Virus record (IMG/VR): IMGVR_UViG_3300028394_002328
Location: 186,001-250,000 of that record
Direction: 5' to 3' (one strand)
Length of the DNA stretch: 64,000 nt
Shown: piece by piece, positions 1 through 64,000 of the stretch
Layout: the number at the start of each line of letters is the position of its first letter
Numbering within the stretch: the first letter of the stretch is position 1
Made by a program: the position numbers and the translations under genes
Notes under the pieces: generated by a model
What the model was told of the DNA's origin: nothing
Seen by the model: the letters and a program-made list of their open reading frames with translations, nothing else
Database searches by the model: none

Positions 1-66
1 CCCTTCATTCCTGATACTATGCCCGATGAAATCTCTGAAACTATTTTGCGACACAGAACTGTGTAA
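1..66 (+). CDS. 3' end of a gene truncated by the window edge (PFIPDTMPDEISETILRHRTV*)
   Basis: Open frame 1 from base 1 to TAA at 64-66, directly before the clpA ribosome-binding site; product not identifiable. Confidence 0.45.
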   Translation, partial: PFIPDTMPDEISETILRHRTV

Positions 67-86
67 ATATTTAAAAGGAAACTAAT

Positions 87-2351
87 GTGAGTAATTCACC
101 CGAAATTGAAACTATCATTGAAAGGGCTATTGCCTTTGCTAAAGAAAAAAATCATCAATATTGCACAGTAGAACATCTGTTATTGTCTCTTATTAACTTT
201 CCACCATTCAAAAAGTGTTTAGTTAATTTTGGTGCAGATATTGATACAATGAACGATGAAGTGAATGCATATCTTAACGGAATGCATGCCATTGAATCTA
301 AAAATAATGAAACTACTCCAAGAAAAACCAATAGTTTAGAGCGTGTTATTAACCGTAGCGTAACACAAGTATTGTTTACAGGTCGTCGCCAAGTAACAAC
401 TATTGACCTTTATCTTAGTATTGCTAGCGAGGGTAATAGCCATGCTCATTATTTCTTGTTGAAATATGGTATTAATAAGGCTGAGTTCGTTCAACACTGG
501 CAGAAAACATATAAGGGTCAAGAATATACAGGTAATTTGTCTGACCAACAAGCAGATGAAATCTTAGAAGAATATACTATCAATCTTACTACACTAGCCA
601 AAGAAAATAAACTAGAACCTGTTATTGGTCGTAGCAAAGAACTTGATGATATTATCAATGTATTGGCTAAACGGTTTAAGTCAAATGTACTAATGGTAGG
701 TGACCCAGGTGTAGGTAAAACTGCTATTGTTGAAGGTCTAGCACAGGCTATCAACAATGGAGATATCCCCCAGTTTCTCAATGGTTATCAATTGTATTCA
801 CTTGAGATTGGTAGTCTACTTGCTGGTAGTAAATATCGCGGTGACTTTGAAGAAAAAGTCAAACATGTTATTGACGCACTTAACACCAAAAAGAAAGCAA
901 TTCTCTTTATTGATGAAGCACATACTATGCAGGGTGCGGGTGGTGCTAGCAATGGTAGTGTAGACTTTGCTAATATGATTAAGCCAGCAATTACTAAAGG
1001 TACACTTAAGGTTATTGCTAGTACTACTTGGGAAGAGTTTTACGAAAGTTTTGAAAAAGATCGGGCGCTAATGCGTAGGTTCTATCGTATTGGTATTGAT
1101 GAGCCAAGTCAGGATAGTACTGTTCGTATCTTGTCAGGATTAAGCACTAGGTTGAATGATTTCCATCAAGTAGAAATCACTGATGAAGCAATCAAAGCCG
1201 CAGTAGAAAGTTCAGGCCGTTATATTCATGACCGTAAAAATCCTGATAAGTCTATTGATTTGCTTGATGCAGCCTGTGCTAAACAGCGTGTATTGGGTAA
1301 TGAAGGTGCGGTAATTACTAAAGAACTTATCTTTGAACAAGTAGAAAAATATACTGGAGTACCTGCTGATAAACTAAAAGGTGATAATTTCAGTAAGATT
1401 CAGAACTTGGAAATTAATATCAAAGGTAAACTCTACGGTCAAAATGAAACCGTTGAAAAAGTCCTTGAGCGAGTATATGTTAGTTTTGCAGGTATTGGTA
1501 ATGATACTAAGCCTACAGCAAGTTTCTTGTTCTTAGGCCCAACTGGTACAGGTAAAACTGAACTTGCGAAATTGTTAGGTAAGAACCTTGATATGCCTTT
1601 ACTTAAGTATGACATGACCGAATATGGAGAAAAACATAGCGTTAGCAGTTTGATTGGACCTCCCCCAGGTTATGTTGGGTTTGGTGATAGTCAAGTATCA
1701 GGTGGTCGTTTGATTAACGATTTGAGTAAGAACCCACATAGTATTCTATTGTTTGATGAGGTAGAAAAAGCTCACCCAGATATTTTTAATATCTTTTTAC
1801 AAATGCTAGACGAAGGACGTATTACCGGTAGTAATGGTAAAGAAGTAAGTTGTAAGAATACTATTATTATCATGACCAGTAACTTGGGATCGAGTGATAG
1901 TGAACGCAATAACATTGGCTTTGGTGATCAAGAAAAAACAGGTGAAGATGACCGAGCGTTGAAAGAATTCTTCAAGCCTGAGTTTAGAAATCGTTTGGAT
2001 CTAGTATGTAAGTTTAACAAACTAGATATGTTGAGCATTAAGAAAATTGTTATTAAGTTTACCGAAGAACTTAAAAAGAGTCTTATTGATAAACATAACA
2101 TCACACTTAAACTTACTGAGCCAGTTATCACTTATTTGGCTGAAACAGGTTATGATAAGAAAATGGGTGCTCGTCCACTAGCCCGTAAGATTGATGAATT
2201 GATTCGTGTACCATTGAGTAAAAAGATTCTATTCAACAATATTAAAAATGCTAATGTTACAGCGGTATTAGAAGATTCTGAAATTGTATTCAACACTGTT
2301 CAAAAACTAGCAGCCAAGGTAAATGAGGATGGAATCATTGAAGTCAACTAA
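87..2351 (+). CDS. clpA: ATP-dependent Clp protease ATP-binding subunit ClpA
   Basis: Clp N-domain (HQYCTVEHLLLSL), two AAA+ modules (GDPGVGKT / LFIDEAH; GPTGTGKT / LLFDEVEKAH), FKPEFRNRLD, GARPL; GTG start after AAGGA. Confidence 0.93.
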   Translation: MSNSPEIETIIERAIAFAKEKNHQYCTVEHLLLSLINFPPFKKCLVNFGADIDTMNDEVNAYLNGMHAIESKNNETTPRKTNSLERVINRSVTQVLFTGRRQVTTIDLYLSIASEGNSHAHYFLLKYGINKAEFVQHWQKTYKGQEYTGNLSDQQADEILEEYTINLTTLAKENKLEPVIGRSKELDDIINVLAKRFKSNVLMVGDPGVGKTAIVEGLAQAINNGDIPQFLNGYQLYSLEIGSLLAGSKYRGDFEEKVKHVIDALNTKKKAILFIDEAHTMQGAGGASNGSVDFANMIKPAITKGTLKVIASTTWEEFYESFEKDRALMRRFYRIGIDEPSQDSTVRILSGLSTRLNDFHQVEITDEAIKAAVESSGRYIHDRKNPDKSIDLLDAACAKQRVLGNEGAVITKELIFEQVEKYTGVPADKLKGDNFSKIQNLEINIKGKLYGQNETVEKVLERVYVSFAGIGNDTKPTASFLFLGPTGTGKTELAKLLGKNLDMPLLKYDMTEYGEKHSVSSLIGPPPGYVGFGDSQVSGGRLINDLSKNPHSILLFDEVEKAHPDIFNIFLQMLDEGRITGSNGKEVSCKNTIIIMTSNLGSSDSERNNIGFGDQEKTGEDDRALKEFFKPEFRNRLDLVCKFNKLDMLSIKKIVIKFTEELKKSLIDKHNITLKLTEPVITYLAETGYDKKMGARPLARKIDELIRVPLSKKILFNNIKNANVTAVLEDSEIVFNTVQKLAAKVNEDGIIEVN

Positions 2352-3021
2352 GTCAATTATTGATAAGTACGAAGAACGGGATCATTACTATTATAACAAG
2401 TTTAAGTATCGGGCTAAATTTCATCTAAAAGGTATCAGGGTATCTATATACTGTGATGATAAAATAGAGTTACCTAATAGGCTAGATAGACCTCGATCTA
2501 AATTTTTTAAAGATTGGTCTGAAATTAACATTCAGCCAATTGAAAATTGGATAGATTGGCGCAATCTTAATAAACCAACTAAACTTATGACTTACCGTAT
2601 TGAGGGTAATAATATTAGTGTGTTTAGTAATGATTTAACTTTACTTGAATCATTGAAAACTTTAGGTGAAGAAATAGATATTCAATATACTGAAGTTAAA
2701 AATGTTTTAACTTATGTAGGTACTAAAACTTTTGTAAGAGATCCAAAGCATAAGTTTCGTATTCATCTTAAAGCAGTCAAGGTAGATAATAATGTATTAG
2801 ATAATTTGCGTAGTATGATTACTAATAATACATCTTTATACCCTAGTAAAGGATTTGAACATTGGCTATCTATAATGCCGCGAACATGGCGACATAAATA
2901 TACCAATGCGGCACATTTCATAGATTATGATGATGAAAGTATGTTGACTTATCTACTAATAGTACATGGCAATATATTTGGTAAAAAATATAAACTAGAA
3001 AAACGGCAACAGGCTGAATAG
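2323..3021 (+). CDS. hypothetical protein
   Basis: 232 aa ORF overlapping the clpA stop, typical phage codon use; no motif recognised. Confidence 0.65.
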   Translation: MRMESLKSTKSIIDKYEERDHYYYNKFKYRAKFHLKGIRVSIYCDDKIELPNRLDRPRSKFFKDWSEINIQPIENWIDWRNLNKPTKLMTYRIEGNNISVFSNDLTLLESLKTLGEEIDIQYTEVKNVLTYVGTKTFVRDPKHKFRIHLKAVKVDNNVLDNLRSMITNNTSLYPSKGFEHWLSIMPRTWRHKYTNAAHFIDYDDESMLTYLLIVHGNIFGKKYKLEKRQQAE

Positions 3022-3024
3022 AAT

Positions 3025-3032
3025 GATAAATA
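3025..3032 (+). promoter_or_regulatory. T4-like late promoter motif GATAAATA
   Basis: Resembles T4 late TATAAATA. The same core precedes genes at 4588, 5559, 14571, 16620, 33769, 46965, 48555, 48998, 51661, 55917, 59019, 60963 (+) and 42008-42015, 60913-60918 (-). Confidence 0.65.
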
Positions 3033-3051
3033 CTCTACAAACGGAGTGTTT

Positions 3052-3222
3052 ATGGCAAAGATTGTTGAGGATGCAATTGTAATCAAGTTTAGTAAAATTG
3101 TCAAAGACCATGAAGGCAAAGATGTTGTAGTTATTGCTAATAGAGAAATTCAGCAAGCACTAGAGCAGGTTGCTCAAGAACTTGTCGGCGATTCTATTGT
3201 AGTAGAAGTGGTTTCAGCGTAA
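3052..3222 (+). CDS. small hypothetical protein (56 aa, MAKIVEDAIVIKFSK...VEVVSA), not in the ORF track
   Basis: GGAG SD upstream, late motif at 3025, TAATG overlap with the next gene. Confidence 0.7.
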   Translation: MAKIVEDAIVIKFSKIVKDHEGKDVVVIANREIQQALEQVAQELVGDSIVVEVVSA

Positions 3223-3608
3223 TGAGCCAGGCTACTACACTTATTCTGTTACCTGAAACTGCCTATGTTAATCCAGGCAATGGTGCCCCATACACCGTAA
3301 CAGGCACTTCTAATCCAGCGGCTGCATATTACTTAGGCAACCGTGATTTACAAACAGTAGCCGTTAAATTAACTCAGGTAACAGGTAACATTGTTATTGA
3401 GGCTAGTCTAGCCACTAGTCCTACAAGTAGTGATTGGTTTCAAGTTTATATGCTAGTAGCAAATGCTAATGCTGCGCCTAACACAGCACCTGAATTAGCA
3501 AGCAATGCTAGCGTATATACAAACATCGAAGGGAATTTTGTTTACATGAGAGCCAAGATTGAAGATTTCAACTCTGGTATCTTACACTATGTAAAATTAA
3601 GTTATTAA
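3222..3608 (+). CDS. hypothetical protein, possibly virion-associated beta-rich protein
   Basis: 128 aa ORF translationally coupled in a late operon; beta-strand-like composition. Confidence 0.65.
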   Translation: MSQATTLILLPETAYVNPGNGAPYTVTGTSNPAAAYYLGNRDLQTVAVKLTQVTGNIVIEASLATSPTSSDWFQVYMLVANANAAPNTAPELASNASVYTNIEGNFVYMRAKIEDFNSGILHYVKLSY

Positions 3609-3634
3609 AAAACTGTAACAATAAGGAGATACAC

Positions 3635-3874
3635 ATGTCAACAGTTGATCAATTGAAAGAGCATTTTGATTCATTTTTAGCAGAGGATGCTAAATTTGAA
3701 AGTGGTAATGCCGCTGCAGGAACTCGTGCCCGTAAAGCACTGCAAGAAGTAGCAAAACTAGTTAAACAACGCCGTGGTGAAATCACTGAAGTTAAGAATG
3801 CTAGAAAAGAAGCTAAAACAGCGGTAGTTGAAGAAGTAAAGCCAGCTAAAGCTAAAAAAGCAAAAGCCGCTTAA
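3635..3874 (+). CDS. histone H1-like (Hc1 family) DNA-binding protein
   Basis: GNAAAGTRARKAL matches the Hc1-family GNKAAGTRARK signature; Lys/Ala-rich tail; AAGGAG SD. Confidence 0.7.
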   Translation: MSTVDQLKEHFDSFLAEDAKFESGNAAAGTRARKALQEVAKLVKQRRGEITEVKNARKEAKTAVVEEVKPAKAKKAKAA

Positions 3875-3877
3875 TAA

Positions 3878-4567
3878 ATGAAAACTTTGGTAGTAATTTC
3901 GGGTGGTTTCCATCCTTTTCATGCAGGACATATGGCATTGTATAACACTGCCAAAAAAACATTTCCTGATGCCGATGTAGTAGTCGGTGCTACTAATGTA
4001 CAAAAAGATAGACCATTTCCTTTTAAGGTTAAACAGAAATTAGCACAAGTATCAGGTGTTCCTCCTAAAAACTTTGTAGAAGTTACAAGACAGTTTTCAT
4101 CACAAGATCCTGAGATTGCTAAAAGAATCGGTGATCCTGAAGATACTATATTAATTTTTGTTCGTAGTGAAAAAGATAAAAACGAAGCACCTTTACCGTG
4201 GAGTTTAAATCCTGATGGTTCAGTGCCTGTTGGTAAAAGAACAGGTAAGCCATTAAGCAACTACTTACTACCTTATAAAGGAAATGAAAACAATTTAGAA
4301 CCATTGACTAAACATGCTTATATGGCATATTTACCTACAGTAGAGTTTGGACCTGGTATTACTAGTGCTACAGAGATTCGTAATGCATGGCCCACATTAA
4401 ATGATAAGCGTAAAACCGCAATGGTTATGAGTCTTTATCCTGCAACACAAAAGAATCCTGCATTAGCAGCCAATGTTGTTGCTATGTTAGATCAGGTTAT
4501 GGGTGCTGCTGATACTGCTGACACACTAAATGAAGATATAAATCAAGATTATTTAGAAGAAAAATAA
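3878..4567 (+). CDS. cytidylyltransferase-like (HIGH-motif) nucleotidyltransferase
   Basis: VVISGGFHPFHAGH (HxGH) N-terminal motif and TSATEIR (SxT/S-type) motif. Confidence 0.75.
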   Translation: MKTLVVISGGFHPFHAGHMALYNTAKKTFPDADVVVGATNVQKDRPFPFKVKQKLAQVSGVPPKNFVEVTRQFSSQDPEIAKRIGDPEDTILIFVRSEKDKNEAPLPWSLNPDGSVPVGKRTGKPLSNYLLPYKGNENNLEPLTKHAYMAYLPTVEFGPGITSATEIRNAWPTLNDKRKTAMVMSLYPATQKNPALAANVVAMLDQVMGAADTADTLNEDINQDYLEEK

Positions 4568-4617
4568 TTTGACAGTATCCTCGTACAGTAAATAACTGTA
4601 TCATTTATGAGGATCAC

Positions 4618-5520
4618 ATGTCAGAAGAAAAAACAGTCCCTGTAGAAGAACTACAGGAAATTGCCGAGCAGGCACAACAAGAACAAACATCAGAAGAGAA
4701 GCCAGCAGAGCAAGCTCCACAAGCCGGTCAGGTTCAAGTTAATGTAGACTTCTTGCGTACTACAAGAGTTCATATTTCAATGCCATGCTATGGTGGTATG
4801 CTTACTGAATCTACATTTATGAGTTTCATTAAGTGGGCTAATACTGCTAGACAACTTGGCATTGATTGGACATTGGAAACAATGGTCAATGAAAGTCTTA
4901 TCAGCCGTGCAAGAAACACATTGACTGCTAAGTTTCTAGATATGCCTGATGCTACACATTTATTCTTTGTTGACGCAGATATTGGTTGGGAACCATGGCA
5001 TCTACTAGTATTGCTTAACCGTGATAAAGATGTTATTGGTGGATTGTATCCAATGAAAACTATGCCCATCAAATGGGTAGTTAATGGATTTGAAGGTGCT
5101 GAAGAAGGACCCGATGGATTACAAGAAGTTAGTAAAGCAGGTACAGGATTCTTGTTAATGAAGAAACATGTATTTGAAAAGTTAAAAACTCATCCAGCAG
5201 TTAAACAATACAAGAATGATATTGGACTTGATCCAAAATATGATCAGCACTTGAAAACTTATTTTGATACAGCGGTTCGTCAAAATCGTTATTATTCTGA
5301 GGATTGGACCTTCTGCGAAAATTGGCGTGATTTAGGTGGAAAGATTTGGGTAGACAAGCGTGTATTACTACGCCATAGTGGTAGTTATGTTTTCTGTATG
5401 GAAAATCAAGAACACTTACTTAAGACTGTTGGACCAATGTTCTTAGAACAACAAATGGCAACAGGATTAAAACTAATTGACAAAGACGGTAAAGAAGTTA
5501 CATCAATTAAGCCAGCATAA
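4618..5520 (+). CDS. GT-A fold (GT2-like) glycosyltransferase
   Basis: ISMPCY, ESLISRARN, LFFVDADI (DxD), GTGFLLMK, SEDWTFC, LRHSG motifs. Confidence 0.75.
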   Translation: MSEEKTVPVEELQEIAEQAQQEQTSEEKPAEQAPQAGQVQVNVDFLRTTRVHISMPCYGGMLTESTFMSFIKWANTARQLGIDWTLETMVNESLISRARNTLTAKFLDMPDATHLFFVDADIGWEPWHLLVLLNRDKDVIGGLYPMKTMPIKWVVNGFEGAEEGPDGLQEVSKAGTGFLLMKKHVFEKLKTHPAVKQYKNDIGLDPKYDQHLKTYFDTAVRQNRYYSEDWTFCENWRDLGGKIWVDKRVLLRHSGSYVFCMENQEHLLKTVGPMFLEQQMATGLKLIDKDGKEVTSIKPA

Positions 5521-5544
5521 AAAGGGGGCTTAAGCCCCTTTTTT
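5521..5544 (+). terminator. intrinsic terminator, possibly bidirectional
   Basis: AAAGGGGGC-TTAA-GCCCC-TTTTTT hairpin directly after the stop codon. Confidence 0.8.
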
Positions 5545-5571
5545 AATAATTGAGTCCAGATAAATATATAC

Positions 5572-6564
5572 ATGGACATTAAAACACTAGAATCATTTAA
5601 GTTATCGGATGCAGTAACATTCCATAACCAATTAAATCCTAAATTATTTGTAGGTCAAAAATTACTACCACAGGTAAAAAAGCAATTATTATTAATCGCA
5701 AAGGATTTCACTGATAATTTAGGTATACAAAACTTAAACATTAAAGATATTACTGTATCAGGATCCAACGCAGCATATAGTTATACACCACATAGTGATT
5801 TAGATTTACATATTATAGTAGATATGAGTAATATGAACAATGATGATGTATACCGTGAGTTGTTTAATGCCAAGAAAACTATTTACAATGATTCACATAA
5901 CATTACTGTACATGGTATTCCTGTAGAGTTATATGTACAAGATGAAGCCGAACCTGTAAAAAGTTTAGGTGAGTATAGTTTATTACAAGATAAATGGTTA
6001 AGATATCCCACTAAGCGCAGAGCAAACTTAGACCAAAACGCAACTAAAGCCAAATTTGACAAATTAGAAAAATTAATTCATTTAGCATTAAGATCAAAAA
6101 ACTTAAAAAAAATATTAGAAGTATTAAAGACTATCAAGCGATATAGACAAGCAGGGTTAGAGAAAGGTGGTGAATTTGGTCCTGAGAATTTAGCGTTTAA
6201 AGCATTGCGTAGTCAGGGGCTAATTACTAAACTATACGCATTAAGGGATCGGTTACATAGTGAAAAGTTAACGATTGAAACTATGTATCAGGATATAGAT
6301 GAAGATTCTCCAATGCAATTTGCTGCTGAAAAGACACCACCAATAAATCCATATGGTGGACTAAAAGATAGACAGTATCGCGGGGGAATATCAGAAGCAA
6401 GTGGGTATATTCCAAGTGAAAAAGAGAAAAATGATCCTCGGTGGAAAACCGGATTAACGGTGGATGTGAAACCTAATTCTATTAAAAAGAATGCCAAAGC
6501 ATTTGGGTTTAATACTAGTAGAGCGGGTATTCCACCTACATTAAAACCTTCAGGTGAAATATGA
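5572..6564 (+). CDS. DNA polymerase beta-superfamily nucleotidyltransferase domain protein
   Basis: VSGSNAAYSYTPHSDLDLHII = GS...DxD motif, with a third acidic residue in VELYVQD; preceded by late motif at 5559. Confidence 0.7.
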   Translation: MDIKTLESFKLSDAVTFHNQLNPKLFVGQKLLPQVKKQLLLIAKDFTDNLGIQNLNIKDITVSGSNAAYSYTPHSDLDLHIIVDMSNMNNDDVYRELFNAKKTIYNDSHNITVHGIPVELYVQDEAEPVKSLGEYSLLQDKWLRYPTKRRANLDQNATKAKFDKLEKLIHLALRSKNLKKILEVLKTIKRYRQAGLEKGGEFGPENLAFKALRSQGLITKLYALRDRLHSEKLTIETMYQDIDEDSPMQFAAEKTPPINPYGGLKDRQYRGGISEASGYIPSEKEKNDPRWKTGLTVDVKPNSIKKNAKAFGFNTSRAGIPPTLKPSGEI

Positions 6565-6770
6565 CAGTAACATTCTCAGGTGGAGTTAGAATAGCAGGTG
6601 GAACCACATTCTCTCCTCCCGTATCTTCATTGCCAATTAAAAGTGTTATCTTTTCGGATATGGAAGTAATCTCAACATCGTTATTAATGCTAAATACAAG
6701 ATTAACAACTACATTGAGTATTACACCGGCAAAAAGTTATGCTCAATCAATATTATTCGGGAGCGATTAA
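6561..6770 (+). CDS. hypothetical protein
   Basis: 69 aa ORF with ATGA overlap; N-terminus (MTVTFSGGVRIAGG) resembles the starts of the fibre-like genes at 13124 and 14581. Confidence 0.5.
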   Translation: MTVTFSGGVRIAGGTTFSPPVSSLPIKSVIFSDMEVISTSLLMLNTRLTTTLSITPAKSYAQSILFGSD

Positions 6771-7142
6771 ATGGCCAATCCAAATATTCTAGCGGCAACA
6801 ACTATAACAGGGAATACCACCTATTTGATTCCCGCTAATACAAGTGTCAATACATGGACCGCATTGACACCATCAGCAAATACTGTACATAAAATTGAAA
6901 ATATAACTGTTTCAAATGTTACTGGTAATGCAGTACCAATAACTCTTTCAATTAATAGTGCTATTAGTGGTGGTGGTACAGCGTATAGAATAGCATATCA
7001 AATTAGTGTACCATCAAATGCGTCATTGATTCTAACAGATAAAACTACATCATTTTATGTAACAGAAACTCAGAGTGTGGTAGCCACAGTAGGAACAGCC
7101 AGCGCACTGGAATTAGTAGCAAGTTACGAAGCTATAACCTAA
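6771..7142 (+). CDS. putative virion/fibre-associated protein (MANPNI... type)
   Basis: 123 aa Thr/Ser-rich beta-type ORF heading the glycine-rich array. Confidence 0.65.
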   Translation: MANPNILAATTITGNTTYLIPANTSVNTWTALTPSANTVHKIENITVSNVTGNAVPITLSINSAISGGGTAYRIAYQISVPSNASLILTDKTTSFYVTETQSVVATVGTASALELVASYEAIT

Positions 7143-7149
7143 TCTAACA

Positions 7150-8013
7150 ATGTCACAGCGTTATACTGGCGGAATACTTTCAGCAGCATTAACTGGTTTG
7201 AATTCGCCAGTTACCACTGTTGAGTATTTGGTTGTCGCTGGTGGTGGCGGGGGTGGACGTGAAACTAATACTTCGGGTGTCGGTGGCGGTGGTGGTGCGG
7301 GTGGTTTACTAACTGCAACAGGGTTTTCTATAACAGTTGGAACTTCTTACACCGTTACGATTGGTGCTGGCGGTGCAGGGCTAAATACTTCGACAGGTGC
7401 AGTTGGAAACAACGGCTCTAATTCTGTTTTTGGTTCTATTACCGCAATTGCTGGTGGTGGCGGTGGAGGAACGACTTTACAAGCGGGTAATACTGGCGGT
7501 TCAGGTGGTGGTGGATCAATTTTTGGCGGTGGAGGTGCGGCTGGAACGGCTGGACAAGGTAATGCTGGCGGAACACACAACACAACTTATAACTCTGCTG
7601 GTGGTGGTGGTGGCGCAGGTTCAGTAGGCGGTAATGCTGGCGCTTATGGTGGTGGCTCTGGTGGGACAGGATTAAGTTCATCCATATCTGGCACACAAGT
7701 TCAGTACGCTGGCGGCGGCGGCGGCGCTACTACTTTAACAAACGCTTCTTTGGGTGGTGGTGGCGGGGGTGGTAATGGTGCGCTCTACTCAGCATCATCG
7801 TTCGGTGGTGGTGGTTTAGCCAATACAGGTGGTGGTGGCGGTGGGGGTTCAAATGGCCCTGCACCATCAGGCTCAGGAGGCTCTGGCATAGTCATCATCC
7901 GTTACCCATCATATCTAGCCTCGGCAACATCAACGACTGGAAGCCCACAAACATACATAGATGGCAGTTGGCGAGTGTATGTATGGGTAAGTAGTGGTAC
8001 AATAACTTTTTAA
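7150..8013 (+). CDS. glycine-rich domain protein, putative fibre/adhesin subunit
   Basis: VEYLVVAGGGGG ... GGSGIVIIRYP ... SSGTITF architecture. Confidence 0.75.
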   Translation: MSQRYTGGILSAALTGLNSPVTTVEYLVVAGGGGGGRETNTSGVGGGGGAGGLLTATGFSITVGTSYTVTIGAGGAGLNTSTGAVGNNGSNSVFGSITAIAGGGGGGTTLQAGNTGGSGGGGSIFGGGGAAGTAGQGNAGGTHNTTYNSAGGGGGAGSVGGNAGAYGGGSGGTGLSSSISGTQVQYAGGGGGATTLTNASLGGGGGGGNGALYSASSFGGGGLANTGGGGGGGSNGPAPSGSGGSGIVIIRYPSYLASATSTTGSPQTYIDGSWRVYVWVSSGTITF

Positions 8014-8023
8014 GAATATAACA

Positions 8024-10084
8024 ATGGCACAAGGATTATTCACTCTCAGACAGCAAGTACAGGGCATAGTTCAAAAGGCTTGGATTGCGCCCGCAGGCAC
8101 TTCTGCTGGTGTGTTCAATGGTACTAGCCAGTATTTGACTGTTCCTTATAGTTCAGCGTTTAACTTTGGGACTGGTGATTTTACTATTGAGGGCTGGATT
8201 AACCTAAGTTCTTTAAGTGTAAATTACTATGTTCTTGCTGGAACTTGGACTACTGGAACTTCAGACGAGTGGCTAATACAAATTCAAAACAATAATACTA
8301 TTAGATTTTTAACAACCGCTGGAACAAGTTTTTATTCGGCTACTATAACAACTGGAGTGTGGTATCATATTGCAGGTGTTAGAAGCGGGTCAACAATAAC
8401 ACTGTATGTGAATGGTGCAAGCGTTGGCAGTTATACTAATGCAAATAGTATAGGATCGGTTAGCAAGACTGTTTACATTGGTGCACAAGAAACAGCAATT
8501 TGGTATGTGAATGGTTACATTAGTAACTTCCGTATCGTAAAAGGTACCGCACTTTATACGTCTAATTTTGCAATTCCATCAGCCCCACTGAGAAATATAA
8601 CAGGCACTTCGTTACTAACTCTACAAAACGCTACAATTGTTGATAATAGTAGTAACGCATCCACAATTACAAACGTTGGGTCTGCGACCACTTCAACTAT
8701 ATCGCCAACGGCAATCCCAGTTAATGGACTCTCGCCCCCAGCAGTAGACTACCTTGTAGTTGCTGGTGGTGGAGGTGCGTCACAAGGTGGCGGTGGTGCA
8801 GGAGGATTACTTCAAGGATCTATACCAGTTACGACTGGTTCTGCTCTCACAGTAACAGTTGGTGGTGGTGGCGGTGCTTATACACAAGGACAAAATTCAG
8901 TTTTTTCAAGCATCGTAGCCATTGGCGGCGGGGCAGCGGCTAGTGGTACAGGTGGCTCTGGAGGTGGCGGGAATAATTCAACAGGACAACAGGGTACGTT
9001 CGGTCAAGGCAATACTGGTGGAGCAGGTAGCGCAACAGCAAGTCCGTATGCTGGTGGGGGTGGAGGAGGTGCTGGAACAGTTGGATTAAACGCAATTTCA
9101 ACAGTCGCGGGAAATGGTGGTGCAGGAATTGCGTCTGCTATTTCTGGAACTATTACAACTTATGCTGGTGGAGGTGGAGGAGGTGGGCCGACTAATGGTA
9201 CAGGTGGTGTAGGTGGAGGTGGCAATGGTGATGCAGATGGTACAGTAAACAGAGGAGGAGGTGGCGGCGGCGGATACGCAGGAGGTCCAAAATCAGGTGG
9301 CTCCGGTATTGTCATCCTAAGTTACCCTGATATATACGCTGGAGCAGCCGCAACTACTGGTAGCCCAACAGTCAGCACCAGCGGGTCGGGGAGTTTATTG
9401 CCGGGAAGCACATCAAGTTGGATCTACTACGCGGCTCAATCCGGGTTTGCTTTTGGCACTGGTGATTTTACGATTGAGTTTTGGACTAATTTTTATAGTA
9501 CGACCAGCGGCGCTAGTGGAACGAGTTATCTTTTAGATTTCCGTGGCGCTAGTAATCCGGCTAATTCTTCACTTGGTATTTTTCAAAACAGCGGTGGACT
9601 GCAATTATTTACGCAATCAGGACTTAATCCTAATTACGGAACGCCATCAATTAACACTTGGTTAAACATAGCGGTATCTAGGGTTAGCGGAACATTGTAT
9701 TGGTTTGTAAACGGAAGTCTTGTTAGTTCCGGAGCAGACACCACTAATTACACCGTTGGCTCAACTGGCCCGTCTTTTATGGGGTCGAGTTATTATAACA
9801 ACTACGGCTTGCAAGGTTACATGAGTAATATTCGTGTAATAAAAGGCACTGGATTATACACCTCTAATTATACTGCAACCACAACGCCTTATACTGCTGT
9901 TACAAATACGCAATTGCTTTTGAATACGGTTTCCGGCGGTTATTTAGCAGATGGGTCTACAAACTCTTACGCCGCATCAGTAGCAGGAACTGTGGCATGG
10001 AATCAACTCTCACCATTCGCAACTGGTTTAGGATACAAGAACCGTGTGTACACATACACGGGTAGCGGTTCAATAACCTTCTAA
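8024..10084 (+). CDS. glycine-rich protein with two LamG/concanavalin A-like lectin domains
   Basis: Two FGTGDFTIE.W ... WxHIA/WLNIA ... YISNFRIVKG/YMSNIRVIKG units around one VDYLVVAGGGG domain. Confidence 0.78.
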   Translation: MAQGLFTLRQQVQGIVQKAWIAPAGTSAGVFNGTSQYLTVPYSSAFNFGTGDFTIEGWINLSSLSVNYYVLAGTWTTGTSDEWLIQIQNNNTIRFLTTAGTSFYSATITTGVWYHIAGVRSGSTITLYVNGASVGSYTNANSIGSVSKTVYIGAQETAIWYVNGYISNFRIVKGTALYTSNFAIPSAPLRNITGTSLLTLQNATIVDNSSNASTITNVGSATTSTISPTAIPVNGLSPPAVDYLVVAGGGGASQGGGGAGGLLQGSIPVTTGSALTVTVGGGGGAYTQGQNSVFSSIVAIGGGAAASGTGGSGGGGNNSTGQQGTFGQGNTGGAGSATASPYAGGGGGGAGTVGLNAISTVAGNGGAGIASAISGTITTYAGGGGGGGPTNGTGGVGGGGNGDADGTVNRGGGGGGGYAGGPKSGGSGIVILSYPDIYAGAAATTGSPTVSTSGSGSLLPGSTSSWIYYAAQSGFAFGTGDFTIEFWTNFYSTTSGASGTSYLLDFRGASNPANSSLGIFQNSGGLQLFTQSGLNPNYGTPSINTWLNIAVSRVSGTLYWFVNGSLVSSGADTTNYTVGSTGPSFMGSSYYNNYGLQGYMSNIRVIKGTGLYTSNYTATTTPYTAVTNTQLLLNTVSGGYLADGSTNSYAASVAGTVAWNQLSPFATGLGYKNRVYTYTGSGSITF

Positions 10085-10094
10085 GGATAATATT

Positions 10095-11015
10095 ATGAGT
10101 CAAACTTTATTAGGAGGTTTTCTAAGCGCAACATTTAATCCCATGACGGATCAAAAGACTAGCACGGTGGAATACCTTGTTGTTGCTGGTGGCGGTGGGG
10201 CACAAACTGGTGGTGGAGGTGCTGGTGGATTATTAACTGCGGCTGGTTTTGCTGTTGCGGCAGGTTCTGCGTTAACTATTACTGTTGGCAGTGGTGGACC
10301 GTCAGCGACAAATGGGAGCAATTCGGTATTTAGTTCAATTACTGCAATTGGCGGTGGTGCTGGTGGTGCTCAAGAGTCTAATGGAAGTTCTGGCGGTTCT
10401 GGAGGCGGTGGTGGGCAATGGTATAGTGTTGCCGGGCCTTATACTGGAGGTGCTGGAACATCAGGACAAGGATTTGCTGGTGGGACAGGCAATCCAGCAG
10501 CATACAATCCTAATACTCAAGCCTTTGGTGGTGGCGGGGGAGGTGGTGCTGGTTCTGTTGGGGGAAGTATTGTTGCTGGTGTTTATTGCAAAGGTAATGG
10601 CGGTGCTGGAATATGTTCATCTATAACAGGTACTTCTATATTCTACGCAGGTGGTGGCGGGGGTAGATCGTATATTGGTAATGTTGGTGATCCTTGGGGC
10701 GGTGGTAATGGTGGTGCAGGAGGCGGTGGCGGTTCTAGCACAAATGGCGCAGGACTTGGTGGTATTACAAGATCAACCAACAATGGGCAAGATAGCGTAG
10801 CTAGTGGCAGAGGTGGTAATGGAGGGGCAAACTCAGGCGGCGGAGGTGGAGGGGCAAACTCAGGAACTAACGGGTCTGGCGGTTCCGGCATAGTCATCAT
10901 TCGTTATCCAAGAAATCTAGCACCACCTGTAAGCACAACAGGCAATCCACAAATTTTATACAACAATGGATATCAGATATATATTTGGACCAGTAGTGGT
11001 TCAATAACTTTCTAA
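10095..11015 (+). CDS. glycine-rich domain protein, paralogue of 7150..8013
   Basis: Same MSQ...GG.LSA start, VEYLVVAGGG and GIVIIRYP...SSGSITF end. Confidence 0.75.
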   Translation: MSQTLLGGFLSATFNPMTDQKTSTVEYLVVAGGGGAQTGGGGAGGLLTAAGFAVAAGSALTITVGSGGPSATNGSNSVFSSITAIGGGAGGAQESNGSSGGSGGGGGQWYSVAGPYTGGAGTSGQGFAGGTGNPAAYNPNTQAFGGGGGGGAGSVGGSIVAGVYCKGNGGAGICSSITGTSIFYAGGGGGRSYIGNVGDPWGGGNGGAGGGGGSSTNGAGLGGITRSTNNGQDSVASGRGGNGGANSGGGGGGANSGTNGSGGSGIVIIRYPRNLAPPVSTTGNPQILYNNGYQIYIWTSSGSITF

Positions 11016-11032
11016 AATAAGAGGAAAATAAA

Positions 11033-11389
11033 ATGGCACATTTTGCAAAAGTAGAAAACGGCATAGTCACTCAAGTGATTGTGATTGAGCGTGATGTTCT
11101 TGAATTAGGACATTGGGGTGATCCTAGTAGTTGGGTTCAAACCAGTTATAACACACAAGGTGGAGTACATACACAAGGTGGCACACCATTGCGTAAGAAT
11201 TACGCAGGCATCGGGTACACTTATGATAGTGAACGTGATGCTTTTATTCCACCTAAACCATATGCTAGTTGGGTATTAGATGAAGAAACATGTTTGTGGA
11301 ATCCACCTACACCTATGCCATCAGATGGTAAGATGTATACATGGGATGAAGAAACAACAAGTTGGACTGAAGTCGTAATACCAGCATAA
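11033..11389 (+). CDS. small Trp/Pro-rich phage protein, possibly fibre assembly factor
   Basis: MAHFAKV...WVQTSYN...RKNYAGIGYTYD...DAFIPPKPY.SW.LDE.TC.W.PP.P.P; strong GAGGA SD; role inferred from position among fibre-like genes. Confidence 0.65.
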   Translation: MAHFAKVENGIVTQVIVIERDVLELGHWGDPSSWVQTSYNTQGGVHTQGGTPLRKNYAGIGYTYDSERDAFIPPKPYASWVLDEETCLWNPPTPMPSDGKMYTWDEETTSWTEVVIPA

Positions 11390-11400
11390 GGATAATAGAG

Positions 11401-13116
11401 ATGCCAGCATACAGTGGAATGTGGACGCTGAGCCAAGTTGCTCAAGCAATTAGAAATAGTGATTGGACAGGTGTCCCTCCTACTGTAGTAGAGTATTTGA
11501 TTGTTGCTGGCGGTGGTGGTGCGGGAAGTCAATTAGCTGGCGGCGGTGGCGCAGGTGGATTGCTTGCTGGCTATGCAGGCATAACTTTGGGTACTTCATA
11601 CTTTGTGACCGTAGGTGCTGGTGGTACTGGTACTTCTGGGCAATCTAGTACAGGCACAAATGGAGAAAATTCTGTTTTTGACTCTACAACTTCTGGTGCT
11701 TTTACAGGGCGAATTGTTGCAACGGGTGGCGGAGTTGGTGCATCTTTAGTCGCTGTTGGCGGTATAGCACCGGGTGGAAATGGCGCATCGGGTGGTTCTG
11801 GTGGCGGTGGCGCTACGCAGTATGTTACTGGTTTGGGCGCTTCTGGCATCTCTGGACAAGGAAATGCTGGTGCAAATGGAAGTGCTTATGCTGGTGCTGG
11901 CGGTGGCGGTGGCGGTGCAGGAACCAATGGTTTAGTAGCAAATACAACTACAGGTGGCAATGGCGGTGCAGGAATAGCGTCTGCCATATCTGGAACTGTT
12001 ACTACTTATGCTGGCGGTGGTGGCGGCGGCGCTAACGCTACTGGGGGAGCAGGTGGCGTAGGAGGCGGTGGTACGGGCGGCGGGTCATCTGCCGCAGTTT
12101 ATGGAACTGCAAACACAGGCGGTGGTGCTGGTGGTGGTGCGGGGAGTGACGGTCGAGGCGGTAATGGCGGTTCAGGCATTGTAGTCATACGCTATTCAGG
12201 AGTTGTTCAATACTTTACTGGTGGAACGGTTACTTGCACAGGTGGCTATGTTATTCATACATTCACTTCTTCTGGTACACTAGCGCCAACAACTCCCGCA
12301 TACTTAGTAAACTTACCACCTAATACAGTAATTTTCTACAGTTCTGGAATATGGGTAGCACCAGCAGGTTCAACCTCAGTTGAATACTTGGTTGTAGCTG
12401 GAGGTGGAGGTGGTGGGTCTGGTGGAACAGGATCAGGTGGTGGTGGCGCAGGTGGATATCGTACCGCAACAGGACTTTCTGTTACTGCCGGTACTTCTTA
12501 TACTGTTACTGTTGGTGCTGGCGGAACAGGTGGATATGGAGCAACTACATCTCAAGCCGCAGGGGTCAGCGGAAATGATTCAATTTTTAGTTCTATAACA
12601 TCAACAGGTGGAGGTGGCGGTGGATCAGAAATATCTTCCCCAAGCATAAATTACGCTGGAAAGTCTGGTGGTTCTGGTGGTGGTCCAATTACTTCTGGAG
12701 CGGCTGGAGCAGGAAATACACCGTCAACAACACCATCTCAAGGAAACAATAGCGGAACTGCTAGTTCATCTGCCCCAAATTACGGAGGTGGTGGAGGCGG
12801 CGGTGCGGGTTCTGTTGGTGGTAATGGGTCCGAAACTGTAGGTGGTGCAGGTGGATCTGGCACAGCATCATCTTTATCAGGTACTTCAGTAACATATGCT
12901 GGTGGAGGCGGCGGCGGAACATATAACGGTGGTACAGGCGGATCGGGTGGATCAGGTGGAGGTGGTGCTGGTTCTGCTAGTGGATTAACAACTGGTAGTA
13001 ATGGTACTGCTAATTTAGGTGGGGGAGGAGGTGCCGGCGCTTATACACCAACCGGTACATATAGATCAAACGGTGGCAACGGTGGCAGCGGCATCGTAAT
13101 CATCAAGTGGAGTTAA
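11401..13116 (+). CDS. protein with two tandem glycine-rich domains
   Basis: Two VEYL.VAGGGG ... GGSGIV.I units. Confidence 0.75.
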   Translation: MPAYSGMWTLSQVAQAIRNSDWTGVPPTVVEYLIVAGGGGAGSQLAGGGGAGGLLAGYAGITLGTSYFVTVGAGGTGTSGQSSTGTNGENSVFDSTTSGAFTGRIVATGGGVGASLVAVGGIAPGGNGASGGSGGGGATQYVTGLGASGISGQGNAGANGSAYAGAGGGGGGAGTNGLVANTTTGGNGGAGIASAISGTVTTYAGGGGGGANATGGAGGVGGGGTGGGSSAAVYGTANTGGGAGGGAGSDGRGGNGGSGIVVIRYSGVVQYFTGGTVTCTGGYVIHTFTSSGTLAPTTPAYLVNLPPNTVIFYSSGIWVAPAGSTSVEYLVVAGGGGGGSGGTGSGGGGAGGYRTATGLSVTAGTSYTVTVGAGGTGGYGATTSQAAGVSGNDSIFSSITSTGGGGGGSEISSPSINYAGKSGGSGGGPITSGAAGAGNTPSTTPSQGNNSGTASSSAPNYGGGGGGGAGSVGGNGSETVGGAGGSGTASSLSGTSVTYAGGGGGGTYNGGTGGSGGSGGGGAGSASGLTTGSNGTANLGGGGGAGAYTPTGTYRSNGGNGGSGIVIIKWS

Positions 13117-13123
13117 ATATAAT

Positions 13124-14548
13124 ATGGGCATGACATTAACATCTGGACTATTAATAGGATCAGGAATAATTATTGAAGGGTTAACTGTACCTAATGCGCC
13201 CACTATTGGCACAGCAACGGCCACTGGTTCAACTACAGCAACAATATCTTTTACTGCACCTTCTTATAACGGTGGTGCATCTATCACTAGCTACACCGCA
13301 GTTAGTAGTCCAGGAAATATTACCGGTACATTAAGTCAAGCCGGTTCAGGCACTATTACTGTTACTGGACTATCCCAAAATACTAGTTATACATTTACTG
13401 TATATGCTACTAATAGAATTGGAAATAGCACAAACAGTAGCGCAAGCAATAGTATCACAACATTTACAGTACCTGGTGCACCTACTATTGGTACTGCTAC
13501 AACTACCGGTCCAACAACTGCTACAGTCACATTTACTGCACCTGCTAGTAATGGAGGTAGTACAATTACTAGTTATACAGCGGTTAGCAGCCCAGGAAAT
13601 ATTACCGGTACATTAAATCAAGCAGGTTCAGGTACAATTACAGTAAGTGGCTTAACCGCTAGTACTTCTTATACATTTACAGTGTACGCAACAAATGCCA
13701 TAGGTAATAGTGCTAATAGTAGTGCAAGTAATCAAATAACAACACAATCATCGACACCAACTTCAGTTGAATACTTGGTAGTTGCTGGTGGGGCAGGAGG
13801 TGGCGGAAATCATGGTGGTGGAGGCGGAGCCGGTGGTTATAGAACTTCAACTTTATCTGTTTCAGTATCTACCGCATATACTATAACAGTTGGCGCCGGT
13901 GGTGGGGCTAGTCAAATTGGTCAAAATTCCGTATTTTCTTCAATTACTGCTACAGGTGGGGGCTATGGAAGTACAGGTGGTGATGGATCATCTCCCCCAG
14001 CCGGAGGATCAGGTGGCGGTGGCAACGGCTACAACAATATAGTAGGTGGTGCCGGTAATACACCATCAACTTCTCCATCTCAAGGTAATAACGGCGGTAC
14101 AGGAGTTTATTATTATAACACTACTGGTGCTGGTGGTGGCGGAGCAGGTGCTGTCGGTGCAAACAGTGGTGACAATGTTGCTGGTGCAGGCGGTGCCGGT
14201 AGCGCATCATCTATTACTGGATCGTCAATTACTTATGCAGGTGGAGGTGGAGGTGGAGTTAGATTCTCTGGAACTGTTGGCGCTGGTGGTAGTGGTGGTG
14301 GAGGAGCAGGTGGAATAGAGTTTAACACTGGATCTGCTGGTACACCAAACACTGGTGGAGGTGGCGGAGGTGGCGGAGGCAATAATGGGGGCGGGGGTGC
14401 AGGTGGTTCTGGTATAGTTATTATTGCTTATCCTAATACATATACAGCGCCGGTATCAATATCTGGTGGTTTAACTTATGACCAACCCACTAGATCAGGT
14501 TATAGAGTGTATCGTTTCACACAAGGTACTGGTACTATTACTTGGTAA
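13124..14548 (+). CDS. two fibronectin type III domains plus glycine-rich domain
   Basis: Two PxAPTIGTAT...FTAP...ITSYTA...YTFTVYATN repeats, then VEYLVVAGG domain ending GTITW. Confidence 0.8.
   Translation: MGMTLTSGLLIGSGIIIEGLTVPNAPTIGTATATGSTTATISFTAPSYNGGASITSYTAVSSPGNITGTLSQAGSGTITVTGLSQNTSYTFTVYATNRIGNSTNSSASNSITTFTVPGAPTIGTATTTGPTTATVTFTAPASNGGSTITSYTAVSSPGNITGTLNQAGSGTITVSGLTASTSYTFTVYATNAIGNSANSSASNQITTQSSTPTSVEYLVVAGGAGGGGNHGGGGGAGGYRTSTLSVSVSTAYTITVGAGGGASQIGQNSVFSSITATGGGYGSTGGDGSSPPAGGSGGGGNGYNNIVGGAGNTPSTSPSQGNNGGTGVYYYNTTGAGGGGAGAVGANSGDNVAGAGGAGSASSITGSSITYAGGGGGGVRFSGTVGAGGSGGGGAGGIEFNTGSAGTPNTGGGGGGGGGNNGGGGAGGSGIVIIAYPNTYTAPVSISGGLTYDQPTRSGYRVYRFTQGTGTITW
13190..13745 (+). 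repeat. tandem duplication encoding two FN3 domains (~280 bp unit)
   Basis: Both copies share CCAGGAAATATTACCGGTACATTAA and most of the protein sequence; end points approximate. Confidence 0.8.
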
Positions 14549-14580
14549 AATAATAATCATCAGATGGAGTTAAATACAAT

Positions 14581-16575
14581 ATGCCAATAACAATTACAGG
14601 TGCAGCAGTTACAGGTGGAGCATTAATTACAGTAGCTGGCGATCCATATTTTCCATATGTTCCTTTATTATTGAACACAACAAGCACTAATACTCAAACA
14701 AATAACACTTTTTTAGATAACAGTACAAATAACTTCACGATTACTCGCAACGGAACTCCGACGCAGGGTTCTGTGACTCCGTATTGGCCTAATGGTCAGT
14801 GGAGTAATTATTTTAATGGTACCACGGATTATTTAAGCGTTCCTACTACTACTGCTTTACAGTTTGGCACAGGTGATTTTACTTTTGAATTTTGGATGTA
14901 TTTAAATTCAACCGTGAGCAATCTTGCTGAAATTTATAATACAGCCGACACTAACACTACAAATTACAGTCATTCAATAATTTGTAATTCTACAAATTTA
15001 GTGTTATATTTAAGTAGTACAGGAAGTTCTTGGAATATAGCGAGCGGCACTATTATAACTAGTAATGCTTCATTACTTAATACATGGGCCCATGTTGCTC
15101 TTGTAAGAAATGGAACGACATTTACAGTATATGTTAATGGGGTATCAAAAACTACAGTAACTTCTGCTTTGGCACTATTTTCTAACACTGGTAATATTAC
15201 TTTTGGGCATTTTCCAACTGGTTTTAATGATTACTTTCCGGGATATCTTTCAAATGTTCGTATTGTAAAAGGAACTGCAGTTTACACCGCCAACTTCACG
15301 CCACCGACAACCCCGCTTACCGCAATCACCAACACATCTCTTCTCACCTGCCAATCTAACCGTTTTATTGACAACAGTGCCAATGCTCTTGCAATCACAC
15401 TCAGCGGCACTCCCAAAGTCCAGGCATTCCAACCGTTTTCACCCTCCGCTTCGTACACCACTGCGGCGTATGGTGGAAGTGTGTATTTTAATGGGTCAAG
15501 CGATTATCTGTCGTTGACCAATTCAACGACATTAAACCCCGGAACGGGAAATTTCACACTTGAATATTGGGTGTATTTTAACGCACTAAATCAAGGAAAT
15601 ATATACGACGGGTCAATCAACGGAGTTTCTACAGCATTAAACGCATCCAGTCAATTTTCAGTTGGACAATCAAATGTAGCATATCTTTTGAATGACACTG
15701 TTGCGGCAGTTACAGGGCAATGGTATCACATTGCTATAGCAAGGTCTGGAACAACACTGTCACTATTCAAAAATGGAACAAGAGTAGCAACTGCAACAAA
15801 CTCTACTAATTTTGTTTCATCTACGGCAAATCGCATTGGCTGGAATGGAGTATCAATATATCTCAATGGATACGTCTCTAATTTGCGTTTTATTGTTGGT
15901 GGGACGCCTGTATATGACCCAACACAGACAACAATAACTGTTCCCACATCGCCAGTCAGTGCAAGTGCCACATTACTTGTCAATGGAACCAACGCAGGAA
16001 TTTACGACGCTGCGGTACAGAACAACGTGATTACAATCGGGGATGCTCAGGCCAGCACCACACAGTCTAAGTGGTCGCCAACGAGCATGAAGTTTGACGG
16101 AACCGGCGACTGGCTGACGGCTATTGACGGGCCGCAACTTCAGCTTGGTACGGGAGATTTTACAATTGACGGTTGGGTTTATTTGTCGGCAACTGGTGTT
16201 GCTTACGGGATTATTAGTAAAGGCACGGCGTCAACTGGGTGGTCTGTCAACGTCACTTCTGGCAACAAACTTCAGTTTAGCTATACCGCGTCTAACTTGA
16301 CCGGCGCTACCTCATTAGCTTCGGCTACTTGGTATTACTTTGCTGTTGTCCGGTCTGGAAGCGCAACCGAAAACTTAAAGGTCTATTTAAACGGAACGGC
16401 AGACGCTACCAGCGGCGGCGCTGTAACGGACAATTTTAATCAAACCAGCATTTTGTATGTTGGCGCAGACCGTGTTGGTGGAAGCGCACTAAACGGGTAT
16501 CTCCAAGACTTACGAATTACCAAAGGCGTTGCTCGCACTATCACAACACCAACATCAGCGTTCCCAACACAATAA
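14581..16575 (+). CDS. triple LamG/concanavalin A-like lectin domain protein (putative receptor binding)
   Basis: Three G(T/N)G(D/N)FT.E/D.W.Y ... W.H/Y.A ... SN.R/QDLR units; TAAATA motif at 14571. Confidence 0.78.
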   Translation: MPITITGAAVTGGALITVAGDPYFPYVPLLLNTTSTNTQTNNTFLDNSTNNFTITRNGTPTQGSVTPYWPNGQWSNYFNGTTDYLSVPTTTALQFGTGDFTFEFWMYLNSTVSNLAEIYNTADTNTTNYSHSIICNSTNLVLYLSSTGSSWNIASGTIITSNASLLNTWAHVALVRNGTTFTVYVNGVSKTTVTSALALFSNTGNITFGHFPTGFNDYFPGYLSNVRIVKGTAVYTANFTPPTTPLTAITNTSLLTCQSNRFIDNSANALAITLSGTPKVQAFQPFSPSASYTTAAYGGSVYFNGSSDYLSLTNSTTLNPGTGNFTLEYWVYFNALNQGNIYDGSINGVSTALNASSQFSVGQSNVAYLLNDTVAAVTGQWYHIAIARSGTTLSLFKNGTRVATATNSTNFVSSTANRIGWNGVSIYLNGYVSNLRFIVGGTPVYDPTQTTITVPTSPVSASATLLVNGTNAGIYDAAVQNNVITIGDAQASTTQSKWSPTSMKFDGTGDWLTAIDGPQLQLGTGDFTIDGWVYLSATGVAYGIISKGTASTGWSVNVTSGNKLQFSYTASNLTGATSLASATWYYFAVVRSGSATENLKVYLNGTADATSGGAVTDNFNQTSILYVGADRVGGSALNGYLQDLRITKGVARTITTPTSAFPTQ

Positions 16576-16651
16576 ATAATTAGTTCTTGGTAAACTAAGT
16601 ATCGTTCATAACAGGTTAAGATAAATACTTAATCTAGTACGGAATACTGTT

Positions 16652-17770
16652 ATGAAAATTAATCAAATTATCTTAGAAACGTCTGCTGGTGCTACTGGTT
16701 CAGGATCGGTAGCCACTGTTGCTAAACCTATGGGAGAAACACAAAGTAGATACCCAGAGGTAAAAGGTCTAAAGCCAATAGATAAACTTAACGGTAAGAA
16801 AAAAGGTCCATATAGCAACTCTCTTTCAGAAAGTAAAGTAGCAGAAGCAAAACTGGAAGAAGATGATTTAATTATAGTTCCTGGACAAAGCAAAAGATTC
16901 AAGCCAGGACTAATTTCAAAAGCGGAAGATAGAACTGACCATGAAGTTGAAATGGCATTAAGTGACTTATATCAAGCATATAAGAATGCTAAAAAAACTT
17001 ATATGCTTCTAAAAAATAGAACCGAAGAAGAAGGTCTTGAAGGGTGGGTACAAGAAAAGATTATCAAGGCTAATGACTATCTAACTGCTATTCGTGAATA
17101 TTACGAACATCAGGCTATACAAAATGAAATGACTGGTGGAGTTATTGGTAATGGTATGGCAGGTGAAAGTGCTACTAAAAAAGTAAATCCATATGCTGTT
17201 GGTATGTCACAAGCAATGAAATCAACAGGTGACAAACCACCTTTGAAAAAGAGTACGATAGTCAAAGGTCATCATATAGCAAAAAAGATTAAACAACAAG
17301 ATATTGAAGAAGGTTGGAAAAGCAAACTAGCAGGCGCCGCTCTTGCTGGTGCTGCTGCTTTTGGCGGGGGCGGTGCTCATGCAGGTGGAATGTCATTGCC
17401 TCCCGCAGGATTGACACCAGCCCAAGCTCAAGAATTTACAAACGCCCAATTTGCAGGACAACAAGCAATAAATCAACATGCTGCTCAACAAGCAGGAAAA
17501 ATTGACTATCGCAAAGATGGTCCAATTACAAAAAGTTCATTAGGACATAAACTAGAATATGGTATTCCTGTAAATGCCAAAGGTGATTTTATCAATCCTA
17601 ATAGATTACCAAACATTCATGAATTGCCTAGGGACGAAATAGAAGCTATGGCTGAAGCATATCAAGCTTGGCTTAAAGACTATTTGAGTCGTTGGCCCAA
17701 TGCTAAACAACAGGCAGATGGATCAATGCAAGGTCTCAAACCAGGTCTTGCTCCGATGTACCCTAAATAA
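16652..17770 (+). CDS. modular late protein, putative internal-head polyprotein
   Basis: Late motif at 16620; MKINQIILE start; unrelated blocks separated by Glu-ending linkers (LSE, VAE, AGE, IEE). Confidence 0.6.
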   Translation: MKINQIILETSAGATGSGSVATVAKPMGETQSRYPEVKGLKPIDKLNGKKKGPYSNSLSESKVAEAKLEEDDLIIVPGQSKRFKPGLISKAEDRTDHEVEMALSDLYQAYKNAKKTYMLLKNRTEEEGLEGWVQEKIIKANDYLTAIREYYEHQAIQNEMTGGVIGNGMAGESATKKVNPYAVGMSQAMKSTGDKPPLKKSTIVKGHHIAKKIKQQDIEEGWKSKLAGAALAGAAAFGGGGAHAGGMSLPPAGLTPAQAQEFTNAQFAGQQAINQHAAQQAGKIDYRKDGPITKSSLGHKLEYGIPVNAKGDFINPNRLPNIHELPRDEIEAMAEAYQAWLKDYLSRWPNAKQQADGSMQGLKPGLAPMYPK

Positions 17771-17779
17771 TTTGATACT

Positions 17780-20290
17780 ATGGCCAATACTTTAAGAAAA
17801 TTTCAATACATATTAGAAGGTATTGATCAAGAACATTTAACTGATATTTTAGTTAAACGGTTAAAATCACGCTATCCTGATATCAGTACAAAATACGAAG
17901 AAGATGTATTACATGATGCGGCTATGGATGTTGCATCTTTTCACGCTGGTGCAGAAGAATTAGGCACTAGTGATATTGGGGCAATGATTAGAGAAGTCAT
18001 TAAAAATTTAGAAAGATTTAATGAGCGTGGTCAGGGTGAAAAAATGATTCCAAACTCAGTTAGAGGTTGGAGAATGAATGAAGAAACAGAACCTGAGCGT
18101 GTAGTTAGACAATTAAAAGCAGCAAAAAAGTATTTAGGTCAAGATCCTGAACCAAAAAAAGAACCTGAAGAGAAAGAAACAAACGAATCATACTGGGGCG
18201 GACCTAGTCCAGCACAATTGCGTTTTAATCGTGCTTTAAAAAAACAACAAAATAGTCCTGAAAATAAAGCAGATAGAGAAAAGTTTCAAAAAGAACTAGA
18301 CCGTATTATGCCTCCGCCGAAAAAAGAGCCTGAAGACAAAGAGGTGACTGAAGGTGCTGCGATATCAACTAGTGGAAAAACTGACTCAGGTTACACTTGG
18401 AAGTTTGAAGCAGGGCGTGAAGTGCCTTTTAAAACAGATATAGATGTAAACACATTTATTAGAGTAACTGATCCTGCTGGTAAGACTGTTGCTGGTGTTT
18501 GGGCAGATGTAGCGGGTGATTCACTAGTAGTTGAATATTCTCAAGTGTTTGATGAAGAGTTAAGAGGCAAAGGTCTTTATACAGATTTGTTAAAAAGTTT
18601 AAGTAAACAGTATGATGTAACATCAGATACAGATACGAATAATGCCGCTGTTAGCATTTATAAACGGTTAGGTGCAGATTATGATGCTCGCCAAGAAAAG
18701 CATACATTGCGTAAACAAGGTGTAGCGGAAGGCTCAGACCAAAATTATTTGTCTCAGATACCCAACTTGACTTGGAAACCAGTAAGCCGTAGTGTATGGA
18801 ATACTATACAAGACGAAGGACTCGATGAAGAACAAGATGCACCTAACCATACTGATTGGGTGATGGCCAATTTGACGATTAGTCCAAAAGATTCACAGGC
18901 ACTGCAAGCATTTGACAATGACGCTATTGAAGATTTCAACAGATTTGACATACATCTAAAATCCCGTTACCCTGGACTCACTGACTTAATTGATTATGAT
19001 AGAGGAACTGTAACTATTGTAAAGACAGTAACAGAGCAAGGTGTGGCGGAAGGCCGAAAAAAGAAAAACAAAAAAACTTCAAGATCCTTAGGCAGATATT
19101 TCTTCCCGGGCTATGGCTATTATGGTAGTGGAGAATCTGGTGAAGGCGGTGGTGATGGCGGCGGAGGAGAAAGTATGGCGGAAGGCACTAATGTTGACAT
19201 TGGTGGTATACAATTAAATGTTGTGGCTGATGGAGCTGAGGTAATCATTCGTCCATCTGTAGATGGATATCAAGCTGGTTATGCAGTATTTGACCGTGAT
19301 GGTAGTACTCTAGTACCTGCTGATCTTGCTATAGATGAAGAGTTTCGTGGTCAAGGCATCGCTAAAACCATTTACGATTATGTAAAGAGTCTTGGATTTA
19401 CTATTCGTCGCAGTAGTGATCAAACCAAAGCTGGTAAACACTTTTGGGATAAAAATCGCGGAGAAGATAGTCAAGTATGGGAGCAAACAATGACACTAGA
19501 AGAACTTGATGAGGCATGTTGGAAAGGTTATCATAAAGAAGGCATGAAGACCATGTTTGGCAAACGCTATCCTAACTGTGTGAAGAACACTAATGAAGAC
19601 CACCAACAATGTCCTGAATGCGGTGGTCCAATGTTTAGTGAAGAAATGATTAACGAAAAGAAAGATGCTTGCTACTATAAAGTTAAGAGCCGTTATAAAG
19701 TATGGCCCAGTGCGTATGCCAGTGGTGCATTAGTAAAGTGTCGCAAAAAAGGTGCTAGCAACTGGGGCAATAGCACAAAAAATGAAAGTTCTATATTAGA
19801 AGGTCTAGAACAAACTGATGAAAACTTACATAAATGGTTCAAAGAGAAGTGGGTAAGATTTGGTCCTGATGGCAAGATACGCGGTGATTGTGCTAGAGGA
19901 GATGATAGTGAGGGTAAACCAAAATGTTTACCACAAAGTAAAGCACAGAATTTAGGTAAGAAGGGTCGTGCTAGTGCGGCTGCTAGAAAGCGTAGAGAAG
20001 ATCCAAACCCCGAGCGTAGTGGTAAAGCAATCAATGTTGCTACTAAAAAGAAAACTTCCGAGAGTTCAATTCTTCAAGGAATAAGTGAAACAAAAGGCTT
20101 ACCAATGCCAGGTTCGTATGAACAAGAAAATAAACCTTTTCTTAGAAAAGGTGAACAGAAACTTATGGCTCTTACTACTGAACAAGAAGAATTAGATGAG
20201 AAGTGGAGTAATAAGTATAAGAGAAGTATTAATTGTAACAATCCAAAAGGATTTTCACAAAAGGCTCATTGCCAAGGAAAAAAGAAATGA
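17780..20290 (+). CDS. modular polyprotein with two GNAT-like domains and Cys/Lys-rich C-terminal modules
   Basis: GNAT motif A twice (DEELRGKGLYTDL; DEEFRGQGIAKTIY); QGVAEG linker twice; CWKGY..PNCVK, DACYYKVKSRY.VWPSAYASG and KWS.KYKRSINC.NPKGFSQKAHC modules. Confidence 0.7.
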   Translation: MANTLRKFQYILEGIDQEHLTDILVKRLKSRYPDISTKYEEDVLHDAAMDVASFHAGAEELGTSDIGAMIREVIKNLERFNERGQGEKMIPNSVRGWRMNEETEPERVVRQLKAAKKYLGQDPEPKKEPEEKETNESYWGGPSPAQLRFNRALKKQQNSPENKADREKFQKELDRIMPPPKKEPEDKEVTEGAAISTSGKTDSGYTWKFEAGREVPFKTDIDVNTFIRVTDPAGKTVAGVWADVAGDSLVVEYSQVFDEELRGKGLYTDLLKSLSKQYDVTSDTDTNNAAVSIYKRLGADYDARQEKHTLRKQGVAEGSDQNYLSQIPNLTWKPVSRSVWNTIQDEGLDEEQDAPNHTDWVMANLTISPKDSQALQAFDNDAIEDFNRFDIHLKSRYPGLTDLIDYDRGTVTIVKTVTEQGVAEGRKKKNKKTSRSLGRYFFPGYGYYGSGESGEGGGDGGGGESMAEGTNVDIGGIQLNVVADGAEVIIRPSVDGYQAGYAVFDRDGSTLVPADLAIDEEFRGQGIAKTIYDYVKSLGFTIRRSSDQTKAGKHFWDKNRGEDSQVWEQTMTLEELDEACWKGYHKEGMKTMFGKRYPNCVKNTNEDHQQCPECGGPMFSEEMINEKKDACYYKVKSRYKVWPSAYASGALVKCRKKGASNWGNSTKNESSILEGLEQTDENLHKWFKEKWVRFGPDGKIRGDCARGDDSEGKPKCLPQSKAQNLGKKGRASAAARKRREDPNPERSGKAINVATKKKTSESSILQGISETKGLPMPGSYEQENKPFLRKGEQKLMALTTEQEELDEKWSNKYKRSINCNNPKGFSQKAHCQGKKK
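18716..19054 (+). repeat. dispersed repeat CAAGGTGT(A/G)GCGGAAG encoding QGVAE linker
   Basis: Copies at 18716-18733, 19037-19054, partial 19176-19186, and 41407-41422 on the minus strand (16/16 identical to 19037-19052). Confidence 0.8.
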
Positions 20291-20333
20291 AAGATTATGA
20301 TTTTTATTGGAACAGAAAAGGATACCCAAAGAT

Positions 20334-20774
20334 ATGTTAGTAGATAATTTAAAAGTACTGTTAGCTAGTACACAAGCGTTTGCTATCAAGTCACAAAACT
20401 TTCATTGGAATGTTGAAGGCAGTAATTTCCCACAATATCACGAATTCTTTAATACATTATATGAAGATGTAAATGCTACCATAGATCCAATTGCCGAGTA
20501 TATTAGAATCCTAGGTCATTACACACCAGGCAGTTTATCTAGATATGCTGAATTAAGTATTATTCAAGACCAAACAAAGATTCCTCGTGCTCAATTAATG
20601 TTTGCTGAATTATTACAAGATTGTCACACATTAAGCCAATTAGTTGTTAATATGTTTGATGAAGCAACAAATGAGCGTCAACAAGGCATTGCTAATTACA
20701 TGGCTGAACTACAAGACTTGTATGGTAAAAAAGCTTGGTTTATTAATTCCACACTTAAAACTGAGCGTGAGTAA
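20334..20774 (+). CDS. dps: Dps/ferritin-like DNA protection protein
   Basis: NFHWNVEG.NF.QYHEFF..LYE...D.IAEYIR.LG is the Dps signature; ATG at 20334 preferred over TTG 20307. Confidence 0.88.
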   Translation: MLVDNLKVLLASTQAFAIKSQNFHWNVEGSNFPQYHEFFNTLYEDVNATIDPIAEYIRILGHYTPGSLSRYAELSIIQDQTKIPRAQLMFAELLQDCHTLSQLVVNMFDEATNERQQGIANYMAELQDLYGKKAWFINSTLKTERE

Positions 20775-21547
20775 TGAGACTTAATGAATTTGTGGTTGAC
20801 GAAGAAATAGTACAAGATGCTATTGTTAGAATACCACAGACTGAAATATTCAGTCAAGGTGATGATTATATCGGTCAATTAGAACGAGCGGCTAGCACAC
20901 AAATAAGTGCGATGTTTAAAAAGTTAAAGCCTGTACCTGATGATCAGGATTTAAGATATGGTATTATTCCAAAAGATGACGTTGGTCAATATCATGTTAT
21001 TATAGTTAATAACACTGATAGAATAATTGGTGACTTAGTATTATCTCCAGTAAAAGATTTTCCATTACAACCTGCATATACTGTAGAGTTCGTTACTGTC
21101 GCAGAAGAATATCGTGGCATGGGTGTCGGTAATCTATTATATAAGATAGCACTTAGAGATCAGGGAATACAATTAATAGCAGGCGAAAGCCAAACAGTAG
21201 GTGGTCGTAGAAATTGGATCAGTTTAAGTAAAACACCCGGTGTTATGATATCAGGGTGGGGTTGGGTCAATGTAAGTGAACAGGCTAATAGTAATCCTGA
21301 ACTAGTTAAAATTCAAAAGAAATTTGAAAAGTCAATGACAAAAGCAGGAGCAAAAAGTTTAGGTGTAAATAAAGGCCCTTCGAATACACTGTCTCGTGCG
21401 ATTAATAAACATTGGTATTTGTTCCCAGTACATGCTGGTGAAAAAGAATTTAAAGCAATCAATAACTCAATAAAGATTTATTATAATGATGTGTACAATC
21501 TTCCATTTTTATACAAGGTTGGATTGTTAGCAAATTGGGGTAATTAA
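20774..21547 (+). CDS. GNAT-like acetyltransferase domain protein
   Basis: VEFVTVAEEYRGMGVGNLLY motif A and QT.GG...W; MRLNEF start. Confidence 0.65.
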   Translation: MRLNEFVVDEEIVQDAIVRIPQTEIFSQGDDYIGQLERAASTQISAMFKKLKPVPDDQDLRYGIIPKDDVGQYHVIIVNNTDRIIGDLVLSPVKDFPLQPAYTVEFVTVAEEYRGMGVGNLLYKIALRDQGIQLIAGESQTVGGRRNWISLSKTPGVMISGWGWVNVSEQANSNPELVKIQKKFEKSMTKAGAKSLGVNKGPSNTLSRAINKHWYLFPVHAGEKEFKAINNSIKIYYNDVYNLPFLYKVGLLANWGN

Positions 21548-21559
21548 CTAAATAATAAT

Positions 21560-23290
21560 ATGAGAGCATTAGAATTTTTAAACGAAACCCAAGTCTTGGA
21601 CGAAATAGATATGAGTCCAAGCTCATTAAAGCAGTTAGCAGCAGGCACCGGTGCCATGGCAGGTATGGAATTTGAAATGTATGTGCCTGATGTTGCAGGA
21701 GGTGAAGATGAAGATTCAAGCCCAGAACCTGATTATGATGAAGATCAACCTGCAAGAAGTCTTGACCAAATATATGAATTTTTTGAAGCCGATGGTGAGT
21801 GGAATAGCCCATTTGAAGTTGGTAGATTACATAGCAAATTACAAGAAGAATATACAGAATGGGTAAGTGAAAAAATAAGTGAAGATTGGGATCATTCTCC
21901 AACCGAACATGTATATCAATGGGCAAAAGAAAATATTGAATATGAAGATAGAGATGAACTTGAAAAAATAGTTGAAAAGGCTGTAGAAGAAGGTCATGGT
22001 AATGAAATATATGATCAAGCGGATGAGGCTTTTAGAGAATCTATGCTTGAAGAATATATGAATGATGACTCAAATGAAAGAGAGTTTTTAAGAGATTCAG
22101 GCATTAGATTCATGAGTGATATTGAATCAGGCTATGACATTACTTGGCCATATTGGACATATCCAGAGGTTGGAGGTGAAAGAACTATAAAACAAGTTGC
22201 TTTACAGTTTATGACAGACTTAGGTCTTAACAACATAGCGGTAAGTGATAGTTACCACGGTTCTTATTATATGTCAAGCGGAGGCAACGATTGGACACCT
22301 ATTGGCCGTAGTAAACCAAATGATACTTACACTATAGAGCCAGATGGTAGTCTTACATCAAAGAAAGAACCCAGTGATTCAGGTTTAGAATTTGTAAGTA
22401 ATCCATTGCCCTTAGATGAAATGATCAATAGTTTAAATGAAGTAGTTCAATGGGCTAGAACAAATATTTGTTATACTAATAGAAGTACAGGTTTACACAT
22501 GAATGTAAGTGTACCTGGGTGCAGCCGTGAAAAATTAGACTATGTAAAACTTGCGCTATTATTAGGTGATGAATATGTATTAGACCAATTTGGTCGTTCA
22601 GCAAATAGTTTCGCAAAAAGTGCAATGAGTAGTTTACAGTCTAGAGCCACTTATATGCAAAGTGAACCGGAGTTACTTACCTTTTTTGATGAAATGAGAA
22701 AGGGTTTAAGTGTAGAGGCAGCAAAACTTATTCATAGTGGAAATACTAGCAAATATGTTAGTATTAATACTAAAGAGGGTTATATTGAATTTCGCAGCCC
22801 AGGTGGCGATTGGTTAAATGAAGATATACCTAAATTAGAAAATACACTATTAAGATTTGTAGTAGCATTAGATGCCGCTTGTGACCCACAAAAATATCGT
22901 ACAGAATATCTTAAAAAATTATATAAATTATTAAAACCTACAACTAAAGGCGATGCACTTGATGTTTTTGCCAAGTATTCATCTGGACAATTACAGAAAC
23001 AAGACTTAATAACTTTACTTAAAAGAGCAAGAGGTATACAAAAACCTATTCAGCCTATTCAAGCAAAAGTAAGTGCTGGCCCTGCTGAACCTGCATTTGG
23101 TCAACCACCAAGTAGGATGCCTGAATATCAAATTTATGACAGTAGAACTGGTGAAGAATATGAACTTTTTCAGGCATACGATGATGAAGCCGCGTTGAGT
23201 CGTTTAGATGATTATCGCCGCATGGCTAGAAATAGTGCTAGTTCGCTAGATCCTAATAGGTTTGTTCTCCGTCATGTGGTAAATGGATAA
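21560..23290 (+). CDS. putative amidoligase (COOH-NH2 ligase type)
   Basis: GMEFE, IEPDGSL, GLEFVS.P, STGLHMNVS, KYVSIN, IEFRSPG motifs; MRALEFLNE start. Confidence 0.75.
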   Translation: MRALEFLNETQVLDEIDMSPSSLKQLAAGTGAMAGMEFEMYVPDVAGGEDEDSSPEPDYDEDQPARSLDQIYEFFEADGEWNSPFEVGRLHSKLQEEYTEWVSEKISEDWDHSPTEHVYQWAKENIEYEDRDELEKIVEKAVEEGHGNEIYDQADEAFRESMLEEYMNDDSNEREFLRDSGIRFMSDIESGYDITWPYWTYPEVGGERTIKQVALQFMTDLGLNNIAVSDSYHGSYYMSSGGNDWTPIGRSKPNDTYTIEPDGSLTSKKEPSDSGLEFVSNPLPLDEMINSLNEVVQWARTNICYTNRSTGLHMNVSVPGCSREKLDYVKLALLLGDEYVLDQFGRSANSFAKSAMSSLQSRATYMQSEPELLTFFDEMRKGLSVEAAKLIHSGNTSKYVSINTKEGYIEFRSPGGDWLNEDIPKLENTLLRFVVALDAACDPQKYRTEYLKKLYKLLKPTTKGDALDVFAKYSSGQLQKQDLITLLKRARGIQKPIQPIQAKVSAGPAEPAFGQPPSRMPEYQIYDSRTGEEYELFQAYDDEAALSRLDDYRRMARNSASSLDPNRFVLRHVVNG

Positions 23291-23305
23291 CAAAAGGAGT
23301 ATATT

Positions 23306-23743
23306 ATGAAAAAAATTATAGCAATCGCATTATTGGTAATATCAACTACGGTTGACGCACAAAAAACACCACAAGGTGTTATATACGATTTCCCTATTAC
23401 TAGAGTATTAGATGGTGATACAGTAGCATTTCAGGCTACATTTTTACCACCTCCACTTAAACAAGAACTTAGTATAAGAGTATTTGGTGTAGATACTCCT
23501 GAAAAAGGATTTAGAGCCAAATGTCCACAAGAAGATCAAAGAGGACAGGCTGCTTCCGCATTTACAAAAGATTTAGTATCTCATGCACAAAAACGCCAAG
23601 TTGTTATCATGGACTGGGATAAATTTGGTGGGCGTGTATTAGGCGATGTAATCCTTGATGGTAAGAGTTTACGTGAACAACTTATTACAAATAATTATGC
23701 TAGAGCATACTTTGGCGAAGCAAAACAATCTTGGTGTAATTAA
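23306..23743 (+). CDS. staphylococcal nuclease-like (thermonuclease) with signal peptide
   Basis: RVLDGDT, IRVFGVDTPE, DKFGGRVLG motifs; MKKIIAIALLVISTTVDA signal peptide. Confidence 0.85.
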   Translation: MKKIIAIALLVISTTVDAQKTPQGVIYDFPITRVLDGDTVAFQATFLPPPLKQELSIRVFGVDTPEKGFRAKCPQEDQRGQAASAFTKDLVSHAQKRQVVIMDWDKFGGRVLGDVILDGKSLREQLITNNYARAYFGEAKQSWCN

Positions 23744-23748
23744 TATAA

Positions 23749-24324
23749 ATGATAACTGAATCATTCGTTGGTGAAACTGCGGTTATGGAGTTATATAAAA
23801 AACTCCCTGGCCTATCCAAACACAACTATAATACCATTGATAAATTAATGCGGATAATTGCACAAAAGCATGAACTTAGTAGTGATGCATTGAATGATTT
23901 ATTTGTGAAAAAATTTAATCGTAGTCCTGATAGTTGGGTTAAAGGAAAATTAGACGAATCTGATGTTGAATGTGATTTAGAACAAGAAGTAGAAAAGTTT
24001 GTAGATTGGGCTGCTAAAAAGTTGAATTTACAAACCACTCCCAAAATTGAACTAAGCATGGATACTGAAGAAGCACAAACTAATCATCATACTGGTAGCC
24101 ATACTGATGGTGATAACAGTGTTTGGGTATATGCTAAAAACCGTAATTTGGTTGACATACTAAGAACGGTATTTCACGAATTGGTTCATGTCAGACAAGG
24201 TGAATTGAATATGATTAAACCGGGATCTAGTTACCCTGGCAGCCCAATAGAAGTCATGGCAGATTGTTTAGCTGGCAAGTATATTAAGATATACGGTGAA
24301 AAGAATCACCATATTTTCCAATGA
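23749..24324 (+). CDS. zincin-like metallopeptidase domain protein
   Basis: RTVFHELVHVRQ (HExxH) with downstream E in SPIEV. Confidence 0.65.
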   Translation: MITESFVGETAVMELYKKLPGLSKHNYNTIDKLMRIIAQKHELSSDALNDLFVKKFNRSPDSWVKGKLDESDVECDLEQEVEKFVDWAAKKLNLQTTPKIELSMDTEEAQTNHHTGSHTDGDNSVWVYAKNRNLVDILRTVFHELVHVRQGELNMIKPGSSYPGSPIEVMADCLAGKYIKIYGEKNHHIFQ

Positions 24325-24725
24325 GACATTTTGAATTTATTACCGAACAGAAATCAATCACACAACATACCGAAGGTGGTTCGTTAGAAGGGTATGTTAT
24401 GTCTACAGATAAACCCAATATTAATAACTACTTACAAAGTCAAGGTGCAACACCTGAGTTAATAGACAATATCGCAAAACGGTATAAAACTTTGGGGTTA
24501 ATAAGAAACATGTATGTAGATGATGATTATCGTGGTCAAGGCATTGGTAATGATTTAGTAAGCAACGCAATTGATGATGCTGCTAATAACGGCGCAGAAG
24601 CCATTATATTAATCTCAGATACCGACGAAGATAACCCATTTGATTTAACAAAATGGTATGAGGGTTTTGGGTTTGAAGTAGTGGGTACGGCGGGTAATAA
24701 CCCTGTAATGATACTTGATCTTTAA
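24321..24725 (+). CDS. GNAT family acetyltransferase
   Basis: MYVDDDYRGQGIG motif A and L..WYEGFGF motif B; MRHFEFITE start. Confidence 0.8.
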   Translation: MRHFEFITEQKSITQHTEGGSLEGYVMSTDKPNINNYLQSQGATPELIDNIAKRYKTLGLIRNMYVDDDYRGQGIGNDLVSNAIDDAANNGAEAIILISDTDEDNPFDLTKWYEGFGFEVVGTAGNNPVMILDL

Positions 24726-24743
24726 GTCATCTTGTGTTATCAT
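24715..24743 (+). promoter_or_regulatory. sigma70-type promoter, probably giving a leaderless tilS-like mRNA
   Basis: TTGATC-17 nt-TATCAT; ATG at 24750 lies 6 nt after the -10 box and has no SD. Confidence 0.5.
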
Positions 24744-24749
24744 ACACAG

Positions 24750-25343
24750 ATGCTTAAATTACTTTTTCCATTACCCAAAAAATTGACCGTTGCTTGTAGC
24801 GGCGGTGTAGATAGTATGGCTGTATTAGATTTCTTGCGTAGAAATCATGAGGTTACTGTGGCCTTTTATCATCATAGTACACCTAACAGCGATGCTGCAT
24901 ATCAATTTGTAGCCAATTATTGTAGTGAACATGATTTACCACTATTCTTTGGAAAACTAAACGAATCCAAACCCAAAGAATTAAGTCAAGAAGAGTTTTG
25001 GAGAAATAAGCGTTACGATTTTCTTCGTGGATTTGACACGGTAATTACAGCACATCATTTAGATGATTGTGTAGAAACATATATTTGGTCATCATTACAC
25101 GGAAAAGCAAAACTCCCACATAGATATGTCCGTGGAAATGTTATGCGACCATTTTTAACTACTCCAAAAACAGAATTCATTTCATGGTGTGAACGACACC
25201 ATGTTAAATGGAGTGAGGATATCAGCAATAAAGACACTAATTATACTAGAAATTATATCAGACACGAACTAATGCCACATGCATTAAAGGTTAATCCTGG
25301 ATTAAGAACTACTGTTAAAAAAATTGTTGAGCGAGGTGGTTAA
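24750..25343 (+). CDS. tilS: TilS-like PP-loop ATPase (tRNA(Ile)-lysidine synthase catalytic domain only)
   Basis: VACSGGVDSM, TAHHLDD.VET, RPFL, W.ED.SN.D..YTRNYIRH; lacks the TilS C-terminal domains. Confidence 0.75.
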   Translation: MLKLLFPLPKKLTVACSGGVDSMAVLDFLRRNHEVTVAFYHHSTPNSDAAYQFVANYCSEHDLPLFFGKLNESKPKELSQEEFWRNKRYDFLRGFDTVITAHHLDDCVETYIWSSLHGKAKLPHRYVRGNVMRPFLTTPKTEFISWCERHHVKWSEDISNKDTNYTRNYIRHELMPHALKVNPGLRTTVKKIVERGG

Positions 25344-25985
25344 ATTAAACCTAGTATTGCATTATTCATGAATCATCCAGAATGCAGTGTATTATGTTGC
25401 TCTGGAATGTACGAAGCATTATCATGTGACTTTAATATAGAAATATTGCCGTTTAAAGATGTTAAATTAAAAAAACTTAAGAAGTATCACATTGTAGCCT
25501 TTCCTGGTGGTATTGGCGATAGCGATTCGTTTGAACATCTACTTAAAAACCGTGCTGATGATGTAACCGAATATATTCATAACGGTGGTAGGTACTTGGG
25601 CATTTGCATGGGAGCATACTGGGCAGGCAAATACTATTTTAAGTTGCTTGATGATGTAGAACCAGTACAATATATCAAACGCCGTAAAAGCGATATTAAA
25701 CGAAGTTATGCAACCATAGCAGATGTATTATGGAATGATGAACCACAATCAATGTACTTTTATGATGGGTGTGCATTGATAGGTGACCAAAATAAAATGA
25801 GTATTGTGTCAACCTATGCCAATGGTGATCCAATGGCTATCTACCAAAAACGAATTGGTTTGATTGGGTGCCACCCTGAAAGTATGCCAAGTTGGTACGA
25901 CAGACCCTATCTACAATCATATTGGCATGAATTTGCCCATCATAAACTACTATTATCATTTGTCAACAACTTAATGAAAGCGTAA
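25344..25985 (+). CDS. class I glutamine amidotransferase-like (BPL_N-type) protein; probable ATT start
   Basis: FPGG, YLGICMGAY (nucleophile Cys), CHPE (His-Glu); in-frame IKPSIALF precedes first ATG (25368) and follows SD GAGGTG. Confidence 0.72.
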   Translation: MKPSIALFMNHPECSVLCCSGMYEALSCDFNIEILPFKDVKLKKLKKYHIVAFPGGIGDSDSFEHLLKNRADDVTEYIHNGGRYLGICMGAYWAGKYYFKLLDDVEPVQYIKRRKSDIKRSYATIADVLWNDEPQSMYFYDGCALIGDQNKMSIVSTYANGDPMAIYQKRIGLIGCHPESMPSWYDRPYLQSYWHEFAHHKLLLSFVNNLMKA

Positions 25986-26009
25986 TTGACCCGTAATTAC
26001 GCAAAAAGT

Positions 26010-26038
26010 TTGACTTTGTTACGCACATACTGTATACT
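26010..26038 (+). promoter_or_regulatory. sigma70 promoter for the replication operon
   Basis: TTGACT-17 nt-TATACT. Confidence 0.75.
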
Positions 26039-26061
26039 AAATTACTTCACAAGGAGAATCT

Positions 26062-26322
26062 ATGACTGCACGAACTTTTAGCGCAGAAGCAAAAATTAAG
26101 CTTACCCAAATGATCAACGAAGGCATGGCTACCATGCATGAAATTGATACACTAAACGGTGGCTTGAATGATACCATTAAAGCAGTAGCCGAAGAACTAG
26201 AGATTAAGGCTAGCACATTGAAGAAAGCAGTAAAAATTGCTCATAAGGCTAGTTTGGGTCAGACTAACAAAGACCATGACGAACTCAATACGATTTTGGA
26301 GACGGTTGGCAAAACCCTATGA
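26062..26322 (+). CDS. small helical DNA-binding protein, T4 DsbA-like
   Basis: 86 aa, ..DTIKAVAEELEIK.STLKKAVKIAHK pattern, directly upstream of the polymerase. Confidence 0.5.
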   Translation: MTARTFSAEAKIKLTQMINEGMATMHEIDTLNGGLNDTIKAVAEELEIKASTLKKAVKIAHKASLGQTNKDHDELNTILETVGKTL

Positions 26323-29033
26323 GTTATGTAGACGCTATACATGACCGCAATGGCGACAAGATATTTGTCGTAGAACGGACTACCCAAGGTACAAGGACTT
26401 TTAAAGAGTACCCTGCTAACTATACATTTTATTACAGCGATCCTAAGGGCAAATATCGTAGTCTTTATGGCGATCCTGTAAACAAATTCAGTACAAGAAA
26501 ACGTGCTGAGTTTGAAAAGGAGCGTAGGATTCATTCAGGTAAGAAATTATTTGAAAGTGATATCAATGTAGTCTTTCGCTGCCTTTCAGAGAATTATCTG
26601 AAAATTGATCCTCCTAAGTTGCATACATGCTTCTTTGACATTGAGGTTGATTTTGATCCTGAAAAGGGCTTTAGTCCCACTAGTGATCCATTCAACCCTG
26701 TAACAGCAATTAGTATGTATTTGGATTGGCTAGACCAATTGTTTACTCTATGTATTGCTCCTAAACATATGTCCGAAGAAACGGCACAAGAAATTGTAGG
26801 AGAATTTGATAACACTATCCTTTTTAAAAGTGAAAAGGAAATGTTTGATATGTTCTTTCAGTTGATTGACAATGCCGATGTTCTAACTGGTTGGAACTCA
26901 GAAGGATACGACATACCCTACATGATCAATCGTGTTACTAGGGTAATGAGTAAAGATGATACCCGTAAGTTTTGTTTGATGGGTCAGATGCCTAAGCCAA
27001 GAACTTATGAAAGGTTTGGAAAAGAAGAGCAAACATATGACTTAGTTGGTCGTATTCACATGGACTATCTACAGTTGTACAAAAAATACAATTATGAAAG
27101 TCGCCATAGCTATAAACTAGACTCTATCGGTGAGATGGAAGTTGGTGAAAATAAAACACAATATGAAGGTACTCTTGACCAATTGTATAACAAGGACTTT
27201 AAAAAGTTCCTTGAGTATAACAGGCAGGATACTATGTTGTTGGTTAAGATTCACAACAAGTTGAAATTTCTAGATTTAGCAAATGCTCTAGCACATGAGA
27301 ACACAGTGCTATTGCCAACAGTGATGGGTTCAGTTGCAATGATTGAAATGGCAATCATGAACGAAGCCCATGAGCGTGGTTTAGTAGTCCCTGATAAAAA
27401 ACGAAAGGAAGGAAGTAATGATGAACAACAAGCGGCAGGTGCCTATGTTGCTACGCCCAAAAGGGGCATTCACGAATGGGTCGGAGCAGTTGACATTAAC
27501 AGTCTTTACCCGTCAGCAATCCGCGCTCTTAACATGGCCCCTGAGACCATTGTCGGTCAGGTCAGGCAATCACTCACTAACCAATACATGCAAGACAAAG
27601 GCAAAAGGTTAGCCAACGAAAAGAAACGTGCTAAAGAAGATGACGATGCCGTAACTGGTAGTATTCTATGGGAAGGCTTGTTTGGCTCACTAGAATATAC
27701 TGCTATTATGAACCAAGAACGCGGCACAATGCTTACACTAGACTATGAAGATGGTCGTAGTGAAGAAATGAGTGCGGCAGAGATTTGGAAATTAATCTTT
27801 GATAGTCACAAGCCTTGGATACTTAGTGCTAATGGTACTATATTTAAGTATGACCAAGAAGGTGTGATTCCTGGTCTACTATCACGTTGGTATAGTGATC
27901 GTAAGGTCATGCAAAAGAAACTTAGAGAATCTACTACTGACGAAGATAAAGAGTATTGGGATAAGCGTCAATTAGTGCGTAAGATTTTGCTTAACTCAGC
28001 ATACGGCGCACTATTAAACGAGCATTGTCGTTTCTATGACAAGCGTATCGGTCAAAGTGTTACTCTAAGCGGTAGACAGATTGTTAAGCATATGATGAGT
28101 ACCATCAATGAAACAATCACTGGTGAATATAACCACGATGGTTCTGCGATTGTCTATGGAGATACTGACAGTTGCTACTTTAGTGCTTATGCTAGTTTGC
28201 AACCACAAATAAAAGGTGGTGAATTAGAGTGGAATAAAGAAACTTGTATTGGCTTGTATGATGGTATTGCCGATCAGGCTAACGATTCATTTCCTGCTTT
28301 CATGGAACGAGCATTTCATGCTCCAAGAAAGAATGGAGAAATCATCAAGGCTGGCCGTGAATTGATTGGTGATCGTACACTGTTTATCACAAAGAAACGT
28401 TATGCTATCAATATCTTTGACAAAGAAGGTAAGCGCAAAGATAAAGACGGTAAAATGGGTGACGTTAAGGCTATGGGCCTTGATTTGAAACGAGCGGATA
28501 CTCCTAAATACATTCAAGACTTTTTGATGGACGTCTTGTGTATGGTATTGCAAGAGGGTAAAAGCCGCGAAGAAGTCATTGAAAAAATCAAAGAGTTTAA
28601 GAAAACACTAAGTGAACAGGACAGTTGGACTAAAGGATCTCCTAAAGGTGTAAACAAACTTACAACGTATGGAGACTTGGAAGCTAACAGTAAAACTGGT
28701 CGTGCTAATATGCCAGGACATGTTAGAGCGGCATTGAACTATAACTACTTACGCAGAGTTAATGGTGACAATTATTCTATGAAAATCGTTGATGGAATGA
28801 AGGTTATCGTTTGTAAACTAAAACAAAATGCGTTAGGGTTCACTAGTATTGCATATCCAACTGATGAATTAAGGTTACCTGCTTGGTTCTGTGAACTTCC
28901 ATTTGATGATAACGAAATGGAACGTACATTAGTAGATGAAAAAATAGAAAATTTGCTAGGTGTATTAGGTTGGGATTTGCGTAGTAATACTAATACTAAT
29001 TCAACATTTGACCAATTGTTTACATTTGGGTAA
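26319..29033 (+). CDS. family B DNA polymerase (T4 gp43-like)
   Basis: Exo I FFDIEVD, Exo II GWNSEGYD, Exo III YNRQD; pol motifs VDINSLYPS, KILLNSAYG, YGDTDS; KKRYA; no intein or intron seen. Confidence 0.96.
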   Translation: MSYVDAIHDRNGDKIFVVERTTQGTRTFKEYPANYTFYYSDPKGKYRSLYGDPVNKFSTRKRAEFEKERRIHSGKKLFESDINVVFRCLSENYLKIDPPKLHTCFFDIEVDFDPEKGFSPTSDPFNPVTAISMYLDWLDQLFTLCIAPKHMSEETAQEIVGEFDNTILFKSEKEMFDMFFQLIDNADVLTGWNSEGYDIPYMINRVTRVMSKDDTRKFCLMGQMPKPRTYERFGKEEQTYDLVGRIHMDYLQLYKKYNYESRHSYKLDSIGEMEVGENKTQYEGTLDQLYNKDFKKFLEYNRQDTMLLVKIHNKLKFLDLANALAHENTVLLPTVMGSVAMIEMAIMNEAHERGLVVPDKKRKEGSNDEQQAAGAYVATPKRGIHEWVGAVDINSLYPSAIRALNMAPETIVGQVRQSLTNQYMQDKGKRLANEKKRAKEDDDAVTGSILWEGLFGSLEYTAIMNQERGTMLTLDYEDGRSEEMSAAEIWKLIFDSHKPWILSANGTIFKYDQEGVIPGLLSRWYSDRKVMQKKLRESTTDEDKEYWDKRQLVRKILLNSAYGALLNEHCRFYDKRIGQSVTLSGRQIVKHMMSTINETITGEYNHDGSAIVYGDTDSCYFSAYASLQPQIKGGELEWNKETCIGLYDGIADQANDSFPAFMERAFHAPRKNGEIIKAGRELIGDRTLFITKKRYAINIFDKEGKRKDKDGKMGDVKAMGLDLKRADTPKYIQDFLMDVLCMVLQEGKSREEVIEKIKEFKKTLSEQDSWTKGSPKGVNKLTTYGDLEANSKTGRANMPGHVRAALNYNYLRRVNGDNYSMKIVDGMKVIVCKLKQNALGFTSIAYPTDELRLPAWFCELPFDDNEMERTLVDEKIENLLGVLGWDLRSNTNTNSTFDQLFTFG

Positions 29034-29040
29034 ACTAGTA

Positions 29041-29069
29041 TTGACATTCGCAATAAATTCCACTATTAT
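29041..29069 (+). promoter_or_regulatory. sigma70 promoter
   Basis: TTGACA-17 nt-TATTAT upstream of the clamp / dpdA operon. Confidence 0.7.
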
Positions 29070-29112
29070 ACGACGTATAAATGCCTAAATATTTTAAACA
29101 TAAAGGAAAAAC

Positions 29113-29844
29113 ATGAAAGATAATTTACAAGATTTAGTTGAACATACATATGGATTAGGTAAGCTAGACCTAATTAAAATCGTGGGTACTAAAACATCAA
29201 CACAGATGTTTGCATTGTCTGAGGACAAAAGCGTTATATTTTCAGGTAATTTTAAAACTCCAATTATTGAGTTTGATGGCACATTTGGTATGCCAAACTT
29301 AAGCAAACTCAAAACAATTTTGGGATTTGAAGATTATGATGAAAATGCTATCATTACAGTTTCTACACAAAAAACTGATGAAGGTGTACAGCCTAGTGCT
29401 ATTTTGTTTGAAACAAAAACTAGTGATTTCGTAAATAATTATAGGTTTATGAAGAAATCAGTAGTAGAAGATAAAATTAAAAGTGTTTCTTTTAAAGGTG
29501 CTACTTGGAACATAGAATTTGAGCCCACAGTAGCAGGTATTTTACGTTTGAAAAAACAGCATCAAGCCAATAGTGAAGAAGAAACTTTTACGGTTAAGGT
29601 TGAAAATGGTGATCTTAAAATTTACTTTGGAGATCCAACTACTCACTCAGGCAATTTTATATTTTATCCACAAGTAACAGGAACGTTGGCTAGATCAATG
29701 ATGTGGCCTATTAAAACTTTCTTGGCAATTATGGACTTGCCAGGTGACAAAACCGTAAGAATTTCTGATCAAGGTGTAGCTGAAATTGTCATTGACAGTG
29801 GACTTGCTATATACTACTATCGTTTACCGGCTCAAATTAAATGA
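29113..29844 (+). CDS. probable DNA polymerase sliding clamp (gp45-like)
   Basis: 243 aa alternating beta/alpha pattern typical of clamps, adjacent to the polymerase; no short diagnostic motif. Confidence 0.6.
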   Translation: MKDNLQDLVEHTYGLGKLDLIKIVGTKTSTQMFALSEDKSVIFSGNFKTPIIEFDGTFGMPNLSKLKTILGFEDYDENAIITVSTQKTDEGVQPSAILFETKTSDFVNNYRFMKKSVVEDKIKSVSFKGATWNIEFEPTVAGILRLKKQHQANSEEETFTVKVENGDLKIYFGDPTTHSGNFIFYPQVTGTLARSMMWPIKTFLAIMDLPGDKTVRISDQGVAEIVIDSGLAIYYYRLPAQIK

Positions 29845-30173
29845 TTAGAATTAACCACTCAGGTGGTGTGCCGTTTTTTCAAAATGATACGTCATACAAT
29901 TTACCATCTTCAACTGGTGCTGTTCAATGGAACGGTAATAGTAAAAAATTTCAAGTAAGCAGCGGTGGTAGTTGGATAGATATTGAAAATTCAATAAATT
30001 TAAATGCTGACCATGACTACCTGATGGTTATGCGGTGGGCTAGAGAAAAAATGCATGAAGAACACGAACTAGAAAGGCTGGCAAAAGAAAATACTACTCT
30101 TAAAGATTTAGTTGACCAACTCAACTACACTAAAGAGCAGATTAAAGTAGTTACAACGCTCTTGAAAGCATAA
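29841..30173 (+). CDS. hypothetical protein with C-terminal coiled coil
   Basis: Coupled ORF (ATGA and TAATG overlaps). Confidence 0.65.
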   Translation: MIRINHSGGVPFFQNDTSYNLPSSTGAVQWNGNSKKFQVSSGGSWIDIENSINLNADHDYLMVMRWAREKMHEEHELERLAKENTTLKDLVDQLNYTKEQIKVVTTLLKA

Positions 30174-31720
30174 TGGAACAAGTAAATCTATCAACATCAC
30201 ACAATCCCGATTGGGCACTATTCTTACCAGCAGTTAGTAGTTTTTATATTGCTGGCTTAGGTAAGCAACGCAATGGCGAACAGTATTTTGACTCAGCAAG
30301 AATTCCTAAAGGTTTTGGTGGTGATGTAGAAAAACTTAATTTTCTTAATAGCAAAGAAGGATTGTACTATTACAAGTGGGGCCTGTATAGTGCAGGTCAT
30401 GCTAACTTAGATACTACTAAAGTTGACTTCAACGAAAGTATTATCCGTGATCGTGAAGCAGGTACTTTCATGCTAGGTGACAGTGGGGGCTTTCAAATTC
30501 TAAAAGGTCAATGGCCTGCTGATTGGAAAGATCCTAACTGTCCCAAAGCAATGATTAAGCGTAAGGCAGTCCTTAATTGGATGGACACATACATGGACTA
30601 TGGTATGTGTCTTGATATTCCTTCGCAATCTCTACGCACATTTCACTTAAAAGATCCAAAGACAGGTAAGTCATTGCATGGCATCAGTACTATTCAAGAG
30701 GCTATTGATGCTACACATATCAATAACAAATATTTTATTGAGAACCGTAATGGTAACTGTAAGTTCTTAAATGTTCTACAGGGTCTTACTCATACTCAAA
30801 GTGATCAGTGGTATGAAGAGATGAAAAAATATTGTGATCCAAATATCTATCCCGAGAATCATTTCAATGGTTGGGCATTTGGGGGACAAAATAAAATTGA
30901 TATTCATCTTACTCTCAAACGTATCGTAGGCATTATTCATGACGGTCTTCTCCAAGAAGGTAAACATGATTTGATTCACTGTTTGGGTACAAGTATCTTG
31001 GAATATGCTGTATTGTTTACAGATATTCAACGAGCGGTTCGCAAATATCATAATCCAAAACTACAGATTACTTTTGACTGTGCCAGCCCATTCTTCAGTG
31101 CGGCTAAAGGACTAGCATATTTCAATACCAGTATTGAGCATAATAAAAAATGGTCCTATAGCATGGAAAAAACCGCAGAGAAAAAATCCTATGCTAATGA
31201 TACTCGCAAATTCCGTGATGCGGTATTACAAGATGGTATCCATAAAGTGTTTACAGATAGTCCTGTAACTGATAGAATGCTGTTAAAGGATCTGTGCTAT
31301 AGGGGTCAAGGATTCATTGGTCAACATGGTAAAGAAACAAAAACTAGTTGGGATACTCTAAGTTATACTCTACTTCAATCTCATAATGTATACCAGCATA
31401 TCTATGCTGTACAAGAGGCTAATCGCAGATATGAACAGGGTGTGATTCCAAAGATGATTATGAATGAAACTTTTGAGCGTATTCGTTTTAGTGAAATTGT
31501 AGATGAAATTTTCTCTCTCAACGACCGCCAAAAGAGTTTGGACTTAATTGATTATCATAGTAGATTTTGGATGCAGATGCAAAGTGGTAGTCAAGGGTTT
31601 AGTGGTAAGAAAACTGTAAACGCTAGAACTATGTTTGATCAATTGTTTACTACTGAAGAACCCAAAGAAGAAGTAATTGAAGATAGTGATGACTTAATGC
31701 TTGAGGTACTAGGAGATTAA
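30173..31720 (+). CDS. dpdA: DpdA-like tRNA-guanine transglycosylase paralogue (DNA 7-deazaguanine insertion)
   Basis: TGT-fold motifs in order: GDSGGFQ, CLDIP, VLQG, WAFGG, IHCLG, FDCASP, SHN; lies in an operon with folE/queD/queE. Confidence 0.8.
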   Translation: MEQVNLSTSHNPDWALFLPAVSSFYIAGLGKQRNGEQYFDSARIPKGFGGDVEKLNFLNSKEGLYYYKWGLYSAGHANLDTTKVDFNESIIRDREAGTFMLGDSGGFQILKGQWPADWKDPNCPKAMIKRKAVLNWMDTYMDYGMCLDIPSQSLRTFHLKDPKTGKSLHGISTIQEAIDATHINNKYFIENRNGNCKFLNVLQGLTHTQSDQWYEEMKKYCDPNIYPENHFNGWAFGGQNKIDIHLTLKRIVGIIHDGLLQEGKHDLIHCLGTSILEYAVLFTDIQRAVRKYHNPKLQITFDCASPFFSAAKGLAYFNTSIEHNKKWSYSMEKTAEKKSYANDTRKFRDAVLQDGIHKVFTDSPVTDRMLLKDLCYRGQGFIGQHGKETKTSWDTLSYTLLQSHNVYQHIYAVQEANRRYEQGVIPKMIMNETFERIRFSEIVDEIFSLNDRQKSLDLIDYHSRFWMQMQSGSQGFSGKKTVNARTMFDQLFTTEEPKEEVIEDSDDLMLEVLGD

Positions 31721-31721
31721 T

Positions 31722-31925
31722 ATGCCTTATAAAAATCGTATAGAAACTATTAAACAAAGTATCAAACTATTAGAATCTAGAATTTATTCATACAATGAAT
31801 ATGATGCGGAAACTGTATTTGATATGCGGCGTCAAGTACTTATTTTGAGTACTGAATTGAACAAACTTACTAAATTGCAATGGGAAGAAGAACACGACCG
31901 AGTTAACTTTGAGGATGACCATTAA
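31722..31925 (+). CDS. hypothetical protein
   Basis: 67 aa coupled ORF. Confidence 0.6.
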   Translation: MPYKNRIETIKQSIKLLESRIYSYNEYDAETVFDMRRQVLILSTELNKLTKLQWEEEHDRVNFEDDH

Positions 31926-32375
31926 ATGGAACAAGTATTGCTAGCAAAACAAGAAAAGCGTAATCGTATTAAAGATCAGGCTAAACGCATGATTTGGGTT
32001 ACTTTTCAAAAAGAAGGTATTCACTGTTACCCTTCTGCATCTATTGATGCTAATTTGGCAACAGGTGATGAATATGATGTAAGTTTTTTAGGAACTCCGC
32101 ATCGTCACATTTTTCATTTCAATGTGGCGATTCAAGTATTTCACAACGACAGGGATATTGAATTTATTCAGTTTAAGCGATGGTTAGAGAACCTTTATCG
32201 TGGCACACTTGAACTAAATTACAAAAGTTGTGAAATGATTAGTGATGACCTTTATCAGTCTATTGCTAATCGCTATCCCGACCGTGACATTCATATCACT
32301 ATTTCAGAAGATGGTGAGAACGGTGCCACAATTTACTATAATACAACTAAACCTTATCAACAACTTGCTATTTAA
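31926..32375 (+). CDS. QueD-like T-fold protein, candidate DpdL (CDG decarboxylase)
   Basis: EGIH, LGTPHRHIF (LxxxHRHxF), DIEF, SCEM, SEDGENG; second T-fold protein in addition to the canonical queD. Confidence 0.68.
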   Translation: MEQVLLAKQEKRNRIKDQAKRMIWVTFQKEGIHCYPSASIDANLATGDEYDVSFLGTPHRHIFHFNVAIQVFHNDRDIEFIQFKRWLENLYRGTLELNYKSCEMISDDLYQSIANRYPDRDIHITISEDGENGATIYYNTTKPYQQLAI

Positions 32376-32385
32376 AGGAAATAAA

Positions 32386-32595
32386 ATGGCTAAAATTAAA
32401 TTTCAACCTAATCCCCGTGTTCATGCAATTTTCGATGACCTTGACAAGTACCGCGAATTTTGTGTAGATTATGGATTTAAATTTGATGAAGCAGACCTCT
32501 ACAGCACTAAAAGCTACGTCTATAGGCAATTCACTAAACATCTTTCAGGTAAAACTGTAAAGAGTATATGGGATATTGATACTAAGGCTAATTAA
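32386..32595 (+). CDS. hypothetical protein (MAKIKFQPNP...)
   Basis: AAGGA SD before ATG 32386; shorter than the track ORF starting 32242. Confidence 0.65.
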   Translation: MAKIKFQPNPRVHAIFDDLDKYREFCVDYGFKFDEADLYSTKSYVYRQFTKHLSGKTVKSIWDIDTKAN

Positions 32596-33770
32596 TGCGT
32601 AAACTATTTTACATGGGTCTTGAGCCGTATAAGGCCCGATACACTCTACAACTACAAGAATGGAATGAACGTGTATTTAAGCGGCGTAAGATTAACTATG
32701 TAATCGTACCCGGCGAAACACTAACTACTGACCAATCTATTGTTACTGGTCAGGTCCTAGATGCACATGGTCGCACATACTTTGGTATGAGCCAATTAAT
32801 GAATCTAGTTAAGTTGATGAAGGCAGGTGAATGCAGTAATGAAGATGTTATATACTTTGAGGACATGTTTCAACCAGGAATCGAGAGTCTACCCTATATC
32901 CTCAATCAAATCAGTCCTGAGCATTGCCCTCGCATTTTTGTTCGCTGTCTTGCTCAGTCTATTGATCCAGATGATTTTGTTCATGTCTGGGGTATGTCAG
33001 AGTGGATGGGCCATTATGAAAAAATGGTTGACTCGTTCGTAGATGGTGTACTTGCTACTAACGAAGAAATGGTAATGCATATGAAGGTAGCAGGTTGGAG
33101 GGCTCCAATCTATAATATTTCAGGGCTTGCATTTGGTCGTGATGAAGTACAAAGCCGTGTTGAGCAAATTAAAAACTTCAATGATCGGCGTATGCGTGTA
33201 GTGTTCAGTTCACGTTGGGATCAGGAAAAACAACCTGATTTTTATATGGATCTGATTGAAGCATATCATGCCTCACATCCAAATCATAATACCGAATTTG
33301 TTATCTGTAGCGGTGGTAGTCTTAAGTCAAATAACCAATCTTACATGAGTAGGACTCGCAAATTTCAAGAAAAAGGTTTGCTAACGGTTTATGAAAACTT
33401 AGAAAAAAATGCTTATTATAATATCCTTAATGATAGTAGGGTTGTCTTTAATTGCGCCCTTCAAGATTGGGTTTCCAACACAGTCAGTGAAGCAGATAGT
33501 CTTGGGTGTAATGTTTTATTCCCTGCTTATCGGTCTTTCCCTGAGACTTTTTCTAATGACCATACAAGACTTTATGTACCTTGGTCAATAGAAGATGCAC
33601 TAGCAAAACTAGAAAAATTGTTGGCTAAACCTCACGTTAATATTGGTAAGATTAGTAAATATAATGATGGTACTATTGACCGTATTTGTGACATTCTACA
33701 AGATAAAGGTGATAGTATGTTGAGAATGTCTACTGACTATCGTAAATATCTCAGAGAAAATAAGTATTGA
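32595..33770 (+). CDS. GT-B fold glycosyltransferase
   Basis: VVFSSRWDQEKQP and VFNCALQDWVSNTVSEA...GCNVLFPAYRSFPE, the GT4-like nucleotide-sugar binding region. Confidence 0.75.
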   Translation: MRKLFYMGLEPYKARYTLQLQEWNERVFKRRKINYVIVPGETLTTDQSIVTGQVLDAHGRTYFGMSQLMNLVKLMKAGECSNEDVIYFEDMFQPGIESLPYILNQISPEHCPRIFVRCLAQSIDPDDFVHVWGMSEWMGHYEKMVDSFVDGVLATNEEMVMHMKVAGWRAPIYNISGLAFGRDEVQSRVEQIKNFNDRRMRVVFSSRWDQEKQPDFYMDLIEAYHASHPNHNTEFVICSGGSLKSNNQSYMSRTRKFQEKGLLTVYENLEKNAYYNILNDSRVVFNCALQDWVSNTVSEADSLGCNVLFPAYRSFPETFSNDHTRLYVPWSIEDALAKLEKLLAKPHVNIGKISKYNDGTIDRICDILQDKGDSMLRMSTDYRKYLRENKY

Positions 33771-33837
33771 TAAATACTAATGTCACACAAAGGTGACAAA
33801 ATGTCAAAACAAAACCATCACAACGGAGGGTTATCAA

Positions 33838-34512
33838 ATGTCGTACAATAAAACCAAAACAGATCCTGAACTAGGACTATTAGTACATGAATATCTAGTA
33901 AAGATGGGAGTTGAAACTCCTGTTATTTCAAACGGTATTGATCGTAAAGAAAAGATTGATAAAATTGAGAATCATTTTCGTGAGATTATGGGGATTCTCG
34001 GCCTAGACTTAACTGATGATAGTCTAATAGAAACACCTAACCGTGTTGCTAAAATGTATGTAAATGAAATTTTTTGGGGACTCGATTTTGAAGCATTCCC
34101 AAAATGTACTACAGTAGACAATAAAATGCACTATAATGAAATGGTGGTTGAACGTAATATCAACGTTCAAAGTAACTGCGAACATCATTTTGTAATCATT
34201 GATGGATTAGCAACTGTAGCATATGTACCAAAAAGAAAGGTATTAGGTCTAAGTAAAATTAATCGCATTGTAGAATACTTTAGCAAGCGCCCACAAATTC
34301 AAGAACGGTTGACTGAACAGATTTTCTATGCACTACAATTTATCCTTGAAACAAATGATGTTGCGGTTATGATTGATGCCCAACATTATTGTGTCAAAAG
34401 CCGAGGTGTAGAAGATACAGGTAGTAGTACTGTTACTACTAGGCTTGGCGGTGGATTCAAATCTGATCCTGAAGTTCGTAATGAATTTTATCAGATTGCA
34501 AGGATGCGTTAA
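33838..34512 (+). CDS. folE: GTP cyclohydrolase I
   Basis: ETPNRVAKMY, SNCEHHF, GLSKINRIV, RPQIQERLT, HYCVKSRG; GGAGG SD before ATG 33838. Confidence 0.95.
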   Translation: MSYNKTKTDPELGLLVHEYLVKMGVETPVISNGIDRKEKIDKIENHFREIMGILGLDLTDDSLIETPNRVAKMYVNEIFWGLDFEAFPKCTTVDNKMHYNEMVVERNINVQSNCEHHFVIIDGLATVAYVPKRKVLGLSKINRIVEYFSKRPQIQERLTEQIFYALQFILETNDVAVMIDAQHYCVKSRGVEDTGSSTVTTRLGGGFKSDPEVRNEFYQIARMR

Positions 34513-34637
34513 TGTTAACTATATTGACCTTGATTGTAATTGTTGCTATAACTTATATTATGTTTTTTAAAACTACAATCAATAGTAATTGCAATGGAAA
34601 TTGCAATCAAGGTCGCAACTGTACATGTAAGGTATAA
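34512..34637 (+). CDS. 41 aa membrane-anchored Cys-rich peptide (…CNGNCNQGRNCTC), not in the ORF track
   Basis: TAATG coupling to folE; hydrophobic N-terminus and four Cys. Confidence 0.6.
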   Translation: MLTILTLIVIVAITYIMFFKTTINSNCNGNCNQGRNCTCKV

Positions 34638-34639
34638 AG

Positions 34640-34876
34640 ATGGGATTTAAAAAACCATTAGAATTAAGTACAGTCGTTTATCAGATTAGCGCGGCTGGAA
34701 GAGAACTAACTAGTCCATATAACGATGGATTTACACAATGGGAAATCAAAAAAGAATTATATTACATTAAGTTTCTTTTAGATGATATAATTGAACGATC
34801 TGGTACGTTTAATGGCGAAGAGGAATTCTTAAAAGAAGAATCTCAAAAAAGAATGATCAACATACTAAAAAGGTAA
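34640..34876 (+). CDS. hypothetical protein
   Basis: 78 aa ORF in operon. Confidence 0.65.
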   Translation: MGFKKPLELSTVVYQISAAGRELTSPYNDGFTQWEIKKELYYIKFLLDDIIERSGTFNGEEEFLKEESQKRMINILKR

Positions 34877-34880
34877 TAAA

Positions 34881-35084
34881 ATGAAAGAATTTGTGCTTAA
34901 AGATATGAATCAATACACAGTTAGAGTTAAGAAAAATAGGTGTTTGAGACCACAAGAGTTGACTCATATTGAGTTTATCCAAGAAAGTAAAAACGATAAA
35001 GGTGAAGTAGTAGATACTTCAACCTATCAATTTTTCTTAACTGACAGTGAAATTAAAACTCTAGTAGCCAATTTGGTTGAATAA
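34881..35084 (+). CDS. hypothetical protein
   Basis: 67 aa ORF in operon. Confidence 0.6.
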   Translation: MKEFVLKDMNQYTVRVKKNRCLRPQELTHIEFIQESKNDKGEVVDTSTYQFFLTDSEIKTLVANLVE

Positions 35085-35085
35085 T

Positions 35086-35631
35086 ATGGCTAAGTTTTAT
35101 TCAACCAAAACTTATGGTAATGACAGAGGATTAAGTTGTTGTTTTAGACAATGGCGAGCTAAACACAGTCATTGTAGTACATTACATGGATACAGTATTG
35201 GTATTAAATTAGTATTTGAATGCGAAACATTGGATGACAAAAACTGGTGTATGGACTTTGGTGGACTAAAAGAATTCAAAGCATGGGCTGATTATATGTT
35301 TGACCATACACTAATTATTGCTGAAGATGATCCTCATCTAGAATTTTTCAAGCAAATGGCATTGATTGACACAAACTGGACTTTGCCCGAAACCGGTCCA
35401 GATGAAATGCGAGTTGATAGAAATAATTTCGAGCCATACCAAAGAGGCTCTCTATGTGATTTACGCATTGTAGAAGGTGTAGGTTGTGAGATGTTTGCTA
35501 AAATGGCATATGACAAAATGGCTGAGTTGTTAGACGGTGGTAATATGCGATATCCCATTAACCCTAATGTAAGAATTAAAAGCGCCGAGGTTTTCGAGCA
35601 TGGAGCCAACTCAGCTACCTACGAGGGTTAA
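35086..35631 (+). CDS. queD: 6-carboxy-5,6,7,8-tetrahydropterin synthase QueD
   Basis: SHCSTLHGYS, MDFGGLK, FDHT, GCEMFA, VFEHGANSA. Confidence 0.88.
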   Translation: MAKFYSTKTYGNDRGLSCCFRQWRAKHSHCSTLHGYSIGIKLVFECETLDDKNWCMDFGGLKEFKAWADYMFDHTLIIAEDDPHLEFFKQMALIDTNWTLPETGPDEMRVDRNNFEPYQRGSLCDLRIVEGVGCEMFAKMAYDKMAELLDGGNMRYPINPNVRIKSAEVFEHGANSATYEG

Positions 35632-35782
35632 ACTTTGGCGATTATGGAGCAAGGCATTGGGAGAAAAGTCCGGTGCCACGGATCAAGAAAGTGACCTAAT
35701 AGCTTTGGTTAGAACTTGTATTGTGATATCATATATAATTACAAATATGTTTATCATAGCAGGGATTATACGACATTGGTAA
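35600..35782 (+). CDS. small membrane protein
   Basis: WRLWSKALGEK...D.IALVRT followed by a hydrophobic helix. Confidence 0.55.
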   Translation: MEPTQLPTRVKLWRLWSKALGEKSGATDQESDLIALVRTCIVISYIITNMFIIAGIIRHW

Positions 35783-35800
35783 TTAATTTAGGAATTTAAA

Positions 35801-35989
35801 ATGAGTGATGTTAGAAATCGCATGGCAGAATTAATGGAACCTATTGACAAGCAAATTATGATGTGCGATAATAGGGAAGATTTGCTAATGTTAGCCTGTG
35901 CTATGTTGACTTCAGTTAAAACGATATTTGACCAAGAGTTAGGTAAAAAAGCCCGTATCCAATTATTTAAAGATTATATAGATGAGTAA
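35801..35989 (+). CDS. hypothetical protein
   Basis: 62 aa ORF with AGGA SD. Confidence 0.6.
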   Translation: MSDVRNRMAELMEPIDKQIMMCDNREDLLMLACAMLTSVKTIFDQELGKKARIQLFKDYIDE

Positions 35990-36833
35990 TATTAAGATAA
36001 GCGAACTGTTCTATTCCATACAAGGAGAAGGTCGTTATATGGGGGTGCCTAGTGTGTTCCTTCGCACATTTGGCTGTAATTTTACCTGTGATGGTTTTGG
36101 TATGCCACGCGGAGGAACAAGTATTGAACGAATTCAAGTTGGATTGTTACATGAAGGAAATCCTTATAAAAATTATAAAGATTTGCCCCTTGTAAGTACA
36201 GGTTGTGACAGTTATGCAAGTTGGGATCCAGCATTTAAAGATTTGAGTCCTGTACTTACTACTGATGCTATCGTTAATCGCATTATGGAAATTCTTCCAT
36301 ATAATGAATGGCGTGATGAACATTTGGTTATTACAGGTGGAGAACCATTGCTAGGTTGGCAAAAACAATATCCTGATCTATTAAATCATCTTAAAATGCA
36401 TGGTTTAAAAGAAATTACTTTTGAAACAAATGGTACTCAAAAACTAACTTCAGAATTTAAATCAGCATTAAAAGAATGGAGCAAATGGTACAATAGAGAA
36501 ATTACATTTAGTGTTAGTGCCAAACTGCCTTGTAGCGGTGAAATATGGGAAGATGCTATTAAACCTAAGGTAGTATGTGAATATGAACAATATGGCACTT
36601 CCTATCTAAAGTTTGTTATTGCTACAGAACAAGATTTTGCTGATGCCAAAAATGCTATTGCTGAATTTCGTGGTGCAGGATTTAAAGGACATGTATATCT
36701 AATGCCAATTGGTGGTGTGGAAAGTATTTACTCTATGAATAATAAAAATGTAGCCATGCTAGCAATGAAGCATGGACTAAGATACAGCGATAGACTCCAG
36801 GTACCTCTGTTCAAAAACGAATGGGGTACTTGA
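35982..36833 (+). CDS. queE: 7-carboxy-7-deazaguanine synthase QueE (radical SAM)
   Basis: ISELFYSIQGEG, FLRTFGCNFTC...CDS, VITGGEP, FETNG, SVSAKL, RLQVPLF. Confidence 0.92.
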   Translation: MSNIKISELFYSIQGEGRYMGVPSVFLRTFGCNFTCDGFGMPRGGTSIERIQVGLLHEGNPYKNYKDLPLVSTGCDSYASWDPAFKDLSPVLTTDAIVNRIMEILPYNEWRDEHLVITGGEPLLGWQKQYPDLLNHLKMHGLKEITFETNGTQKLTSEFKSALKEWSKWYNREITFSVSAKLPCSGEIWEDAIKPKVVCEYEQYGTSYLKFVIATEQDFADAKNAIAEFRGAGFKGHVYLMPIGGVESIYSMNNKNVAMLAMKHGLRYSDRLQVPLFKNEWGT

Positions 36834-38173
36834 TGAGGACGTATGATAAACGAATTGGTTTTTTAGTTAGTTTCCAAACACTAGTACCTCATGGTGGTAT
36901 AGGACAATTCGCTAAAAGTTTCTGCGAATTGATGGATAGTCATAATATTAAAGTTGATATTATTACTGACAAAGAACCAAAAAATAATGAGTTTGTAAAC
37001 TCATTAAAAGCAAATATTGTTTATCCTACTGAGTCATTCACATACACAGATCATAGTAATATCTTTATGTATGGTGATACCTTTTGCTATGAACGAATGG
37101 CTAACTTTCGCAACGCAATAATTAAAGCCACAACCAATAACCTATATGACGCATTAATTTGTAACACATATGAAACTATACAAGTTGCTAGTACAATGGG
37201 TCTTGAAGATGTAATTCAAATCATTGCCTATACTCATTTAGAAAGTCAAATCTTTAAGGATACTAAAAATCCTTTCTTACATAGTACCAATGAAATGATG
37301 CGTAATCAATTAGAAATGAATGGATTGTATGTAGGAACACAAAGCAAATTCAATCAAATTTCAATGAGCAATAGCGCATGGCATCTACCTATTCCAATTA
37401 CTGAGCGTGGGTTACTAGAAGAACATCATAAACCACGTGAAGGTGTATTGTTTATTGGTCGTTGGGAAGAAGGTAAAAATCCCGAAACATATTTAGAGTT
37501 GATTGAAAAAACTAAGTTACCTGCGAGGGTAATGACTAATGCCAATGGTGCAAAAAAGTTTGAAGAACGCTTTAAAAAGATAGGCGTAACTGATTATAAA
37601 ATTGCTGTTAGTATTATTGGTAAAGAAAAAGTAGATTTCATTACTAGTTGTAGAGTAGCATTCAATCCTAGTACAGTAGAAAGTTATGGTATGGCTTTCT
37701 ATGAGCAACATATTCAATTACCTACAGTTGTTTTAGAAAATCAACGTTGGACTAATAACTTTGATAAAAATCATTTCTTTACTGTAAATAAAAAGAACAT
37801 GGTTGAAACTGTATTAGATTTATACAACAATGTTCCTGATGCTAAAACATGGTATGCTAATAATATATTAGAAGTATATCAGAGTAAAGAGAATGATGTA
37901 TTTCACAAATGGAATGAATGTTTTAACAAGTTTACTAGTAAACAATCAAACAGTAATACCGCAAAAATATGTGAAGAAACTACTGTAAAGTATATTGATT
38001 TTACTAATAGTTTAGGTCGTAGATTATTGTGTATTGACGATATTAAATCTGTATTGACAAACAAACATAAATTCCGTATAATATACACAGATAATGATAC
38101 ATACTTATCTAAAGATCCAACATTTGAACCAGTAGAGGAAGTAACAGGCTTAAGCCTATTTGAAGGATTATGA
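36833..38173 (+). CDS. GT-B fold (GT4-like) glycosyltransferase
   Basis: PHGGIGQF N-terminal loop, LFIGRWEEGKNP, PSTVESYGMAFYE; TGATG coupling to queE. Confidence 0.78.
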   Translation: MRTYDKRIGFLVSFQTLVPHGGIGQFAKSFCELMDSHNIKVDIITDKEPKNNEFVNSLKANIVYPTESFTYTDHSNIFMYGDTFCYERMANFRNAIIKATTNNLYDALICNTYETIQVASTMGLEDVIQIIAYTHLESQIFKDTKNPFLHSTNEMMRNQLEMNGLYVGTQSKFNQISMSNSAWHLPIPITERGLLEEHHKPREGVLFIGRWEEGKNPETYLELIEKTKLPARVMTNANGAKKFEERFKKIGVTDYKIAVSIIGKEKVDFITSCRVAFNPSTVESYGMAFYEQHIQLPTVVLENQRWTNNFDKNHFFTVNKKNMVETVLDLYNNVPDAKTWYANNILEVYQSKENDVFHKWNECFNKFTSKQSNSNTAKICEETTVKYIDFTNSLGRRLLCIDDIKSVLTNKHKFRIIYTDNDTYLSKDPTFEPVEEVTGLSLFEGL

Positions 38174-38988
38174 AAAAAGTATTAATAACAGGTAGTTCAG
38201 GATACATTGGCAGTCATCTTACTAATCTATTAAAAGATGAATATGAAGTACATGGACTTGATCGTGTTGAACCACAAGTAGCACCACATACATTTTATCA
38301 TTGTGACATTAACCGTCAGTTTAACTTAGATGAAGAGTTTGATGCTGTAGTACATTTAGCCGCTCTAGTTAATGTAGGAGAAAGTGAAAAGCAACCTATT
38401 CAATACTACATTACTAACCTAAATGGTACTATGAATGTAGTTAATAAGATAAAAACTAAAAACTTTATTTTTTCTAGTACCGGTGCTGCACAAGACTGTA
38501 TAAGTGCATATGGTATTAGTAAGCGAGCGGCAGAAGATGTAGTAAGGTCGTATTCTGAAATGGTTAGTATGGACTATACTATCTTTAGATTTTATAATGT
38601 CATTGGTAGCACAGTAGTTAATCCTACTAACCCAGATGGGTTATTTTACAATTTAATTAAAGCTCGGGCGACTGGTCAATTTACTATACATGGTAGTGAT
38701 TATAATACTAGTGATGGCACTTGTGTTAGAGATTATGTTCATGTAGATGAGATTTGTAATTCTATTAAATTGGCAATTGAACGGCCAGCAAATCAAACAG
38801 AAGCATTAGGTCATGGTAAAGGATATACTGTTAAAGAAATGGTAACTATCTTTGAAAGTATTAATAATTGTAAAATCAATGTGAAGACAGGCCCTCGTAG
38901 AAAGGGTGATATTGAACATTATGTACTTAAGAACCCATCATCTTACATGCATGAGTTGTATAATATTGGTCAACTACTAAAGATTTAA
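38170..38988 (+). CDS. NAD-dependent nucleotide-sugar epimerase (GalE-like SDR)
   Basis: ITGSSGYIG, HLAALVNVGES, FSST, YGISK (YxxxK), FRFYNV, DGTCVRDYVHV. Confidence 0.88.
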   Translation: MKKVLITGSSGYIGSHLTNLLKDEYEVHGLDRVEPQVAPHTFYHCDINRQFNLDEEFDAVVHLAALVNVGESEKQPIQYYITNLNGTMNVVNKIKTKNFIFSSTGAAQDCISAYGISKRAAEDVVRSYSEMVSMDYTIFRFYNVIGSTVVNPTNPDGLFYNLIKARATGQFTIHGSDYNTSDGTCVRDYVHVDEICNSIKLAIERPANQTEALGHGKGYTVKEMVTIFESINNCKINVKTGPRRKGDIEHYVLKNPSSYMHELYNIGQLLKI

Positions 38989-38990
38989 AT

Positions 38991-40349
38991 TTACTTTAAA
39001 CCTGCACTGACCCAAGGATCAGCAATTACTAGAGTATCATCTCTCTGCATTACATTGCTATAATCATGTGCGATAATATCATTACTAAATCCTAATTTAG
39101 TACCGGTTGCTGTAACTGATTTAAGTGTTTTATAGAAATTAGTATATTGACGATATTGCGGATCTAATGGACTGCCTTCGTCAATACTATACATCATATC
39201 TATAATCATTTCATCATAGTCAGGATCTAATTCTTCTAATCGTTCCATAACTACCTGATCAAACTTTTCAACTCCCAATTGAATTGGTTGTTTAGTAGTT
39301 TCTATAAACTTAGGTAAGTGTGGGTTATTAGCATTTTTCTCGCAATAATTAAGAAATGCTAAGAATGGATTTTTAGCGGTAGAGATATCGCCATTCTCAG
39401 GTATTAATACTTTAATTACTGGACCTTCTTCTTTAGCAAAAACATGTGCGTCTGTACCATGACCGATATAACTATAGCCTAATTTATTCATATAATCATT
39501 AAGCATGTTGACATGTTTATTATAGTCAAACTCGGTTAATTCTTGCTCTTCAATTTTTCTAGCAACGATACCTTTATTCTTTATTAATTTCTCTTCATCC
39601 CACCTAACTGGGTTAATCATTGGATACAAGTATTTGGTATCGGTGGCTCCGATATCAAACAGACTTCTCGGTGGAACTAGATGTTGTTTTCTAAGTTTAT
39701 CAAACTTTTCAGCATCTACTACTATTGGTTCCCCAATAGTTACTTGACCAATCGCAACTGCAGGGCCATTACCAGTTCTAACAATACCAACCGTTCTACC
39801 AACATATGGTCTAAGACTGTCAGTTTTTCTAGATTCGTATTTCTTTTTGCCGTCAACAATTAAACTAGCATAGTCAGTATTGCCATCACTTCTGACATTG
39901 ATGCCAATAGTTGGTTTATTGTCTGTATTTTCTGTTATATTTTTTTCTGATGGCTTGACAATCTCTGCACTTGATAAATCTAATGGTCCTGCTATCCAAT
40001 ACTCATCAATATCATCAGATTCATACTTCCACGCATTAGGATCATAGTTAGCACTAGTCATACCCTTTGTTCGCATAAAAGTTTTATGTCCTGGTATTGG
40101 ATATATTTTATTAGATATTTTACTAGCATTAATTCTAATTAATGTATCTCCTGTCCATCTACTAATATGTTCTTTATCAGTAAAACTATTACCGGGTATC
40201 ATTTTCCCTTCTGATTCTATATAGTGAGCATAACCTCTTTTCACTGGTAATTTTTTAGAATCAATATACTTTTGAAATTGATTTCCTTCTACCCACTTAT
40301 ATAGATAGGTGGGTACTTGAACTGATTCTAATAACTCTTTAATACGCAT
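38991..40349 (-). CDS. tripartite protein: ART-like domain + ASCH domain + Ser/Thr kinase-like domain
   Basis: LYK...GNSFT...DEY (ART-like, weak); GINV...LIVDGKKKYESR...AIGQV (ASCH); IGHGTDAHVF, VIK, MERL, HDYSNVM, VIADP (kinase); MRIKELLE start. Confidence 0.65.
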   Translation of the reverse strand: MRIKELLESVQVPTYLYKWVEGNQFQKYIDSKKLPVKRGYAHYIESEGKMIPGNSFTDKEHISRWTGDTLIRINASKISNKIYPIPGHKTFMRTKGMTSANYDPNAWKYESDDIDEYWIAGPLDLSSAEIVKPSEKNITENTDNKPTIGINVRSDGNTDYASLIVDGKKKYESRKTDSLRPYVGRTVGIVRTGNGPAVAIGQVTIGEPIVVDAEKFDKLRKQHLVPPRSLFDIGATDTKYLYPMINPVRWDEEKLIKNKGIVARKIEEQELTEFDYNKHVNMLNDYMNKLGYSYIGHGTDAHVFAKEEGPVIKVLIPENGDISTAKNPFLAFLNYCEKNANNPHLPKFIETTKQPIQLGVEKFDQVVMERLEELDPDYDEMIIDMMYSIDEGSPLDPQYRQYTNFYKTLKSVTATGTKLGFSNDIIAHDYSNVMQRDDTLVIADPWVSAGLK

Positions 40350-41950
40350 TAATGCTTCAATAATAGAGTGCCTAATACACCAGGGTCATTTGCCGTTAAA
40401 TCAGGCTCCCCGGGGGCAACAATAACATTCCACTTCATGGATTTATTATTTTTACCCTTAGTATTCCATTCATCATAACTTAGAATACTATTTTTGCTTA
40501 TACCATACTTATCGGCGAGGCGCTGTTTTAGTTCAGGTAATTCATCAGGTATTACTTGCCATTGACCTTCAGGTCCTTTAACTAAATTCTTTTTAGAATC
40601 CTTAACTAATAGGTCATAAAACAAACTACTAGGAACGATACGACTATTCTTAGTTGTGTCTAAGTTTGGATCATTTCTCTTAATTTGTTTTTCTTGGCTA
40701 GTACTTGCGCCTTCACTCCAATTAATAATAAAGTTGCTAGGCTTACTAGCCATTGCAGCCTTTGCTACTTTAGTATAAGCATAAAACTTAACATCAGGTA
40801 ATGAGTTTGCAAGGTCAAATGCCATGTCCATATACTCAGGGCTAAAGAAGTCTCCAGCATCATGCCAACGAATACTTACTGAATAACCACCTTTTTTACC
40901 CTTTGCTTCTTCTTTACTAATTTCTTGTGTTAGTTGTTCAAAGAACTCATCAGGATGATTTAGTAGATATGTAAGTATACGACCATCGCTTAACCACGGA
41001 CCAGCGAATTGAACTTTACCGCCCTTCATAGCAAAGCAATCTACTTTACAACTACCAGCACCTGGACATGTATTAACAACAATTAACTCATTTGTATTTT
41101 CATCTAGTGCGATACCAACTAGAGCAGCAAATCCAATGTTAAAAAATTGTTCTTGTGCTCCATCACTATGCTTCATCTTCTCATTCTTTTTAAGAAGTGA
41201 TTTTGGTCTTTCCTTTAACCCTGCTTTAATAGCGTCAGTATTATATTTTTTACCGTCAGCATTATAGTATCCAACTACTGAACTACGATGGACATAAGGT
41301 AAATTATATTTGTCTGTTTTCTTCTTTTCTTGATTACGAATACGGTCTAGATAATCTGTTAACTCTTGACCTTTTAATTCACGGGTGCTAGCAGGTAGTG
41401 CTGTTGCTTCCGCCACACCTTGTTCGTGTAGTTTTTTGTTAGGATCTCTAACATCAGGAAAATCCCATTTATTGGTTTGTGAAAATTCTTCTCTAGCTTC
41501 TCTTCTAGACATGCCATATATTTTTTCAAATTCTCGATCAGATAATTCAGGATCATCAAGGTCCATGTCTAACTCAGCCATCTTGCTTTCCGACACATTA
41601 ACTACGGGTTTATTTCCGTAAACTTTTCTATCTTTACCTATTATTCTTCCGGTTTCGCTTCTACTACCAATGTGCTTACTGGCTAAACTTTGACCAGGTT
41701 TTACTCTTACACGATTTGGCGGTAATTGTGTAATCTTTCCACCTTTATTTAAAAAGTCTGCTACAGCATCATCGGTTTCTTTACTAAAATCAGATTTCAT
41801 CTTGAAATCTTCATCTACTTCCTGTTCGGGTTCAGGTTCCTCACCTTGTGCGGATTTAGCAATAAATTGCTGAGGGGTCATTATTTGGATACCTTCAGGA
41901 GCACCTGGTAATTCTGGTTCAACTCCCTCAAATAATTCTTTAATATTCAT
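40349..41950 (-). CDS. modular protein with C-terminal GP88-like (radical SAM-like) domain
   Basis: TCPGAGSCKVDCFA, IRWHDAGDF, FYAYTK; MNIKELFE start and QGVAE linker. Confidence 0.65.
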   Translation of the reverse strand: MNIKELFEGVEPELPGAPEGIQIMTPQQFIAKSAQGEEPEPEQEVDEDFKMKSDFSKETDDAVADFLNKGGKITQLPPNRVRVKPGQSLASKHIGSRSETGRIIGKDRKVYGNKPVVNVSESKMAELDMDLDDPELSDREFEKIYGMSRREAREEFSQTNKWDFPDVRDPNKKLHEQGVAEATALPASTRELKGQELTDYLDRIRNQEKKKTDKYNLPYVHRSSVVGYYNADGKKYNTDAIKAGLKERPKSLLKKNEKMKHSDGAQEQFFNIGFAALVGIALDENTNELIVVNTCPGAGSCKVDCFAMKGGKVQFAGPWLSDGRILTYLLNHPDEFFEQLTQEISKEEAKGKKGGYSVSIRWHDAGDFFSPEYMDMAFDLANSLPDVKFYAYTKVAKAAMASKPSNFIINWSEGASTSQEKQIKRNDPNLDTTKNSRIVPSSLFYDLLVKDSKKNLVKGPEGQWQVIPDELPELKQRLADKYGISKNSILSYDEWNTKGKNNKSMKWNVIVAPGEPDLTANDPGVLGTLLLKH

Positions 41951-41970
41951 GATAATTTTTCCGTAAATAG

Positions 41971-41999
41971 TTGACTTTATTGTGCAACGGTGTTACACT
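41971..41999 (+). promoter_or_regulatory. sigma70 promoter for uvsE, overlapping a divergent late motif
   Basis: TTGACT-17 nt-TACACT; GATAAATA on the minus strand at 42008-42015. Confidence 0.7.
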
Positions 42000-42031
42000 A
42001 CATAGACTATTTATCACTTTGGACTTTTAAC

Positions 42032-43063
42032 TTGACAAATCAATCTATTAAACGTATTGGCTTTGCCTGCAAATTCTCAGAAATCAACAAGAAAGGAGAA
42101 ATCTCTAGCGTTGAAGGGCTTAACACAGGTGGCACTACACTTACCTTTCTTAAAAAAGCAAAACGTGAAGTAGCCGAACAAAAGATGTGGGATGTAATGG
42201 AAAAGAACATTACCAACACTCATAATTTGGTCAAACGTATTGCTACACTAGATCCTGCACTAAGAATGGTTAGGCTAACTAGTGATATGATGACTGGATA
42301 TACACATGGTGATTGGGAATACTTTTACAAACAAGGTGATGTTCGTAGGCGAATGGAAGAACTTTTTGCGCCAATTGGTGACACGGCAAGGGATAATGAT
42401 GTTAGGCTTTCTTTTCATCCAGGTCAGTTTACAGTTCTTGCAAGTGCTAGTGAAGAAATCATAAATAACTCTATAAAGGAATTTGAATATCATGTTGACA
42501 TGGCTCGGTGTATGGGATACGGCAAGGAATTCCAAGACATTAAAATCAACGTACACATCTCGGGTAAACGCGGTCCCCAAGGTATCAAGGACGTGGTTGG
42601 ACGCTTATCCCCCGAAGCAAGAAATTCAATCACCATTGAAAACGACGAAATCTCATGGGGTATCGAGGCTAGCCTAGAGTTGGTAGATACCTGTGCTTTG
42701 GTTTTCGATCTACATCATCATTGGGTAAAAACAGGCGAGTATATTAACGCAAATGATCCACGTATTCAAAAAATTATTGATAGCTGGCGCGGTATTAGGC
42801 CTACTCTTCACTACTCTGTTAGCCGTGAAGACTATCTTATTAATCATGCCCCAGACACCCTACCCAATCATCATGCACTGATTGAGTCTGGTAGTAATAA
42901 ACAAAAACTCAGGGCTCACAGCGACTATTATTGGAATGATGCGGTGAACGATTGGGCATTGACTTTCTATGATAAATTTGATATCATGTGCGAGAGCAAG
43001 GCGAAAAATCTAGCTAGTTTTAAACTACTTGATAGGTACAAACAAAAGGTAAGTTATGCTTGA
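42032..43063 (+). CDS. uvsE: UV-damage endonuclease UvsE/UVDE
   Basis: KRIGFACK, VRLTSD, RLSFHPGQF, IENDE, FDLHHHW, HSDY, DIMCESKAKNLA; probable TTG start at 42032. Confidence 0.9.
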   Translation: MTNQSIKRIGFACKFSEINKKGEISSVEGLNTGGTTLTFLKKAKREVAEQKMWDVMEKNITNTHNLVKRIATLDPALRMVRLTSDMMTGYTHGDWEYFYKQGDVRRRMEELFAPIGDTARDNDVRLSFHPGQFTVLASASEEIINNSIKEFEYHVDMARCMGYGKEFQDIKINVHISGKRGPQGIKDVVGRLSPEARNSITIENDEISWGIEASLELVDTCALVFDLHHHWVKTGEYINANDPRIQKIIDSWRGIRPTLHYSVSREDYLINHAPDTLPNHHALIESGSNKQKLRAHSDYYWNDAVNDWALTFYDKFDIMCESKAKNLASFKLLDRYKQKVSYA

Positions 43064-43487
43064 TAAATTAAAGAAATTATTTCAGAAACAACCCGAACCA
43101 CAAGTTCAAGAACCAGTTAAGAAAGAACCTAAGCCTCGTGCTCCTAAGGAAGAAGTTAAACTTACTCCCAAAGAGTTGGCAACTAAAAATGGTGAACCTT
43201 ATGTTGGTATCATTAGTATTGAACTAGATCCAAACAATATTGGTAATGGTAGTTTTGAACTAGATTGGAATGATAAATTCATTATAAATCTTATAAAGGC
43301 TGGTTATAAAATTAAGGAAAATGATAAAGATAGTGAGATTATAGATAGATGGTTTCAAACAGTAGCACGAAATATTGCACTAGAAGTCTATGAACAACAA
43401 CAAGCCGATCCAGACATGAGAGGTATGGCAGATATGCGTAACATTAGAAGTAAAGATTTGGGCAACGGACGTAGCGAGGTAGCGTAA
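43056..43487 (+). CDS. hypothetical protein
   Basis: 143 aa ORF overlapping the uvsE end. Confidence 0.7.
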   Translation: MLDKLKKLFQKQPEPQVQEPVKKEPKPRAPKEEVKLTPKELATKNGEPYVGIISIELDPNNIGNGSFELDWNDKFIINLIKAGYKIKENDKDSEIIDRWFQTVARNIALEVYEQQQADPDMRGMADMRNIRSKDLGNGRSEVA

Positions 43488-43493
43488 AAAGGC

Positions 43494-43521
43494 TTGCATT
43501 TAAATTTTTTTCGTGTATAAT
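43494..43521 (+). promoter_or_regulatory. sigma70 promoter
   Basis: TTGCAT-16 nt-TATAAT upstream of the 43579 cassette. Confidence 0.6.
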
Positions 43522-43578
43522 TACTTTGTGCGTTGAATAATATTCTTTGCACAGTCATTTAACACAAAGGAGAAAAAA

Positions 43579-44784
43579 ATGACAACACCTACTTTTAAAT
43601 TTGCCTGGGTACCTAACTCAAAACAAGTCACTGTTACAGATCGTCCAATTAATGAGTTGGACAAACAGCCCGGATACATTGACCAACATAGCATTGAAGG
43701 ATTAGCCCAACTTTTTGTTGATAGTCCTGAGTATACCCAACTCAAACAACTTTTAGAAACAGCCGAGTTTAAACTCAGTCGTAAGGGCAAACCTCAACGA
43801 TACAGCCAAATGCCCAAAATGAAACGAATTGCTATTCGTCATTTGTTATCGGCTCTTGCTGTACAAAGGAAAATTAATTTCGATCACCTTGTTCGTATTA
43901 TCACAACTTGGGATAGCCGCCGACCTGCAACAATCAATGTTATCAAATTGCCTAAAAGCAACACATGTTATATCACCGACGGTCAGCACACGGTGCTTGC
44001 AATTGCCTTACGTGCCAAACTAGGTATGTTTCCTGATGTTGATCCTGCGGATTGGTTAGATATTGAAGTCAACTGTCAGGTAGTCGAGACCAGTGATTTT
44101 AGTTTTGCCCGTGAACATTTCTTAGGAATCAACGGCGAAGATAAACTCCCTATCATTCCATTCGAAAACCACAAAATTCATGTATTTGGCAAGCGCTTAG
44201 ATTCACCAGACAACGAAACACAAGAAAAGTATGAACTTGCTAATCGTATTCAAACTGAATTAGAAAGTTGGAATCTTATTCCGGTACACCCTGACAGTCC
44301 TGATCGTTTTAAGGCAGGTGCGGTAGTTCACAGCAACTTATTGTCTAAATTAGATGTACATGATGTTCGTTTCCTAGGTGAGAATCACTATACATATTGG
44401 CCTCAAGAACCTCTTGACCCTATTGAAATGTTGCCTTTCCAAGAACTTCGTAAGAAGCTTATCAAAGAAGGTGCTGATTTTACTACTACTGAATTCAAAG
44501 AATTCATGCGTGACTTGAATGCTTTGGTTAAAGAAGTTGCTGGAGGTTGGCCTGAATTTAAGAATCTTACACAATCGTTGTATCCAACATATTATAAAGA
44601 TGCTTTTGGTGATATACCTGCAGGGTGCCCTAAAGATGCATCACTAGTTTTGTTAATGCAACTGTATCTTAAGGCAGGCGGAACATACCAATATGTTCCT
44701 AAAAGCCTGTATACTCGATACTGCGAAAACAATTCTAACATGTTCAAACAACTTACCCCTGCACAAAAGGCAAAATTCAAATGA
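43579..44784 (+). CDS. ParB/Srx-like (DGQH-motif) domain protein
   Basis: Q..INF.HL..I...W....P..I.V.......YITDGQHT..A; AAGGAG SD. Confidence 0.6.
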   Translation: MTTPTFKFAWVPNSKQVTVTDRPINELDKQPGYIDQHSIEGLAQLFVDSPEYTQLKQLLETAEFKLSRKGKPQRYSQMPKMKRIAIRHLLSALAVQRKINFDHLVRIITTWDSRRPATINVIKLPKSNTCYITDGQHTVLAIALRAKLGMFPDVDPADWLDIEVNCQVVETSDFSFAREHFLGINGEDKLPIIPFENHKIHVFGKRLDSPDNETQEKYELANRIQTELESWNLIPVHPDSPDRFKAGAVVHSNLLSKLDVHDVRFLGENHYTYWPQEPLDPIEMLPFQELRKKLIKEGADFTTTEFKEFMRDLNALVKEVAGGWPEFKNLTQSLYPTYYKDAFGDIPAGCPKDASLVLLMQLYLKAGGTYQYVPKSLYTRYCENNSNMFKQLTPAQKAKFK

Positions 44785-45206
44785 GTATGATGTTATATAT
44801 TGCAGAGGTGTACGGTAAAATTAAACCCGGTATCACTAAAAAAGCTAGATCCCGAATAATTTCATATGATAAAGGAAACAATAACCCCACAGTTCATCAT
44901 CTGTATGTTGCGGTAGATGGTTACGACGAACATGTAAAAAATTGTGAGAGTTATTTAATGAGGGAACTATTTTCCTTCTTAGAAAATCCTCAAGGTAATC
45001 ATAAACCAAGTGAATACGTGGATCCTAAATACACACACATAACCGCAGACTATGTGCGTCTTATAGTTGAAGATAGGATCAAATGTCATCCACTTAAGAT
45101 GAAACGGGTAAAGCAAGTTTTCTTGCCCATTACACGTTATAATATGAAAACTATTGTCGATGGAATAAAAAACTTTCCGGATAAATACCTAGAAGATATT
45201 TCTTGA
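44781..45206 (+). CDS. GIY-YIG/T5orf172-like protein
   Basis: LYIAEVYGKIKPGIT....R...Y...N pattern and E in NCES; ATGA coupling to the upstream gene. Confidence 0.55.
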   Translation: MSMMLYIAEVYGKIKPGITKKARSRIISYDKGNNNPTVHHLYVAVDGYDEHVKNCESYLMRELFSFLENPQGNHKPSEYVDPKYTHITADYVRLIVEDRIKCHPLKMKRVKQVFLPITRYNMKTIVDGIKNFPDKYLEDIS

Positions 45207-45231
45207 CAATAAAACCAGGTAGTCGTATAAT
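45203..45231 (+). promoter_or_regulatory. consensus sigma70 promoter
   Basis: TTGACA-17 nt-TATAAT. Confidence 0.85.
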
Positions 45232-45245
45232 TATTATACGACTAC
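45219..45245. repeat. perfect 13 bp inverted repeat over the -10 box (GTAGTCGTATAAT-T-ATTATACGACTAC)
   Basis: Arms 45219-45231 and 45233-45245 are exact reverse complements. Confidence 0.9.
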
Positions 45246-45257
45246 TTAAGGACCTAT

Positions 45258-46262
45258 ATGAATTACGCACTCATTGATACCGCAAATACCTTCTTCCGTG
45301 CTCGGCATATTGCTAGTCGCAATAGTACTGTTGAGGAGAAAGTGGGTATGGCCCTGCATCTTACATTAGCAAGTGTAAATCAGGTCGTTAAAAAATTTAA
45401 AATCGACCACGTAGTCGTATGTCTAGAAGGTCGCAGTTGGCGTAAGGATTACTACAAACCTTATAAAGCTAATCGCAAGTTAGATGAATCTGCTATGACT
45501 GAAGCAGATGTAGCCGAAAACAAAATGTTTTGGGAAACGTATGATATGTTTACTACATTCATGCGTGAAAAAACTAATGTCAGTGTACTCAGGCACGAAC
45601 GGGCTGAAGCTGACGATATCATTGCCCGTTTTGTTCATTTACATCCCGATGATACGCATTACATTATTTCTTCTGACACTGATTATATCCAACTTATTAG
45701 TGAAAACGTACATCAGTACAACGGTATCACTAACCAACTTATCACTACCGAGGGATACCATGATGAGAAAGGACGTCTTGTAATAGATAAGAAAACAAAA
45801 GAACCTAAACTATTAGGTGATCCTAAATTTCATCTATTTGAAAAATGTATGCGAGGTGATTCAAGCGACAATGTATTTTCAGCGTACCCCGGCGTCCGTA
45901 CTAAAGGTAGTAAAAATAAGGTTGGATTGATTGAGGCATATGCCGACCGTACAAAGCAAGGGTTTCATTGGAATAACATGATGCTTCAACGTTGGGTAGA
46001 TCATGAGGGTGTTGAAAATCGGGTTAGGGATTGTTATGAACGTAATCGTACCCTAATTGACTTGACAGCACAGCCCGAAGATATTAAAATATCGGTTGAT
46101 GATAGAATCAAAAAAGATGTTCGTACTACTACAACCTCTCAGGTAGGTGCTCACTTTATGAAATTTTGTGGCAAGTATGAATTGACTAAAATTAGTGAAC
46201 AAGCAGAAACATATGCTAAGTGGTTAAACTCGCCTTACAACGGTCATCTCACTCAAATCTAA
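45258..46262 (+). CDS. 5'-3' exonuclease / T4 RNase H-like flap endonuclease
   Basis: LIDTAN, EGRSWRK.YY..YKANR, EADDII, ISSDTDY.QL, GDSSDN. Confidence 0.9.
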   Translation: MNYALIDTANTFFRARHIASRNSTVEEKVGMALHLTLASVNQVVKKFKIDHVVVCLEGRSWRKDYYKPYKANRKLDESAMTEADVAENKMFWETYDMFTTFMREKTNVSVLRHERAEADDIIARFVHLHPDDTHYIISSDTDYIQLISENVHQYNGITNQLITTEGYHDEKGRLVIDKKTKEPKLLGDPKFHLFEKCMRGDSSDNVFSAYPGVRTKGSKNKVGLIEAYADRTKQGFHWNNMMLQRWVDHEGVENRVRDCYERNRTLIDLTAQPEDIKISVDDRIKKDVRTTTTSQVGAHFMKFCGKYELTKISEQAETYAKWLNSPYNGHLTQI

Positions 46263-46274
46263 GGAATTTTCAAA

Positions 46275-46520
46275 ATGAGTAAAGAAATCACTATCAATGG
46301 TCTTACCGACAAACAAGTAGCAATGCTAGATATCATGTGGGGACTGGGCTCCCAAGAAGAATTCAATGATTGGGTAGCTACCTTGTCAACCGATGACCGT
46401 GAACTAGCAGAGCAGTTGTATTGGCTTTTGCTTATTGAAATTGCTGAAAGCGATACCGATGAAGATTATACAGAAGCAAATGAAGTGCTAAAGGCTTTTA
46501 TGCTTAATAAAAAGGAATAA
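46275..46520 (+). CDS. hypothetical protein
   Basis: 81 aa acidic ORF with AAGGA SD. Confidence 0.65.
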   Translation: MSKEITINGLTDKQVAMLDIMWGLGSQEEFNDWVATLSTDDRELAEQLYWLLLIEIAESDTDEDYTEANEVLKAFMLNKKE

Positions 46521-46521
46521 C

Positions 46522-46980
46522 ATGTCTGAAATTGTAGCTAAACCTATTGTTAAGGATCAATATTGGGTCATCACTGATGGTGATAAAAAAATTGGTAATG
46601 TGATCGCCAATGGTTCAGGATTTGATGTTAAAATGAATGGGTCTCAGACTCATTACAAAACTACCACTGAACTCAAGCGTACAACCAATATTGAATTCCA
46701 AACACTAAAATCTAACAAAACTAAAATCCAACTTCCTTTCGCTAACTATCCCACAACTGGAAAGATTTACAACTCTATTTTAGATATTAAGCGAAAACTT
46801 CATATCTATACTAAGACGCCCAAAAGCAAGTGTTTTCATGCAGCCGGTTGGTTCGTTCTAAATCATACAGGAGAAAACGAAGTAGTATTTTGTCCTAAGT
46901 ATATTTTTGTACAACGGTATCCATATATGGGTCCCTTCAAAACTAAATTGGACGCTGAACACCAGATAAATAATCAATGA
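46522..46980 (+). CDS. hypothetical protein
   Basis: 152 aa ORF with AAGGA SD. Confidence 0.7.
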   Translation: MSEIVAKPIVKDQYWVITDGDKKIGNVIANGSGFDVKMNGSQTHYKTTTELKRTTNIEFQTLKSNKTKIQLPFANYPTTGKIYNSILDIKRKLHIYTKTPKSKCFHAAGWFVLNHTGENEVVFCPKYIFVQRYPYMGPFKTKLDAEHQINNQ

Positions 46981-47183
46981 TTTATATTAAAAGGTTCATT
47001 GACAAAGTGTCTGTAGTAGAAAGCAAACAAAATAAAGATTTTGTTATGCCTCTCATTGAGGCTAGAGGCCTTCGTGATGAACTGGCTAAAATTTTAGTAG
47101 AGTATTACGAAAAAAATACTGACAAAAAGCCAGTTGATGAACCAGTAATACAAATTGAATTAAAAGCTGGATCATTCAAATGA
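46977..47183 (+). CDS. hypothetical protein
   Basis: ATGA-coupled ORF; late motif at 46965. Confidence 0.6.
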   Translation: MIYIKRFIDKVSVVESKQNKDFVMPLIEARGLRDELAKILVEYYEKNTDKKPVDEPVIQIELKAGSFK

Positions 47184-47479
47184 GTAGAACACAGCCCAAA
47201 GTCTTGCTAGAAATAGTAGATAAGACAACTTACAAATGCGACCAAATCGTAGAAGCTAGTGGTATTTGGGCTGTGTTTTACGAGGGACAACCAATTAATC
47301 TCAAGTCACAACACTACTTGGATAGTGAGTCTACTCCTAAGTATAAAAAGACTAGCTTTAGTAATCCAGGTCACGCAAGAAACCTTTGTCGTAAATTGAA
47401 TGTACAATTCAAAACAGACAAATTTACCGTTGTGTTTATGAACAACGGGAGAACAGTTTATCCTGATGATCAGGCATAA
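47180..47479 (+). CDS. hypothetical protein (MSRTQPKVLLE...SNPGHA.NL..KLN)
   Basis: ATGA-coupled ORF. Confidence 0.7.
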   Translation: MSRTQPKVLLEIVDKTTYKCDQIVEASGIWAVFYEGQPINLKSQHYLDSESTPKYKKTSFSNPGHARNLCRKLNVQFKTDKFTVVFMNNGRTVYPDDQA

Positions 47480-47870
47480 GACTACTAAAAAAATAATTAC
47501 AGAAACGGTATTAAAAGAAATACCACAACATTTACATATCTACCATGAAATCCCAGTTGAAGACCTAATGTTCAAGTGGTGGATGACAGGTAGACAAGAA
47601 GGACTAAGATTAACTGATGAAGGTATGGTAGCATTTCAATTGGCTGAAATATCTCATTATGATTATGAATTTAAACAAGAAGGGCAAAGTTGGCATAGTT
47701 TTGTACTTGAAGTAAACAAAAAAATTAAATGTCCATATTACTTGGGTGTAAATAAAACTGAAACGAAAAAACTTCCCTACATCAGACTGTATGACAGTAA
47801 GGTTGCTATGATGGTAGGATTATATGGCAACTTACATGAATATTTAAATTCTATAAAGGTGAGACAATGA
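47466..47870 (+). CDS. hypothetical protein
   Basis: 134 aa overlapping ORF. Confidence 0.65.
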   Translation: MIRHKTTKKIITETVLKEIPQHLHIYHEIPVEDLMFKWWMTGRQEGLRLTDEGMVAFQLAEISHYDYEFKQEGQSWHSFVLEVNKKIKCPYYLGVNKTETKKLPYIRLYDSKVAMMVGLYGNLHEYLNSIKVRQ

Positions 47871-48013
47871 CCGAAGAAAACAAACCAAAAAAACCAACTG
47901 TCACTTTGCCAGTTAAAAAAACCTCACAGTTTAATCAACCCAAAATTCCTAAACCAAACACGAAAGGGTTTGGCGGAACTAACGTAGTTCGCAGAACTGG
48001 GCGTGGACGATAA
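47867..48013 (+). CDS. 48 aa basic peptide (…VRRTGRGR), not in the ORF track
   Basis: ATGA coupling, AAGGTGAG SD, Lys/Arg/Pro-rich. Confidence 0.6.
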   Translation: MTEENKPKKPTVTLPVKKTSQFNQPKIPKPNTKGFGGTNVVRRTGRGR

Positions 48014-48109
48014 AATAATTGTCAACGAAATCTGTAACTCAAGCGTTAATAGATATAGATACACGATGTATCTAAACTCTCTTTCATTTAACTTATAAAG
48101 GAAATACAA

Positions 48110-48322
48110 ATGAAAACAATCGCAACTTTGATCGCTGGACTTTTCGCTGTTACTGCTTTTGCTGCTGAGCCTGCTAAGGCCCCAGCCGCAGCTCCTGCTG
48201 CTGCTCCTGCTGCTGATATTAAGCTTCCAGCTAAGAAAGACGAGAAAAAAAGTGAAGGTGCACCTGCTGCCAAGGCAGACGCAAAGGCTGCTACGCCAGC
48301 TGCCGCGCCCGCAGGTAAGTAA
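48110..48322 (+). CDS. small exported Ala/Pro/Lys-rich protein
   Basis: Signal peptide MKTIATLIAGLFAVTAFA followed by APAAAPAAAPAA repeats; AAGGA SD. Confidence 0.75.
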   Translation: MKTIATLIAGLFAVTAFAAEPAKAPAAAPAAAPAADIKLPAKKDEKKSEGAPAAKADAKAATPAAAPAGK

Positions 48323-48494
48323 TTTTTGTTTAGATGATGATGGCGATGGTATCACTATTGAAGACTTGGACTTACAATCAGGATACCGTCGACACATTAT
48401 CACACCAAAAAAGATAATAGTATCTGAACTTGATGAATATATTAAATTCAGATTACTATTATCTAGGTACTTAGCACTTAGGAAGTACGATACG

Positions 48495-48520
48495 AAATGG
48501 GGATAATATCCCCATTTTTT
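48495..48520 (+). terminator. intrinsic terminator
   Basis: AAATGGGGAT-AAT-ATCCCCATTT stem followed by T run. Confidence 0.7.
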
Positions 48521-48607
48521 AACTAGCTAATTGTTGCACTGCAATATGTTAGGACTAAATACATTAGTAGAAACCATAAGTGACTACTAAATAAAAGGAA
48601 ACATATA

Positions 48608-48760
48608 ATGTTAACACTAATTGACAAGTTTATTAATTTATTGGATCGGTTTACCTCACATAAAACAGATTTAGAAAGATTTATTATTGCACACAATCCA
48701 TGTCACGGTGGTGATGTAGATAATCTTATCCGTCAATTCACATACGGAAGAAAGGCCTAA
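48608..48760 (+). CDS. 50 aa micro-ORF (MLTLIDKF...FTYGRKA)
   Basis: AAAGGA SD, late motif at 48555. Confidence 0.65.
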   Translation: MLTLIDKFINLLDRFTSHKTDLERFIIAHNPCHGGDVDNLIRQFTYGRKA

Positions 48761-48761
48761 T

Positions 48762-48857
48762 ATGAAAATCATCAACAAATTTTATGAGTGGTTAGCCGTT
48801 TGGAGCGAAGTCGTTTATAATTATCGTAAACGCAATAACATTCATCACTACTATTAA
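48762..48857 (+). CDS. 31 aa micro-ORF (MKIINKFYEWL...HHYY)
   Basis: 1 nt after previous stop, AAGG SD. Confidence 0.55.
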   Translation: MKIINKFYEWLAVWSEVVYNYRKRNNIHHYY

Positions 48858-48860
48858 ACT

Positions 48861-48938
48861 ATGGACATGATAAACTTTATTATCGCATTACGCCATTTTT
48901 TAAAGTTTGATCCTAAAGATTTTGAGGTTCATCCATAA
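48861..48938 (+). CDS. 25 aa micro-ORF (MDMINFIIAL...EVHP)
   Basis: Packed between neighbours; TAATG coupling downstream. Confidence 0.45.
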   Translation: MDMINFIIALRHFLKFDPKDFEVHP

Positions 48939-48997
48939 TGTGGCCCGTTACAGATGAAGAATGGGAACAATTAAATTTCCCTGAGAAATTTAAATAA
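48938..48997 (+). CDS. 19 aa micro-ORF (MWPVTDEEWEQLNFPEKFK)
   Basis: TAATG coupling, GAGG SD upstream. Confidence 0.5.
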   Translation: MWPVTDEEWEQLNFPEKFK

Positions 48998-49012
48998 GAT
49001 AAATATTACATT

Positions 49013-49264
49013 ATGATTAATCCCTTTCTAGCATGGACTACCCCTTCCACATCATTAACTCCAGAGTTTTTTATTGATTCATTGCAAGGGGTTAAACGGG
49101 ATCTAACTAATAGAATGATCACGGATCCTAAGATGAATAGGGCCGCTCATAACTATATTAATAGCCAAACCGAGTTTGCCAAAATGTTAGTCTCTAACAC
49201 TGTTGAACTTGGAAAATATTCTATGGATTGTATTTCAGAGAGGTACTTTCCAAAGAAGGACTAA
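49013..49264 (+). CDS. small amphipathic helical protein, possibly phasin-like
   Basis: FIDSLQGVKR.LT...A.NYI.SQTEFAK pattern; late motif at 48998; phasin call is weak. Confidence 0.45.
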   Translation: MINPFLAWTTPSTSLTPEFFIDSLQGVKRDLTNRMITDPKMNRAAHNYINSQTEFAKMLVSNTVELGKYSMDCISERYFPKKD

Positions 49265-49306
49265 TCCACCTAATGGATCGACATTACACACACATAGGAG
49301 AAAAAA

Positions 49307-49573
49307 ATGTCAGACTACACACCAAAACTTCCCGAAGTTAAATTTAACCGCAATGGTTATGAAATCCGCACAGAAATCCTCGATATGGCCAAAAGCCTTA
49401 TGATGGAGGAATACCACGCTAAATTCCACGGTTGGGAAATCTCGGCACAGCGTGATGAAAAGTCAGGCACTGTTATTACCACAGTTGGTATGCCACAGTT
49501 TCCTGGACTTGAGCAGGTATTATCAACGGCAGAAAAGATGTATGCCTTCGTTAACGCAGGCGCTAAGAAGTAA
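49307..49573 (+). CDS. conserved-looking phage hypothetical protein (NGYEIR.EIL.MAK)
   Basis: AGGAG SD, followed by a terminator. Confidence 0.7.
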   Translation: MSDYTPKLPEVKFNRNGYEIRTEILDMAKSLMMEEYHAKFHGWEISAQRDEKSGTVITTVGMPQFPGLEQVLSTAEKMYAFVNAGAKK

Positions 49574-49590
49574 GGGTAAATAAACCCAAA

Positions 49591-49614
49591 GCCCCCGAAA
49601 GGGGGTATTTTTTT
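49591..49614 (+). terminator. intrinsic terminator with GAAA tetraloop
   Basis: CCCCC-GAAA-GGGGG followed by TATTTTTTT. Confidence 0.85.
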
Positions 49615-49617
49615 GGC

Positions 49618-49646
49618 TTGACAATTAATTTTTATGGTGTTACAAT
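49618..49646 (+). promoter_or_regulatory. sigma70 promoter
   Basis: TTGACA-17 nt-TACAAT right after the terminator. Confidence 0.75.
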
Positions 49647-49672
49647 TATAAATATCCTAAAGGGGATTTATA

Positions 49673-49963
49673 ATGAGTACCGAAGAAGATAAGTTCAAGC
49701 ATTCCAAACGTTTACTTAAAGATGAAAATGCTGTAAAAAAACAAGTTAAGATTGCCAAAGAACATGGTGTTCCTATCAAAGACTCTCATAAATTTGCCAA
49801 ACAACATGCATTAAATTGCGGTAATCCAAAATGTGTAATGTGCGCTAATCCTAGAAAAACCTTTAATGAATTAACATTGCAAGAACGCCGCATGTTTCAG
49901 GATATTGATAAAGAAACTGATAAACATAGTAACGGTTTAAAAACTAAAGACACTGACAAATAA
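49673..49963 (+). CDS. basic protein with CGNPKCVMC putative Zn motif
   Basis: 96 aa ORF with AAGGGG SD. Confidence 0.7.
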   Translation: MSTEEDKFKHSKRLLKDENAVKKQVKIAKEHGVPIKDSHKFAKQHALNCGNPKCVMCANPRKTFNELTLQERRMFQDIDKETDKHSNGLKTKDTDK

Positions 49964-49981
49964 TTATTTAGGAGATAACAA

Positions 49982-50371
49982 ATGGCAACTTGGAAACTAT
50001 CAACCGCGTCAAAGAAAAATGCTGTAGAAAAGCAATATTGGACTAAAGAGGGTGTCACTATTATCCGAGAAGAAGGTTATCGTTGGGGAACCTTCTATTG
50101 TGAAAGTGATGAACAGCCTAATATTGACCTTGACAATGAAAATGGGTATGATCTTACTAATTCCGACTATGATTGGGAGTTAGACAATCTTGATGATGGT
50201 TGTTGGGTTGAGTGGGATTTCCCTGAGGATATGGATGAAGAGGAACAAGAACAATTTCTTGCATTATGTGAAGAGGATTATATTGAAGGCCTAGAAGGTG
50301 ATGGATGGATCAATGATAATACTGAATACTTGTTCTATGGTCCATTAGAATTGGAAGAGATTGATGAATGA
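49982..50371 (+). CDS. acidic hypothetical protein
   Basis: 129 aa ORF with AGGAG SD. Confidence 0.75.
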   Translation: MATWKLSTASKKNAVEKQYWTKEGVTIIREEGYRWGTFYCESDEQPNIDLDNENGYDLTNSDYDWELDNLDDGCWVEWDFPEDMDEEEQEQFLALCEEDYIEGLEGDGWINDNTEYLFYGPLELEEIDE

Positions 50372-50489
50372 ATCAATTGGGTTTTTAAAATATTTAAATA
50401 ATCCTATTATTATGTTATCCGCATTTGGAATAACCGCATTAATATTAATTGCTTCTTTAATCTACATTATTAAGGATTCTATGTCATGA
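50364..50489 (+). CDS. small membrane peptide (start may be 50364 or 50412)
   Basis: Open frame ending in hydrophobic helix MLSAFGITALILIASLIYII. Confidence 0.4.
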   Translation: MNESIGFLKYLNNPIIMLSAFGITALILIASLIYIIKDSMS

Positions 50490-50569
50490 TTTCAGATAAA
50501 CATGTAATGGGCTTTATTTTATTTGGATATGCTATAGTGTTGTGTATGATACTCATGGGGATCGTCTAA
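50486..50569 (+). CDS. 27 aa membrane peptide (MISDKHVMGFILFGYAIVLCMILMGIV)
   Basis: ATGA coupling, single hydrophobic helix. Confidence 0.45.
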   Translation: MISDKHVMGFILFGYAIVLCMILMGIV

Positions 50570-50586
50570 CAGACCGATCCTGACGG

Positions 50587-50632
50587 TTGACAATAATTGG
50601 GCACGGCTATATAATAGAATCTTAGACAGTTA
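50587..50632 (+). promoter_or_regulatory. repeated early sigma70 promoter cassette, copy A
   Basis: TTGACA-17 nt-TATAAT; 27/30 nt identical to 50840-50869; TATAATAGAATCTTAGACAGTTA identical to 63765-63787. Confidence 0.88.
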
Positions 50633-50648
50633 GATAACGGAGTACGCA

Positions 50649-50843
50649 ATGGTAACCCAAGCACAATACACAAACTCGGTAGACTTCTTCAGCCTGTTCG
50701 AAGCCGACACTTTTTCTATGGAAATGTCGGATGATACGACGGGAAACTGGGAAGGTTACATTGGCATCGGTGGAGAATTGGTACAGGCTGCAGGCTTCGA
50801 TGCTATCACCGGTAATGGCTGGTACGACGATACACTGATTTGA
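50649..50843 (+). CDS. early hypothetical protein (64 aa)
   Basis: ACGGAG SD; stop TGA is part of the next promoter's TTGACA. Confidence 0.7.
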   Translation: MVTQAQYTNSVDFFSLFEADTFSMEMSDDTTGNWEGYIGIGGELVQAAGFDAITGNGWYDDTLI

Positions 50844-50869
50844 CAATAATTGGTTTCGGCTATATAATA
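50840..50869 (+). promoter_or_regulatory. repeated early sigma70 promoter cassette, copy B
   Basis: TTGACAATAATTGG-TTT-CGGCTATATAATA. Confidence 0.88.
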
Positions 50870-50899
50870 TACACATACACTGAGAAAACGGAGTAACAA

Positions 50900-51574
50900 A
50901 TGGCTCGCTATCAACGCCCAGTTCTGAATCTTGATGCTGACACTGTTTGGTCGGCTGCTTGTGCGGCTCAACGTATCAACGGTGAGTATGTCAAGGCTGT
51001 TACCTCTTATGTGACTAACGAGGACATTCTTCCCGAGTCTGAGCAGACTCCTCCTAAAGAAATCAACCGCGATATTATCAACCGTTTGGTTGCCGATCCG
51101 AGTCTGATCACCGATGCTGACCGTGTTCAGGCTGAGGCTGTTCGTAAGTACTACAAAGCGTTTACTTTCAAAATCCTTCAAGGTAAGATGTTGTCGGAGT
51201 TTGACAACAACGCAATGGTTATCTCTAACCGCGATGTTATCGAATCCAACTATGATGTTGCGGTGATCGCAAGTCTCCCTGCTTCGTATGAGCGGGCCGT
51301 CAAGCGTGACAATCTTAACCGTAAGATTGACAGTGCGTCGGGTGGATTTGTTGGTCGTGTTGGTGATAAAGTTAAACTCACTGTTGAGGTTATTCGTAGT
51401 GTGTTTAGCCAGCAGTGGAACGTGTTCTTTATCACTGGTATCACTACTGACGATCAGCCGGTGTTCTTCAGCTATCGTGAAACTATCCCAACTGGCAAGA
51501 CAATTGTTGCTCAGGGTACAGTTAAGGCTCACCGTGATAACACTACCCAACTCAATCGGGTGAAACTTGTCTAA
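50900..51574 (+). CDS. early protein with probable C-terminal OB fold
   Basis: FVGRVGDKVKLTV.V...F......I.......VFFS......G..I...GTVKAH...TQLNRVK is OB-fold-like. Confidence 0.6.
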   Translation: MARYQRPVLNLDADTVWSAACAAQRINGEYVKAVTSYVTNEDILPESEQTPPKEINRDIINRLVADPSLITDADRVQAEAVRKYYKAFTFKILQGKMLSEFDNNAMVISNRDVIESNYDVAVIASLPASYERAVKRDNLNRKIDSASGGFVGRVGDKVKLTVEVIRSVFSQQWNVFFITGITTDDQPVFFSYRETIPTGKTIVAQGTVKAHRDNTTQLNRVKLV

Positions 51575-51660
51575 GTTAGAAAGGACAATTCAATTGGTAG
51601 GAATCATCACTATGGTGATTTCTATCACTTACTTGCTAAATCATTATATTGGTAAGTGCA

Positions 51661-51668
51661 TATAAATA
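51661..51668 (+). promoter_or_regulatory. exact T4 late promoter consensus TATAAATA
   Basis: 40 nt upstream of the 51708 gene. Confidence 0.55.
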
Positions 51669-51707
51669 TTTTTTGTGAAATTCAAACACAAACAAGTAGA
51701 GGATAAA

Positions 51708-52112
51708 ATGGGTCTTGATATGTATGCTTATGTTGGGAACCCCGGACAACGTGACGATTATTGGTATAAGAGTTTGGATAGGGATTCTACTGTTAATAAG
51801 CCCCGTGACATTGCATATTGGCGTAAACATCCTAATCTACATGGTTGGATGGAACAACTTTGGGTTAGCAAAGGTAAACCTGGAAGAAAGCATGACGATT
51901 CCGATTTCAATGGAATTGAACTTGAACTGACTTGGGAAGATGTTGACGCACTTGAACGGGCAGTTAAACACGGCATGCTTCCTTCTACCAATGGTTTTTT
52001 CTTTGGAAATCCCTCAGATGATGTATACTACGAACGGGATTTGGAATTCTGTATCAATGCTAAGACAGAATTGTTCCTAGGGTTGAGAGTTTTTTACAAT
52101 TCAAGTTGGTAA
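51708..52112 (+). CDS. phage hypothetical protein (MGLDMY...YWRKH.NLHGWM family)
   Basis: GAGGA SD before ATG 51708. Confidence 0.75.
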   Translation: MGLDMYAYVGNPGQRDDYWYKSLDRDSTVNKPRDIAYWRKHPNLHGWMEQLWVSKGKPGRKHDDSDFNGIELELTWEDVDALERAVKHGMLPSTNGFFFGNPSDDVYYERDLEFCINAKTELFLGLRVFYNSSW

Positions 52113-52114
52113 TT

Positions 52115-52459
52115 ATGGCAGGCTACAACGCAATACTAGAACTTCGCAGACTAGAATCAGAATTAGATCAAATTGGTCTTATGCTTACGGCACCTAAACA
52201 TGGTTGGGGCAGTGACATGAGTGACCGCGCAGGGGTTCAGCCCAAAGACGCAGATAGTCTACCTATCTACTGCCGTGATGCTGAAGTTATGTGCGGTTCA
52301 TTAAGTGAAATTCGTATTTGGTTGAATGGCATTCAATGGGCTCGCAAGTATGACCAAATGTTGTTTGGTCAAAAACATGACAAGAACCGTGAACGCAAAG
52401 AACAAGATGAACGCAATCGCCAATTGGTGAGTATTATCACTAAAGGAGAAAAAGAATGA
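52115..52459 (+). CDS. hypothetical protein
   Basis: ORF packed between neighbours. Confidence 0.65.
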   Translation: MAGYNAILELRRLESELDQIGLMLTAPKHGWGSDMSDRAGVQPKDADSLPIYCRDAEVMCGSLSEIRIWLNGIQWARKYDQMLFGQKHDKNRERKEQDERNRQLVSIITKGEKE

Positions 52460-53784
52460 GCGCAAGTTGGATTAACAAACTGAATGAGAGTGATAGCCGA
52501 CTGTACAAGGAAGATATTATTCGACAAGCCCTCGAGGCAAGTGTCCTTGGTAGTACTAATGCTGTTAATTTTTTGACATTGACTAAGGTCTGCTACAATC
52601 CTTATGTAACATTTGGTGTTCGTCAAATCCCAAGTACAGAAGGTATTACTGGTGCTGAAAATCCTTGGGAAGAGTTTAATGACCTTCTACACAATCTTGG
52701 TCAACGAGGTCTAACTGGTAATGCTGCTAGGGACGCTATTGAAGATATGAGCCTTAGGTTTGATAGCGAAGAATGGAATACATTCTGTGCTCCTGTACTT
52801 AGGCGAGACCTTCGTGCAGGTGTATCAGAAAAAACGATTAACAAAATCTGTAAGAAAACAGATTACGAAATCCCTGTTTTTGCTTGCCAATTGGCTGCTA
52901 ATAGCGAAGGTCGCCCTGAAATGAAGGGTGTCAAACGCCTTGAGCCTAAGTTGGATGGTGTCAGGGTACTAATGATGGTTATGGTATCTGATACGGGAAA
53001 TGCAGTATTTTCGTATAGTCGTAATGGTAAACTGTTTGAAAACTTCACCCATATTGAAAATCAGATTGGTGAGTACTTACCAAAATTGATTAGGCATAAC
53101 CGTTCATTGATGAAGGGTTTTGTACTTGACGGTGAGGTTATTGGAAATTCTTTCCAAGAATTGATGCGTCAGGCTCGCCGTAAAGAAAATGTACAAGCTA
53201 CTGATTCAGTATTCAACATTTTTGATATAATCCCAATTGATGATTTTCGTCGAGGATATTGGAACGCTCAACTTGAAAAGCGTATTGAGATGCTAGAATA
53301 CATGCGTCCTGTAATTGATGTATTGCCCAACGTAGAGTTGCTTCCGCACATTATGGTAGACCTTGATACCAGTGAAGGTAAAGACCAACTTATGCGTTAT
53401 GCTAAGGATCAAGTCAATGCAGGGTTCGAGGGTATTATGATTAAGGATGTTGGTGCTCCTTACGAATGCAAGCGTAATACATTTTGGATGAAGTGGAAGC
53501 CAACTATTACAGTTGATTTAGAGGTGATCGGTGTTGAAGAGGGTACTGGAAGAAATGTAGGACGACTTGGAGCACTGGTTTGCTCAGGCGTAGATGATGG
53601 GAAATTTATCACAGTCAATGTGGGTAGTGGCTTTAGCGACGGTGATAGAGATGATTATTGGACTAATCGGAATTTTATCATTGGTCGCACTTGTGAAATC
53701 TTGTGTGATGTAATTACACAAAACCAAGATGGTACATATAGTTTGCGTTTCCCACGCTTTATTCGGTTTAGGGATGATAAATGA
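52456..53784 (+). CDS. lig: ATP-dependent DNA ligase
   Basis: EPKLDGVR (KxDG), VLDGE, FEGIMIK, WMKWK, VGSGF, SLRFPRF. Confidence 0.94.
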   Translation: MSASWINKLNESDSRLYKEDIIRQALEASVLGSTNAVNFLTLTKVCYNPYVTFGVRQIPSTEGITGAENPWEEFNDLLHNLGQRGLTGNAARDAIEDMSLRFDSEEWNTFCAPVLRRDLRAGVSEKTINKICKKTDYEIPVFACQLAANSEGRPEMKGVKRLEPKLDGVRVLMMVMVSDTGNAVFSYSRNGKLFENFTHIENQIGEYLPKLIRHNRSLMKGFVLDGEVIGNSFQELMRQARRKENVQATDSVFNIFDIIPIDDFRRGYWNAQLEKRIEMLEYMRPVIDVLPNVELLPHIMVDLDTSEGKDQLMRYAKDQVNAGFEGIMIKDVGAPYECKRNTFWMKWKPTITVDLEVIGVEEGTGRNVGRLGALVCSGVDDGKFITVNVGSGFSDGDRDDYWTNRNFIIGRTCEILCDVITQNQDGTYSLRFPRFIRFRDDK

Positions 53785-53999
53785 GTAAAGAAGCCATGCG
53801 TGAGGCTCTAGAAGCATTAGAGTGGATGCGTGTGGCTTTCAAACAAAACAGTCAGGGCAGACAAGTTGCTGATTCGGCAATAGAAGCATTGAAAATGGCA
53901 CTTGGGCCTGAGGTTTTGGAATTTGACATACTTGACAAGTACGACCAAGTAATTTACAATACAGGAAACATTAAAGGAAATTTTACAAATGAAAATTAG
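53781..53999 (+). CDS. hypothetical protein
   Basis: ATGA coupling to ligase; its 3' end doubles as a promoter. Confidence 0.5.
   Translation: MSKEAMREALEALEWMRVAFKQNSQGRQVADSAIEALKMALGPEVLEFDILDKYDQVIYNTGNIKGNFTNEN
53932..53960 (+). promoter_or_regulatory. sigma70 promoter inside the 53781 ORF
   Basis: TTGACA-17 nt-TACAAT. Confidence 0.65.
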
Positions 54000-54384
54000 C
54001 GAATTATCAGAATCACTCGACCTTATTCAATTAGCAACCATTAGTGATAAAGCACTTGATGATGTTTATCATTATGGACGAAGTACTCCTGGCAAGAACT
54101 TTGGATGGCTCGCTAATTTAGAATCAGCAAAAGCGGCACTGAAACTTATCCAACAAGGTGCTACCGATGTTGATGTTATTGCCGATGCTATTCACGATGG
54201 TTGGAATATTACTGCCATGGCAGATTACAACGGTGAGTTGGATCTAGACACTCCTACACCCGATGAAAAGAAATTGAAACGGTATAAGTTGGCACAACAG
54301 AGTTATGCACAACTTCCTGAAGAAGAGAAAGAAAAAGACCGAGTAGTTGCTCGGGCATTGTTAAAAGCATTAAAAGGAATTTAA
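53989..54384 (+). CDS. RyR-repeat-like domain protein
   Basis: AIHDGW ... YAQLPEEEKEKDR matches the RyR-domain H..W ... Y..L.E.EK.KDR pattern. Confidence 0.55.
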   Translation: MKISELSESLDLIQLATISDKALDDVYHYGRSTPGKNFGWLANLESAKAALKLIQQGATDVDVIADAIHDGWNITAMADYNGELDLDTPTPDEKKLKRYKLAQQSYAQLPEEEKEKDRVVARALLKALKGI

Positions 54385-54385
54385 A

Positions 54386-55696
54386 ATGGTAACATTAGTT
54401 AAACATGAATGGCATCAAGTTGATTCACAATTTGCCTTTGAGTTAGACTCTGATAAACTCAGCGAAATTTATCCTGAGTTAGAGGAAGAAGAAATTGAAG
54501 CAATGATGGCACAGATTGAAGCCGGCGAAGTTAGCGTTGAAGAAATTGTTAACGAAGCGTGGGACAATGATGTAGAAATTGAATGGGATCGCCAATATGA
54601 TGATTGGTGGACCGATCGTAAGGGTGGGTATGATATTACCTATGAACTAGGTAACGAAAAAAGTTGGCATACTCCTGCAGAGGAAGCACCTGATACAACT
54701 AAATGTACTAAGTGTCGTTGGACTGGTAAAAACTACGAAACACGCACTCAGCACCATCGTGTTGACGGCACAGTAATTGAAAATTATCACTCTACTGAAG
54801 AAGTATCGGATCACACCAGTGATGTATGCCCAATGTGTGACAGTTCAGTTGAGTTGACCGAAGCAGGTGTAGCAGAAGAAGAAAAACGCAAAGCACAAAA
54901 AGAAAAATGGGCAAAAGCCAGAGAGGAAAAAGAAATGGCTGTTGAAAAAGAAAACATTGATCTTGACGGAGGTTTGAGTGCCGTTAATGAACAAGAAGAA
55001 ATCACCGATGAAGAAGAAGAATTGGTAGCGCCGGCGTGGCCGTTCCCTGAAGTTGAAGTACTTCCTAACTATCCTGCAGGTGAGTATGCTATTCGTATTT
55101 GGGGTCGTACCCGTGAAATTGGTGTAGGTACTATCTCTAAAGAACAGTATGAACACTGGAGTGATTCAGACCATGAGGATGATCTTAGTGATGCACTAAA
55201 TGAAAGTTATGACTATGATGAAAACGAAACTCCTGAAAATGCTCGGTTTAATCATGCCTACTATGAATACCAAGATGTAAAATCATTTTGGGGTTTTGAT
55301 GAAGATGATACTCATATGACTATCACCAATAGTGATAATGAGGAAATCTATGACGGTACCCTAGAAGATTTCATTTATCAGGCACACGGTGATAGATTTT
55401 CACGTTGGGAAGCCACTGAAGAAGAGGAAGAATTATATACTGAAGATTTGGGTACAGGTTACTTTGTAATGTGGACTCAAGGTGGTAAGGGCAGTTGTAT
55501 TCAGACTTCAATTGAAACTGAAGGTAAAGAATTCGATCCACGCAAACTAAGTTATAAAACTTGGGATGTTCAAGGAAGTTCTGTGGTACATCGGTTGATG
55601 TATGACGGGTATGAACTTGAAGATGAGGGCATGGACTCACATAAAGACAACTGGCGTGGTCAATGGAGCGAATTCTCGGTTCATCATAATGCATGA
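54386..55696 (+). CDS. highly acidic hypothetical protein with CxxC...CxxC
   Basis: CTKC and CPMC; very high Asp/Glu content; AAGGA SD. Confidence 0.7.
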   Translation: MVTLVKHEWHQVDSQFAFELDSDKLSEIYPELEEEEIEAMMAQIEAGEVSVEEIVNEAWDNDVEIEWDRQYDDWWTDRKGGYDITYELGNEKSWHTPAEEAPDTTKCTKCRWTGKNYETRTQHHRVDGTVIENYHSTEEVSDHTSDVCPMCDSSVELTEAGVAEEEKRKAQKEKWAKAREEKEMAVEKENIDLDGGLSAVNEQEEITDEEEELVAPAWPFPEVEVLPNYPAGEYAIRIWGRTREIGVGTISKEQYEHWSDSDHEDDLSDALNESYDYDENETPENARFNHAYYEYQDVKSFWGFDEDDTHMTITNSDNEEIYDGTLEDFIYQAHGDRFSRWEATEEEEELYTEDLGTGYFVMWTQGGKGSCIQTSIETEGKEFDPRKLSYKTWDVQGSSVVHRLMYDGYELEDEGMDSHKDNWRGQWSEFSVHHNA

Positions 55697-55895
55697 TTTT
55701 GTAGGAAAGTCTTATGTTTTCCCTGACGGTGATAGCATCACCGTCACTCAAGTTAAGGTTCGTGACGGTAACGAAGAATGGGTGACATATCAAACAAAGC
55801 AAGGACCCGGTGTCCCTCGCAAGTTAGTTATGTCATTACATGAATTCAATAACACATATGGATATCTGTTTAAAGGTGAGGACAATAACAAGTGA
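55689..55895 (+). CDS. hypothetical protein (MHDFVGKSY...)
   Basis: ATG 55689 overlaps the previous stop; shorter than the track ORF. Confidence 0.6.
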   Translation: MHDFVGKSYVFPDGDSITVTQVKVRDGNEEWVTYQTKQGPGVPRKLVMSLHEFNNTYGYLFKGEDNNK

Positions 55896-55930
55896 TAATT
55901 TAAACCATTAAGTAACAATAAATACTTACT

Positions 55931-57487
55931 ATGCTTAAAAGAATATTCACTCTTACCAACCTCACACTATTAACTGCGCTGACACTAAGCACTATTGCAG
56001 CTTGGTATAGTATTCTAGGATTAACAGCAATCTTTGCGGCTGCTGTTATTCCCATTATTATAATGGGTAGCGCACTAGAAATATCAAAGGTTGTTACCAC
56101 TGTTTGGTTGCACAAATACTGGCCTAAAGTAAAATGGACTATGCGTGTCTATCTTGTAGCTGCCGTCATAGCACTTGCTTTCTTAACCAGTATGGGAATC
56201 TTTGGCTTCTTAAGTAAAGCACATAGTGATCAGGGCCTAGTATCAGGTGACGTGGCTGCTAAGATAGCAATTTATGATGAAAAAATTAAAACAGCAAGGG
56301 AAAATATAGATGTTAACCGTAAGGCGCTTAAACAACTTGATGAATCAGTGGACCAAGTTATGGGTCGAAGTACGGATGAGAAAGGTGCCGATAAAGCCGT
56401 GGCTCTACGTAGGAATCAACAAAAAGAGCGTGGGCGTCTCCTTGCTGAAATTGAAGCCGAACAGAAAAAAATTAGTAGTCTTAATGAAGAAAGGGCACCC
56501 ATTGCTGCCGAAATACGCAAAGTAGAAGCGGAAGTTGGCCCAATCAAATACATAGCCGCTCTTATCTACGGTGATAACCCTGATGCTAACCTACTTGAAA
56601 GAGCAGTACGATGGGTAATTATTCTTATTGTAAGTGTGTTTGATCCATTAGCACTAACTCTTGTATTAGCGGCAAATGGTAGTAGGGTGTGGGATAGAGA
56701 AGAACCTAAAGTAGAAGAAAAACCCGAAGAAGAACCTGAGTATGAACCAGATGATGGTCCACTTACCGAAGAGCAAATAGAACAAGTTGAAGAAACGGTA
56801 GAGAAACCTGTAATAGATGAGTACGCTTATTTGAAAAAGCCGTGGAAAGGGTTTACATCTGGTTCTACAGTTGGATTAGTCTCTAAACCTGAAGAAAAGA
56901 TTGAAGAACAGCCTGAAGAAATCCCTTGTTTCAAATGCGGAACGACTTTAATGAATGCCCCAGGTATTGGATTGTTCTGTCCAAATCTAAAGTGTGATGT
57001 TAGAGATGGTCCTTTTGAAGAGGAAGAATCAGTTGAACTAATAGTAGAACCTAAGGCAGAGTCAATAACAATTGAAACTACAGGGGTGACTAAAGAAAAA
57101 CCATATAGAGAAATTGATGAAGATTATGTGTTAACTAGTGACGGAAAACACATTCGTAAGGAAGCATTAAAAGAAATGCGTCCTGATTTATTCACTATCA
57201 AAGCCGATATGGCTAATCAGATTAGTACGAACTTTGGAGCACAATTTCCAAAGTTCTCTAATAAGGGCGATGTATTTGTAAGAGTAGATATATTACCTAA
57301 TAAGGTATACAAATTTGATGGTAACAAATGGATAGAGATAAACAAAGAGTTATCCGATTCATACTTGTATGACCAAGCATATATTCAATTTTTAATTTCA
57401 AAAATAGATTCGGGAGAATATGAAGTTGATTTATTATCTGATAACGAAAAGGCACAGATTGCATCGTACCTAAGTTCATCTAAATAA
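55931..57487 (+). CDS. multi-pass membrane protein with coiled coil and acidic C-terminal region
   Basis: About three N-terminal hydrophobic helices, heptad coiled coil, a further TM (WVIILIVSVFDPLALTLVLAA); late motif at 55917. Confidence 0.75.
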   Translation: MLKRIFTLTNLTLLTALTLSTIAAWYSILGLTAIFAAAVIPIIIMGSALEISKVVTTVWLHKYWPKVKWTMRVYLVAAVIALAFLTSMGIFGFLSKAHSDQGLVSGDVAAKIAIYDEKIKTARENIDVNRKALKQLDESVDQVMGRSTDEKGADKAVALRRNQQKERGRLLAEIEAEQKKISSLNEERAPIAAEIRKVEAEVGPIKYIAALIYGDNPDANLLERAVRWVIILIVSVFDPLALTLVLAANGSRVWDREEPKVEEKPEEEPEYEPDDGPLTEEQIEQVEETVEKPVIDEYAYLKKPWKGFTSGSTVGLVSKPEEKIEEQPEEIPCFKCGTTLMNAPGIGLFCPNLKCDVRDGPFEEEESVELIVEPKAESITIETTGVTKEKPYREIDEDYVLTSDGKHIRKEALKEMRPDLFTIKADMANQISTNFGAQFPKFSNKGDVFVRVDILPNKVYKFDGNKWIEINKELSDSYLYDQAYIQFLISKIDSGEYEVDLLSDNEKAQIASYLSSSK

Positions 57488-57565
57488 ATTACCAAATAAC
57501 TTTAATTTTTCCAATAATTATGACATAATTTATTGTGTCACAAATTCTTTCAAGATATATACTTC

Positions 57566-58765
57566 ATGACCTTAGAAAATAAAATCACCCACTGCACTTT
57601 TTGTGGAAGCCACAAAGAAGTTGTAAAAAAGTTAATTGTCAGCGAATCGGTTGCAATTTGCAGTGATTGCATTGAACTATGTAATCAACTAATCAATGAT
57701 GATTCTTCAGTTGAATCTGAAAAAATAGAACATCAAACCTATGATGCTATTCAAATTAAAGAGTATTTGGATCAGCATATCATAGGACAAGCTGATGCTA
57801 AAATGATTCTCAGTGTTGCTATAGCAAATCACTTTAAACGAATTACACATCCTCCTGAAGATTTAGAAATCCAAAAGGGAAATGTGTTACTAATTGGTCC
57901 TACTGGATCAGGTAAAACGTTACTAGCAAAAACTGTAGCAAAGTTTTTGAATGTACCATTTGTAGTTGCTGATGCTACATCATTAACAGAAGCAGGTTAC
58001 GTTGGTGATGATGTTGAAAGTATGATTAGTATGTTAGTTAATTCAGCCGGCGGTGATGTTAAAAAAGCAGAACGCGGTATTGTATTCATTGACGAAATTG
58101 ATAAGATTGCCCGTAAAGGTGAATCTACTAGCATTACCCGTGATGTATCGGGGGAAGGTGTTCAACAAGCACTACTTAAATTAGTAGAGGGTACTATATG
58201 TCGTATTCCTGCAGGTGGTGGTAGAAAACATCCCGGTGGTGATATGTTAGAAGTTAATACTAAAAACATTTTATTCATTTCAGGTGGTGCATTTGTAGGC
58301 CTATATGATATTATTAAATCAAGGGTCAAGGGCACTAGAATTGGTTTCGGTGCTAATGTTATTGCCAACCATGAAGATATTGAACTAAATTTAGTTTCGC
58401 CCGATGATTTAACTAAGTTTGGAATGATTCCTGAGTTCATTGGTAGATTTACTACATCAGTTGTTCTAACTGATTTAGATAGGGATGAACTACTTAAGGT
58501 ATTAACAGAAATCAAAAATAACTATATAAACCAATACCAATATCTATTTTCACTAGATAATATTGATTTGAATTTTGATACCGAAGCATTAGAGCAAATA
58601 GTAGATAATTGCCTAGAACTTAAAACAGGTGCTCGTGGTCTACATACTGAAATTGAACGGTGCTTAATGCCACATATGTATAATGCTCGCAAATACCATG
58701 ATCATGGTATAACCGTGATAAATATTAGTCAGGACATGGTGATTAATCCACAACCATTAGTATGA
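57566..58765 (+). CDS. clpX: ATP-dependent Clp protease ATP-binding subunit ClpX
   Basis: C4 zinc finger (CTFC...CSDC), GPTGSGKT, TEAGYVGDDVE, FIDEIDK, RDVSGEGVQQALLK, GARGL. Confidence 0.95.
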   Translation: MTLENKITHCTFCGSHKEVVKKLIVSESVAICSDCIELCNQLINDDSSVESEKIEHQTYDAIQIKEYLDQHIIGQADAKMILSVAIANHFKRITHPPEDLEIQKGNVLLIGPTGSGKTLLAKTVAKFLNVPFVVADATSLTEAGYVGDDVESMISMLVNSAGGDVKKAERGIVFIDEIDKIARKGESTSITRDVSGEGVQQALLKLVEGTICRIPAGGGRKHPGGDMLEVNTKNILFISGGAFVGLYDIIKSRVKGTRIGFGANVIANHEDIELNLVSPDDLTKFGMIPEFIGRFTTSVVLTDLDRDELLKVLTEIKNNYINQYQYLFSLDNIDLNFDTEALEQIVDNCLELKTGARGLHTEIERCLMPHMYNARKYHDHGITVINISQDMVINPQPLV

Positions 58766-58983
58766 GTTCAAAGGGCAGAAAAGTATTAGTACAAGACGGT
58801 AATGTAGAAAAGGCGCTAAGAAAATTTAAAAAGAAAATTAGCGAAGATGGCCTGCTCCAAGAAGTTCAAGACCGTAGATTTTATAATAAGCCAACCGAAA
58901 AAAGAAAAGTTGCTAAAGCCCAAGCAAAGAAACGTTGGAAAAGATTTTTAAATAGTCAAGAAATTCCTAAGAAACTTTTTTAA
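58762..58983 (+). CDS. rpsU: 30S ribosomal protein bS21
   Basis: V.V.DGNVEKALRKFKKK...GLLQE...RRFY.KPTEKRK. Confidence 0.9.
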   Translation: MSSKGRKVLVQDGNVEKALRKFKKKISEDGLLQEVQDRRFYNKPTEKRKVAKAQAKKRWKRFLNSQEIPKKLF

Positions 58984-59018
58984 CCAAAATAGTAGAATTT
59001 TTTACGAAAATTATTTAT

Positions 59019-59062
59019 GATAAATACTGTTGTAGATGCCGATAGTCGGGTCTACAATCAGT
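59019..59062 (+). promoter_or_regulatory. late motif followed by a long 5'-leader hairpin before the small HSP gene
   Basis: GATAAATA 59019-59026; ACTG-TTGTAGA..CCGA-TAG-TCGG..TCTACAA-T-CAGT stem. Confidence 0.6.
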
Positions 59063-59089
59063 CATCTTGCTTATTAAAGGAGAAAACAA

Positions 59090-59536
59090 ATGACAAATAC
59101 ATTATCCCTTCGTTCCCTTGACATTCCGTCACTTCATAAGTTTGGTATCGGTTTCGATACAATGTTTGATGAACTTATGAGACAAACTTCCGCACAACAA
59201 CAAACAAATTATCCACCATACAATGTTGTGAAACATAGTGAGGATAAGTTTACCATTGAATTGGCAGTTGCTGGTTTTAAAAATGGTGACATTGATGTTA
59301 CTGTAGAAAAGAATCAACTAACCGTCAAGGGTGAAAAAGCAGTTAATTTGGATGAAACAGTTGAATATCTACATCGTGGTATTAGTGCCCGTAATTTCAT
59401 TAGAACTTGGACGCTAGCCGATCATGTTGAAGTAACTGGTGCTGTTGTATCTGATGGTATGTTGACTATCAATTTAGAACGTCAAATTCCTGAAGAGCAA
59501 AAACCCAAGAAGATTGCTATTACCTACACTAAATAG
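59090..59536 (+). CDS. small heat-shock protein (Hsp20/IbpA-like)
   Basis: NYPPYNVVK, IELAVAGF, YLHRGISARNF.R.W.LA, DGMLTI.L, PEEQKPKKI.I. Confidence 0.92.
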   Translation: MTNTLSLRSLDIPSLHKFGIGFDTMFDELMRQTSAQQQTNYPPYNVVKHSEDKFTIELAVAGFKNGDIDVTVEKNQLTVKGEKAVNLDETVEYLHRGISARNFIRTWTLADHVEVTGAVVSDGMLTINLERQIPEEQKPKKIAITYTK

Positions 59537-59547
59537 TATAGTAGCGT

Positions 59548-59576
59548 ATGTGTGCAGCATCCGCTGCACACATTTT
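59548..59576 (+). terminator. perfect 11 bp hairpin, terminator/attenuator-like
   Basis: ATGTGTGCAGC-ATCC-GCTGCACACAT-TTT between the sHSP gene and clpS; T tail is short. Confidence 0.6.
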
Positions 59577-59590
59577 ATGAGAGAACTAAA

Positions 59591-59896
59591 ATGTCCAAAG
59601 CCGATACTAAAATCAAAATTAAACCAAACTTGGGTCTTAAAGAACCGCCCCTTTTCAAAATCATTTACATGAATGATGATGTTACATCTATGGAATTTGT
59701 AATCAATTCTTTGGTTGATTATTTTAACTATAGTAATGAATCTGCCGCTTCAATTACAGATAGCATTCATGAACATGGTAGTGCGGTAGTTGCTATTTTA
59801 CCCTATGAAATCGCAGAGCAAAAGGGCATTGAAGTAACACTAGATGCAAGAACACATGGTTATCCTCTTCAAATCAAAGTAGAGGTTGAGTCTTAA
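59591..59896 (+). CDS. clpS: Clp protease adaptor ClpS
   Basis: KEPPLFKIIYMNDDVTSMEFV, IH..G.AVV....YEIAEQK, YPLQI. Confidence 0.9.
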   Translation: MSKADTKIKIKPNLGLKEPPLFKIIYMNDDVTSMEFVINSLVDYFNYSNESAASITDSIHEHGSAVVAILPYEIAEQKGIEVTLDARTHGYPLQIKVEVES

Positions 59897-60573
59897 ATTT
59901 CTATATCAATTCTTTTAGCCCAATAAGGGCTACTATTATTATATGGATTATTAAAATAGTTGACACTATTCAATGTAGTGTCAACTATTTTTCCATATGT
60001 ACCAAATCCCCAATGTGAAACCTTAGATTCCATATCTGCTAATAGTGTAATTACTAACTCAGGAACACCTTTAAGATTTTTAGGGGTTTCTCCAAAATAC
60101 AAATCATTACTAGGCACAGCACTAGTTAACACGAATATTTTTTTCACATCCAAATGTTTTTGTAACTTTTGTATTGAATTTTTTAGATATACTAAATCAC
60201 TATAACGGTTGATCTCTACTGATTCAGTAACCGAATCAGTATGCCATCCATTAGCACCCAATATAGCAATACCATCAATCAACACAACATGATGGTATAA
60301 TAACGCAACACTAGTAATCTTATTACAAATATTAGCTATTTCATGTGTTCTTTTTTCTATAGATTCTGCATTCTCATATTCTAGTGCACCAGGTATATAA
60401 AATATACCTTGATAGAAGTTTGATAGGTATTTAAGGGTGTTTAATAAAACACCCATGTCAGAACTTACATTACCGGCTACTACGCAATATAGACTAGTAG
60501 CCTTATCTTCCCAATTAAAACTATCTTCCGATGAAAGATTTAAATCACTGATTAAATCAAACCCTATCTTCAC
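59893..60573 (-). CDS. calcineurin-like metallophosphoesterase with degenerate motifs
   Basis: ISDLNL (normally SDLH), VAGNV (normally AGD), PGALE (normally GNHE). Confidence 0.6.
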   Translation of the reverse strand: MKIGFDLISDLNLSSEDSFNWEDKATSLYCVVAGNVSSDMGVLLNTLKYLSNFYQGIFYIPGALEYENAESIEKRTHEIANICNKITSVALLYHHVVLIDGIAILGANGWHTDSVTESVEINRYSDLVYLKNSIQKLQKHLDVKKIFVLTSAVPSNDLYFGETPKNLKGVPELVITLLADMESKVSHWGFGTYGKIVDTTLNSVNYFNNPYNNSSPYWAKRIDIEI

Positions 60574-60893
60574 TTCGCTACAGTCATTTTAGGTTTTTTT
60601 GCTCTAGGCTTAGCAGCAGGTTTAGGCTGTTCGGCAGTTGTAGATTCTACCGTAGCTTTTTTAGCTCTTGTTCTTTTTGGTTTAGCAACTACTTCAGGTT
60701 GCTCTACTGTTTCTACTACGGCAGGAGTTTCTACTACAGACTCGCTAACAGTAGCAACAGGTACAGTAGGTTCAGTAACAGGCCATGCATTAGCTTCTTC
60801 AACTGGAGCAATCTTAGATGCTTCTCTGCTTCTAAAGTATAACAGGCATCCAATAATACCTATCACTACAACCAAAACAATAATTACTTCCAT
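60570..60893 (-). CDS. membrane-anchored low-complexity protein with basic tail
   Basis: N-terminal TM helix, Pro/Val/Glu linker, KPKRTRAKK tail; AGGAG SD and TAAATA upstream on minus strand. Confidence 0.7.
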   Translation of the reverse strand: MEVIIVLVVVIGIIGCLLYFRSREASKIAPVEEANAWPVTEPTVPVATVSESVVETPAVVETVEQPEVVAKPKRTRAKKATVESTTAEQPKPAAKPRAKKPKMTVAK

Positions 60894-60977
60894 CATATAT
60901 CTCCTAAACAAGTATTTAACATAACCTCTACCAAATCTAATATTATTTAATTAGGTAAGAAGAATAAATACTAAACT

Positions 60978-62555
60978 ATGCGTGATTTACTAAACCTCAT
61001 CCAAACCCTATCTGAAGCTAGCACTCTGAGTGCATCGGAGATTATAAATCGGACCGGTAGATTTGAAAAATTCATATCAATGATTGCTAATCAACAGCCG
61101 TTTTATACTATTGATCAAGAATCGGTGATTGCTGACCCTTCCGAAGCAGACCGTTTCCAACAATTATATGATAATGGCAAATTTTCAGGTACTCTTAAAA
61201 TTAAATTAGAAGATGGTAGGCAAATTCTATTAAGTCAATTGTTAAAAACCTCTGATTTAGGAGGACAGGCTAAAACAGGTGAAGAGGGTGAAGAAACTGG
61301 TAAAGAATCAGCTTTATTAAAACCTTCTCAGATTAAAATCACTGACAAAGACATTCCTGCTAGTCAATTAGGAGAAACAATTATTAATAACAGTGTGCTG
61401 CAATCTACTGATTATGGAAGATTAGTCATTGAAATGGCTGAAACTATTATGAATGGTGGGAACCCAGTTATCTCCAAAGATGTTCCTTCCAAGATTAAAG
61501 ATAGTATTGTTGACTACGCAGGTGAGTATTTAGGTGTGTTGGCACTAGTATCGGGTACTTCCCGTTTCCCTAGAAAGAAGGGTTTTACTGAATGGCTAGG
61601 AAGTGATGTATCTGAGTTAATTATTAATTTTCCAGGTAAAGCTAATACTAACATAGCCGATAGCTATGCCAGCATTTCTAACGATAAAACAAATCACAAA
61701 ATTAATATTTCAAGTAAAGGTCAAGGTGGCGGTGCTCCTCCAAGTGTAAGTGGATTAAAGGTACCTGATGAAATTAGAAATAATCCTGATTATCTTGGTG
61801 CAGTAGGTTTCATTGATTTATGTGATAATGGCACTAAAAAGGTTCCCGCTAAAATATCTTTACCATCACCTAGAACTATTAGCTCCGTCTTTGCTGCTAT
61901 GAATTTATTAAATGAAGTAGCACCCGAATCTATCCCGCAGAAATTTAAATCAGTGTTACCGTGGGATGTTAATAAAATTACAAAAGATGTAAAACAAAGC
62001 ATCGAAGATTTTAAAAAAAATGTGCAGCCATCTAGGCCTAATTCTTATCCAGGTAAGATGCCAGGCTATGATATATTTTTTAATGACATTAAATTTCAAA
62101 AACCAAGTAGCGACGGTGGAAAGTTAACTCATGCAGTTAAATTAGCAGTGATGAATGCAGTAAACGAAGGCCAAGCTATTCCTGAATTCCAAGATGTGGT
62201 ATTATCCATTTTAGATATGAACTTCATTCAGCAATACGCAGACTTTGATCCTAAGAGTAGAATAATGAGCTTTGCTACACAATGGCCTGCTAAACTTGAA
62301 GGAAAAATTACATTAGAATCTAAATCAGGAGGAACTGATCCAACTAAAGGTGGATTCAGTTTTAAATTAGCCAATACAGCACCTAAAACTGATTTGGAAG
62401 AGCCTGATGAACTAGGGGCAGGCGTCGAACCTGATGATGGTGTTATAGGTACGGTATCCGATTTGTCTACATCATCAATGGATATTGTTAATCCAAAAAG
62501 AAGAGAGCCAAAAGAACCTAAACCATCAGGAGATGTTGGGCGTAAAAAACGTTGA
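60978..62555 (+). CDS. large late hypothetical protein, possibly PD-(D/E)xK nuclease-like
   Basis: Late motif at 60963; N..IADSY......INISSKG resembles a D..x(S/E)xK core (weak). Confidence 0.55.
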   Translation: MRDLLNLIQTLSEASTLSASEIINRTGRFEKFISMIANQQPFYTIDQESVIADPSEADRFQQLYDNGKFSGTLKIKLEDGRQILLSQLLKTSDLGGQAKTGEEGEETGKESALLKPSQIKITDKDIPASQLGETIINNSVLQSTDYGRLVIEMAETIMNGGNPVISKDVPSKIKDSIVDYAGEYLGVLALVSGTSRFPRKKGFTEWLGSDVSELIINFPGKANTNIADSYASISNDKTNHKINISSKGQGGGAPPSVSGLKVPDEIRNNPDYLGAVGFIDLCDNGTKKVPAKISLPSPRTISSVFAAMNLLNEVAPESIPQKFKSVLPWDVNKITKDVKQSIEDFKKNVQPSRPNSYPGKMPGYDIFFNDIKFQKPSSDGGKLTHAVKLAVMNAVNEGQAIPEFQDVVLSILDMNFIQQYADFDPKSRIMSFATQWPAKLEGKITLESKSGGTDPTKGGFSFKLANTAPKTDLEEPDELGAGVEPDDGVIGTVSDLSTSSMDIVNPKRREPKEPKPSGDVGRKKR

Positions 62556-62579
62556 CAAAGAATAAAATTCCTGTATAAT
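62552..62579 (+). promoter_or_regulatory. sigma70 promoter for clpP
   Basis: TTGACA-16 nt-TATAAT; upstream stop TGA lies inside the -35 box. Confidence 0.7.
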
Positions 62580-62604
62580 AGTTATTATTTTACAAAGGAA
62601 TTTT

Positions 62605-63195
62605 ATGAGTTTAGTCCCAATTGTACTTGAGCAAACATCCCGCGGCGAACGCAGTTATGATATCTATAGTCGGCTGTTGCGTGACCGTGTAATTCTCCTA
62701 GAAGGGGAAGTTCATGACCAAATGGCAAATCTGATTGTTGCTCAATTACTTTACCTTGAAAGTGAAGATAGCAATAAGGATATTAATCTTTACATTAACT
62801 CACCGGGTGGATCAGTTACCGCAGGTATGGCTATCTATGATACTATTCAATTTATTACACCTGATGTTTCAACCATTGTTATGGGACAGGCATGTAGTAT
62901 GGGTAGTTTGTTAGCACAAGCAGGTGCTAAAAATAAACGGTTGATTTTACCTAATGCTCGCCATATGATTCATCAACCAAGCGGTGGTGCACGTGGTCAG
63001 GCTACTGATATGGAAATTCAAGTAAAAGAAATCCTTGAAATGAAGCGTAATCTTACCAACATCTATGTTAAACACAATTCAAAGGGAAAGACTTTTGAGG
63101 AGTTGACTAGGGATATGGAACGAGACCGATTCATGTCCGGTGAAGAAGCGGTTGAGTATGGACTAGCCGACCGTATCATTGACAAGCGGCCGTAA
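62605..63195 (+). CDS. clpP: ATP-dependent Clp protease proteolytic subunit ClpP
   Basis: [33 protein letters not shown] (Ser), MIHQPSGG (His), ERD.FM (Asp). Confidence 0.96.
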
Positions 63196-63197
63196 AT

Positions 63198-63226
63198 TTG
63201 ACAATAAATGGGCAGTGATGTATAAT
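63198..63226 (+). promoter_or_regulatory. repeated early promoter
   Basis: TTGACAATAAATGG...TATAAT with 17 nt spacer. Confidence 0.85.
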
Positions 63227-63257
63227 GAAATTATACGCTAAGAAAACGGAGAAACAA

Positions 63258-63467
63258 ATGGAATTTGAATCAATTGTTGTCAACACGATCAAACCATTGC
63301 TGGGCTCAGGAGAGCAAGTAGATTTCAGTTATGGCACACTGTTCGTAAATTGTGCCGAAGACACAGCCCGTTGTATTTTTCACACACTTTGTGACAACTT
63401 CGGCGGAGTCAACAAGGTCCGCATCAGCAAGTGTGGTGAAGAATTCGCCTTCGATTTTGTCGCTTGA
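63258..63467 (+). CDS. early hypothetical protein (69 aa)
   Basis: ACGGAG SD before ATG 63258; track start 63225 lies within the -10 box. Confidence 0.7.
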   Translation: MEFESIVVNTIKPLLGSGEQVDFSYGTLFVNCAEDTARCIFHTLCDNFGGVNKVRISKCGEEFAFDFVA

Positions 63468-63492
63468 CAATAAATGGTTTTGGATCTATAAT
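63464..63492 (+). promoter_or_regulatory. repeated early promoter
   Basis: TTGACAATAAATGG...TATAAT with 17 nt spacer; contains the upstream stop codon. Confidence 0.85.
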
Positions 63493-63522
63493 ACTTGTAT
63501 TGAATCAACAAAAGGTCACAAA

Positions 63523-63723
63523 ATGACACAGTTTATTGCTAAAGGTTACATTGAAAACGGTGACTCAGCCATTCTTTGGAGAATGGCCGACTATCACTAT
63601 CAACTGGAAGTTGGGTTTGGAACACCTAGACAACGGTCCATTGATTTGACGGATACCGAGTACTACGATGCTTATTGTATGTTGCAGGCAATTTGTATGG
63701 ATAAAGTGGAAGTTGTTGCGTAA
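63523..63723 (+). CDS. early hypothetical protein (66 aa, MTQFIAKGY...)
   Basis: AAGG SD downstream of promoter 63464; shorter than the track ORF. Confidence 0.7.
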   Translation: MTQFIAKGYIENGDSAILWRMADYHYQLEVGFGTPRQRSIDLTDTEYYDAYCMLQAICMDKVEVVA

Positions 63724-63741
63724 AAACAACATTACCAAAGG

Positions 63742-63787
63742 TTGACAATAAATCAGGTTCCCTGTATAATAGAATCTTAGACAGTTA
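63742..63787 (+). promoter_or_regulatory. repeated early promoter cassette
   Basis: TTGACA-17 nt-TATAAT plus 23 nt identical to 50610-50632. Confidence 0.88.
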
Positions 63788-63803
63788 AACAACGGAGTTC
63801 AAA

Positions 63804-64000
63804 ATGCGTACACCAACTATCATCAACGGTCTGAAAAACTCTCAAAAATTCCGTGTGATTTTCAAGGGCGATGGCTCTGAAAATGACGTTGGACTTTACA
63901 TGACGGTAAAGCAAATGTCTGAAATGTTTGCTACGACCAACGCCCGCTCATTGTGTTATGAAGCCCTTGAGATGTTGGTTTCTGAGCGCAAATATATGAA
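63804..64000 (+). CDS. early hypothetical protein, truncated by the window end (MRTPTIING...)
   Basis: ACGGAG SD; frame open to base 64000. Confidence 0.65.
   Translation, partial: MRTPTIINGLKNSQKFRVIFKGDGSENDVGLYMTVKQMSEMFATTNARSLCYEALEMLVSERKYM

What the first reader, a model, noticed from the sequence alone, without database searches (positions are those of the whole stretch)
6561..16575. 10 kb combinatorial array of glycine-rich, LamG and FN3 modules built from duplicated gene types
Seen: six copies of the VEYLVVAGGGG...GSGIVII domain, five LamG domains and two FN3 domains over six genes, plus three small companion genes. Genes 7150 and 10095 share an MSQ..GG.LSA start; 8024 and 11401 share a (S/Q)G.(W/F)TL.Q...W start, so an A-B pair occurs twice. 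Inference: an expandable multi-receptor adhesion apparatus that diversifies by recombination among GGN-rich repeats.
Basis: partly seen in the sequence, partly recalled or inferred. Interest (0 to 1): 0.6.

Follow-up and report, generated by a model that had tools for sequence, protein, structure and literature searches.

The report
Portable brush-domain adhesin gene cassette
A 335-kb freshwater jumbo phage carries a conserved, horizontally shared gene cassette for small glycine-rich "brush" and lectin-like proteins, probably extra host-binding parts of the virion, in a genomic site where related phages carry different cargo.

Summary
Nine co-directional genes at 6561-16575 encode six Gly_rich_2 (PF21722), five LamG and two FN3 domains, plus three small companions.

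An AlphaFold model of the 287-aa protein (pLDDT 90.9) matches two phage tail proteins. These are the Pam3 tail-fibre tip gp24 (Z 13.9) and a Bxb1 tail-tip chain (Z 13.7), which I take to be the gp33 "wing brush". The domain is therefore the TNF-like plus polyglycine-II domain found on phage tails.

The twice-occurring A-B pair is real but old. The order o123-A-B-A2-o118-B2 recurs in three large-phage contigs and in an unrelated small phage, mostly at 45-64% aa identity. The companions are far better conserved (o118 79-95%).

In relatives, the same site between two core genes holds this cassette with different add-ons, other fibre-like genes, or nothing. So the locus is expandable and variable.

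Recombination among GGN repeats is not supported. The longest exact repeat is 25 nt and lies in the FN3 pair. Paralogues are 49-61% identical. The two putative footprints of rearrangement lie at gene junctions and N-terminal peptide codons.

Virion location and binding remain inferred. Read-level and complex-prediction tests could not be run.

The parts
5572..6564 (+). up330: conserved core gene that forms the left border of the variable island. In relatives it is fused to a dCMP-deaminase domain.
   Evidence: phrog_36119. Homologues at 76-78% aa in L111/L112 lie directly upstream of the cassette. In L098/L101 the homologue lies next to the dn372 homologue.
6561..6770 (+). o69: a small gene made of a C-type N-terminal peptide (M.(I/V)TF(S/T)GG..I.GG) and a 40-aa C-terminal tail. 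Its stop codon abuts the o123 start.
   Evidence: 70-aa orthologues at 69-70% in L111/L112. The last 40 aa match the C-terminus of the 830-aa LamGx3-FN3 protein just upstream of o123 in L110 (43%, E 5e-7).
6771..7142 (+). o123: conserved leader gene of the cassette, a small jelly-roll protein and a candidate virion adaptor.
   Evidence: 1324 homologues, many 70-89% identical. AF2 gives pLDDT 75, all beta. BFVD matches include proteins named virion structural protein in MaMV-DC, S-TIM5 and S-SCSM1. In most loci where it was seen, the next gene downstream is a glycine-rich or LamG gene.
7150..8013 (+). A: an 18-aa N-peptide (MSQRYTGG.LSA) followed by one Gly_rich_2 brush domain with a C-terminal beta-hairpin tail.
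   Evidence: Pfam 88 bits. AF2 pLDDT 90.9. 7ypx_A Z 13.9 and 9d93_Qa Z 13.7. Groups with external 280-300-aa orthologues at SH-aLRT 99.
8024..10084 (+). B: B-type N-peptide, LamG, Gly_rich_2, then a second LamG that appears nested before the terminal hairpin of the glycine-rich domain.
   Evidence: Pfam and local HMM coordinates. Orthologues are GlyR-LamG only, 501-524 aa. The terminal motif ..RVYTYTGSGSITF matches the tail of A.
10095..11015 (+). A2: second standalone brush protein, from a different old subfamily than A.
   Evidence: Pfam 42 bits. Separate clade with outside members, SH-aLRT 96. Orthologues at 53-58% in L108 and L110-L112.
11033..11389 (+). o118: the best-conserved gene of the array (phrog_7759). 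Candidate dedicated assembly partner or chaperone of glycine-rich fibre ends.
   Evidence: 79-95% identity across loci. It directly follows a glycine-rich gene here, twice in the upstream cluster, in L063, L096, L108 and L110-L112, and in the cultured phages CRP-207 and Melnitz. No Pfam or PDB match.
11401..13116 (+). B2: B-type N-peptide plus two Gly_rich_2 domains. The second ends ..GIVIIKWS without the hairpin tail.
   Evidence: Pfam 161 bits, two stretches. Orthologues carry one to three domains, 278-895 aa.
13124..14548 (+). C: C-type N-peptide, two FN3 domains and one Gly_rich_2. An add-on that is not part of the conserved core.
   Evidence: Pfam. Its glycine-rich domain groups (SH-aLRT 99) with the tips of the upstream long fibres and with L096 genes. 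No counterpart was found in L108, L110, L111 or L112.
14549..14580 (+). Intergenic stretch that reads ..IIIIRWS-stop and looks like a relic of a glycine-rich domain end.
   Evidence: 13097-13172 and 14554-14629 are 71% identical over 76 nt (family D20). Sequence read.
14581..16575 (+). L3: C-type N-peptide plus three LamG domains. A mobile add-on.
   Evidence: Pfam 167 bits, three stretches. 129 related viral loci were found. The closest, at 59-71% aa, are in contigs of 48-52% GC, and three of the four inspected show tail-fibre neighbours. It lies upstream of o69 in L112 and is absent in L111.
16652..17770 (+). dn372: core gene that forms the right border of the island.
   Evidence: Homologues flank the cassette in L096, L111 and L112, and abut up330 in L098/L101.

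Best explanation
The region is a conserved, horizontally shared gene cassette (o69-o123-A-B-A2-o118-B2) plus two add-on genes (C and 3xLamG). It lies in a variable island between two core genes of a Rak2/Atu_ph07-type jumbo myophage.

I propose that it encodes accessory virion surface adhesins. Each large protein would have a short, type-specific N-terminal peptide that docks it to the particle or to a partner. Behind it come the binding modules: TNF-like/polyglycine-II brush domains, whose conserved glycine motifs form the scaffold and whose variable loops form the binding face, and LamG lectin-like domains.

o123 (a small jelly-roll) and o69 would be the conserved adaptor end. o118 would be a dedicated assembly partner of the glycine-rich ends.

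Specificity appears to change in three ways:
- fast divergence of the loops;
- gain or loss of whole domains at the B and B2 positions;
- gain, loss or movement of whole genes at the ends of the cassette, by recombination at conserved gene junctions and N-peptide codons.

What is shown: domain content, fold match, synteny, the conservation gradient and the variability of the island. What is inferred: virion location, docking by the N-peptides, the roles of o123 and o118, and ligand binding.
For: Domains.

Fold: AF2 pLDDT 90.9. Pam3 fibre 7ypx_A gives Z 13.9, 182 aa, 29% id. Bxb1 tail tip 9d93_Qa gives Z 13.7, 172 aa, 33% id. ALK GRD gives Z 5.4 and the springtail PPII antifreeze Z 4.6. In Pam3 this domain is the distal part proposed to recognise the receptor (PMC9608196). 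Brush domains sit on Bxb1 tail wings (PMC13243192, PMC12646305).

Same genome: glycine-rich domains terminate proteins with collagen, TIG, He_PIG and FN3 domains.

Conserved glycine motifs alternate with variable, indel-rich loops.

Synteny: L108, L105 and L110-L112.

Conservation gradient: o118 79-95%, o123 45-81%, A/A2/B2 52-64%, B 35-54%, L3 42%.

Island: L094, L096, L097, L098 and L101.

Junction footprints.

LamG relatives are annotated as baseplate or virion structural proteins in cyanophages, and lie in the tail-fibre region of DSL-LC04.
Against: No proteomic, structural or expression data exist for this phage.

The window cluster is separated from the obvious fibre cluster by about 9 kb of non-structural genes (DnaJ, Clp-like ATPase, cytidyltransferase). 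It is followed by replication genes.

A and A2 lack the helical trimerisation and docking domain of Pam3 gp24.

o118 and o123 have no match that assigns a function.

Bxb1 gp30, which carries gp33 onto the virion, is non-essential for plaque formation, and the related phage Hami1 lacks gp33. So 'accessory' may mean a weak or conditional role.

The complex prediction and the read mapping could not be run.
Confidence: 0.6

Rival explanations
1. One reading: a contingency-type locus that is now being reshuffled by homologous or slipped recombination among the GGN-rich repeats of its paralogues. This would generate new receptor combinations within populations.
For: There are many short GGN-rich direct-repeat families. 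Indels among orthologues cluster beside glycine runs. A separate IMG/VR assembly of the same phage breaks inside gene A, with two contigs overlapping at window 7764-7911. That could reflect strain heterogeneity or repeat confusion.
Against: The longest exact repeat is 25 nt and lies in the FN3 pair. Glycine-rich paralogues are 49-61% identical in protein and 60-84% over short DNA stretches. The six domains belong to different old subfamilies, each with outside orthologues. Gene order is conserved in an unrelated phage at 45-79% aa identity. GC3 of non-glycine codons matches the rest of the genome. The genome has no reverse transcriptase, so no diversity-generating retroelement.
Confidence: 0.08
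2. The proteins are virion decoration, on the capsid, neck, sheath or fibre surface. They would give weak, general adhesion to polysaccharide, particles or biofilm, or would stabilise the particle. They would not act as specific receptor-binding proteins that decide host range.
For: o123 resembles small jelly-roll cement or decoration proteins (KHP40 cement protein, Z 9.7). In L110 the cassette follows the terminase gene and a 740-aa gene rather than tail genes. The Bxb1 wing (base gp30, which carries gp31 and gp33) is dispensable for plaque formation. FN3 and LamG domains are common in decoration proteins (established knowledge).
Against: In small phages the cassette and the 3xLamG gene lie among fibre and tailspike genes and just before the lysis genes. 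The same domain caps long fibres in this genome. The fast divergence of A, B, A2 and B2 against slow companions is the pattern expected of specificity determinants.
Confidence: 0.2
3. The proteins are not virion parts. They would be made during infection and act in or on the host cell, for example by envelope remodelling, superinfection exclusion or secretion. The hydrophobic C-type N-peptides would then serve as export or membrane signals.
For: The flanking genes are non-structural. The C-type N-peptides are rich in small and hydrophobic residues. Gly_rich_2 also occurs in cellular genomes, with a control hit in Methanosarcina.
Against: The N-peptides lack a charged n-region, and A/B-type peptides are not hydrophobic. 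The strongest structural matches are virion proteins. The context in small phages is the tail module. o118 recurs after fibre genes in cultured phages.
Confidence: 0.1

Closest known systems
Cyanophage Pam3 tail fibre gp24 (PDB 7YPX/7YFW) with its chaperone gp25
   Same: TNF-like beta core from which glycine-rich motifs run out as a stacked lattice. Variable residues sit at the distal ends. Best structural match: Z 13.9, 182 aa, 29% id. A small gene sits next to the fibre gene (PMC9608196).
   Different: A and A2 have no N-terminal helical shaft. They carry only about 18-20 residues, which in the A model are disordered. There are six domains in five genes instead of one fibre. o118 shows no detectable similarity to any solved chaperone. 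The profile-to-sequence match is only marginal (E 0.16).
Mycobacteriophage Bxb1 tail-tip chains Qa/Qb (PDB 9D93), which I take to be the gp33 'wing brush'
   Same: A small protein (about 230 aa) that consists almost wholly of the brush domain. Z 13.7, 172 aa, 33% id. gp33 is an accessory tail part held on by other proteins (PMC12646305).
   Different: The assignment of chains Qa/Qb to gp33 is my inference from chain length and from PMC13243192, not from the entry. The host envelope and phage type differ. No homologues of the Bxb1 wing base or arm were sought or seen here. Here the brush proteins come as a fixed set of four, with two companions.
Salmonella phage S16 / T2-type gp38 adhesin (PDB 6F45)
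   Same: Alternating conserved glycine-rich motifs and hypervariable segments. A small adhesin that caps a fibre, as discussed in the Pam3 paper read (PMC9608196).
   Different: The fold match is weak (Z 3.4, rmsd 17). The lattice and the supporting domain are different. I do not file the window proteins as gp38 family members.
ALK/LTK glycine-rich domain of animals (PDB 7LRZ, 7NX3)
   Same: TNF-like module with polyglycine-II helices (Z 5.3-5.4, 113 aa).
   Different: Distant similarity only. It binds a cytokine in a receptor kinase. No functional transfer is intended.
LamG-repeat baseplate or virion proteins of T4-like cyanophages, and the multi-LamG protein of phage DSL-LC04
   Same: Repeated Laminin_G_3 modules. 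PHROG families are named baseplate wedge subunit or virion structural protein. Identity is 31-33% to cyanophage proteins and 44% to DSL-LC04.
   Different: The window proteins are short (664 and 686 aa) with a lineage-specific N-peptide. They sit outside the baseplate gene cluster.
Multi-RBP jumbo myophages of the Rak2/121Q/Atu_ph07 group
   Same: The DNA polymerase is 43-50% identical to these phages. This genome encodes many fibre-like proteins, and such phages are known for many fibre genes (own knowledge).
   Different: No homology of the cassette to their described fibre proteins was tested. tblastn of A against cultured phages found nothing, probably because of the low-complexity filter.

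Membership tests
Pfam Gly_rich_2 (PF21722) | Score above the gathering cut-off (24.3 bits) over most of the 226-position model | tested here: met
   88, 54, 42, 161 (two stretches) and 71 bits, covering about positions 7-225. The whole-genome scan gives 11 places over the cut-off.
Pam3 gp24-type fibre tip (TNF-like + glycine-rich domain) | Shared fold of the TNF-like core plus glycine-rich lattice | tested here: met
   7ypx_A Z 13.9, rmsd 2.9, 182 aa, 29% id. Foldseek E 1.2e-3.
Pam3 gp24-type fibre tip (TNF-like + glycine-rich domain) | N-terminal alpha-helical bundle that trimerises the fibre and docks it to the baseplate | tested here: not met
   The model of A has no such helices. Residues 1-15 are below pLDDT 50 and the domain starts at about residue 20.
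Pam3 gp24-type fibre tip (TNF-like + glycine-rich domain) | Cognate gp25-like chaperone (Tfa-like beta-sandwich plus helical trimeriser) encoded alongside | tested here: inconclusive
   o118 is adjacent and highly conserved, but has no Pfam or PDB sequence match.
Bxb1 gp33-type brush protein | Small protein that consists of one brush domain, with the same fold | tested here: met
   9d93_Qa Z 13.7, 172 of 230 residues, 33% id. That chain Qa is gp33 is my inference.
Bxb1 gp33-type brush protein | Held on the tail by wing base and arm proteins (gp30, gp31) | not tested
   No Bxb1 gp30/gp31 sequence was at hand by reference.
S16/T2 gp38 adhesin | Three-layer polyglycine-II sandwich on a beta-helix, with an N-terminal gp37-attachment domain | tested here: not met
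   6f45_D gives only Z 3.4 at rmsd 17, and 9v85_C Z 2.8.
Pfam Laminin_G_3 (PF13385) | Score above the 27.6-bit cut-off | tested here: met
   109 bits (two stretches) in 8024 and 168 bits (three stretches) in 14581.
Diversity-generating retroelement target | A reverse transcriptase and a template repeat near the variable gene | tested here: not met
   No RVT_1 match in the 335-kb record. No long near-identical repeat in the region.
Virion structural protein / receptor-binding protein (functional class) | Presence in purified particles and binding to the host surface | not testable with these tools
   The genome is uncultured and metagenome-derived.

The most novel reading that the evidence does not exclude
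The seven genes form a self-contained, portable 'plug-in' adhesin kit. It would bring its own adaptor (o69/o123), its own chaperone (o118) and four brush proteins of fixed order that assemble into one hetero-oligomeric binding organ. It would be able to attach to the virions of unrelated phages, from a small phage carrying recombination genes to a 335-kb jumbo myophage, and so move host-range determinants across phage families as one unit.
Probability: 0.25. Interest if true: 0.7.

Novelty: new variant of a known kind. Interest (0 to 1): 0.5.

Why it matters
Polyglycine-II "brush" domains were solved only recently on a few phage tails, and a 2026 paper still calls their distribution among phages an open problem (PMC13243795). 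Two points from this locus bear on that question.

- The Pfam family Gly_rich_2 is that domain, and it is very common in uncultured aquatic phages. At least 4449 relatives of one 287-aa protein were found among 8000 scored candidates.
- The domain often comes as a fixed multi-gene cassette with two conserved small partners of unknown function.

If the cassette is a transferable host-recognition unit, three things follow:
- It would help predict host range from metagenomes.
- It would give a defined set of proteins (A, B, A2, B2, o118, o123) to express and test.
- It would offer a compact scaffold for engineering binding specificity in laboratory phages.

If the proteins turn out to be mere decoration, the finding is an ordinary example of modular phage fibre genes.

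Tried and rejected
1. Megablast of the 10 kb against cultured phages, and tblastn of protein A: no match. The second is probably blinded by the low-complexity filter, so it says nothing about absence.

2. Recent foreign origin judged from GC. The raised GC of the array (0.42-0.52 against about 0.35) disappears when glycine codons are left out. GC3 is 0.17-0.34, like the neighbouring genes. Rejected.

3. Diversity-generating retroelement: no reverse transcriptase. Rejected.

4. Recent tandem duplication of an A-B unit. The tree and the synteny show that A and A2, and B and B2, are old, separately conserved lineages. Rejected.

5. L001, L081 and L095 as 'close relatives'. They are 100% identical pieces of the same phage and carry no information on variation.

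6. Function of o118 from Pfam, the PDB profile search and the protein atlas: nothing usable. Function of o123 from the atlas and PDB folds: only a generic jelly-roll plateau at Z 8-10.

7. Promoter and terminator scan: counts at or near shuffled expectation, so no internal transcription signals can be claimed.

No other route to those data was tried.

9. The minus-strand and off-frame ORFs inside the glycine-rich genes (for example 7347-7583 and 10643-10900, proline-rich) are mirror images of GGN codons and were discarded.


Full report
**What is there.** The window is bases 186,001-250,000 of a 335,035-bp IMG/VR virus record judged about 95% complete. Its family-B DNA polymerase is 43-50% identical to those of Sinorhizobium phage Phosso, Agrobacterium phage Atu_ph07, Escherichia phage 121Q and similar jumbo myophages.

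Between 6561 and 16575 lie nine genes on the + strand, separated by 0-32 bases (one pair overlaps by 4).
- six Gly_rich_2 (PF21722) domains, in 7150, 8024, 10095, 11401 (two) and 13124;
- five Laminin_G_3 domains, two in 8024 and three in 14581;
- two fn3 domains, in 13124.

I name the genes o69, o123, A, B, A2, o118, B2, C and L3 in map order. There are in fact three kinds of short N-terminal peptide:
- A-type (MSQ..GG.LSA) in A and A2;
- B-type (G.(F/W)TL.Q..Q.I....W) in B and B2;
- C-type (M.IT.TG...(I/V).GG) in o69, C and L3.

The off-frame and minus-strand ORFs inside the glycine-rich genes are mirror images of GGN codons and are not genes.

**What the glycine-rich domain is.** An alignment of A with 27 relatives gave an AlphaFold model of pLDDT 90.9, in which only the first 15 residues are disordered.

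An exhaustive structural comparison with 48,161 PDB chains gave two matches far above the rest:
- the tail fibre of cyanophage Pam3 (7ypx_A: Z 13.9, rmsd 2.9, 182 residues, 29% identity);
- a chain of the mycobacteriophage Bxb1 tail tip (9d93_Qa: Z 13.7, 172 residues, 33% identity).

Below them come the human ALK glycine-rich domain (Z 5.4) and a springtail polyproline-II antifreeze protein (Z 4.6). The gp38 adhesin of phage S16 scores only Z 3.4. Foldseek ranks the same entries first.

In Pam3 this domain is the distal end of the single fibre. It has a TNF-like core and twelve glycine-rich motifs, whose less conserved distal ends are proposed to bind the receptor (PMC9608196). In Bxb1 the polyproline-II bundle belongs to the gp33 'tail wing brush' and to part of the spike (PMC13243192; PMC12646305). 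I take chain Qa (230 residues) to be gp33, but the entry's chain table was not available to me.

Among orthologues of A, blocks of conserved glycine motifs alternate with variable, indel-rich loops. This is the layout described for the solved adhesins.

**The wider genome.** A scan of the whole record finds about 15 glycine-rich domains in 12 genes, all in two clusters. The second cluster lies 17-32 kb upstream of the window array, at genome 161.4-176.7 kb.

In that cluster the domain is the C-terminal end of 350-900-aa proteins, most of which also carry collagen repeats, TIG, He_PIG or FN3 domains. Beside them are a 1675-aa collagen-like protein and a 965-aa protein with an endosialidase-chaperone domain. 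Two o118-like genes follow glycine-rich genes there as well.

So in this phage the domain demonstrably caps fibre-like proteins. The window cluster holds the short forms, which lack a shaft.

**The array is a conserved cassette, not a recent expansion.** The contig that encodes the best outside match of A (L108) comes from a Logan assembly. It belongs to a small phage with ERF and YqaJ recombination genes and an M15 endolysin, and has 48% GC. It carries, in the same order, o123, A, B (GlyR-LamG), A2, o118 and B2, just after collagen-like and endosialidase-chaperone fibre genes. Identities to the window proteins are 45, 57, 50, 53, 79 and 56%. A second small phage (L105) has o123-A-B at a contig end, downstream of its capsid gene.

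Three contigs of larger phages (L110 of 159 kb, L111 and L112) carry the full set. In L111, gene B appears split in the gene calls, either broken or miscalled.

A maximum-likelihood tree of 140 domains places the six window domains in different subfamilies:
- A groups with outside orthologues of 280-300 aa (support 99).
- A2 falls in another clade (support 96).
- The second domain of B2 groups with other outside sequences (support 93).
- The domain of C groups (support 99) with the tips of the upstream long fibres and with genes of L096.

The paralogues are 49-61% identical. The 'A-B pair occurs twice' is therefore an old, conserved feature of a widespread cassette.

**Conservation gradient.** Against L112, L111, L110 and L108 the identities are as follows:

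| Gene | L112 | L111 | L110 | L108 |
|---|---|---|---|---|
| o118 | 95 | 90 | 89 | 79 |
| o123 | 81 | 81 | 76 | 45 |
| o69 | 70 | 69 | - | - |
| up330 (flanking core gene) | 76 | 78 | - | - |
| A | 57 | 64 | 60 | 57 |
| A2 | 58 | 55 | 55 | 53 |
| B | 54 | 35 | 53 | 50 |
| B2 | 52 | 60 | 61 | 56 |
| L3 | 42 | - | 42 | - |

The module-bearing proteins evolve much faster than their small companions. This is what is usually seen for specificity determinants and their adaptors or chaperones.

**The locus is a variable island.** In L111 and L112 the cassette lies, as here, between homologues of up330 and dn372. Its content differs among these phages:
- B ranges from 501 aa (GlyR-LamG) to 686 aa here, with an extra N-terminal LamG. 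The split L111 gene is 1006 aa with SPRY and DUF7483 hits.
- B2 has one, two or three glycine-rich domains.
- C is found only here.
- L3 is downstream here, upstream of o69 in L112, and absent in L111.

L096 has flanking genes 80-93% identical in DNA. It carries a different set: three glycine-rich genes (two with C-type peptides), a truncated o118, then L3. DNA similarity there is only 67-77% in patches.

More distant relatives hold other cargo at the same site:
- three small genes, two with clear C-type peptides (L097);
- one such gene (L098);
- other fibre-like genes of 554, 1412 and 312 aa (L094);
- nothing (L101).

**How it changes.** The evidence does not point to the GGN repeats:
- The longest exact direct repeat in the 10 kb is 25 nt, between the two FN3 units. 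Shuffled sequence gives about 12.
- Repeat families among the glycine-rich genes are 60-84% identical over tens of bases.
- There is no reverse transcriptase in the genome.
- GC3 of non-glycine codons equals that of the neighbours, so the array is compositionally at home.

The two putative footprints lie at gene borders:
- The 32-base spacer before L3 reads as the end of a glycine-rich domain (..IIIIRWS-stop). Together with the first codons of L3, it matches the B2-end/C-start junction at 71% over 76 nt.
- In L112, the stretch that ends up330 and begins o69 is repeated in front of L3. The repeat includes 23 identical bases that code the C-type peptide.

In addition, the last 40 residues of o69 match the C-terminus of an 830-aa LamGx3-FN3 protein that precedes o123 in L110 (E 5e-7). 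This is as if o69 were the two ends of such a protein without its cargo. I infer that conserved junctions and N-peptide codons serve as the crossover sites. This is an inference from three cases.

**The companions.** o123 has 1324 detected homologues. It models as an all-beta jelly-roll (pLDDT 75). PDB matches form a plateau at Z 8-10, led by a phage cement protein. Predicted viral structures of about 105-120 aa match at TM 0.7-0.8, and several are named virion structural protein in MaMV-DC, S-TIM5 and S-SCSM1. In most loci where I saw it, a glycine-rich or LamG gene follows directly.

o118 (phrog_7759) has no Pfam, PDB or atlas assignment. It directly follows a gene that ends in a glycine-rich domain in this genome (three times), in L063, L096, L108 and L110-L112, and in Roseobacter phage CRP-207 and Methylophilales phage Melnitz. 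In DSL-LC04 it precedes a six-LamG protein. A dedicated assembly role is the simplest reading, but it is untested.

**L3.** Its relatives are numerous: 129 viral loci were found. The closest (59-71%) lie in contigs of 48-52% GC. I inspected four of these. In three, the gene lies among genes whose N-termini look like tail fibres or tailspikes, and L011 shows this less clearly. None of them carries glycine-rich neighbours. So L3 is an independently mobile module.

**Verdict.** The best explanation, at about 0.6, is a conserved and portable cassette of accessory virion adhesins in a variable receptor-binding island. Virion location, docking and ligand binding are all inferred.

The main rival (about 0.2) is that the same proteins are general decoration rather than host-range determinants. 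Active reshuffling through GGN repeats is unlikely (about 0.08), and so is a non-virion role (about 0.1).

The kind of thing is known: brush-domain adhesins, LamG tail proteins and modular fibre genes. The fixed multi-gene cassette, its two companions and its spread across unrelated phages appear not to have been described. A full-text search for the Pfam accession found no paper. I therefore rate it a new variant of a known kind, of moderate interest.

Noticed in passing
G000 genome 152,646-183,570 (outside the window; loci L103 and L104): A 31-kb cluster of long fibre-like genes. It includes a 965-aa protein with an endosialidase-chaperone domain, seven proteins that end in glycine-rich domains (most with collagen, TIG, He_PIG or FN3 domains), a 1675-aa collagen-like protein with a weak T7-tail-fibre hit, and an FN3x3-LamG protein.
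   Followed up: partly
window 7764-7911: Two other IMG/VR contigs of the same sample series (3300027754_000064 and _000065) are 100% identical to the window. They end inside gene A and overlap each other by 148 bases. This is an assembly break inside a glycine-rich gene, caused either by repeat confusion or by strain heterogeneity.
   Followed up: partly
window 14549-14580: The spacer before the 3xLamG gene reads ..IIIIRWS-stop, like the end of gene B2. It is probably a relic of a glycine-rich gene end left by a rearrangement.
   Followed up: yes
window 87-2351; genome 185,263-186,066: A Clp-type AAA+ ATPase (phrog_4871, E 1e-232) sits next to a gene with a DnaJ-like N-terminus. This chaperone pair lies between the two fibre clusters.
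   Followed up: no
genome 183,612-185,227 (L104:17612-19227): A gene with a three-TM holin match (PF11351) is followed by a gene with a eukaryotic-type carbonic anhydrase match (PF00194, E 6e-17). A carbonic anhydrase is an unusual gene for a phage.
   Followed up: no
window 17780-20290: An 836-aa protein with two GNAT acetyltransferase-like stretches and a DUF5872 region. It is conserved next to dn372 in relatives and reaches 1015-1082 aa there.
   Followed up: no
window 5572-6564, with L111:322-1800 and L112:5825-7627: The left-border gene up330 is 330 aa here. Its homologues in relatives are 492-715 aa and carry a dCMP/cytidine deaminase domain (PF00383). The domain has been gained or lost.
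   Followed up: no
window 3878-5520: A cytidyltransferase-like gene (phrog_395) and a conserved 300-aa gene (phrog_1574) lie just upstream of the island. The 300-aa gene travels with up330 in most relatives.
   Followed up: no
L097:671-2432 and L098:9411-9941: Small genes (174-237 aa) with no hit to the domain models used here occupy the island in distant relatives. Some have clear C-type N-terminal peptides and the others a looser variant. The peptide may be the lineage's common handle for whatever is placed there.
   Followed up: partly
L111:3354-6529: In this relative, gene B appears as a 38-aa fragment plus a 1006-aa ORF that starts inside a glycine-rich domain and has SPRY and DUF7483 hits. 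This is either a frameshift or assembly error, or a broken gene.
   Followed up: no

Follow-up and report, generated by a model that had tools for sequence, protein, structure and literature searches.

The window analysed here is a 64,000-nucleotide stretch (bases 186,001-250,000) of contig Ga0304730_1000008, a 335-kb freshwater jumbo-phage contig of the Rak2/Atu_ph07 (T4-superfamily) group. A Megablast search of the region against 50,697 phage records found nothing. Positions 16652-24725 of the window are occupied by a cluster of genes encoding unrelated proteins, several of which share a short T4-like N-terminal leader. The cluster lies directly downstream of tail-fibre-like genes on the same strand. 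It is preceded at 16621-16629 (+) by ATAAATACT, a motif resembling the T4 late promoter, 31 nt upstream of the first leader gene. ATAAATA occurs 16 times on the + strand and 2 times on the - strand of the window, mostly just upstream of genes, including those at 60978 and 5572; a promoter function is inferred.

The first gene (16652-17770, +) encodes a 372-aa protein with the leader MKINQIILE (16652-16678), followed by the conserved motif SAGATGSGSVATVAKPMG and a Gly/Ala-rich hydrophobic stretch. It matched no Pfam or PHROG family, but relatives carry the same leader plus post-leader motif. The second (17780-20290, +) encodes an 836-aa modular protein with the leader-like start MANTLRKFQYILE (17780-17818), about 12 modules including two GNAT-like domains, and four small basic two-Cys modules at 19514-20287. 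Next comes a Dps/ferritin-like protein (20307-20774, +; Pfam Ferritin E=7e-16; phrog_3636) with a TTG start and no leader, probably not part of the leader system. A 257-aa GNAT-like protein (20774-21547, +) begins MRLNEFVVDE, and a 576-aa amidoligase-like protein (21560-23290, +; Pfam Amidoligase_2), preceded by CTAAATAAT, begins MRALEFLNE. A 145-aa staphylococcal-nuclease-like protein (23306-23743, +; Pfam SNase E=3e-10) has no leader but an N-terminus resembling a secretion signal (MKKIIAIALLVISTTVDAQ), as read from the sequence. It is followed by a 191-aa zincin-like putative metallopeptidase (23749-24324, +; HELVH at aa 143) that begins MITE, and by a 134-aa GNAT acetyltransferase (24321-24725, +; Pfam Acetyltransf_7 E=1e-9) that begins MRHFEFITE. 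MITE is a shortened leader: orthologues of the putative peptidase begin MNTNEIIVE, MKAREYISE and MRANQFITE, and most short orthologues carry full leaders. Its HExxH motif is invariant in all 24 homologues that cover that part of the protein, and its Atlas neighbours carry Peptidase_M78 or DUF3920.

Outside the cluster, a 452-aa protein (38991-40349, -) begins MRIKELLE and gave only weak hits to a kinase-like PHROG and to ASCH. A 533-aa protein (40349-41950, -) begins MNIKELFE and contains a GP88 domain. A 525-aa protein (60978-62555, +), preceded by ATAAATACT, carries a second leader type, MRDLLNLIQTLSE; its relatives begin MKTLRDYINLIETAQ followed directly by QGVAEG. A 131-aa protein (53989-54384, +), with a weak, sub-threshold match to the RyR domain, has the leader-like start MKISELSE. 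Its membership in the system is uncertain, and the RyR-domain protein located beside DNA ligase in phage Phosso has no leader.

A T4-like leader on unrelated proteins

An earlier note, based on the sequence alone, had drawn attention to these N-termini and to Glu-terminated linkers in the 836-aa protein. This observation is confirmed: all of the N-termini that it listed are present, and MKISELSE had been overlooked. The pattern M[RKN]xx[EQDI][FLI]x(1-3)E matches 7 of the 81 ORF starts of the window, four of them within 16652-24725, as compared to 33 of 19,251 internal positions (0.17%) and 0 of 416 internal Met residues (binomial P about 1e-10). Although this pattern was written after seeing the data, the enrichment was replicated independently, with 32 of 522 unique ORFs matching in related array loci against 8 of 1,746 in head-module loci of the same clade. 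Over 155 kb of the same contig only 8 of 172 ORFs match, four of them in the cluster. Lys, Arg, Asn, Ile and Glu are common after start codons in AT-rich phages, but chance or compositional bias is refuted by these counts. Moreover, the F/L and E positions are fixed whereas the codons vary.

Related contigs hold arrays of unrelated proteins starting MRAxEF[ILV]xE. This is the same EF-I-x-E core as in the capsid-targeting sequence of T4, for which the T4 record gives MKTYQEFIAE for IPII and IPIII, MKTFKEFT..ITE for IPI and MAKINELLRE for gp24 (the latter comparable to MRIKELLE). In the leaders MRALEFLNE, MRHFEFITE, MRLNEFVVDE and MKINQIILE, the P3 residue is I, L, V or F. We considered that the leader could be a DNA-level cassette signal, but its codons vary synonymously and the upstream DNA is unrelated, indicating selection at the peptide level. 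The leader does not need to sit at the N-terminus: orthologues of the 576-aa protein keep it, and in 1445-1509-aa fusion proteins the amidoligase module is directly preceded by an internal leader-like LRREFALLE↓D (here and below, ↓ marks the position following the Glu).

ClpA/B-like, ClpX-like, ClpS and ClpP proteins are encoded in the window, and N-terminal tags direct proteins to ClpXP and ClpAP, raising the possibility that the leader is a recognition tag timing degradation or unfolding by the phage's own Clp machinery rather than a capsid address. This is very unlikely, since the leader also occurs internally, matches the T4 capsid-targeting core and the N-termini of head proteins of the clade, and does not fit the N-degron (Leu, Phe, Tyr or Trp at position 1).

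A modular protein with a recurrent 18-base joint

The earlier note had described the modules of the 836-aa protein as bounded by hydrophobic-X-E sites. Such sites exist at aa 13, 136, 191, 317, 424, 468, 578, 606, 626, 674, 770 and 807, but this criterion alone means little, because 30 of the 75 Glu residues fit it. Three features are beyond chance: the [LIVMFA]xE-G form (6 observed against 1.8 in shuffles, a value reached in 40 of 5000 shuffles), the reuse of these sites as module borders in relatives, and the fixed 18-base spelling of the main joint.

Joint 1 (18716-18733, +) is CAAGGTGTAGCGGAAGGC, encoding QGVAE↓G with P1 Glu at aa 317, and joint 2 (19037-19054, +) is CAAGGTGTGGCGGAAGGC, encoding the same peptide with P1 Glu at aa 424. 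Joint 3 (19169-19186, +) is a degenerate copy, GAAAGTATGGCGGAAGGC, encoding ESMAE↓G with P1 Glu at aa 468. A differently spelled joint, SSILE↓G (19787-19804, +), has its P1 Glu at aa 674, and a second copy of it, SSILQGISE↓T, ends at aa 770. The remaining borders are VTE↓G, ELDE↓A/K, MINE↓K and NTNE↓D. A further copy of the main joint, QGVAEA, is found in the 533-aa protein at 41405-41422 (aa 178).

Close relatives swap whole modules exactly at QGVAE↓G. Joint 1 is a cassette border in the relatives L009 and L011 (our labels), and at joint 3 the homology to L011 resumes after KKSIAE↓G. Modules are also shuffled in T4-like cyanophages, and the same modules occur directly behind a leader elsewhere, as in MKTKEFTTE↓GWSQKYKK of locus L015, MKSFKQFQE↓SWSNKYKK of Bellamy gp122 and MRAKEFIKE↓ of locus L019. 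A Glu at fixed distance precedes every copy of the four two-Cys modules. Relatives add ParB-like, PARP/ART-like, deaminase, nucleotidyltransferase and HExxH modules, although a Pfam search of eight long joint-bearing polyproteins left most modules unnamed. An AlphaFold2 model of the 836-aa protein, built from a shallow alignment, shows folded islands separated by low-confidence linkers, with 11 of the 12 sites in or next to such linkers. The model is poor (mean pLDDT 45) and was used only for its order/disorder profile, so this argument is weak.

The main joint, but not the leader, is conserved at the DNA level. Among 22 copies, 21 Ala codons are GCG and 16 Val codons are GTG, although each makes up 9% of its family in this genome. 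The exact 18-mer CAAGGTGTGGCGGAAGGC was found in at least 120 IMG/VR contig stretches and 154 copies, in all cases in frame in long open frames with unrelated flanks. In four lake metagenomes, contig breakpoints pile up at both QGVAE↓G joints, contigs breaking or diverging at 18713, 18716, 18733 and 18734 for joint 1 and at 19033, 19035, 19052 and 19054 for joint 2. We considered that the GTG could be an internal start codon, but 6 of the 22 copies have GTA and this would not explain the fixed GCG.

These data raise the possibility that the joints are only recombination linkers, maintained because they allow modules to be exchanged in frame, within uncut multidomain proteins that may or may not be in the virion. 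In this view the encoded peptide would be a neutral flexible linker and the leader a shared N-terminal helix with some other role. Polyvalent proteins with GNAT, ART, ParB and peptidase domains are a described class (PMC5512222), and such domains appear here and in relatives. However, a pure DNA site would not need to be in frame and on the sense strand in all 154 copies, nor to end in Glu like the differently spelled joints (SSILE↓G, ELDE↓K, MINE↓K, VTE↓G), and it would not explain why the same modules sit directly behind cleavable-looking leaders elsewhere. We therefore regard this alternative as possible but unlikely.

Protease context and virion evidence

The functional map of the T4 capsid-targeting sequence and the (L/I)-X-E rule of its prohead protease gp21 have been described (PMC9026906). 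T4-type internal proteins carry an N-terminal propeptide of about 10-19 aa with the capsid-targeting consensus, ending in (L/I)-x-E. Homologues of this protease family (Peptidase_S77) are present in K64-1, pEa_SNUABM_47, Atu_ph07 and more than 600 environmental contigs (a lower bound), and Group 2.2 jumbo phages share the gp21 orthologue (PMC7824862). Capsid, scaffold and core proteins of the clade start with [LI]-x-E motifs, and the T4 gp23 site FLTE65↓A aligns with YLQE↓S, PLME↓N and MLRE↓S. One 338.5-kb contig holds both an S77 protease (locus L132) and a leader-plus-joint polyprotein (locus L275). Two alignment-based scans and one close-relative scan of IMG/VR, where the family is too abundant to be covered in full, returned protease loci of other phages only, none of them a near-identical relative of this phage. 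Positions 103,961-259,195 of the window's own contig (155 of 335 kb) hold tail, neck, fibre, replication and chaperone genes, but no portal, S77 protease or capsid gene. The protease is therefore inferred for this genome from its clade.

The 576-aa leader protein is homologous (E=7e-29) to Atu_ph07 gp196, which is encoded two genes upstream of the portal gene and was found in virions by mass spectrometry with 14 unique peptides. This evidence is indirect. The regions of the cultured relatives Atu_ph07 and Phosso that we read show no comparable leader arrays, and the proteome could be linked only through gp196 and the small post-portal protein gp199.

The cluster itself encodes a second candidate for processing, the zincin-like HExxH protein, which also occurs inside the 1445-1509-aa fusions next to the nucleotidyltransferase and amidoligase modules. 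It could act in the cytoplasm or by self-cleavage without the prohead protease, as proposed for the metallopeptidase domains of polyvalent proteins such as P1 DdrB (PMC5512222). We consider this improbable: the Glu-P1, hydrophobic-P3 pattern is the signature of gp21-type proteases and not of a known zincin family, the putative peptidase itself carries a leader, suggesting that it is cargo, and its catalytic activity is inferred from sequence alone.

A proposed system for building an injected protein load

The earlier note inferred that these genes are magazines of small enzymes and peptides that are packaged, cut apart in the head and injected with the DNA. Our analysis supports this interpretation only in part. 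We propose that the region is an effector locus of a T4-superfamily jumbo phage, in which unrelated enzymes carry an 8-13-residue leader (consensus M-R-A-x-E-F-[ILV]-x-E) that would bring them into the prohead core and would then be removed after its last Glu by the gp21-type protease. The same protease would cut the joints of the 836-aa protein inside the head, releasing small proteins and basic two-Cys peptides that leave with the DNA; predicted new N-termini include GSDQNYLSQIPNLTWKPVSR, GTNVDIGGIQ and TQVLDEIDMSPSSLK. The 18-base spelling of QGVAE↓G would provide in-frame homology at which modules are exchanged between genes and between phages, so that the set of modules is reshuffled without breaking the reading frame. 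The leaders with their enrichment and peptide-level conservation, the joints with their DNA-level conservation and their role as natural breakpoints, the presence of the protease family in the clade and the virion location of one homologue are shown, whereas targeting, cleavage, packaging and injection are inferences.

We consider this model somewhat more likely than not. Besides the missing protease gene in the part of the contig that was read, the polyprotein of the closest relatives starts MSSILKGIGK, without the leader, and the cluster includes genes without leaders (the Dps-like protein and the nuclease), which the earlier note had not mentioned, nor had it mentioned the HExxH protein. 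P3 and P2 of the main joint are Val and Ala, whereas T4 prefers Leu or Ile at P3, so that cleavage there would depend on the specificity of this clade's own protease. The fixed spelling of the joint, also missed by the note, shows a constraint that a protease site alone does not explain; the joint is not only, and perhaps not mainly, a protease site.

The closest known system is that of the T4 internal proteins IPI, IPII and IPIII and Alt, in which a short Glu-ending leader with the core E-F-[ILV]-x-E is attached to unrelated, fast-changing proteins of phages of the same superfamily with an S77 protease, and in which core proteins are also cut into several pieces (PMC9026906, PMC3012670). Here the leader is one residue shorter and lacks the T4 Tyr4, the putative cargo consists mostly of enzymes of 130-580 aa plus a 12-module polyprotein, and the leaders come in arrays and also occur internally. 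In the giant phages phiKZ, 201phi2-1 and SPN3US, many head-internal proteins are cut after Glu at a three-residue motif by a gp21 homologue (PMC5694885). These phages belong to a different jumbo lineage, their motif is S/A/G-X-E or A-X-E, their propeptides are often longer than 100 aa, and no shared short leader or DNA-level joint has been described for them. Polyvalent proteins of phages and conjugative elements combine two to fifteen conflict-related domains (GNAT, ART, ParB, kinase, metallopeptidase), are encoded near late or packaging genes, show extensive mosaicism and are proposed to be delivered with the DNA (PMC5512222). The 836-aa protein shares the multidomain, mosaic architecture, but its domains are separated by one recurring, Glu-ending joint with a fixed nucleotide spelling, and the T4-type leaders point to an external (prohead) protease. 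In polymorphic toxins (CdiA VENN, Rhs core end) and in the His boxes of T-even tail fibres, a short conserved motif likewise marks the point where variable modules are exchanged by recombination. Those systems swap one terminal module, whereas here many internal modules in a row are flanked by the same in-frame 18-mer, which also looks like a protease site. No description of leader arrays or of the joint in jumbo phages was found in the body of literature searched.

A more far-reaching possibility, which we put forward only tentatively, is that CAAGGTGTGGCGGAAGGC is a universal in-frame cassette joint of a large group of environmental T4-superfamily phages, serving at once as the homology for exchange of effector modules between genes and genomes and as the site where the prohead protease cuts the assembled polyprotein. 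Together with a portable capsid-targeting leader, this would give these phages an exon-shuffling-like system for building and constantly renewing the protein load they inject with their DNA.

Proteins injected with phage DNA are the first weapons against host defences, but they are known in detail only for a few model phages. If the leader and the joints work as proposed, sequence alone would identify the injected protein load of a very abundant group of uncultured freshwater jumbo phages, and hundreds of unknown modules would become candidate anti-defence or host-takeover factors. The leader and joint could also be tested as tools for loading foreign proteins into large capsids, as was done with the T4 capsid-targeting sequence. 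The fixed in-frame joint would be a new example of how viruses organise modular evolution inside a reading frame.

Genomic context and N-terminal leaders

The window (bases 186,001-250,000) is part of a 335,035-bp freshwater metagenome contig, JGI 3300028394 Ga0304730_1000008, also listed as IMGVR_UViG_3300028394_002328. Its family-B DNA polymerase is 43-50% identical to those of the jumbo myoviruses Phosso, Atu_ph07, 121Q and CBB, which represent the Rak2/Atu_ph07 branch of the T4 superfamily, called 'group 2.2' in PMC7824862. The locus of interest lies directly downstream of a long run of tail-fibre-like genes on the same strand, and upstream of the polymerase. The sequence ATAAATA, which resembles the T4 late promoter TATAAATA, is strongly strand-biased in the window (16 copies on the + strand, 2 on the - strand) and sits 10-45 nt upstream of many genes, for example at 16621-16629, 60964-60972 and 5560-5568. 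Atu_ph07 has a gp55-like late sigma factor.

All the N-termini quoted in the earlier note are present, so that its observation holds, and one more was found at 53989 (MKISELSE). Written as M[RKN]xx[EQDI][FLI]x(1-3)E, the pattern fits 7 of 81 ORF starts in the window, whereas it fits 33 of 19,251 internal positions and none of 416 internal Met residues. Because this pattern was written after inspection of the data, it was checked on other sequences. In loci retrieved by protein similarity to two genes of the region, 32 of 522 distinct ORFs begin with the strict nine-residue form, many of them in arrays, for example MRALEFLNE, MRATEFLSE, MRAHIFLYE, MRANQFITE and MRANEFINE in a row. In contrast, only 8 of 1,746 ORFs located around the head genes of the same clade do so. 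Over 155 kb of the window's own contig, 8 of 172 ORFs match, four of them inside the locus described here. Chance, considered as a rival explanation, is very unlikely.

The leader codons vary synonymously (AGA/CGA/CGC/CGG, GCA/GCC/GCT/GCG, GAA/GAG, TTT/TTC) and the upstream DNA is unrelated. The peptide is therefore what is conserved. The proteins located behind the leader are unrelated to each other and include two GNAT acetyltransferases, an amidoligase-like protein, an HExxH protein, a GP88-domain protein and several proteins with no family. The start MITE is a shortened leader, since orthologues of this protein start with MNTNEIIVE, MKAREYISE and MRANQFITE. Directly behind the leader of the 372-aa protein (16679-16735), a second conserved motif, x-AG-x-x-GS[VI]A-x-V-A-x-P-x-G, recurs behind leaders of otherwise different proteins in related loci (L235, L018:15933, L015:16423 and L022:7894); it might be a second determinant for binding the prohead core. 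The 372-aa gene and the following polyprotein gene (16652-20290) are in the same reading frame, separated only by one TAA stop, which overlaps a CTAAATAAT motif, and 9 bases. This is probably a coincidence, but read-through would fuse them.

A staphylococcal-nuclease-like gene with a typical secretion signal instead of a leader (23306-23743) sits in the middle of the leader cluster, which suggests a secreted or periplasmic nuclease. The cluster is followed by a PP-loop ATPase and a class-I glutamine amidotransferase and, further on, by a protein whose start (MSNIKISELFYSIQGEGRYMGVPSVFLRTF) looks, judging by eye only, like the radical-SAM enzyme QueE (24732-25985 and 35077-36833). Phosso has folE and queE-like genes near its polymerase, and the phage may modify its DNA with a 7-deazaguanine. 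The leader arrays of some relatives are interspersed with small ORFs whose starts look, again by eye only, like GIY-YIG homing endonucleases (L022:5150-5815, 7145-7816, 15396-16043, 18101-18799 and 20083-20808; L029:16280-16909). If true, this would fit a very recombinogenic locus.

The phage also encodes its own chaperone and protease set (87-2351, 57533-58765, 58762-58983, 59090-59536, 59552-59896 and 62605-63195), namely a ClpA/B-like ATPase, a ClpX-like ATPase with a zinc finger, ribosomal protein bS21, Hsp20, the N-degron adaptor ClpS and ClpP. DnaJ, a carbonic anhydrase and Cpn10 lie just outside the window on the same contig. Since Clp genes are present, the leader could be a Clp-recognition tag, but we consider this very unlikely.

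Comparison with T4 head proteins and protease context

The leaders were compared with sequences taken from the T4 record (an arrow marks the position after the terminal Glu): IPII and IPIII, MKTYQEFIAE↓A; IPI, MKTFKEFTSTTTPVSTITE↓A; gp24, MAKINELLRE↓S; gp22, MLKEQLIAE↓A; gp21, MNEPQLLIE↓T; gp23, ...FLTE↓AEIGG. The core E-F-[ILV]-x-E of the new leader is the core of the T4 capsid-targeting sequence, and MRIKELLE↓S and MNIKELFE↓G resemble the gp24 propeptide. In T4, the first ten residues of IPIII suffice for packaging, residues 4 and 7 matter for targeting and residues 8 and 10 for processing; gp21 cuts after Glu in L/I-X-E, propeptides are 7-65 residues long, and core proteins are cut into several fragments (PMC9026906). 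T4-like cyanophages bridge the two groups: in S-PRM1 a protein starts with MKTYNQFVLE, and Bellamy gp122 is MKSFKQFQE followed directly by one of the small modules of the window's polyprotein.

Searches with T4 gp21 identified homologues in the Rak2-type phages K64-1 and pEa_SNUABM_47 and in Atu_ph07. An alignment of these identified hundreds of environmental contigs, and one of the latter proteases identified more than 600 further stretches at 75-80% identity. Two of them score as Pfam Peptidase_S77, and the neighbouring capsid protein as Gp23. In these head modules the small post-portal protein, the acidic core protein, the protease, the scaffold and the capsid protein all begin with [LI]-x-E motifs, for example MLLLEIFE↓P, MNKTYEQLIEFIINE↓Q and MTKELLE↓SRWGETKDALLE↓G. 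In an alignment with T4 gp23, the known cleavage site FLTE65↓A falls on YLQE↓S, YLAE↓S, PLME↓N and MLRE↓S, with Leu63 and Glu65 invariant. One 338.5-kb contig carries both an S77 protease (locus L132) and a polyprotein that starts with MKLFDFFE↓S and has repeated GV[AE]E↓G joints (locus L275). For the window's own genome, positions 103,961 to 259,195 of the contig contain sheath, gp13, gp15, a 2620-aa protein, fibres, replication and chaperone genes, but no portal, protease or capsid gene was found in this stretch, which is the main gap in the argument. Two head-module loci (L154:5273-5286 and L155:2967-2980) carry one copy of the joint described below (GLGVAEG, same spelling) inside the 884-aa protein encoded just upstream of the portal gene; it could be due to chance, or be a processing site in a head or tail-tube-associated protein.

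An experimental anchor comes from the 576-aa leader protein, which has cultured homologues only in Atu_ph07 and RsoM2USA. The Atu_ph07 homologue is gp196, encoded two genes upstream of the portal gene (BLASTP E=7e-29). In the published virion proteome, gp196 has 14 unique peptides and 30% coverage (Table S5 of PMC6102473). The small leader-like post-portal protein gp199 is also listed there, with one peptide. At least one family of the cluster is therefore a virion component in a relative.

Modular organization of the 836-aa protein

The 836-aa product of 17780-20290 has two GNAT-like parts, several unknown parts and four small, basic, two-Cys modules. Its C-terminal third matches hypothetical proteins of 365 T4-like cyanophage records, where the same modules occur in other orders. 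The four two-Cys modules (19514-20287, aa 579-836; CWKGY..., DACYYKVKSRYKVWPSAYASGALVKC..., WFKEKWVRFGPDGKIRGDC...C..., WSNKYKRSINCNNPKGFSQKAHC) are shared with hundreds of T4-like cyanophages, and the third one is nearly invariant across ten otherwise divergent relatives. Only part is covered by Pfam DUF5872; the modules could be DNA-binding internal peptides.

Among relatives the modules are shuffled freely. Some of them sit directly behind a leader in other phages, as in the related loci L015 (MKTKEFTTE↓GWSQKYKK), L019 (MRAKEFIKE↓ plus the last two modules) and L030 (MRASEFLNE plus the second GNAT). Every copy of the four small modules is preceded by Glu at a fixed distance, with a hydrophobic residue two positions before it. 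In the two closest relatives (L009, 1082 aa; L011, 1170 aa), whole cassettes are inserted or replaced exactly at ...QGVAE↓G..., ...VTE↓K/G... and ...SIAE↓G.... Weak ParB-like and PARP/ART-like matches were seen in relatives' polyproteins.

In still larger fusion proteins (1445-1509 aa), a nucleotidyltransferase, the HExxH domain and the amidoligase module are joined, and the amidoligase module is then preceded by an internal copy of the leader, for example SLRREFALLE↓DEY. Leader and joint are thus interchangeable, which fits a cleavage or recognition site better than a signal that depends on the N-terminus. It is also possible that cutting would be performed by the cluster's own zincin-like putative peptidase, which has an invariant HExxH and Peptidase_M78-like neighbours. 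Self-processing has been proposed for such domains (PMC5512222). We regard this alternative as unlikely.

On its own, the 'hydrophobic-x-E' form of the sites is not significant, as it fits 30 of the 75 Glu residues of the protein, whereas the E-G form is modestly enriched (6 observed against 1.8). The AlphaFold model is poor (mean pLDDT 45). Its confident islands are separated by low-confidence stretches that contain 11 of the 12 proposed sites, but 63% of all residues are also of low confidence.

The 18-base joint as a DNA element

The joint QGVAE↓G is written CAA GGT GT(G/A) GCG GAA GGC in the window, and the same spelling is used in phages whose shared proteins are only about 45% identical. 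In loci not selected for the motif, 21 of 22 Ala codons are GCG and 16 of 22 Val codons are GTG, with no GTT, whereas GCG and GTG each make up 9% of their codon family in this genome. An exact search for the 18-mer in IMG/VR returned at least 120 stretches, where we estimate that one or two would be expected by chance. All 154 copies found lie in frame on the sense strand of long open frames (median 563 codons), all spacings between copies are multiples of three, and the flanking sequences are unrelated. Many of these ORFs begin with leaders, and in some of them the leader runs straight into the joint: MRATEFIIE-GVAEG, MRINEILVE-QGVAEG and MKTLRDYINLIETAQ-QGVAEG. A copy of the joint also sits in the window's 533-aa leader protein, at 41405-41422 on the minus strand.

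Contigs of four lake metagenomes were then aligned to 16652-22651 and revealed strain-level breakpoints exactly at the two joints. Loose ends or contig ends lie at 18713, 18716, 18733 and 18734, and at 19033, 19035 (three contigs), 19052 and 19054, and one contig matches up to 18733 and then continues with other sequence. About 9 of 24 loose ends, out of a total of 106, lie within 4 bases of the four joint edges, which make up about 0.6% of the stretch; since these are only 24 of the 106 loose ends and the contigs come from a de Bruijn assembler, this is an indication and not a count. In one natural variant (metagenome run X9), the cassette between the two joints (18734-19036) is replaced by other sequence that has an in-frame stop four codons after joint 1 and stops just before joint 2, so that the polyprotein seems to be split into two genes at the joints. 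The only in-frame start for the downstream part would be the GTG inside joint 2. This variant rests on 30-base consensus ends only.

The joints are therefore natural recombination points. This does not contradict the protease idea, because a purely DNA-level site need not be in frame or end in Glu. It does mean, however, that the conservation of this joint cannot be credited to the protease alone, and that the account given in the earlier note is incomplete. That interpretation, according to which these genes encode proteins that are packaged, cut apart in the head and injected with the DNA, is only partly supported. The leaders, the spelling of the joints and their coincidence with breakpoints are observed here, whereas targeting to the head, packaging, cleavage and injection are inferred. 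A model combining targeting, cleavage and shuffling appears somewhat more likely than not. Uncut polyvalent proteins, in which the joints would serve as recombination linkers, are the strongest of the alternatives but remain unlikely.

T4 capsid-targeted internal proteins, Glu-specific head proteases of giant phages and polyvalent proteins are already known. What differs here, and was not found in the literature within reach of our searches, is the occurrence of arrays of enzymes carrying a portable T4-type leader in an abundant uncultured jumbo-phage group and, above all, of an in-frame 18-base joint shared by unrelated modules across many genomes. If the dual role of the joint is confirmed, this element would deserve a category of its own.

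Follow-up and report, generated by a model that had tools for sequence, protein, structure and literature searches.

Why would a 16-nucleotide sequence be kept letter for letter in two genes on opposite strands of an AT-rich phage genome? The question arose from a 64,000-nucleotide stretch of DNA (the window), which lies in a 335-kb T4-like freshwater phage. A preliminary description, made from the sequence alone, had noted that a stretch encoding QGVAE is conserved at the DNA level and had proposed that it doubles as a microhomology for the in-frame shuffling of effector modules. Here we confirm the observation, show that protein modules are exchanged at the linker, and find that exchange by short homology is the best inference. 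We further infer that the peptide is a cutting site for the capsid maturation protease, a possibility that the preliminary description missed. We found no description of the motif in the part of the literature that we could search.

An in-frame linker in two modular proteins

We first examined the copies of the 16-mer CAAGGTGTGGCGGAAG in the window. It is exact at 19037-19052 (+) and 41407-41422 (-), and the copy at 18716-18731 (+) differs by one base (GTA for GTG), whereas dinucleotide shuffles of the window expect 0.03 matches at up to 2 mismatches. A fourth site, 19176-19186, is TGGCGGAAGGC. All four are in frame, three in one open reading frame (ORF) and one in another:

17780..20290 (+): ORF P0001 (836 aa), a multi-module protein comprising, in order, an N-terminal helical part, low-complexity KKEPE repeats, GNAT-like 1, an unknown cassette, a basic/Gly-rich spacer, GNAT 2 and small Cys-containing modules including DUF5872
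18713..18733 (+): linker 1, AAA CAA GGT GTA GCG GAA GGC (K-QGVAE-G), one base off the core consensus
19034..19054 (+): linker 2, GAG CAA GGT GTG GCG GAA GGC (E-QGVAE-G), the full 21-nt consensus
19169..19186 (+): variant linker, GAA AGT ATG GCG GAA GGC (E-S-M-A-E-G), which shares TGGCGGAAGGC with linkers 1 and 2
40349..41950 (-): ORF P0002 (533 aa), comprising a leader, an acidic spacer, a SutA-RBD-like module, a further module, the linker and a conserved C-terminal part with a GP88 domain (nt 40688-41197)
41405..41425 (-): linker, GAA CAA GGT GTG GCG GAA GCA (E-QGVAE-A), directly before the conserved C-terminal part (ATALPAS...)

The C-terminal modules of P0001 are shared with cyanophage hypothetical proteins and with L116, the gene at the matching position in a related contig. 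The 335-kb genome has no further copy at up to 2 mismatches. A fourth QGVAE peptide at 29770 (CAAGGTGTAGCTGAAA) lies inside a folded 243-aa protein next to the DNA polymerase; its homologue in L116 reads QGATE, and we therefore treat it as coincidence.

Next, we searched relatives and found that the 16-mer is the core of a roughly 20-nt element, nAG CAA GGT GTG GCG GAA GGC, always read as x-Q-G-V-A-E-G. The element recurs, often 2-6 times per gene, in many uncultured viral contigs, in frame and between unrelated modules of 'beads-on-a-string' proteins.

The linker is conserved at the DNA level

We then asked whether codon usage could account for this identity. With the codon usage of this genome, in which GTG is 9.7% of Val codons and GCG is 7.8% of Ala codons, one QGVAE would use exactly these five codons with P = 0.0024, and two independent copies would share all five codons with P = 0.019. 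To avoid selecting for the linker itself, we collected 64 non-identical orthologues of P0002 using peptide patterns unrelated to it. Their 35 GVAE linkers use GGT in 35/35 cases, GTG in 31/35 (89%, against 7% elsewhere in the same ORFs; p = 2e-30) and GCG in 34/35 (97%, against 5% elsewhere; p = 6e-42). Positions outside the searched 16-mer are also fixed: the preceding K/E/Q codon ends in G in 88% of cases (background 29%), and the following Gly is GGC in 82% (background 30%). The conserved codons are a specific sequence and not simply the most GC-rich choice, because CAA, GGT and GAA are kept. Although any single 16-mer occurs many times in a collection of this size, what differs is multiplicity and context. 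Of 120 loci, 34 hold 2 or more copies, against 0 of 233 for two synonymous control 16-mers, and linker-like context is 114/150 for the consensus, against 5/87 and 37/92 for the controls. Together with the shuffles and codon tests, these results refute chance plus codon bias.

Synonymous conservation is also what an RNA signal would give, and the core contains AAGG/GGTG-like purine-rich stretches and rare codons that could slow ribosomes at domain boundaries. However, no Rfam family matches in the window, no self-complementarity is visible by eye in the 20-mer, and no conserved start codon follows it. The element is always in one reading frame and always between modules, and a role as an RNA structure, pause site or internal ribosome-binding site does not explain why breakpoints fall there. 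We consider such a role very unlikely.

Modules are exchanged at the linker

To investigate whether module differences between relatives break at the linker, we clustered the modules on either side of it. Of 32 multi-member upstream module clusters, 31 join 2 or more different downstream clusters, and the reverse holds for 36 of 37. In 36 of 36 pairs with one flank at least 85% identical and the other flank unrelated at 120-210 nt, similarity ends within 9 nt of the linker in these ungapped comparisons. Consistent with this, the 64 orthologues of P0002 carry 0-6 cassettes between the same leader and the same C-terminal part.

The window's own cassettes behave in the same way:

18734..19036 (+): cassette of unknown function (aa 319-419), bounded by linkers 1 and 2
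19187..19481 (+): GNAT 2 cassette (Pfam Acetyltransf_7/1 at aa 496-539, nt 19265-19396), absent, in frame, from a variant in sequencing run X7

The first of these recurs at 80-97% nucleotide identity in a second locus, L216, inside a different polyprotein, where it is flanked on both sides by consensus QGVAEG and the outer flanks are unrelated. Independent metagenome assemblies (Logan) of other runs, which provide contigs rather than raw reads and include some contigs from related phages, gave further variants. A contig of run X11 replaces exactly 18734-19034 with 793 other bases. A contig of run X7 lacks 19161-19481 and carries AGT GTA GCG GAA GGA (S-V-A-E-G) at the variant linker. X1 and X11 contigs join another module, like that at 17000-17100 in the upstream ORF, to linker 2 at 19037. 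Contigs of other runs end or diverge at 18713/18716/18733 around linker 1, and those of X1, X7 and X18 do so at 19035/19054 around linker 2.

All relatives are metagenome contigs, and the frequent stops at the linkers show that the repeat does create branches in assembly graphs, raising the possibility that assemblers joined different phages at a shared short repeat. Several lines of evidence make this artefact highly improbable. The joints are always in frame, the same arrangements recur in contigs from different samples, and syntenic genomes carry different cassette sets inside otherwise collinear genes. Moreover, X1 contigs, an independent assembly, bridge both plus-strand linkers of the window with no differences, and 16-21 nt is probably below the final k-mer sizes of the usual assemblers.

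Together, these results show, with high confidence, that the roughly 20-nt sequence is the point at which cassettes are exchanged, inserted, lost or replaced, in frame, between genes of one phage and between phages. The three tests put forward in the preliminary description (relatives, synonymous positions and breakpoints) all came out in its favour, although that the modules are 'effectors' remains an inference. We infer, with moderate confidence, that exchange happens by recombination within the short identical stretch. Every exchange regenerates the same sequence, which would explain why rare codons persist in AT-rich genomes.

A homology of 16-21 nt is, however, short for efficient homologous recombination, and a sequence-specific enzyme, such as a homing-type nuclease, a recombinase or an annealing protein, is not excluded. 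In such a scenario, breaks or joins made at the 20-mer would drive cassette mobility and the peptide would be tolerated or co-opted. In support of this idea, a specific sequence is conserved, including at synonymous positions -1 and +18 outside the searched core, breakpoints are extremely sharp, and the element crosses phage lineages with and without T4-type head genes. T4-like phages are also known to carry many homing endonucleases, such as T4 segB, segD and segE. By contrast, no candidate enzyme was found next to the linker genes: a staphylococcal-nuclease homologue at 23306-23743 is the only nuclease nearby, and it is not sequence-specific by family. A cleaved target would normally be selected to diverge rather than stay constant, and neither the strict reading frame nor the pattern of residues at non-consensus junctions (below) is explained. 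We regard this alternative as unlikely.

The peptide resembles a prohead-protease site

The peptide x-G-V-A-E↓G/A fits the T4 prohead-protease site (V/I/L/M)-x-E↓, with an aliphatic residue at P3, any residue at P2 and Glu at P1. The genome encodes a Peptidase_S77 (gp21) homologue and a Gp23-type capsid protein, which has L-A-E↓S where T4 gp23 has L-T-E↓A. At the junction before the conserved C-terminal part of P0002, 57 of 57 orthologues have Glu at P1 and V/L/I/M at P3, with P2 free, whatever the DNA. By sequence pattern, [VILM]-x-E followed by G/A/S occurs 7 times in P0001 and 3 times in P0002, each at a module boundary, although the motif is short and about 3 are expected by chance in 836 aa. 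Besides the linkers, the candidate sites include:

18344..18352 (+): V-T-E↓G, just before GNAT-like module 1
19505..19513 (+): L-D-E↓A, just before the CW-GY-K module, which in other contigs follows QGVAE directly
19793..19801 (+): I-L-E↓G (..NESSILE↓G), between DUF5872 and the KWFKEKW module, a junction conserved in L116
41588..41596 (-): V-S-E↓S, at the end of the SutA-like module; L131, a locus that lacks this module, joins ..EQEVSE↓SKMAEL.. at this point

The proteins that carry the linker begin with short leaders resembling the T4 capsid-targeting sequence (CTS). In T4, the 10-residue leader targets proteins to the capsid, residues 8 and 10 govern processing, and the internal proteins are diverse apart from that leader (PMC9026906, PMC3012670). 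Leaders such as MKTYQFITE and MRAQEFITEG resemble the MKTYQEFIAE↓A of T4 IPII/IPIII, and such leaders are enriched in linker ORFs (26/72 against 82/950, p = 1e-9). The leader of P0001 fits the T4 pattern less well than those of its neighbours:

17780..17818 (+): leader of P0001, MANTLRKFQYILE↓G, ending in I-L-E followed by G
41927..41950 (-): leader of P0002, MNIKELFE↓G, conserved across the family as M-x-x-x-x-L-[FMY]-E-G
16652..17770 (+): upstream ORF (372 aa), the first gene of the same-strand run that contains P0001, with the CTS-like leader MKINQIILE↓T, internal ..VAEA / ..MAEA sites and no Pfam family
20774..21547 (+): ORF with leader MRLNEFVVDEE and a GNAT domain
21560..23290 (+): ORF with leader MRALEFLNE↓T and an Amidoligase_2 domain
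24321..24725 (+): ORF with leader MRHFEFITE↓Q and a GNAT domain
38991..40349 (-): ORF with leader MRIKELLE↓S and a weak ASCH match, directly downstream of P0002

Late-promoter-like motifs precede both operons. There are only 5 NATAAATA motifs in 15-44 kb, and that the following two are late promoters is inferred from T4-like phages:

16620..16627 (+): GATAAATA, a T4-type late-promoter-like motif 25 nt before ORF 16652
42008..42015 (-): GATAAATA, a late-promoter-like motif about 65 nt before the P0002 start

Moreover, twin-arginine (Tat) export signal motifs sit 5-8 residues after some such sites inside polyproteins, where they would work only after cleavage. We therefore propose, with moderate confidence, that these proteins are loaded into the prohead as polyproteins and cut into separate modules, which, by analogy with the T4 internal proteins and Alt, would then be delivered into the host with the DNA. 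Cleavage, packaging and injection are all inferred from sequence, without protein-level data. Two large linker-bearing records, G002 (343 kb and 99% complete) and G004, show no Pfam S77 or S78 protease and no Gp23 capsid protein; either another Glu-specific protease acts there, or the spread of the linker does not depend on that protease.

It is also possible, but unlikely, that the peptide is only a flexible inter-domain linker that is never cut, with the DNA identity reflecting recent common descent of duplicated or transferred segments and no part played in recombination. Linkers between domains are common, variants (QDMAE, EHVAE, KKVAE and QGITE) show that the peptide can drift, and some relatives join the same modules without any GVAE. 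However, the flanks of different copies are unrelated while the 20-mer is identical, so descent of whole segments does not explain it. The use of rare codons in the linker-blind sample and the coincidence of breakpoints with the element also count against this reading, and the invariant Glu at P1, the aliphatic residue at P3 and the placement of Tat signals argue for cleavage.

Comparison with known systems

Polyvalent proteins of phages and conjugative elements (Iyer et al. 2017, PMC5512222) similarly combine many unrelated effector-type domains in one polypeptide, have highly variable architectures, and are predicted to travel with the DNA into the new host and to be processed into separate products. 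Those proteins usually carry their own peptidase domain, whereas none was found here by Pfam; no prohead-protease site logic is described in that paper, and the word 'linker' does not occur in its main text. In the jumbo phages phiKZ, 201phi2-1 and SPN3US, many inner-body and ejection proteins are cut C-terminal to Glu at a short motif, with several sites per protein, by a gp21-related protease (PMC9026906, PMC5694885, PMC7411985). There the motif is S/A/G-x-E rather than V/I/L/M-x-E, the cuts remove propeptides rather than separating exchangeable cassettes, and no DNA-level conservation of the site is reported.

In T4, processing of IPI-III, Alt, gp23 and gp24 by gp21 (Mullaney and Black 1996; reviewed in PMC9026906 and PMC3012670) shares with the proteins described here an N-terminal leader of about 8-13 residues of the form M-(K/R)-x-x-(D/E/Q)-(F/L)-(I/L)-x-E, expected cleavage after Glu with an aliphatic residue at P3, and enzymes as cargo (T4 Alt; here GNAT, amidoligase and GP88-domain proteins). 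T4 cargo proteins are single units with one or two cuts, whereas here several cargo modules are strung together with a repeated site, and packaging and cutting are inferred without experimental evidence. Finally, the diverse internal-protein genes of T-even phages each appear to begin with a nearly identical DNA stretch that encodes the capsid-targeting leader and has been proposed to mediate recombinational shuffling (Repoila et al. 1994, EMBO J 13:4181; cited in PMC9026906 and PMC3012670). In both cases, a T4-type phage with a gp21 protease has very diverse cargo proteins that share only a short leader or cleavage motif, a short DNA stretch is kept near-identical next to unrelated coding sequence, and cargo content differs between related phages. 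Here, however, the conserved stretch is about 20 nt, not about 70 bp, carries no translation start, and lies inside genes, in frame, as a linker between modules of one polypeptide. It occurs up to 6 or more times per gene and is spread over many uncultured freshwater phage lineages, including some without detectable T4-type head genes.

The linker sequence in the window and its genome

In the window, the 16-mer CAAGGTGTGGCGGAAG occurs twice as an exact copy and once with a single difference, and part of it is shared by a fourth site. All four are in frame, and the flanks of the copies are unrelated:

18716-18731 (+): copy with one difference (GTA for GTG), read K-QGVAE-G, in ORF 17780-20290 (P0001, 836 aa)
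19037-19052 (+): exact copy, read E-QGVAE-G, in P0001
19176-19186 (+): TGGCGGAAGGC, within GAA AGT ATG GCG GAA GGC, read E-S-M-A-E-G, in P0001
41407-41422 (-): exact copy, read E-QGVAE-A, in ORF 40349-41950 on the other strand (P0002, 533 aa)

Dinucleotide shuffles of the window expect 0.03 matches at up to 2 mismatches, and the whole 335,035-bp record (G000) has no other copy at that threshold. A fourth QGVAE peptide, encoded by CAAGGTGTAGCTGAAA at 29770-29785 (ORF 29113-29844), uses GTA GCT and lies inside a folded 243-aa protein next to the family-B DNA polymerase; because its homologue in L116, the gene at the position matching P0001 in a related contig, reads QGATE, we consider it a coincidence and not a linker. 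Given the codon usage of this genome (GTG is 9.7% of Val codons and GCG 7.8% of Ala codons), a QGVAE would use these exact codons with P = 0.0024, and two independent copies would agree in all five codons with P = 0.019. P0001 also has low-complexity spacers beside module borders, at 18150-18350 and 19060-19170, comprising KKEPE-type repeats and a basic segment followed by a Gly/Glu-rich run (..GSGESGEGGGDGGGGES). AlphaFold2 prediction of P0001 without an alignment (mean pLDDT 43) was too poor to place domain borders; the linkers fall in low-confidence stretches, but so does most of the protein. No Rfam family matched in the window.

The record is an IMG/VR virus, estimated to be 95% complete, that encodes a T4 gp21-type prohead protease (Peptidase_S77; G000 326977-327411, E = 7e-29) and a gp23-type major capsid protein (324522-325529, E = 2e-97). 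Near-identical DNA occurs in freshwater metagenomes of 2017, 2022 and 2025, from 16 studies. Several small modules of P0001 resemble hypothetical proteins of T4-like cyanophages. A cultured cyanophage protein, annotated 'structural protein' in Synechococcus phage S-B43 (MN018232 14590-15873), strings together the same small Cys-containing modules as the P0001 C terminus (DUF5872, the KWF..GTPKC module and the CW..PNCV module) but has no QGVAE linker and no leader resembling the T4 capsid-targeting sequence (CTS), so it says nothing about packaging. In INPHARED, no cultured phage holds the linker at 19 nt or more, although a bare 16-nt match could not pass the E-value limit of that search, and none holds a close relative of P0002. 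Elsewhere in the window, a GC-elevated stretch (6771-16575; 0.42-0.48 against about 0.35) encodes a row of six proteins with Gly_rich_2, Laminin_G_3 and fn3 domains that may be fibre or receptor-binding proteins. Outside the window, the ORF containing position 19124 of G000:C1 is a single open frame of about 6348 codons.

The element in other viral contigs

We next searched for the 16-mer in other viral contigs, together with two synonymous control 16-mers. The number of loci alone means nothing, because the controls were also recovered, in 113 and 120 loci; what separates the consensus from them is multiplicity and context.

Occurrence of the consensus 16-mer and of two synonymous controls
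Measure: consensus (GTG GCG); control GTT GCT; control GTA GCA
Loci with 2 or more copies: 34 of 120; 0 of 113; 0 of 120
Sites open in the QGVAE frame: 150 of 158; 87 of 110; 92 of 116
Linker-like context (K/E/Q before, G/A/E/D after): 114 of 150; 5 of 87; 37 of 92

Copies within a locus are typically 150-700 nt apart and the flanks of the consensus copies are highly diverse, with more than 200 different flanking module families seen in about 200 loci. By contrast, the common-codon control CAAGGTGTTGCTGAAG (GTT GCT) is dominated by one conserved protein motif, FGG(S/G)RQGVAEA, in many viral contigs, an unrelated family that happens to contain QGVAE. Genes such as those in the loci L083, L116, L199 and L216 are strings of 50-110-residue modules separated by QGVAEG. 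In three other loci (L034, L053 and L082), some ORFs stop two to seven codons after a consensus linker, as if the gene ended in an empty acceptor site or had lost its last cassette. In cellular genomes, the 20-mer was found in 6 loci, of which L127 (3 copies on an 8.9-kb MAG contig) and L124 look like binned phage contigs, whereas the GC-rich hits are probably chance.

Conservation at the DNA level

We did not rely on a scan of the collection with the degenerate pattern CARGGNGTNGCNGARGG but instead, to avoid circularity, fetched relatives of P0002 using peptide patterns that do not include the linker. This gave 64 non-identical orthologues holding 35 GVAE linkers, in which GGT is used 35/35 times (60% elsewhere in the same ORFs), GTG 31/35 times (7% elsewhere; p = 2e-30) and GCG 34/35 times (5% elsewhere; p = 6e-42). 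In the set anchored on the 16-mer, the positions outside the anchor are unbiased, and they are fixed too: the preceding K/E/Q codon ends in G in 107 of 122 cases, against a background of 29%, and the following Gly is GGC in 86 of 105 cases, against a background of 30%. The conserved element is therefore about 20 nt, nAG CAA GGT GTG GCG GAA GGC, and its variants are nearly all single third-position steps away (GTA, GCA or GAG), or have GTG changed to ATG, giving M-A-E. The preliminary description had inferred that the linker doubles as a microhomology for in-frame shuffling of effector modules, a reading that depended on the copies being more identical than codon bias predicts; they are far more alike than that.

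Module swaps break at the linker

To investigate whether modules are exchanged at the element, we clustered the 15 residues on each side of 294 distinct sites. Of 32 upstream clusters with more than one member, 31 are joined to two or more different downstream clusters, and the reverse holds for 36 of 37. We then chose pairs only by a near flank at least 85% identical and a distal opposite flank (120-210 nt away) that is unrelated. In all 36 such pairs, nucleotide similarity ends within 9 nt of the linker, although it was free to end anywhere in about 120 nt.

The P0002 family shows the process in one gene. The leader (M-x-x-x-x-L-F/M/Y-E-G-x-E-P-K-L-P-G-A...) and the C-terminal part (ATKLPAQTRE... 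plus the GP88 domain) are constant, and between them sit 0 to 6 cassettes, many of them also seen in unrelated polyproteins. The window's own cassette behaves in the same way. Residues 319-419 of P0001 (18734-19036), which lie between its two QGVAE linkers, recur at 80-97% nucleotide identity in L216 inside a different polyprotein, where they are flanked on both sides by the full consensus and where identity drops to background beyond the linkers.

Independent assemblies (Logan contigs from four freshwater sequencing runs of four studies) add further variants. A 1409-nt contig of run X11 matches 18482-18733 and 19035-19395, with 793 other bases in place of the cassette. A contig of run X7 lacks 19161-19481 (the GNAT 2 cassette), in frame, and reads S-V-A-E-G at the joint. 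Contigs of runs X1 and X11 join a module like 17000-17100 to position 19037, and many contigs end or diverge at 18716, 18733, 19035 and 19054. Notably, X1 contigs bridge both plus-strand linkers with no differences, so those junctions are not an artefact of one assembly.

The linker peptide as a candidate prohead-protease site

T4 gp21 cuts after Glu in an aliphatic-x-Glu motif. We verified the T4 gp23 site ..F-L-T-E|A and the leaders of IPII and IPIII, MKTYQEFIAE|A, in NC_000866; the role of the leader and of its positions 8 and 10 is described in PMC9026906. The capsid protein of the phage studied here has ..L-L-A-E|S at the matching place, and every linker is V/M-A-E followed by G or A, with M-A-E in the variant. 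At the junction before the conserved C-terminal part of P0002, all 57 alignable orthologues have Glu at P1 and V/L/I/M at P3, with P2 free (D, A, E, N, S, G, T or P), whether or not the DNA is the consensus. In P0001, the [VILM]-x-E pattern followed by G/A/S occurs seven times, each at a module border. In P0002 it occurs three times, and one of these is the point at which a relative, L131, lacks the SutA-like module.

Linker-bearing ORFs often begin with leaders that closely resemble the T4 capsid-targeting sequence, such as MKTYQFITE, MKAYEFITE, MRAQEFITEG and MRAHEFIVE (26 of 72, against 82 of 950 other ORFs of the same loci; p = 1e-9). P0002 starts MNIKELFE|G, and its neighbours in the window start MRHFEFITE, MRALEFLNE, MKINQIILE and MRIKELLE, although the leader of P0001 itself (..FQYILE|G) is a weaker fit. 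The window holds a cluster of such genes, several of which carry enzyme domains (GNAT, Amidoligase_2 and ASCH), and other genes and motifs accompany them:

16652, 20774, 21560, 24321, 38991(-) and 40349(-): genes with CTS-like leaders
20307-20774, 23306-23743 and 24732-25985: interleaved genes for a ferritin/Dps-like protein, a staphylococcal-nuclease homologue, a PP-loop ATPase and a class-I glutamine amidotransferase
16620-16627 (+) and 42008-42015 (-): GATAAATA motifs, like T4-type late promoters, just upstream of the two linker-bearing operons

Only five NATAAATA motifs occur in 15-44 kb, and late-promoter-like motifs are commoner upstream of linker ORFs (16/72, against 76/949). Outside the window, at G000:C1 74969-75729, two adjacent small ORFs start MRAREFITEA and MRAHEFLTES, the closest matches in this genome to the T4 IP leader, and are candidate simple internal proteins.

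Twin-arginine (Tat) signal motifs (..RRGFLKGLGAAA..) occur 5-8 residues after [V/I]-x-E sites in the middle of polyproteins in five loci (L078 at aa ~465, L212 at aa ~332, L159 and L169 at aa ~116, and L104 at aa ~220), and once directly after a CTS-like leader, at the N terminus in L052. A Tat signal works only at an N terminus, so this placement makes sense only if the site is cut, and it suggests that some released modules are exported to the host periplasm. In the absence of protein-level evidence, cleavage remains an inference from sequence. Moreover, the gp21-type protease and the gp23-type capsid protein were found in 3 of 5 other large linker-bearing records but not in G002 (343 kb, 99% complete) or G004. 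These two jumbo records carry 3-4 clustered linkers in the same kind of leader-plus-module proteins (within L212, G002:C1:171000-184000, at G002:C1:173494-181230, and L213, at G004:C1:127145-138759), yet neither shows a Gp23 capsid protein by Pfam, or an S77 or S78 protease even at loose thresholds. The linker system is not confined to recognizable T4-like phages.

A model for cassette exchange and delivery

Together, these results show that a standard 20-nt in-frame element marks the borders of exchangeable cassettes, and that cassette gain, loss and replacement between relatives happen at it. We infer that exchange occurs by recombination within the short identical stretch, during co-infection or between paralogous genes. 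Each event would recreate the consensus, so that the element evolves in concert while the cassettes diverge, and a copy that has drifted may simply stop taking part. However, 16-21 nt is short for ordinary homologous recombination, and the conserved codons are a specific sequence rather than the most GC-rich choice, so an enzyme that recognizes the sequence is not excluded. It is possible, although we consider it unlikely, that the 20-mer is a dedicated recombination site at which a phage-encoded, sequence-specific activity cuts or anneals. In that case, these phages would run an integron-like, in-frame 'plug-and-play' system, shared across unrelated jumbo-phage lineages, that assembles and reshuffles polyproteins of capsid-delivered effectors, and the same six residues would serve as the protease site that later releases each cassette product. 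We identified no candidate nuclease or recombinase, albeit without a co-occurrence analysis across genomes.

We further infer that the encoded peptide is the prohead-protease site: the leader would load the whole string into the prohead, the protease would separate the modules, and they would leave with the DNA, such that a new cassette would be packaged and released without further adaptation. Phage mosaicism is usually described at the level of genes, whereas here one standard adaptor, kept at the DNA level, lets protein modules be exchanged in frame, within and between genomes. If the peptide is also the maturation-protease site, each swap automatically yields a cargo that is packaged, released and delivered, and anything lying between a CTS-like leader and these sites would be a candidate virion-delivered protein in uncultured freshwater jumbo phages, including modules that seem destined for the host periplasm through Tat. 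Such an arrangement offers a template for modular cargo loading of T4-type capsids.

Comparison with known systems

We found no description of the motif in the literature that could be searched, in which QGVAE matches were all to alpha-synuclein and DUF5872 appeared only in an unrelated context. The closest known cases are the T-even IP loci, T4 capsid-targeting and gp21 processing, the polyvalent proteins of Iyer et al. (PMC5512222) and the multiply-cut internal proteins of phiKZ-like phages; the present system shares the logic of each but is a member of none. As in the T-even IP loci, near-identical DNA lies next to otherwise unrelated coding cassettes, and related phages differ in cassette content with breakpoints at the conserved stretch. 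In those loci, however, the conserved stretch holds the translation start and leader of each separate gene, whereas here the element is internal to reading frames, with no start codon or ribosome-binding site conserved after it. As in T4-type capsid-targeted internal proteins, the phage encodes a gp21-family protease and a gp23-type capsid protein, leaders resembling MKTYQEFIAE are present and, at the sequence level, the motif has an aliphatic residue at P3 and Glu at P1. As in polyvalent proteins, several unrelated effector-type domains occur in one phage polypeptide (P0001 has 2 GNAT-like domains, DUF5872, several small modules and unknown cassettes) and architectures vary between relatives, but no peptidase family, which is frequent although not universal in that group, was found in P0001, P0002 or their neighbours by Pfam or PHROGs. 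The motif also differs from that of the phiKZ-like phages. The system joins two things described separately in T-even phages, the capsid-targeting leader with gp21 processing and the proposed shuffling of internal-protein genes through conserved leader DNA, in what we infer to be one intragenic device.
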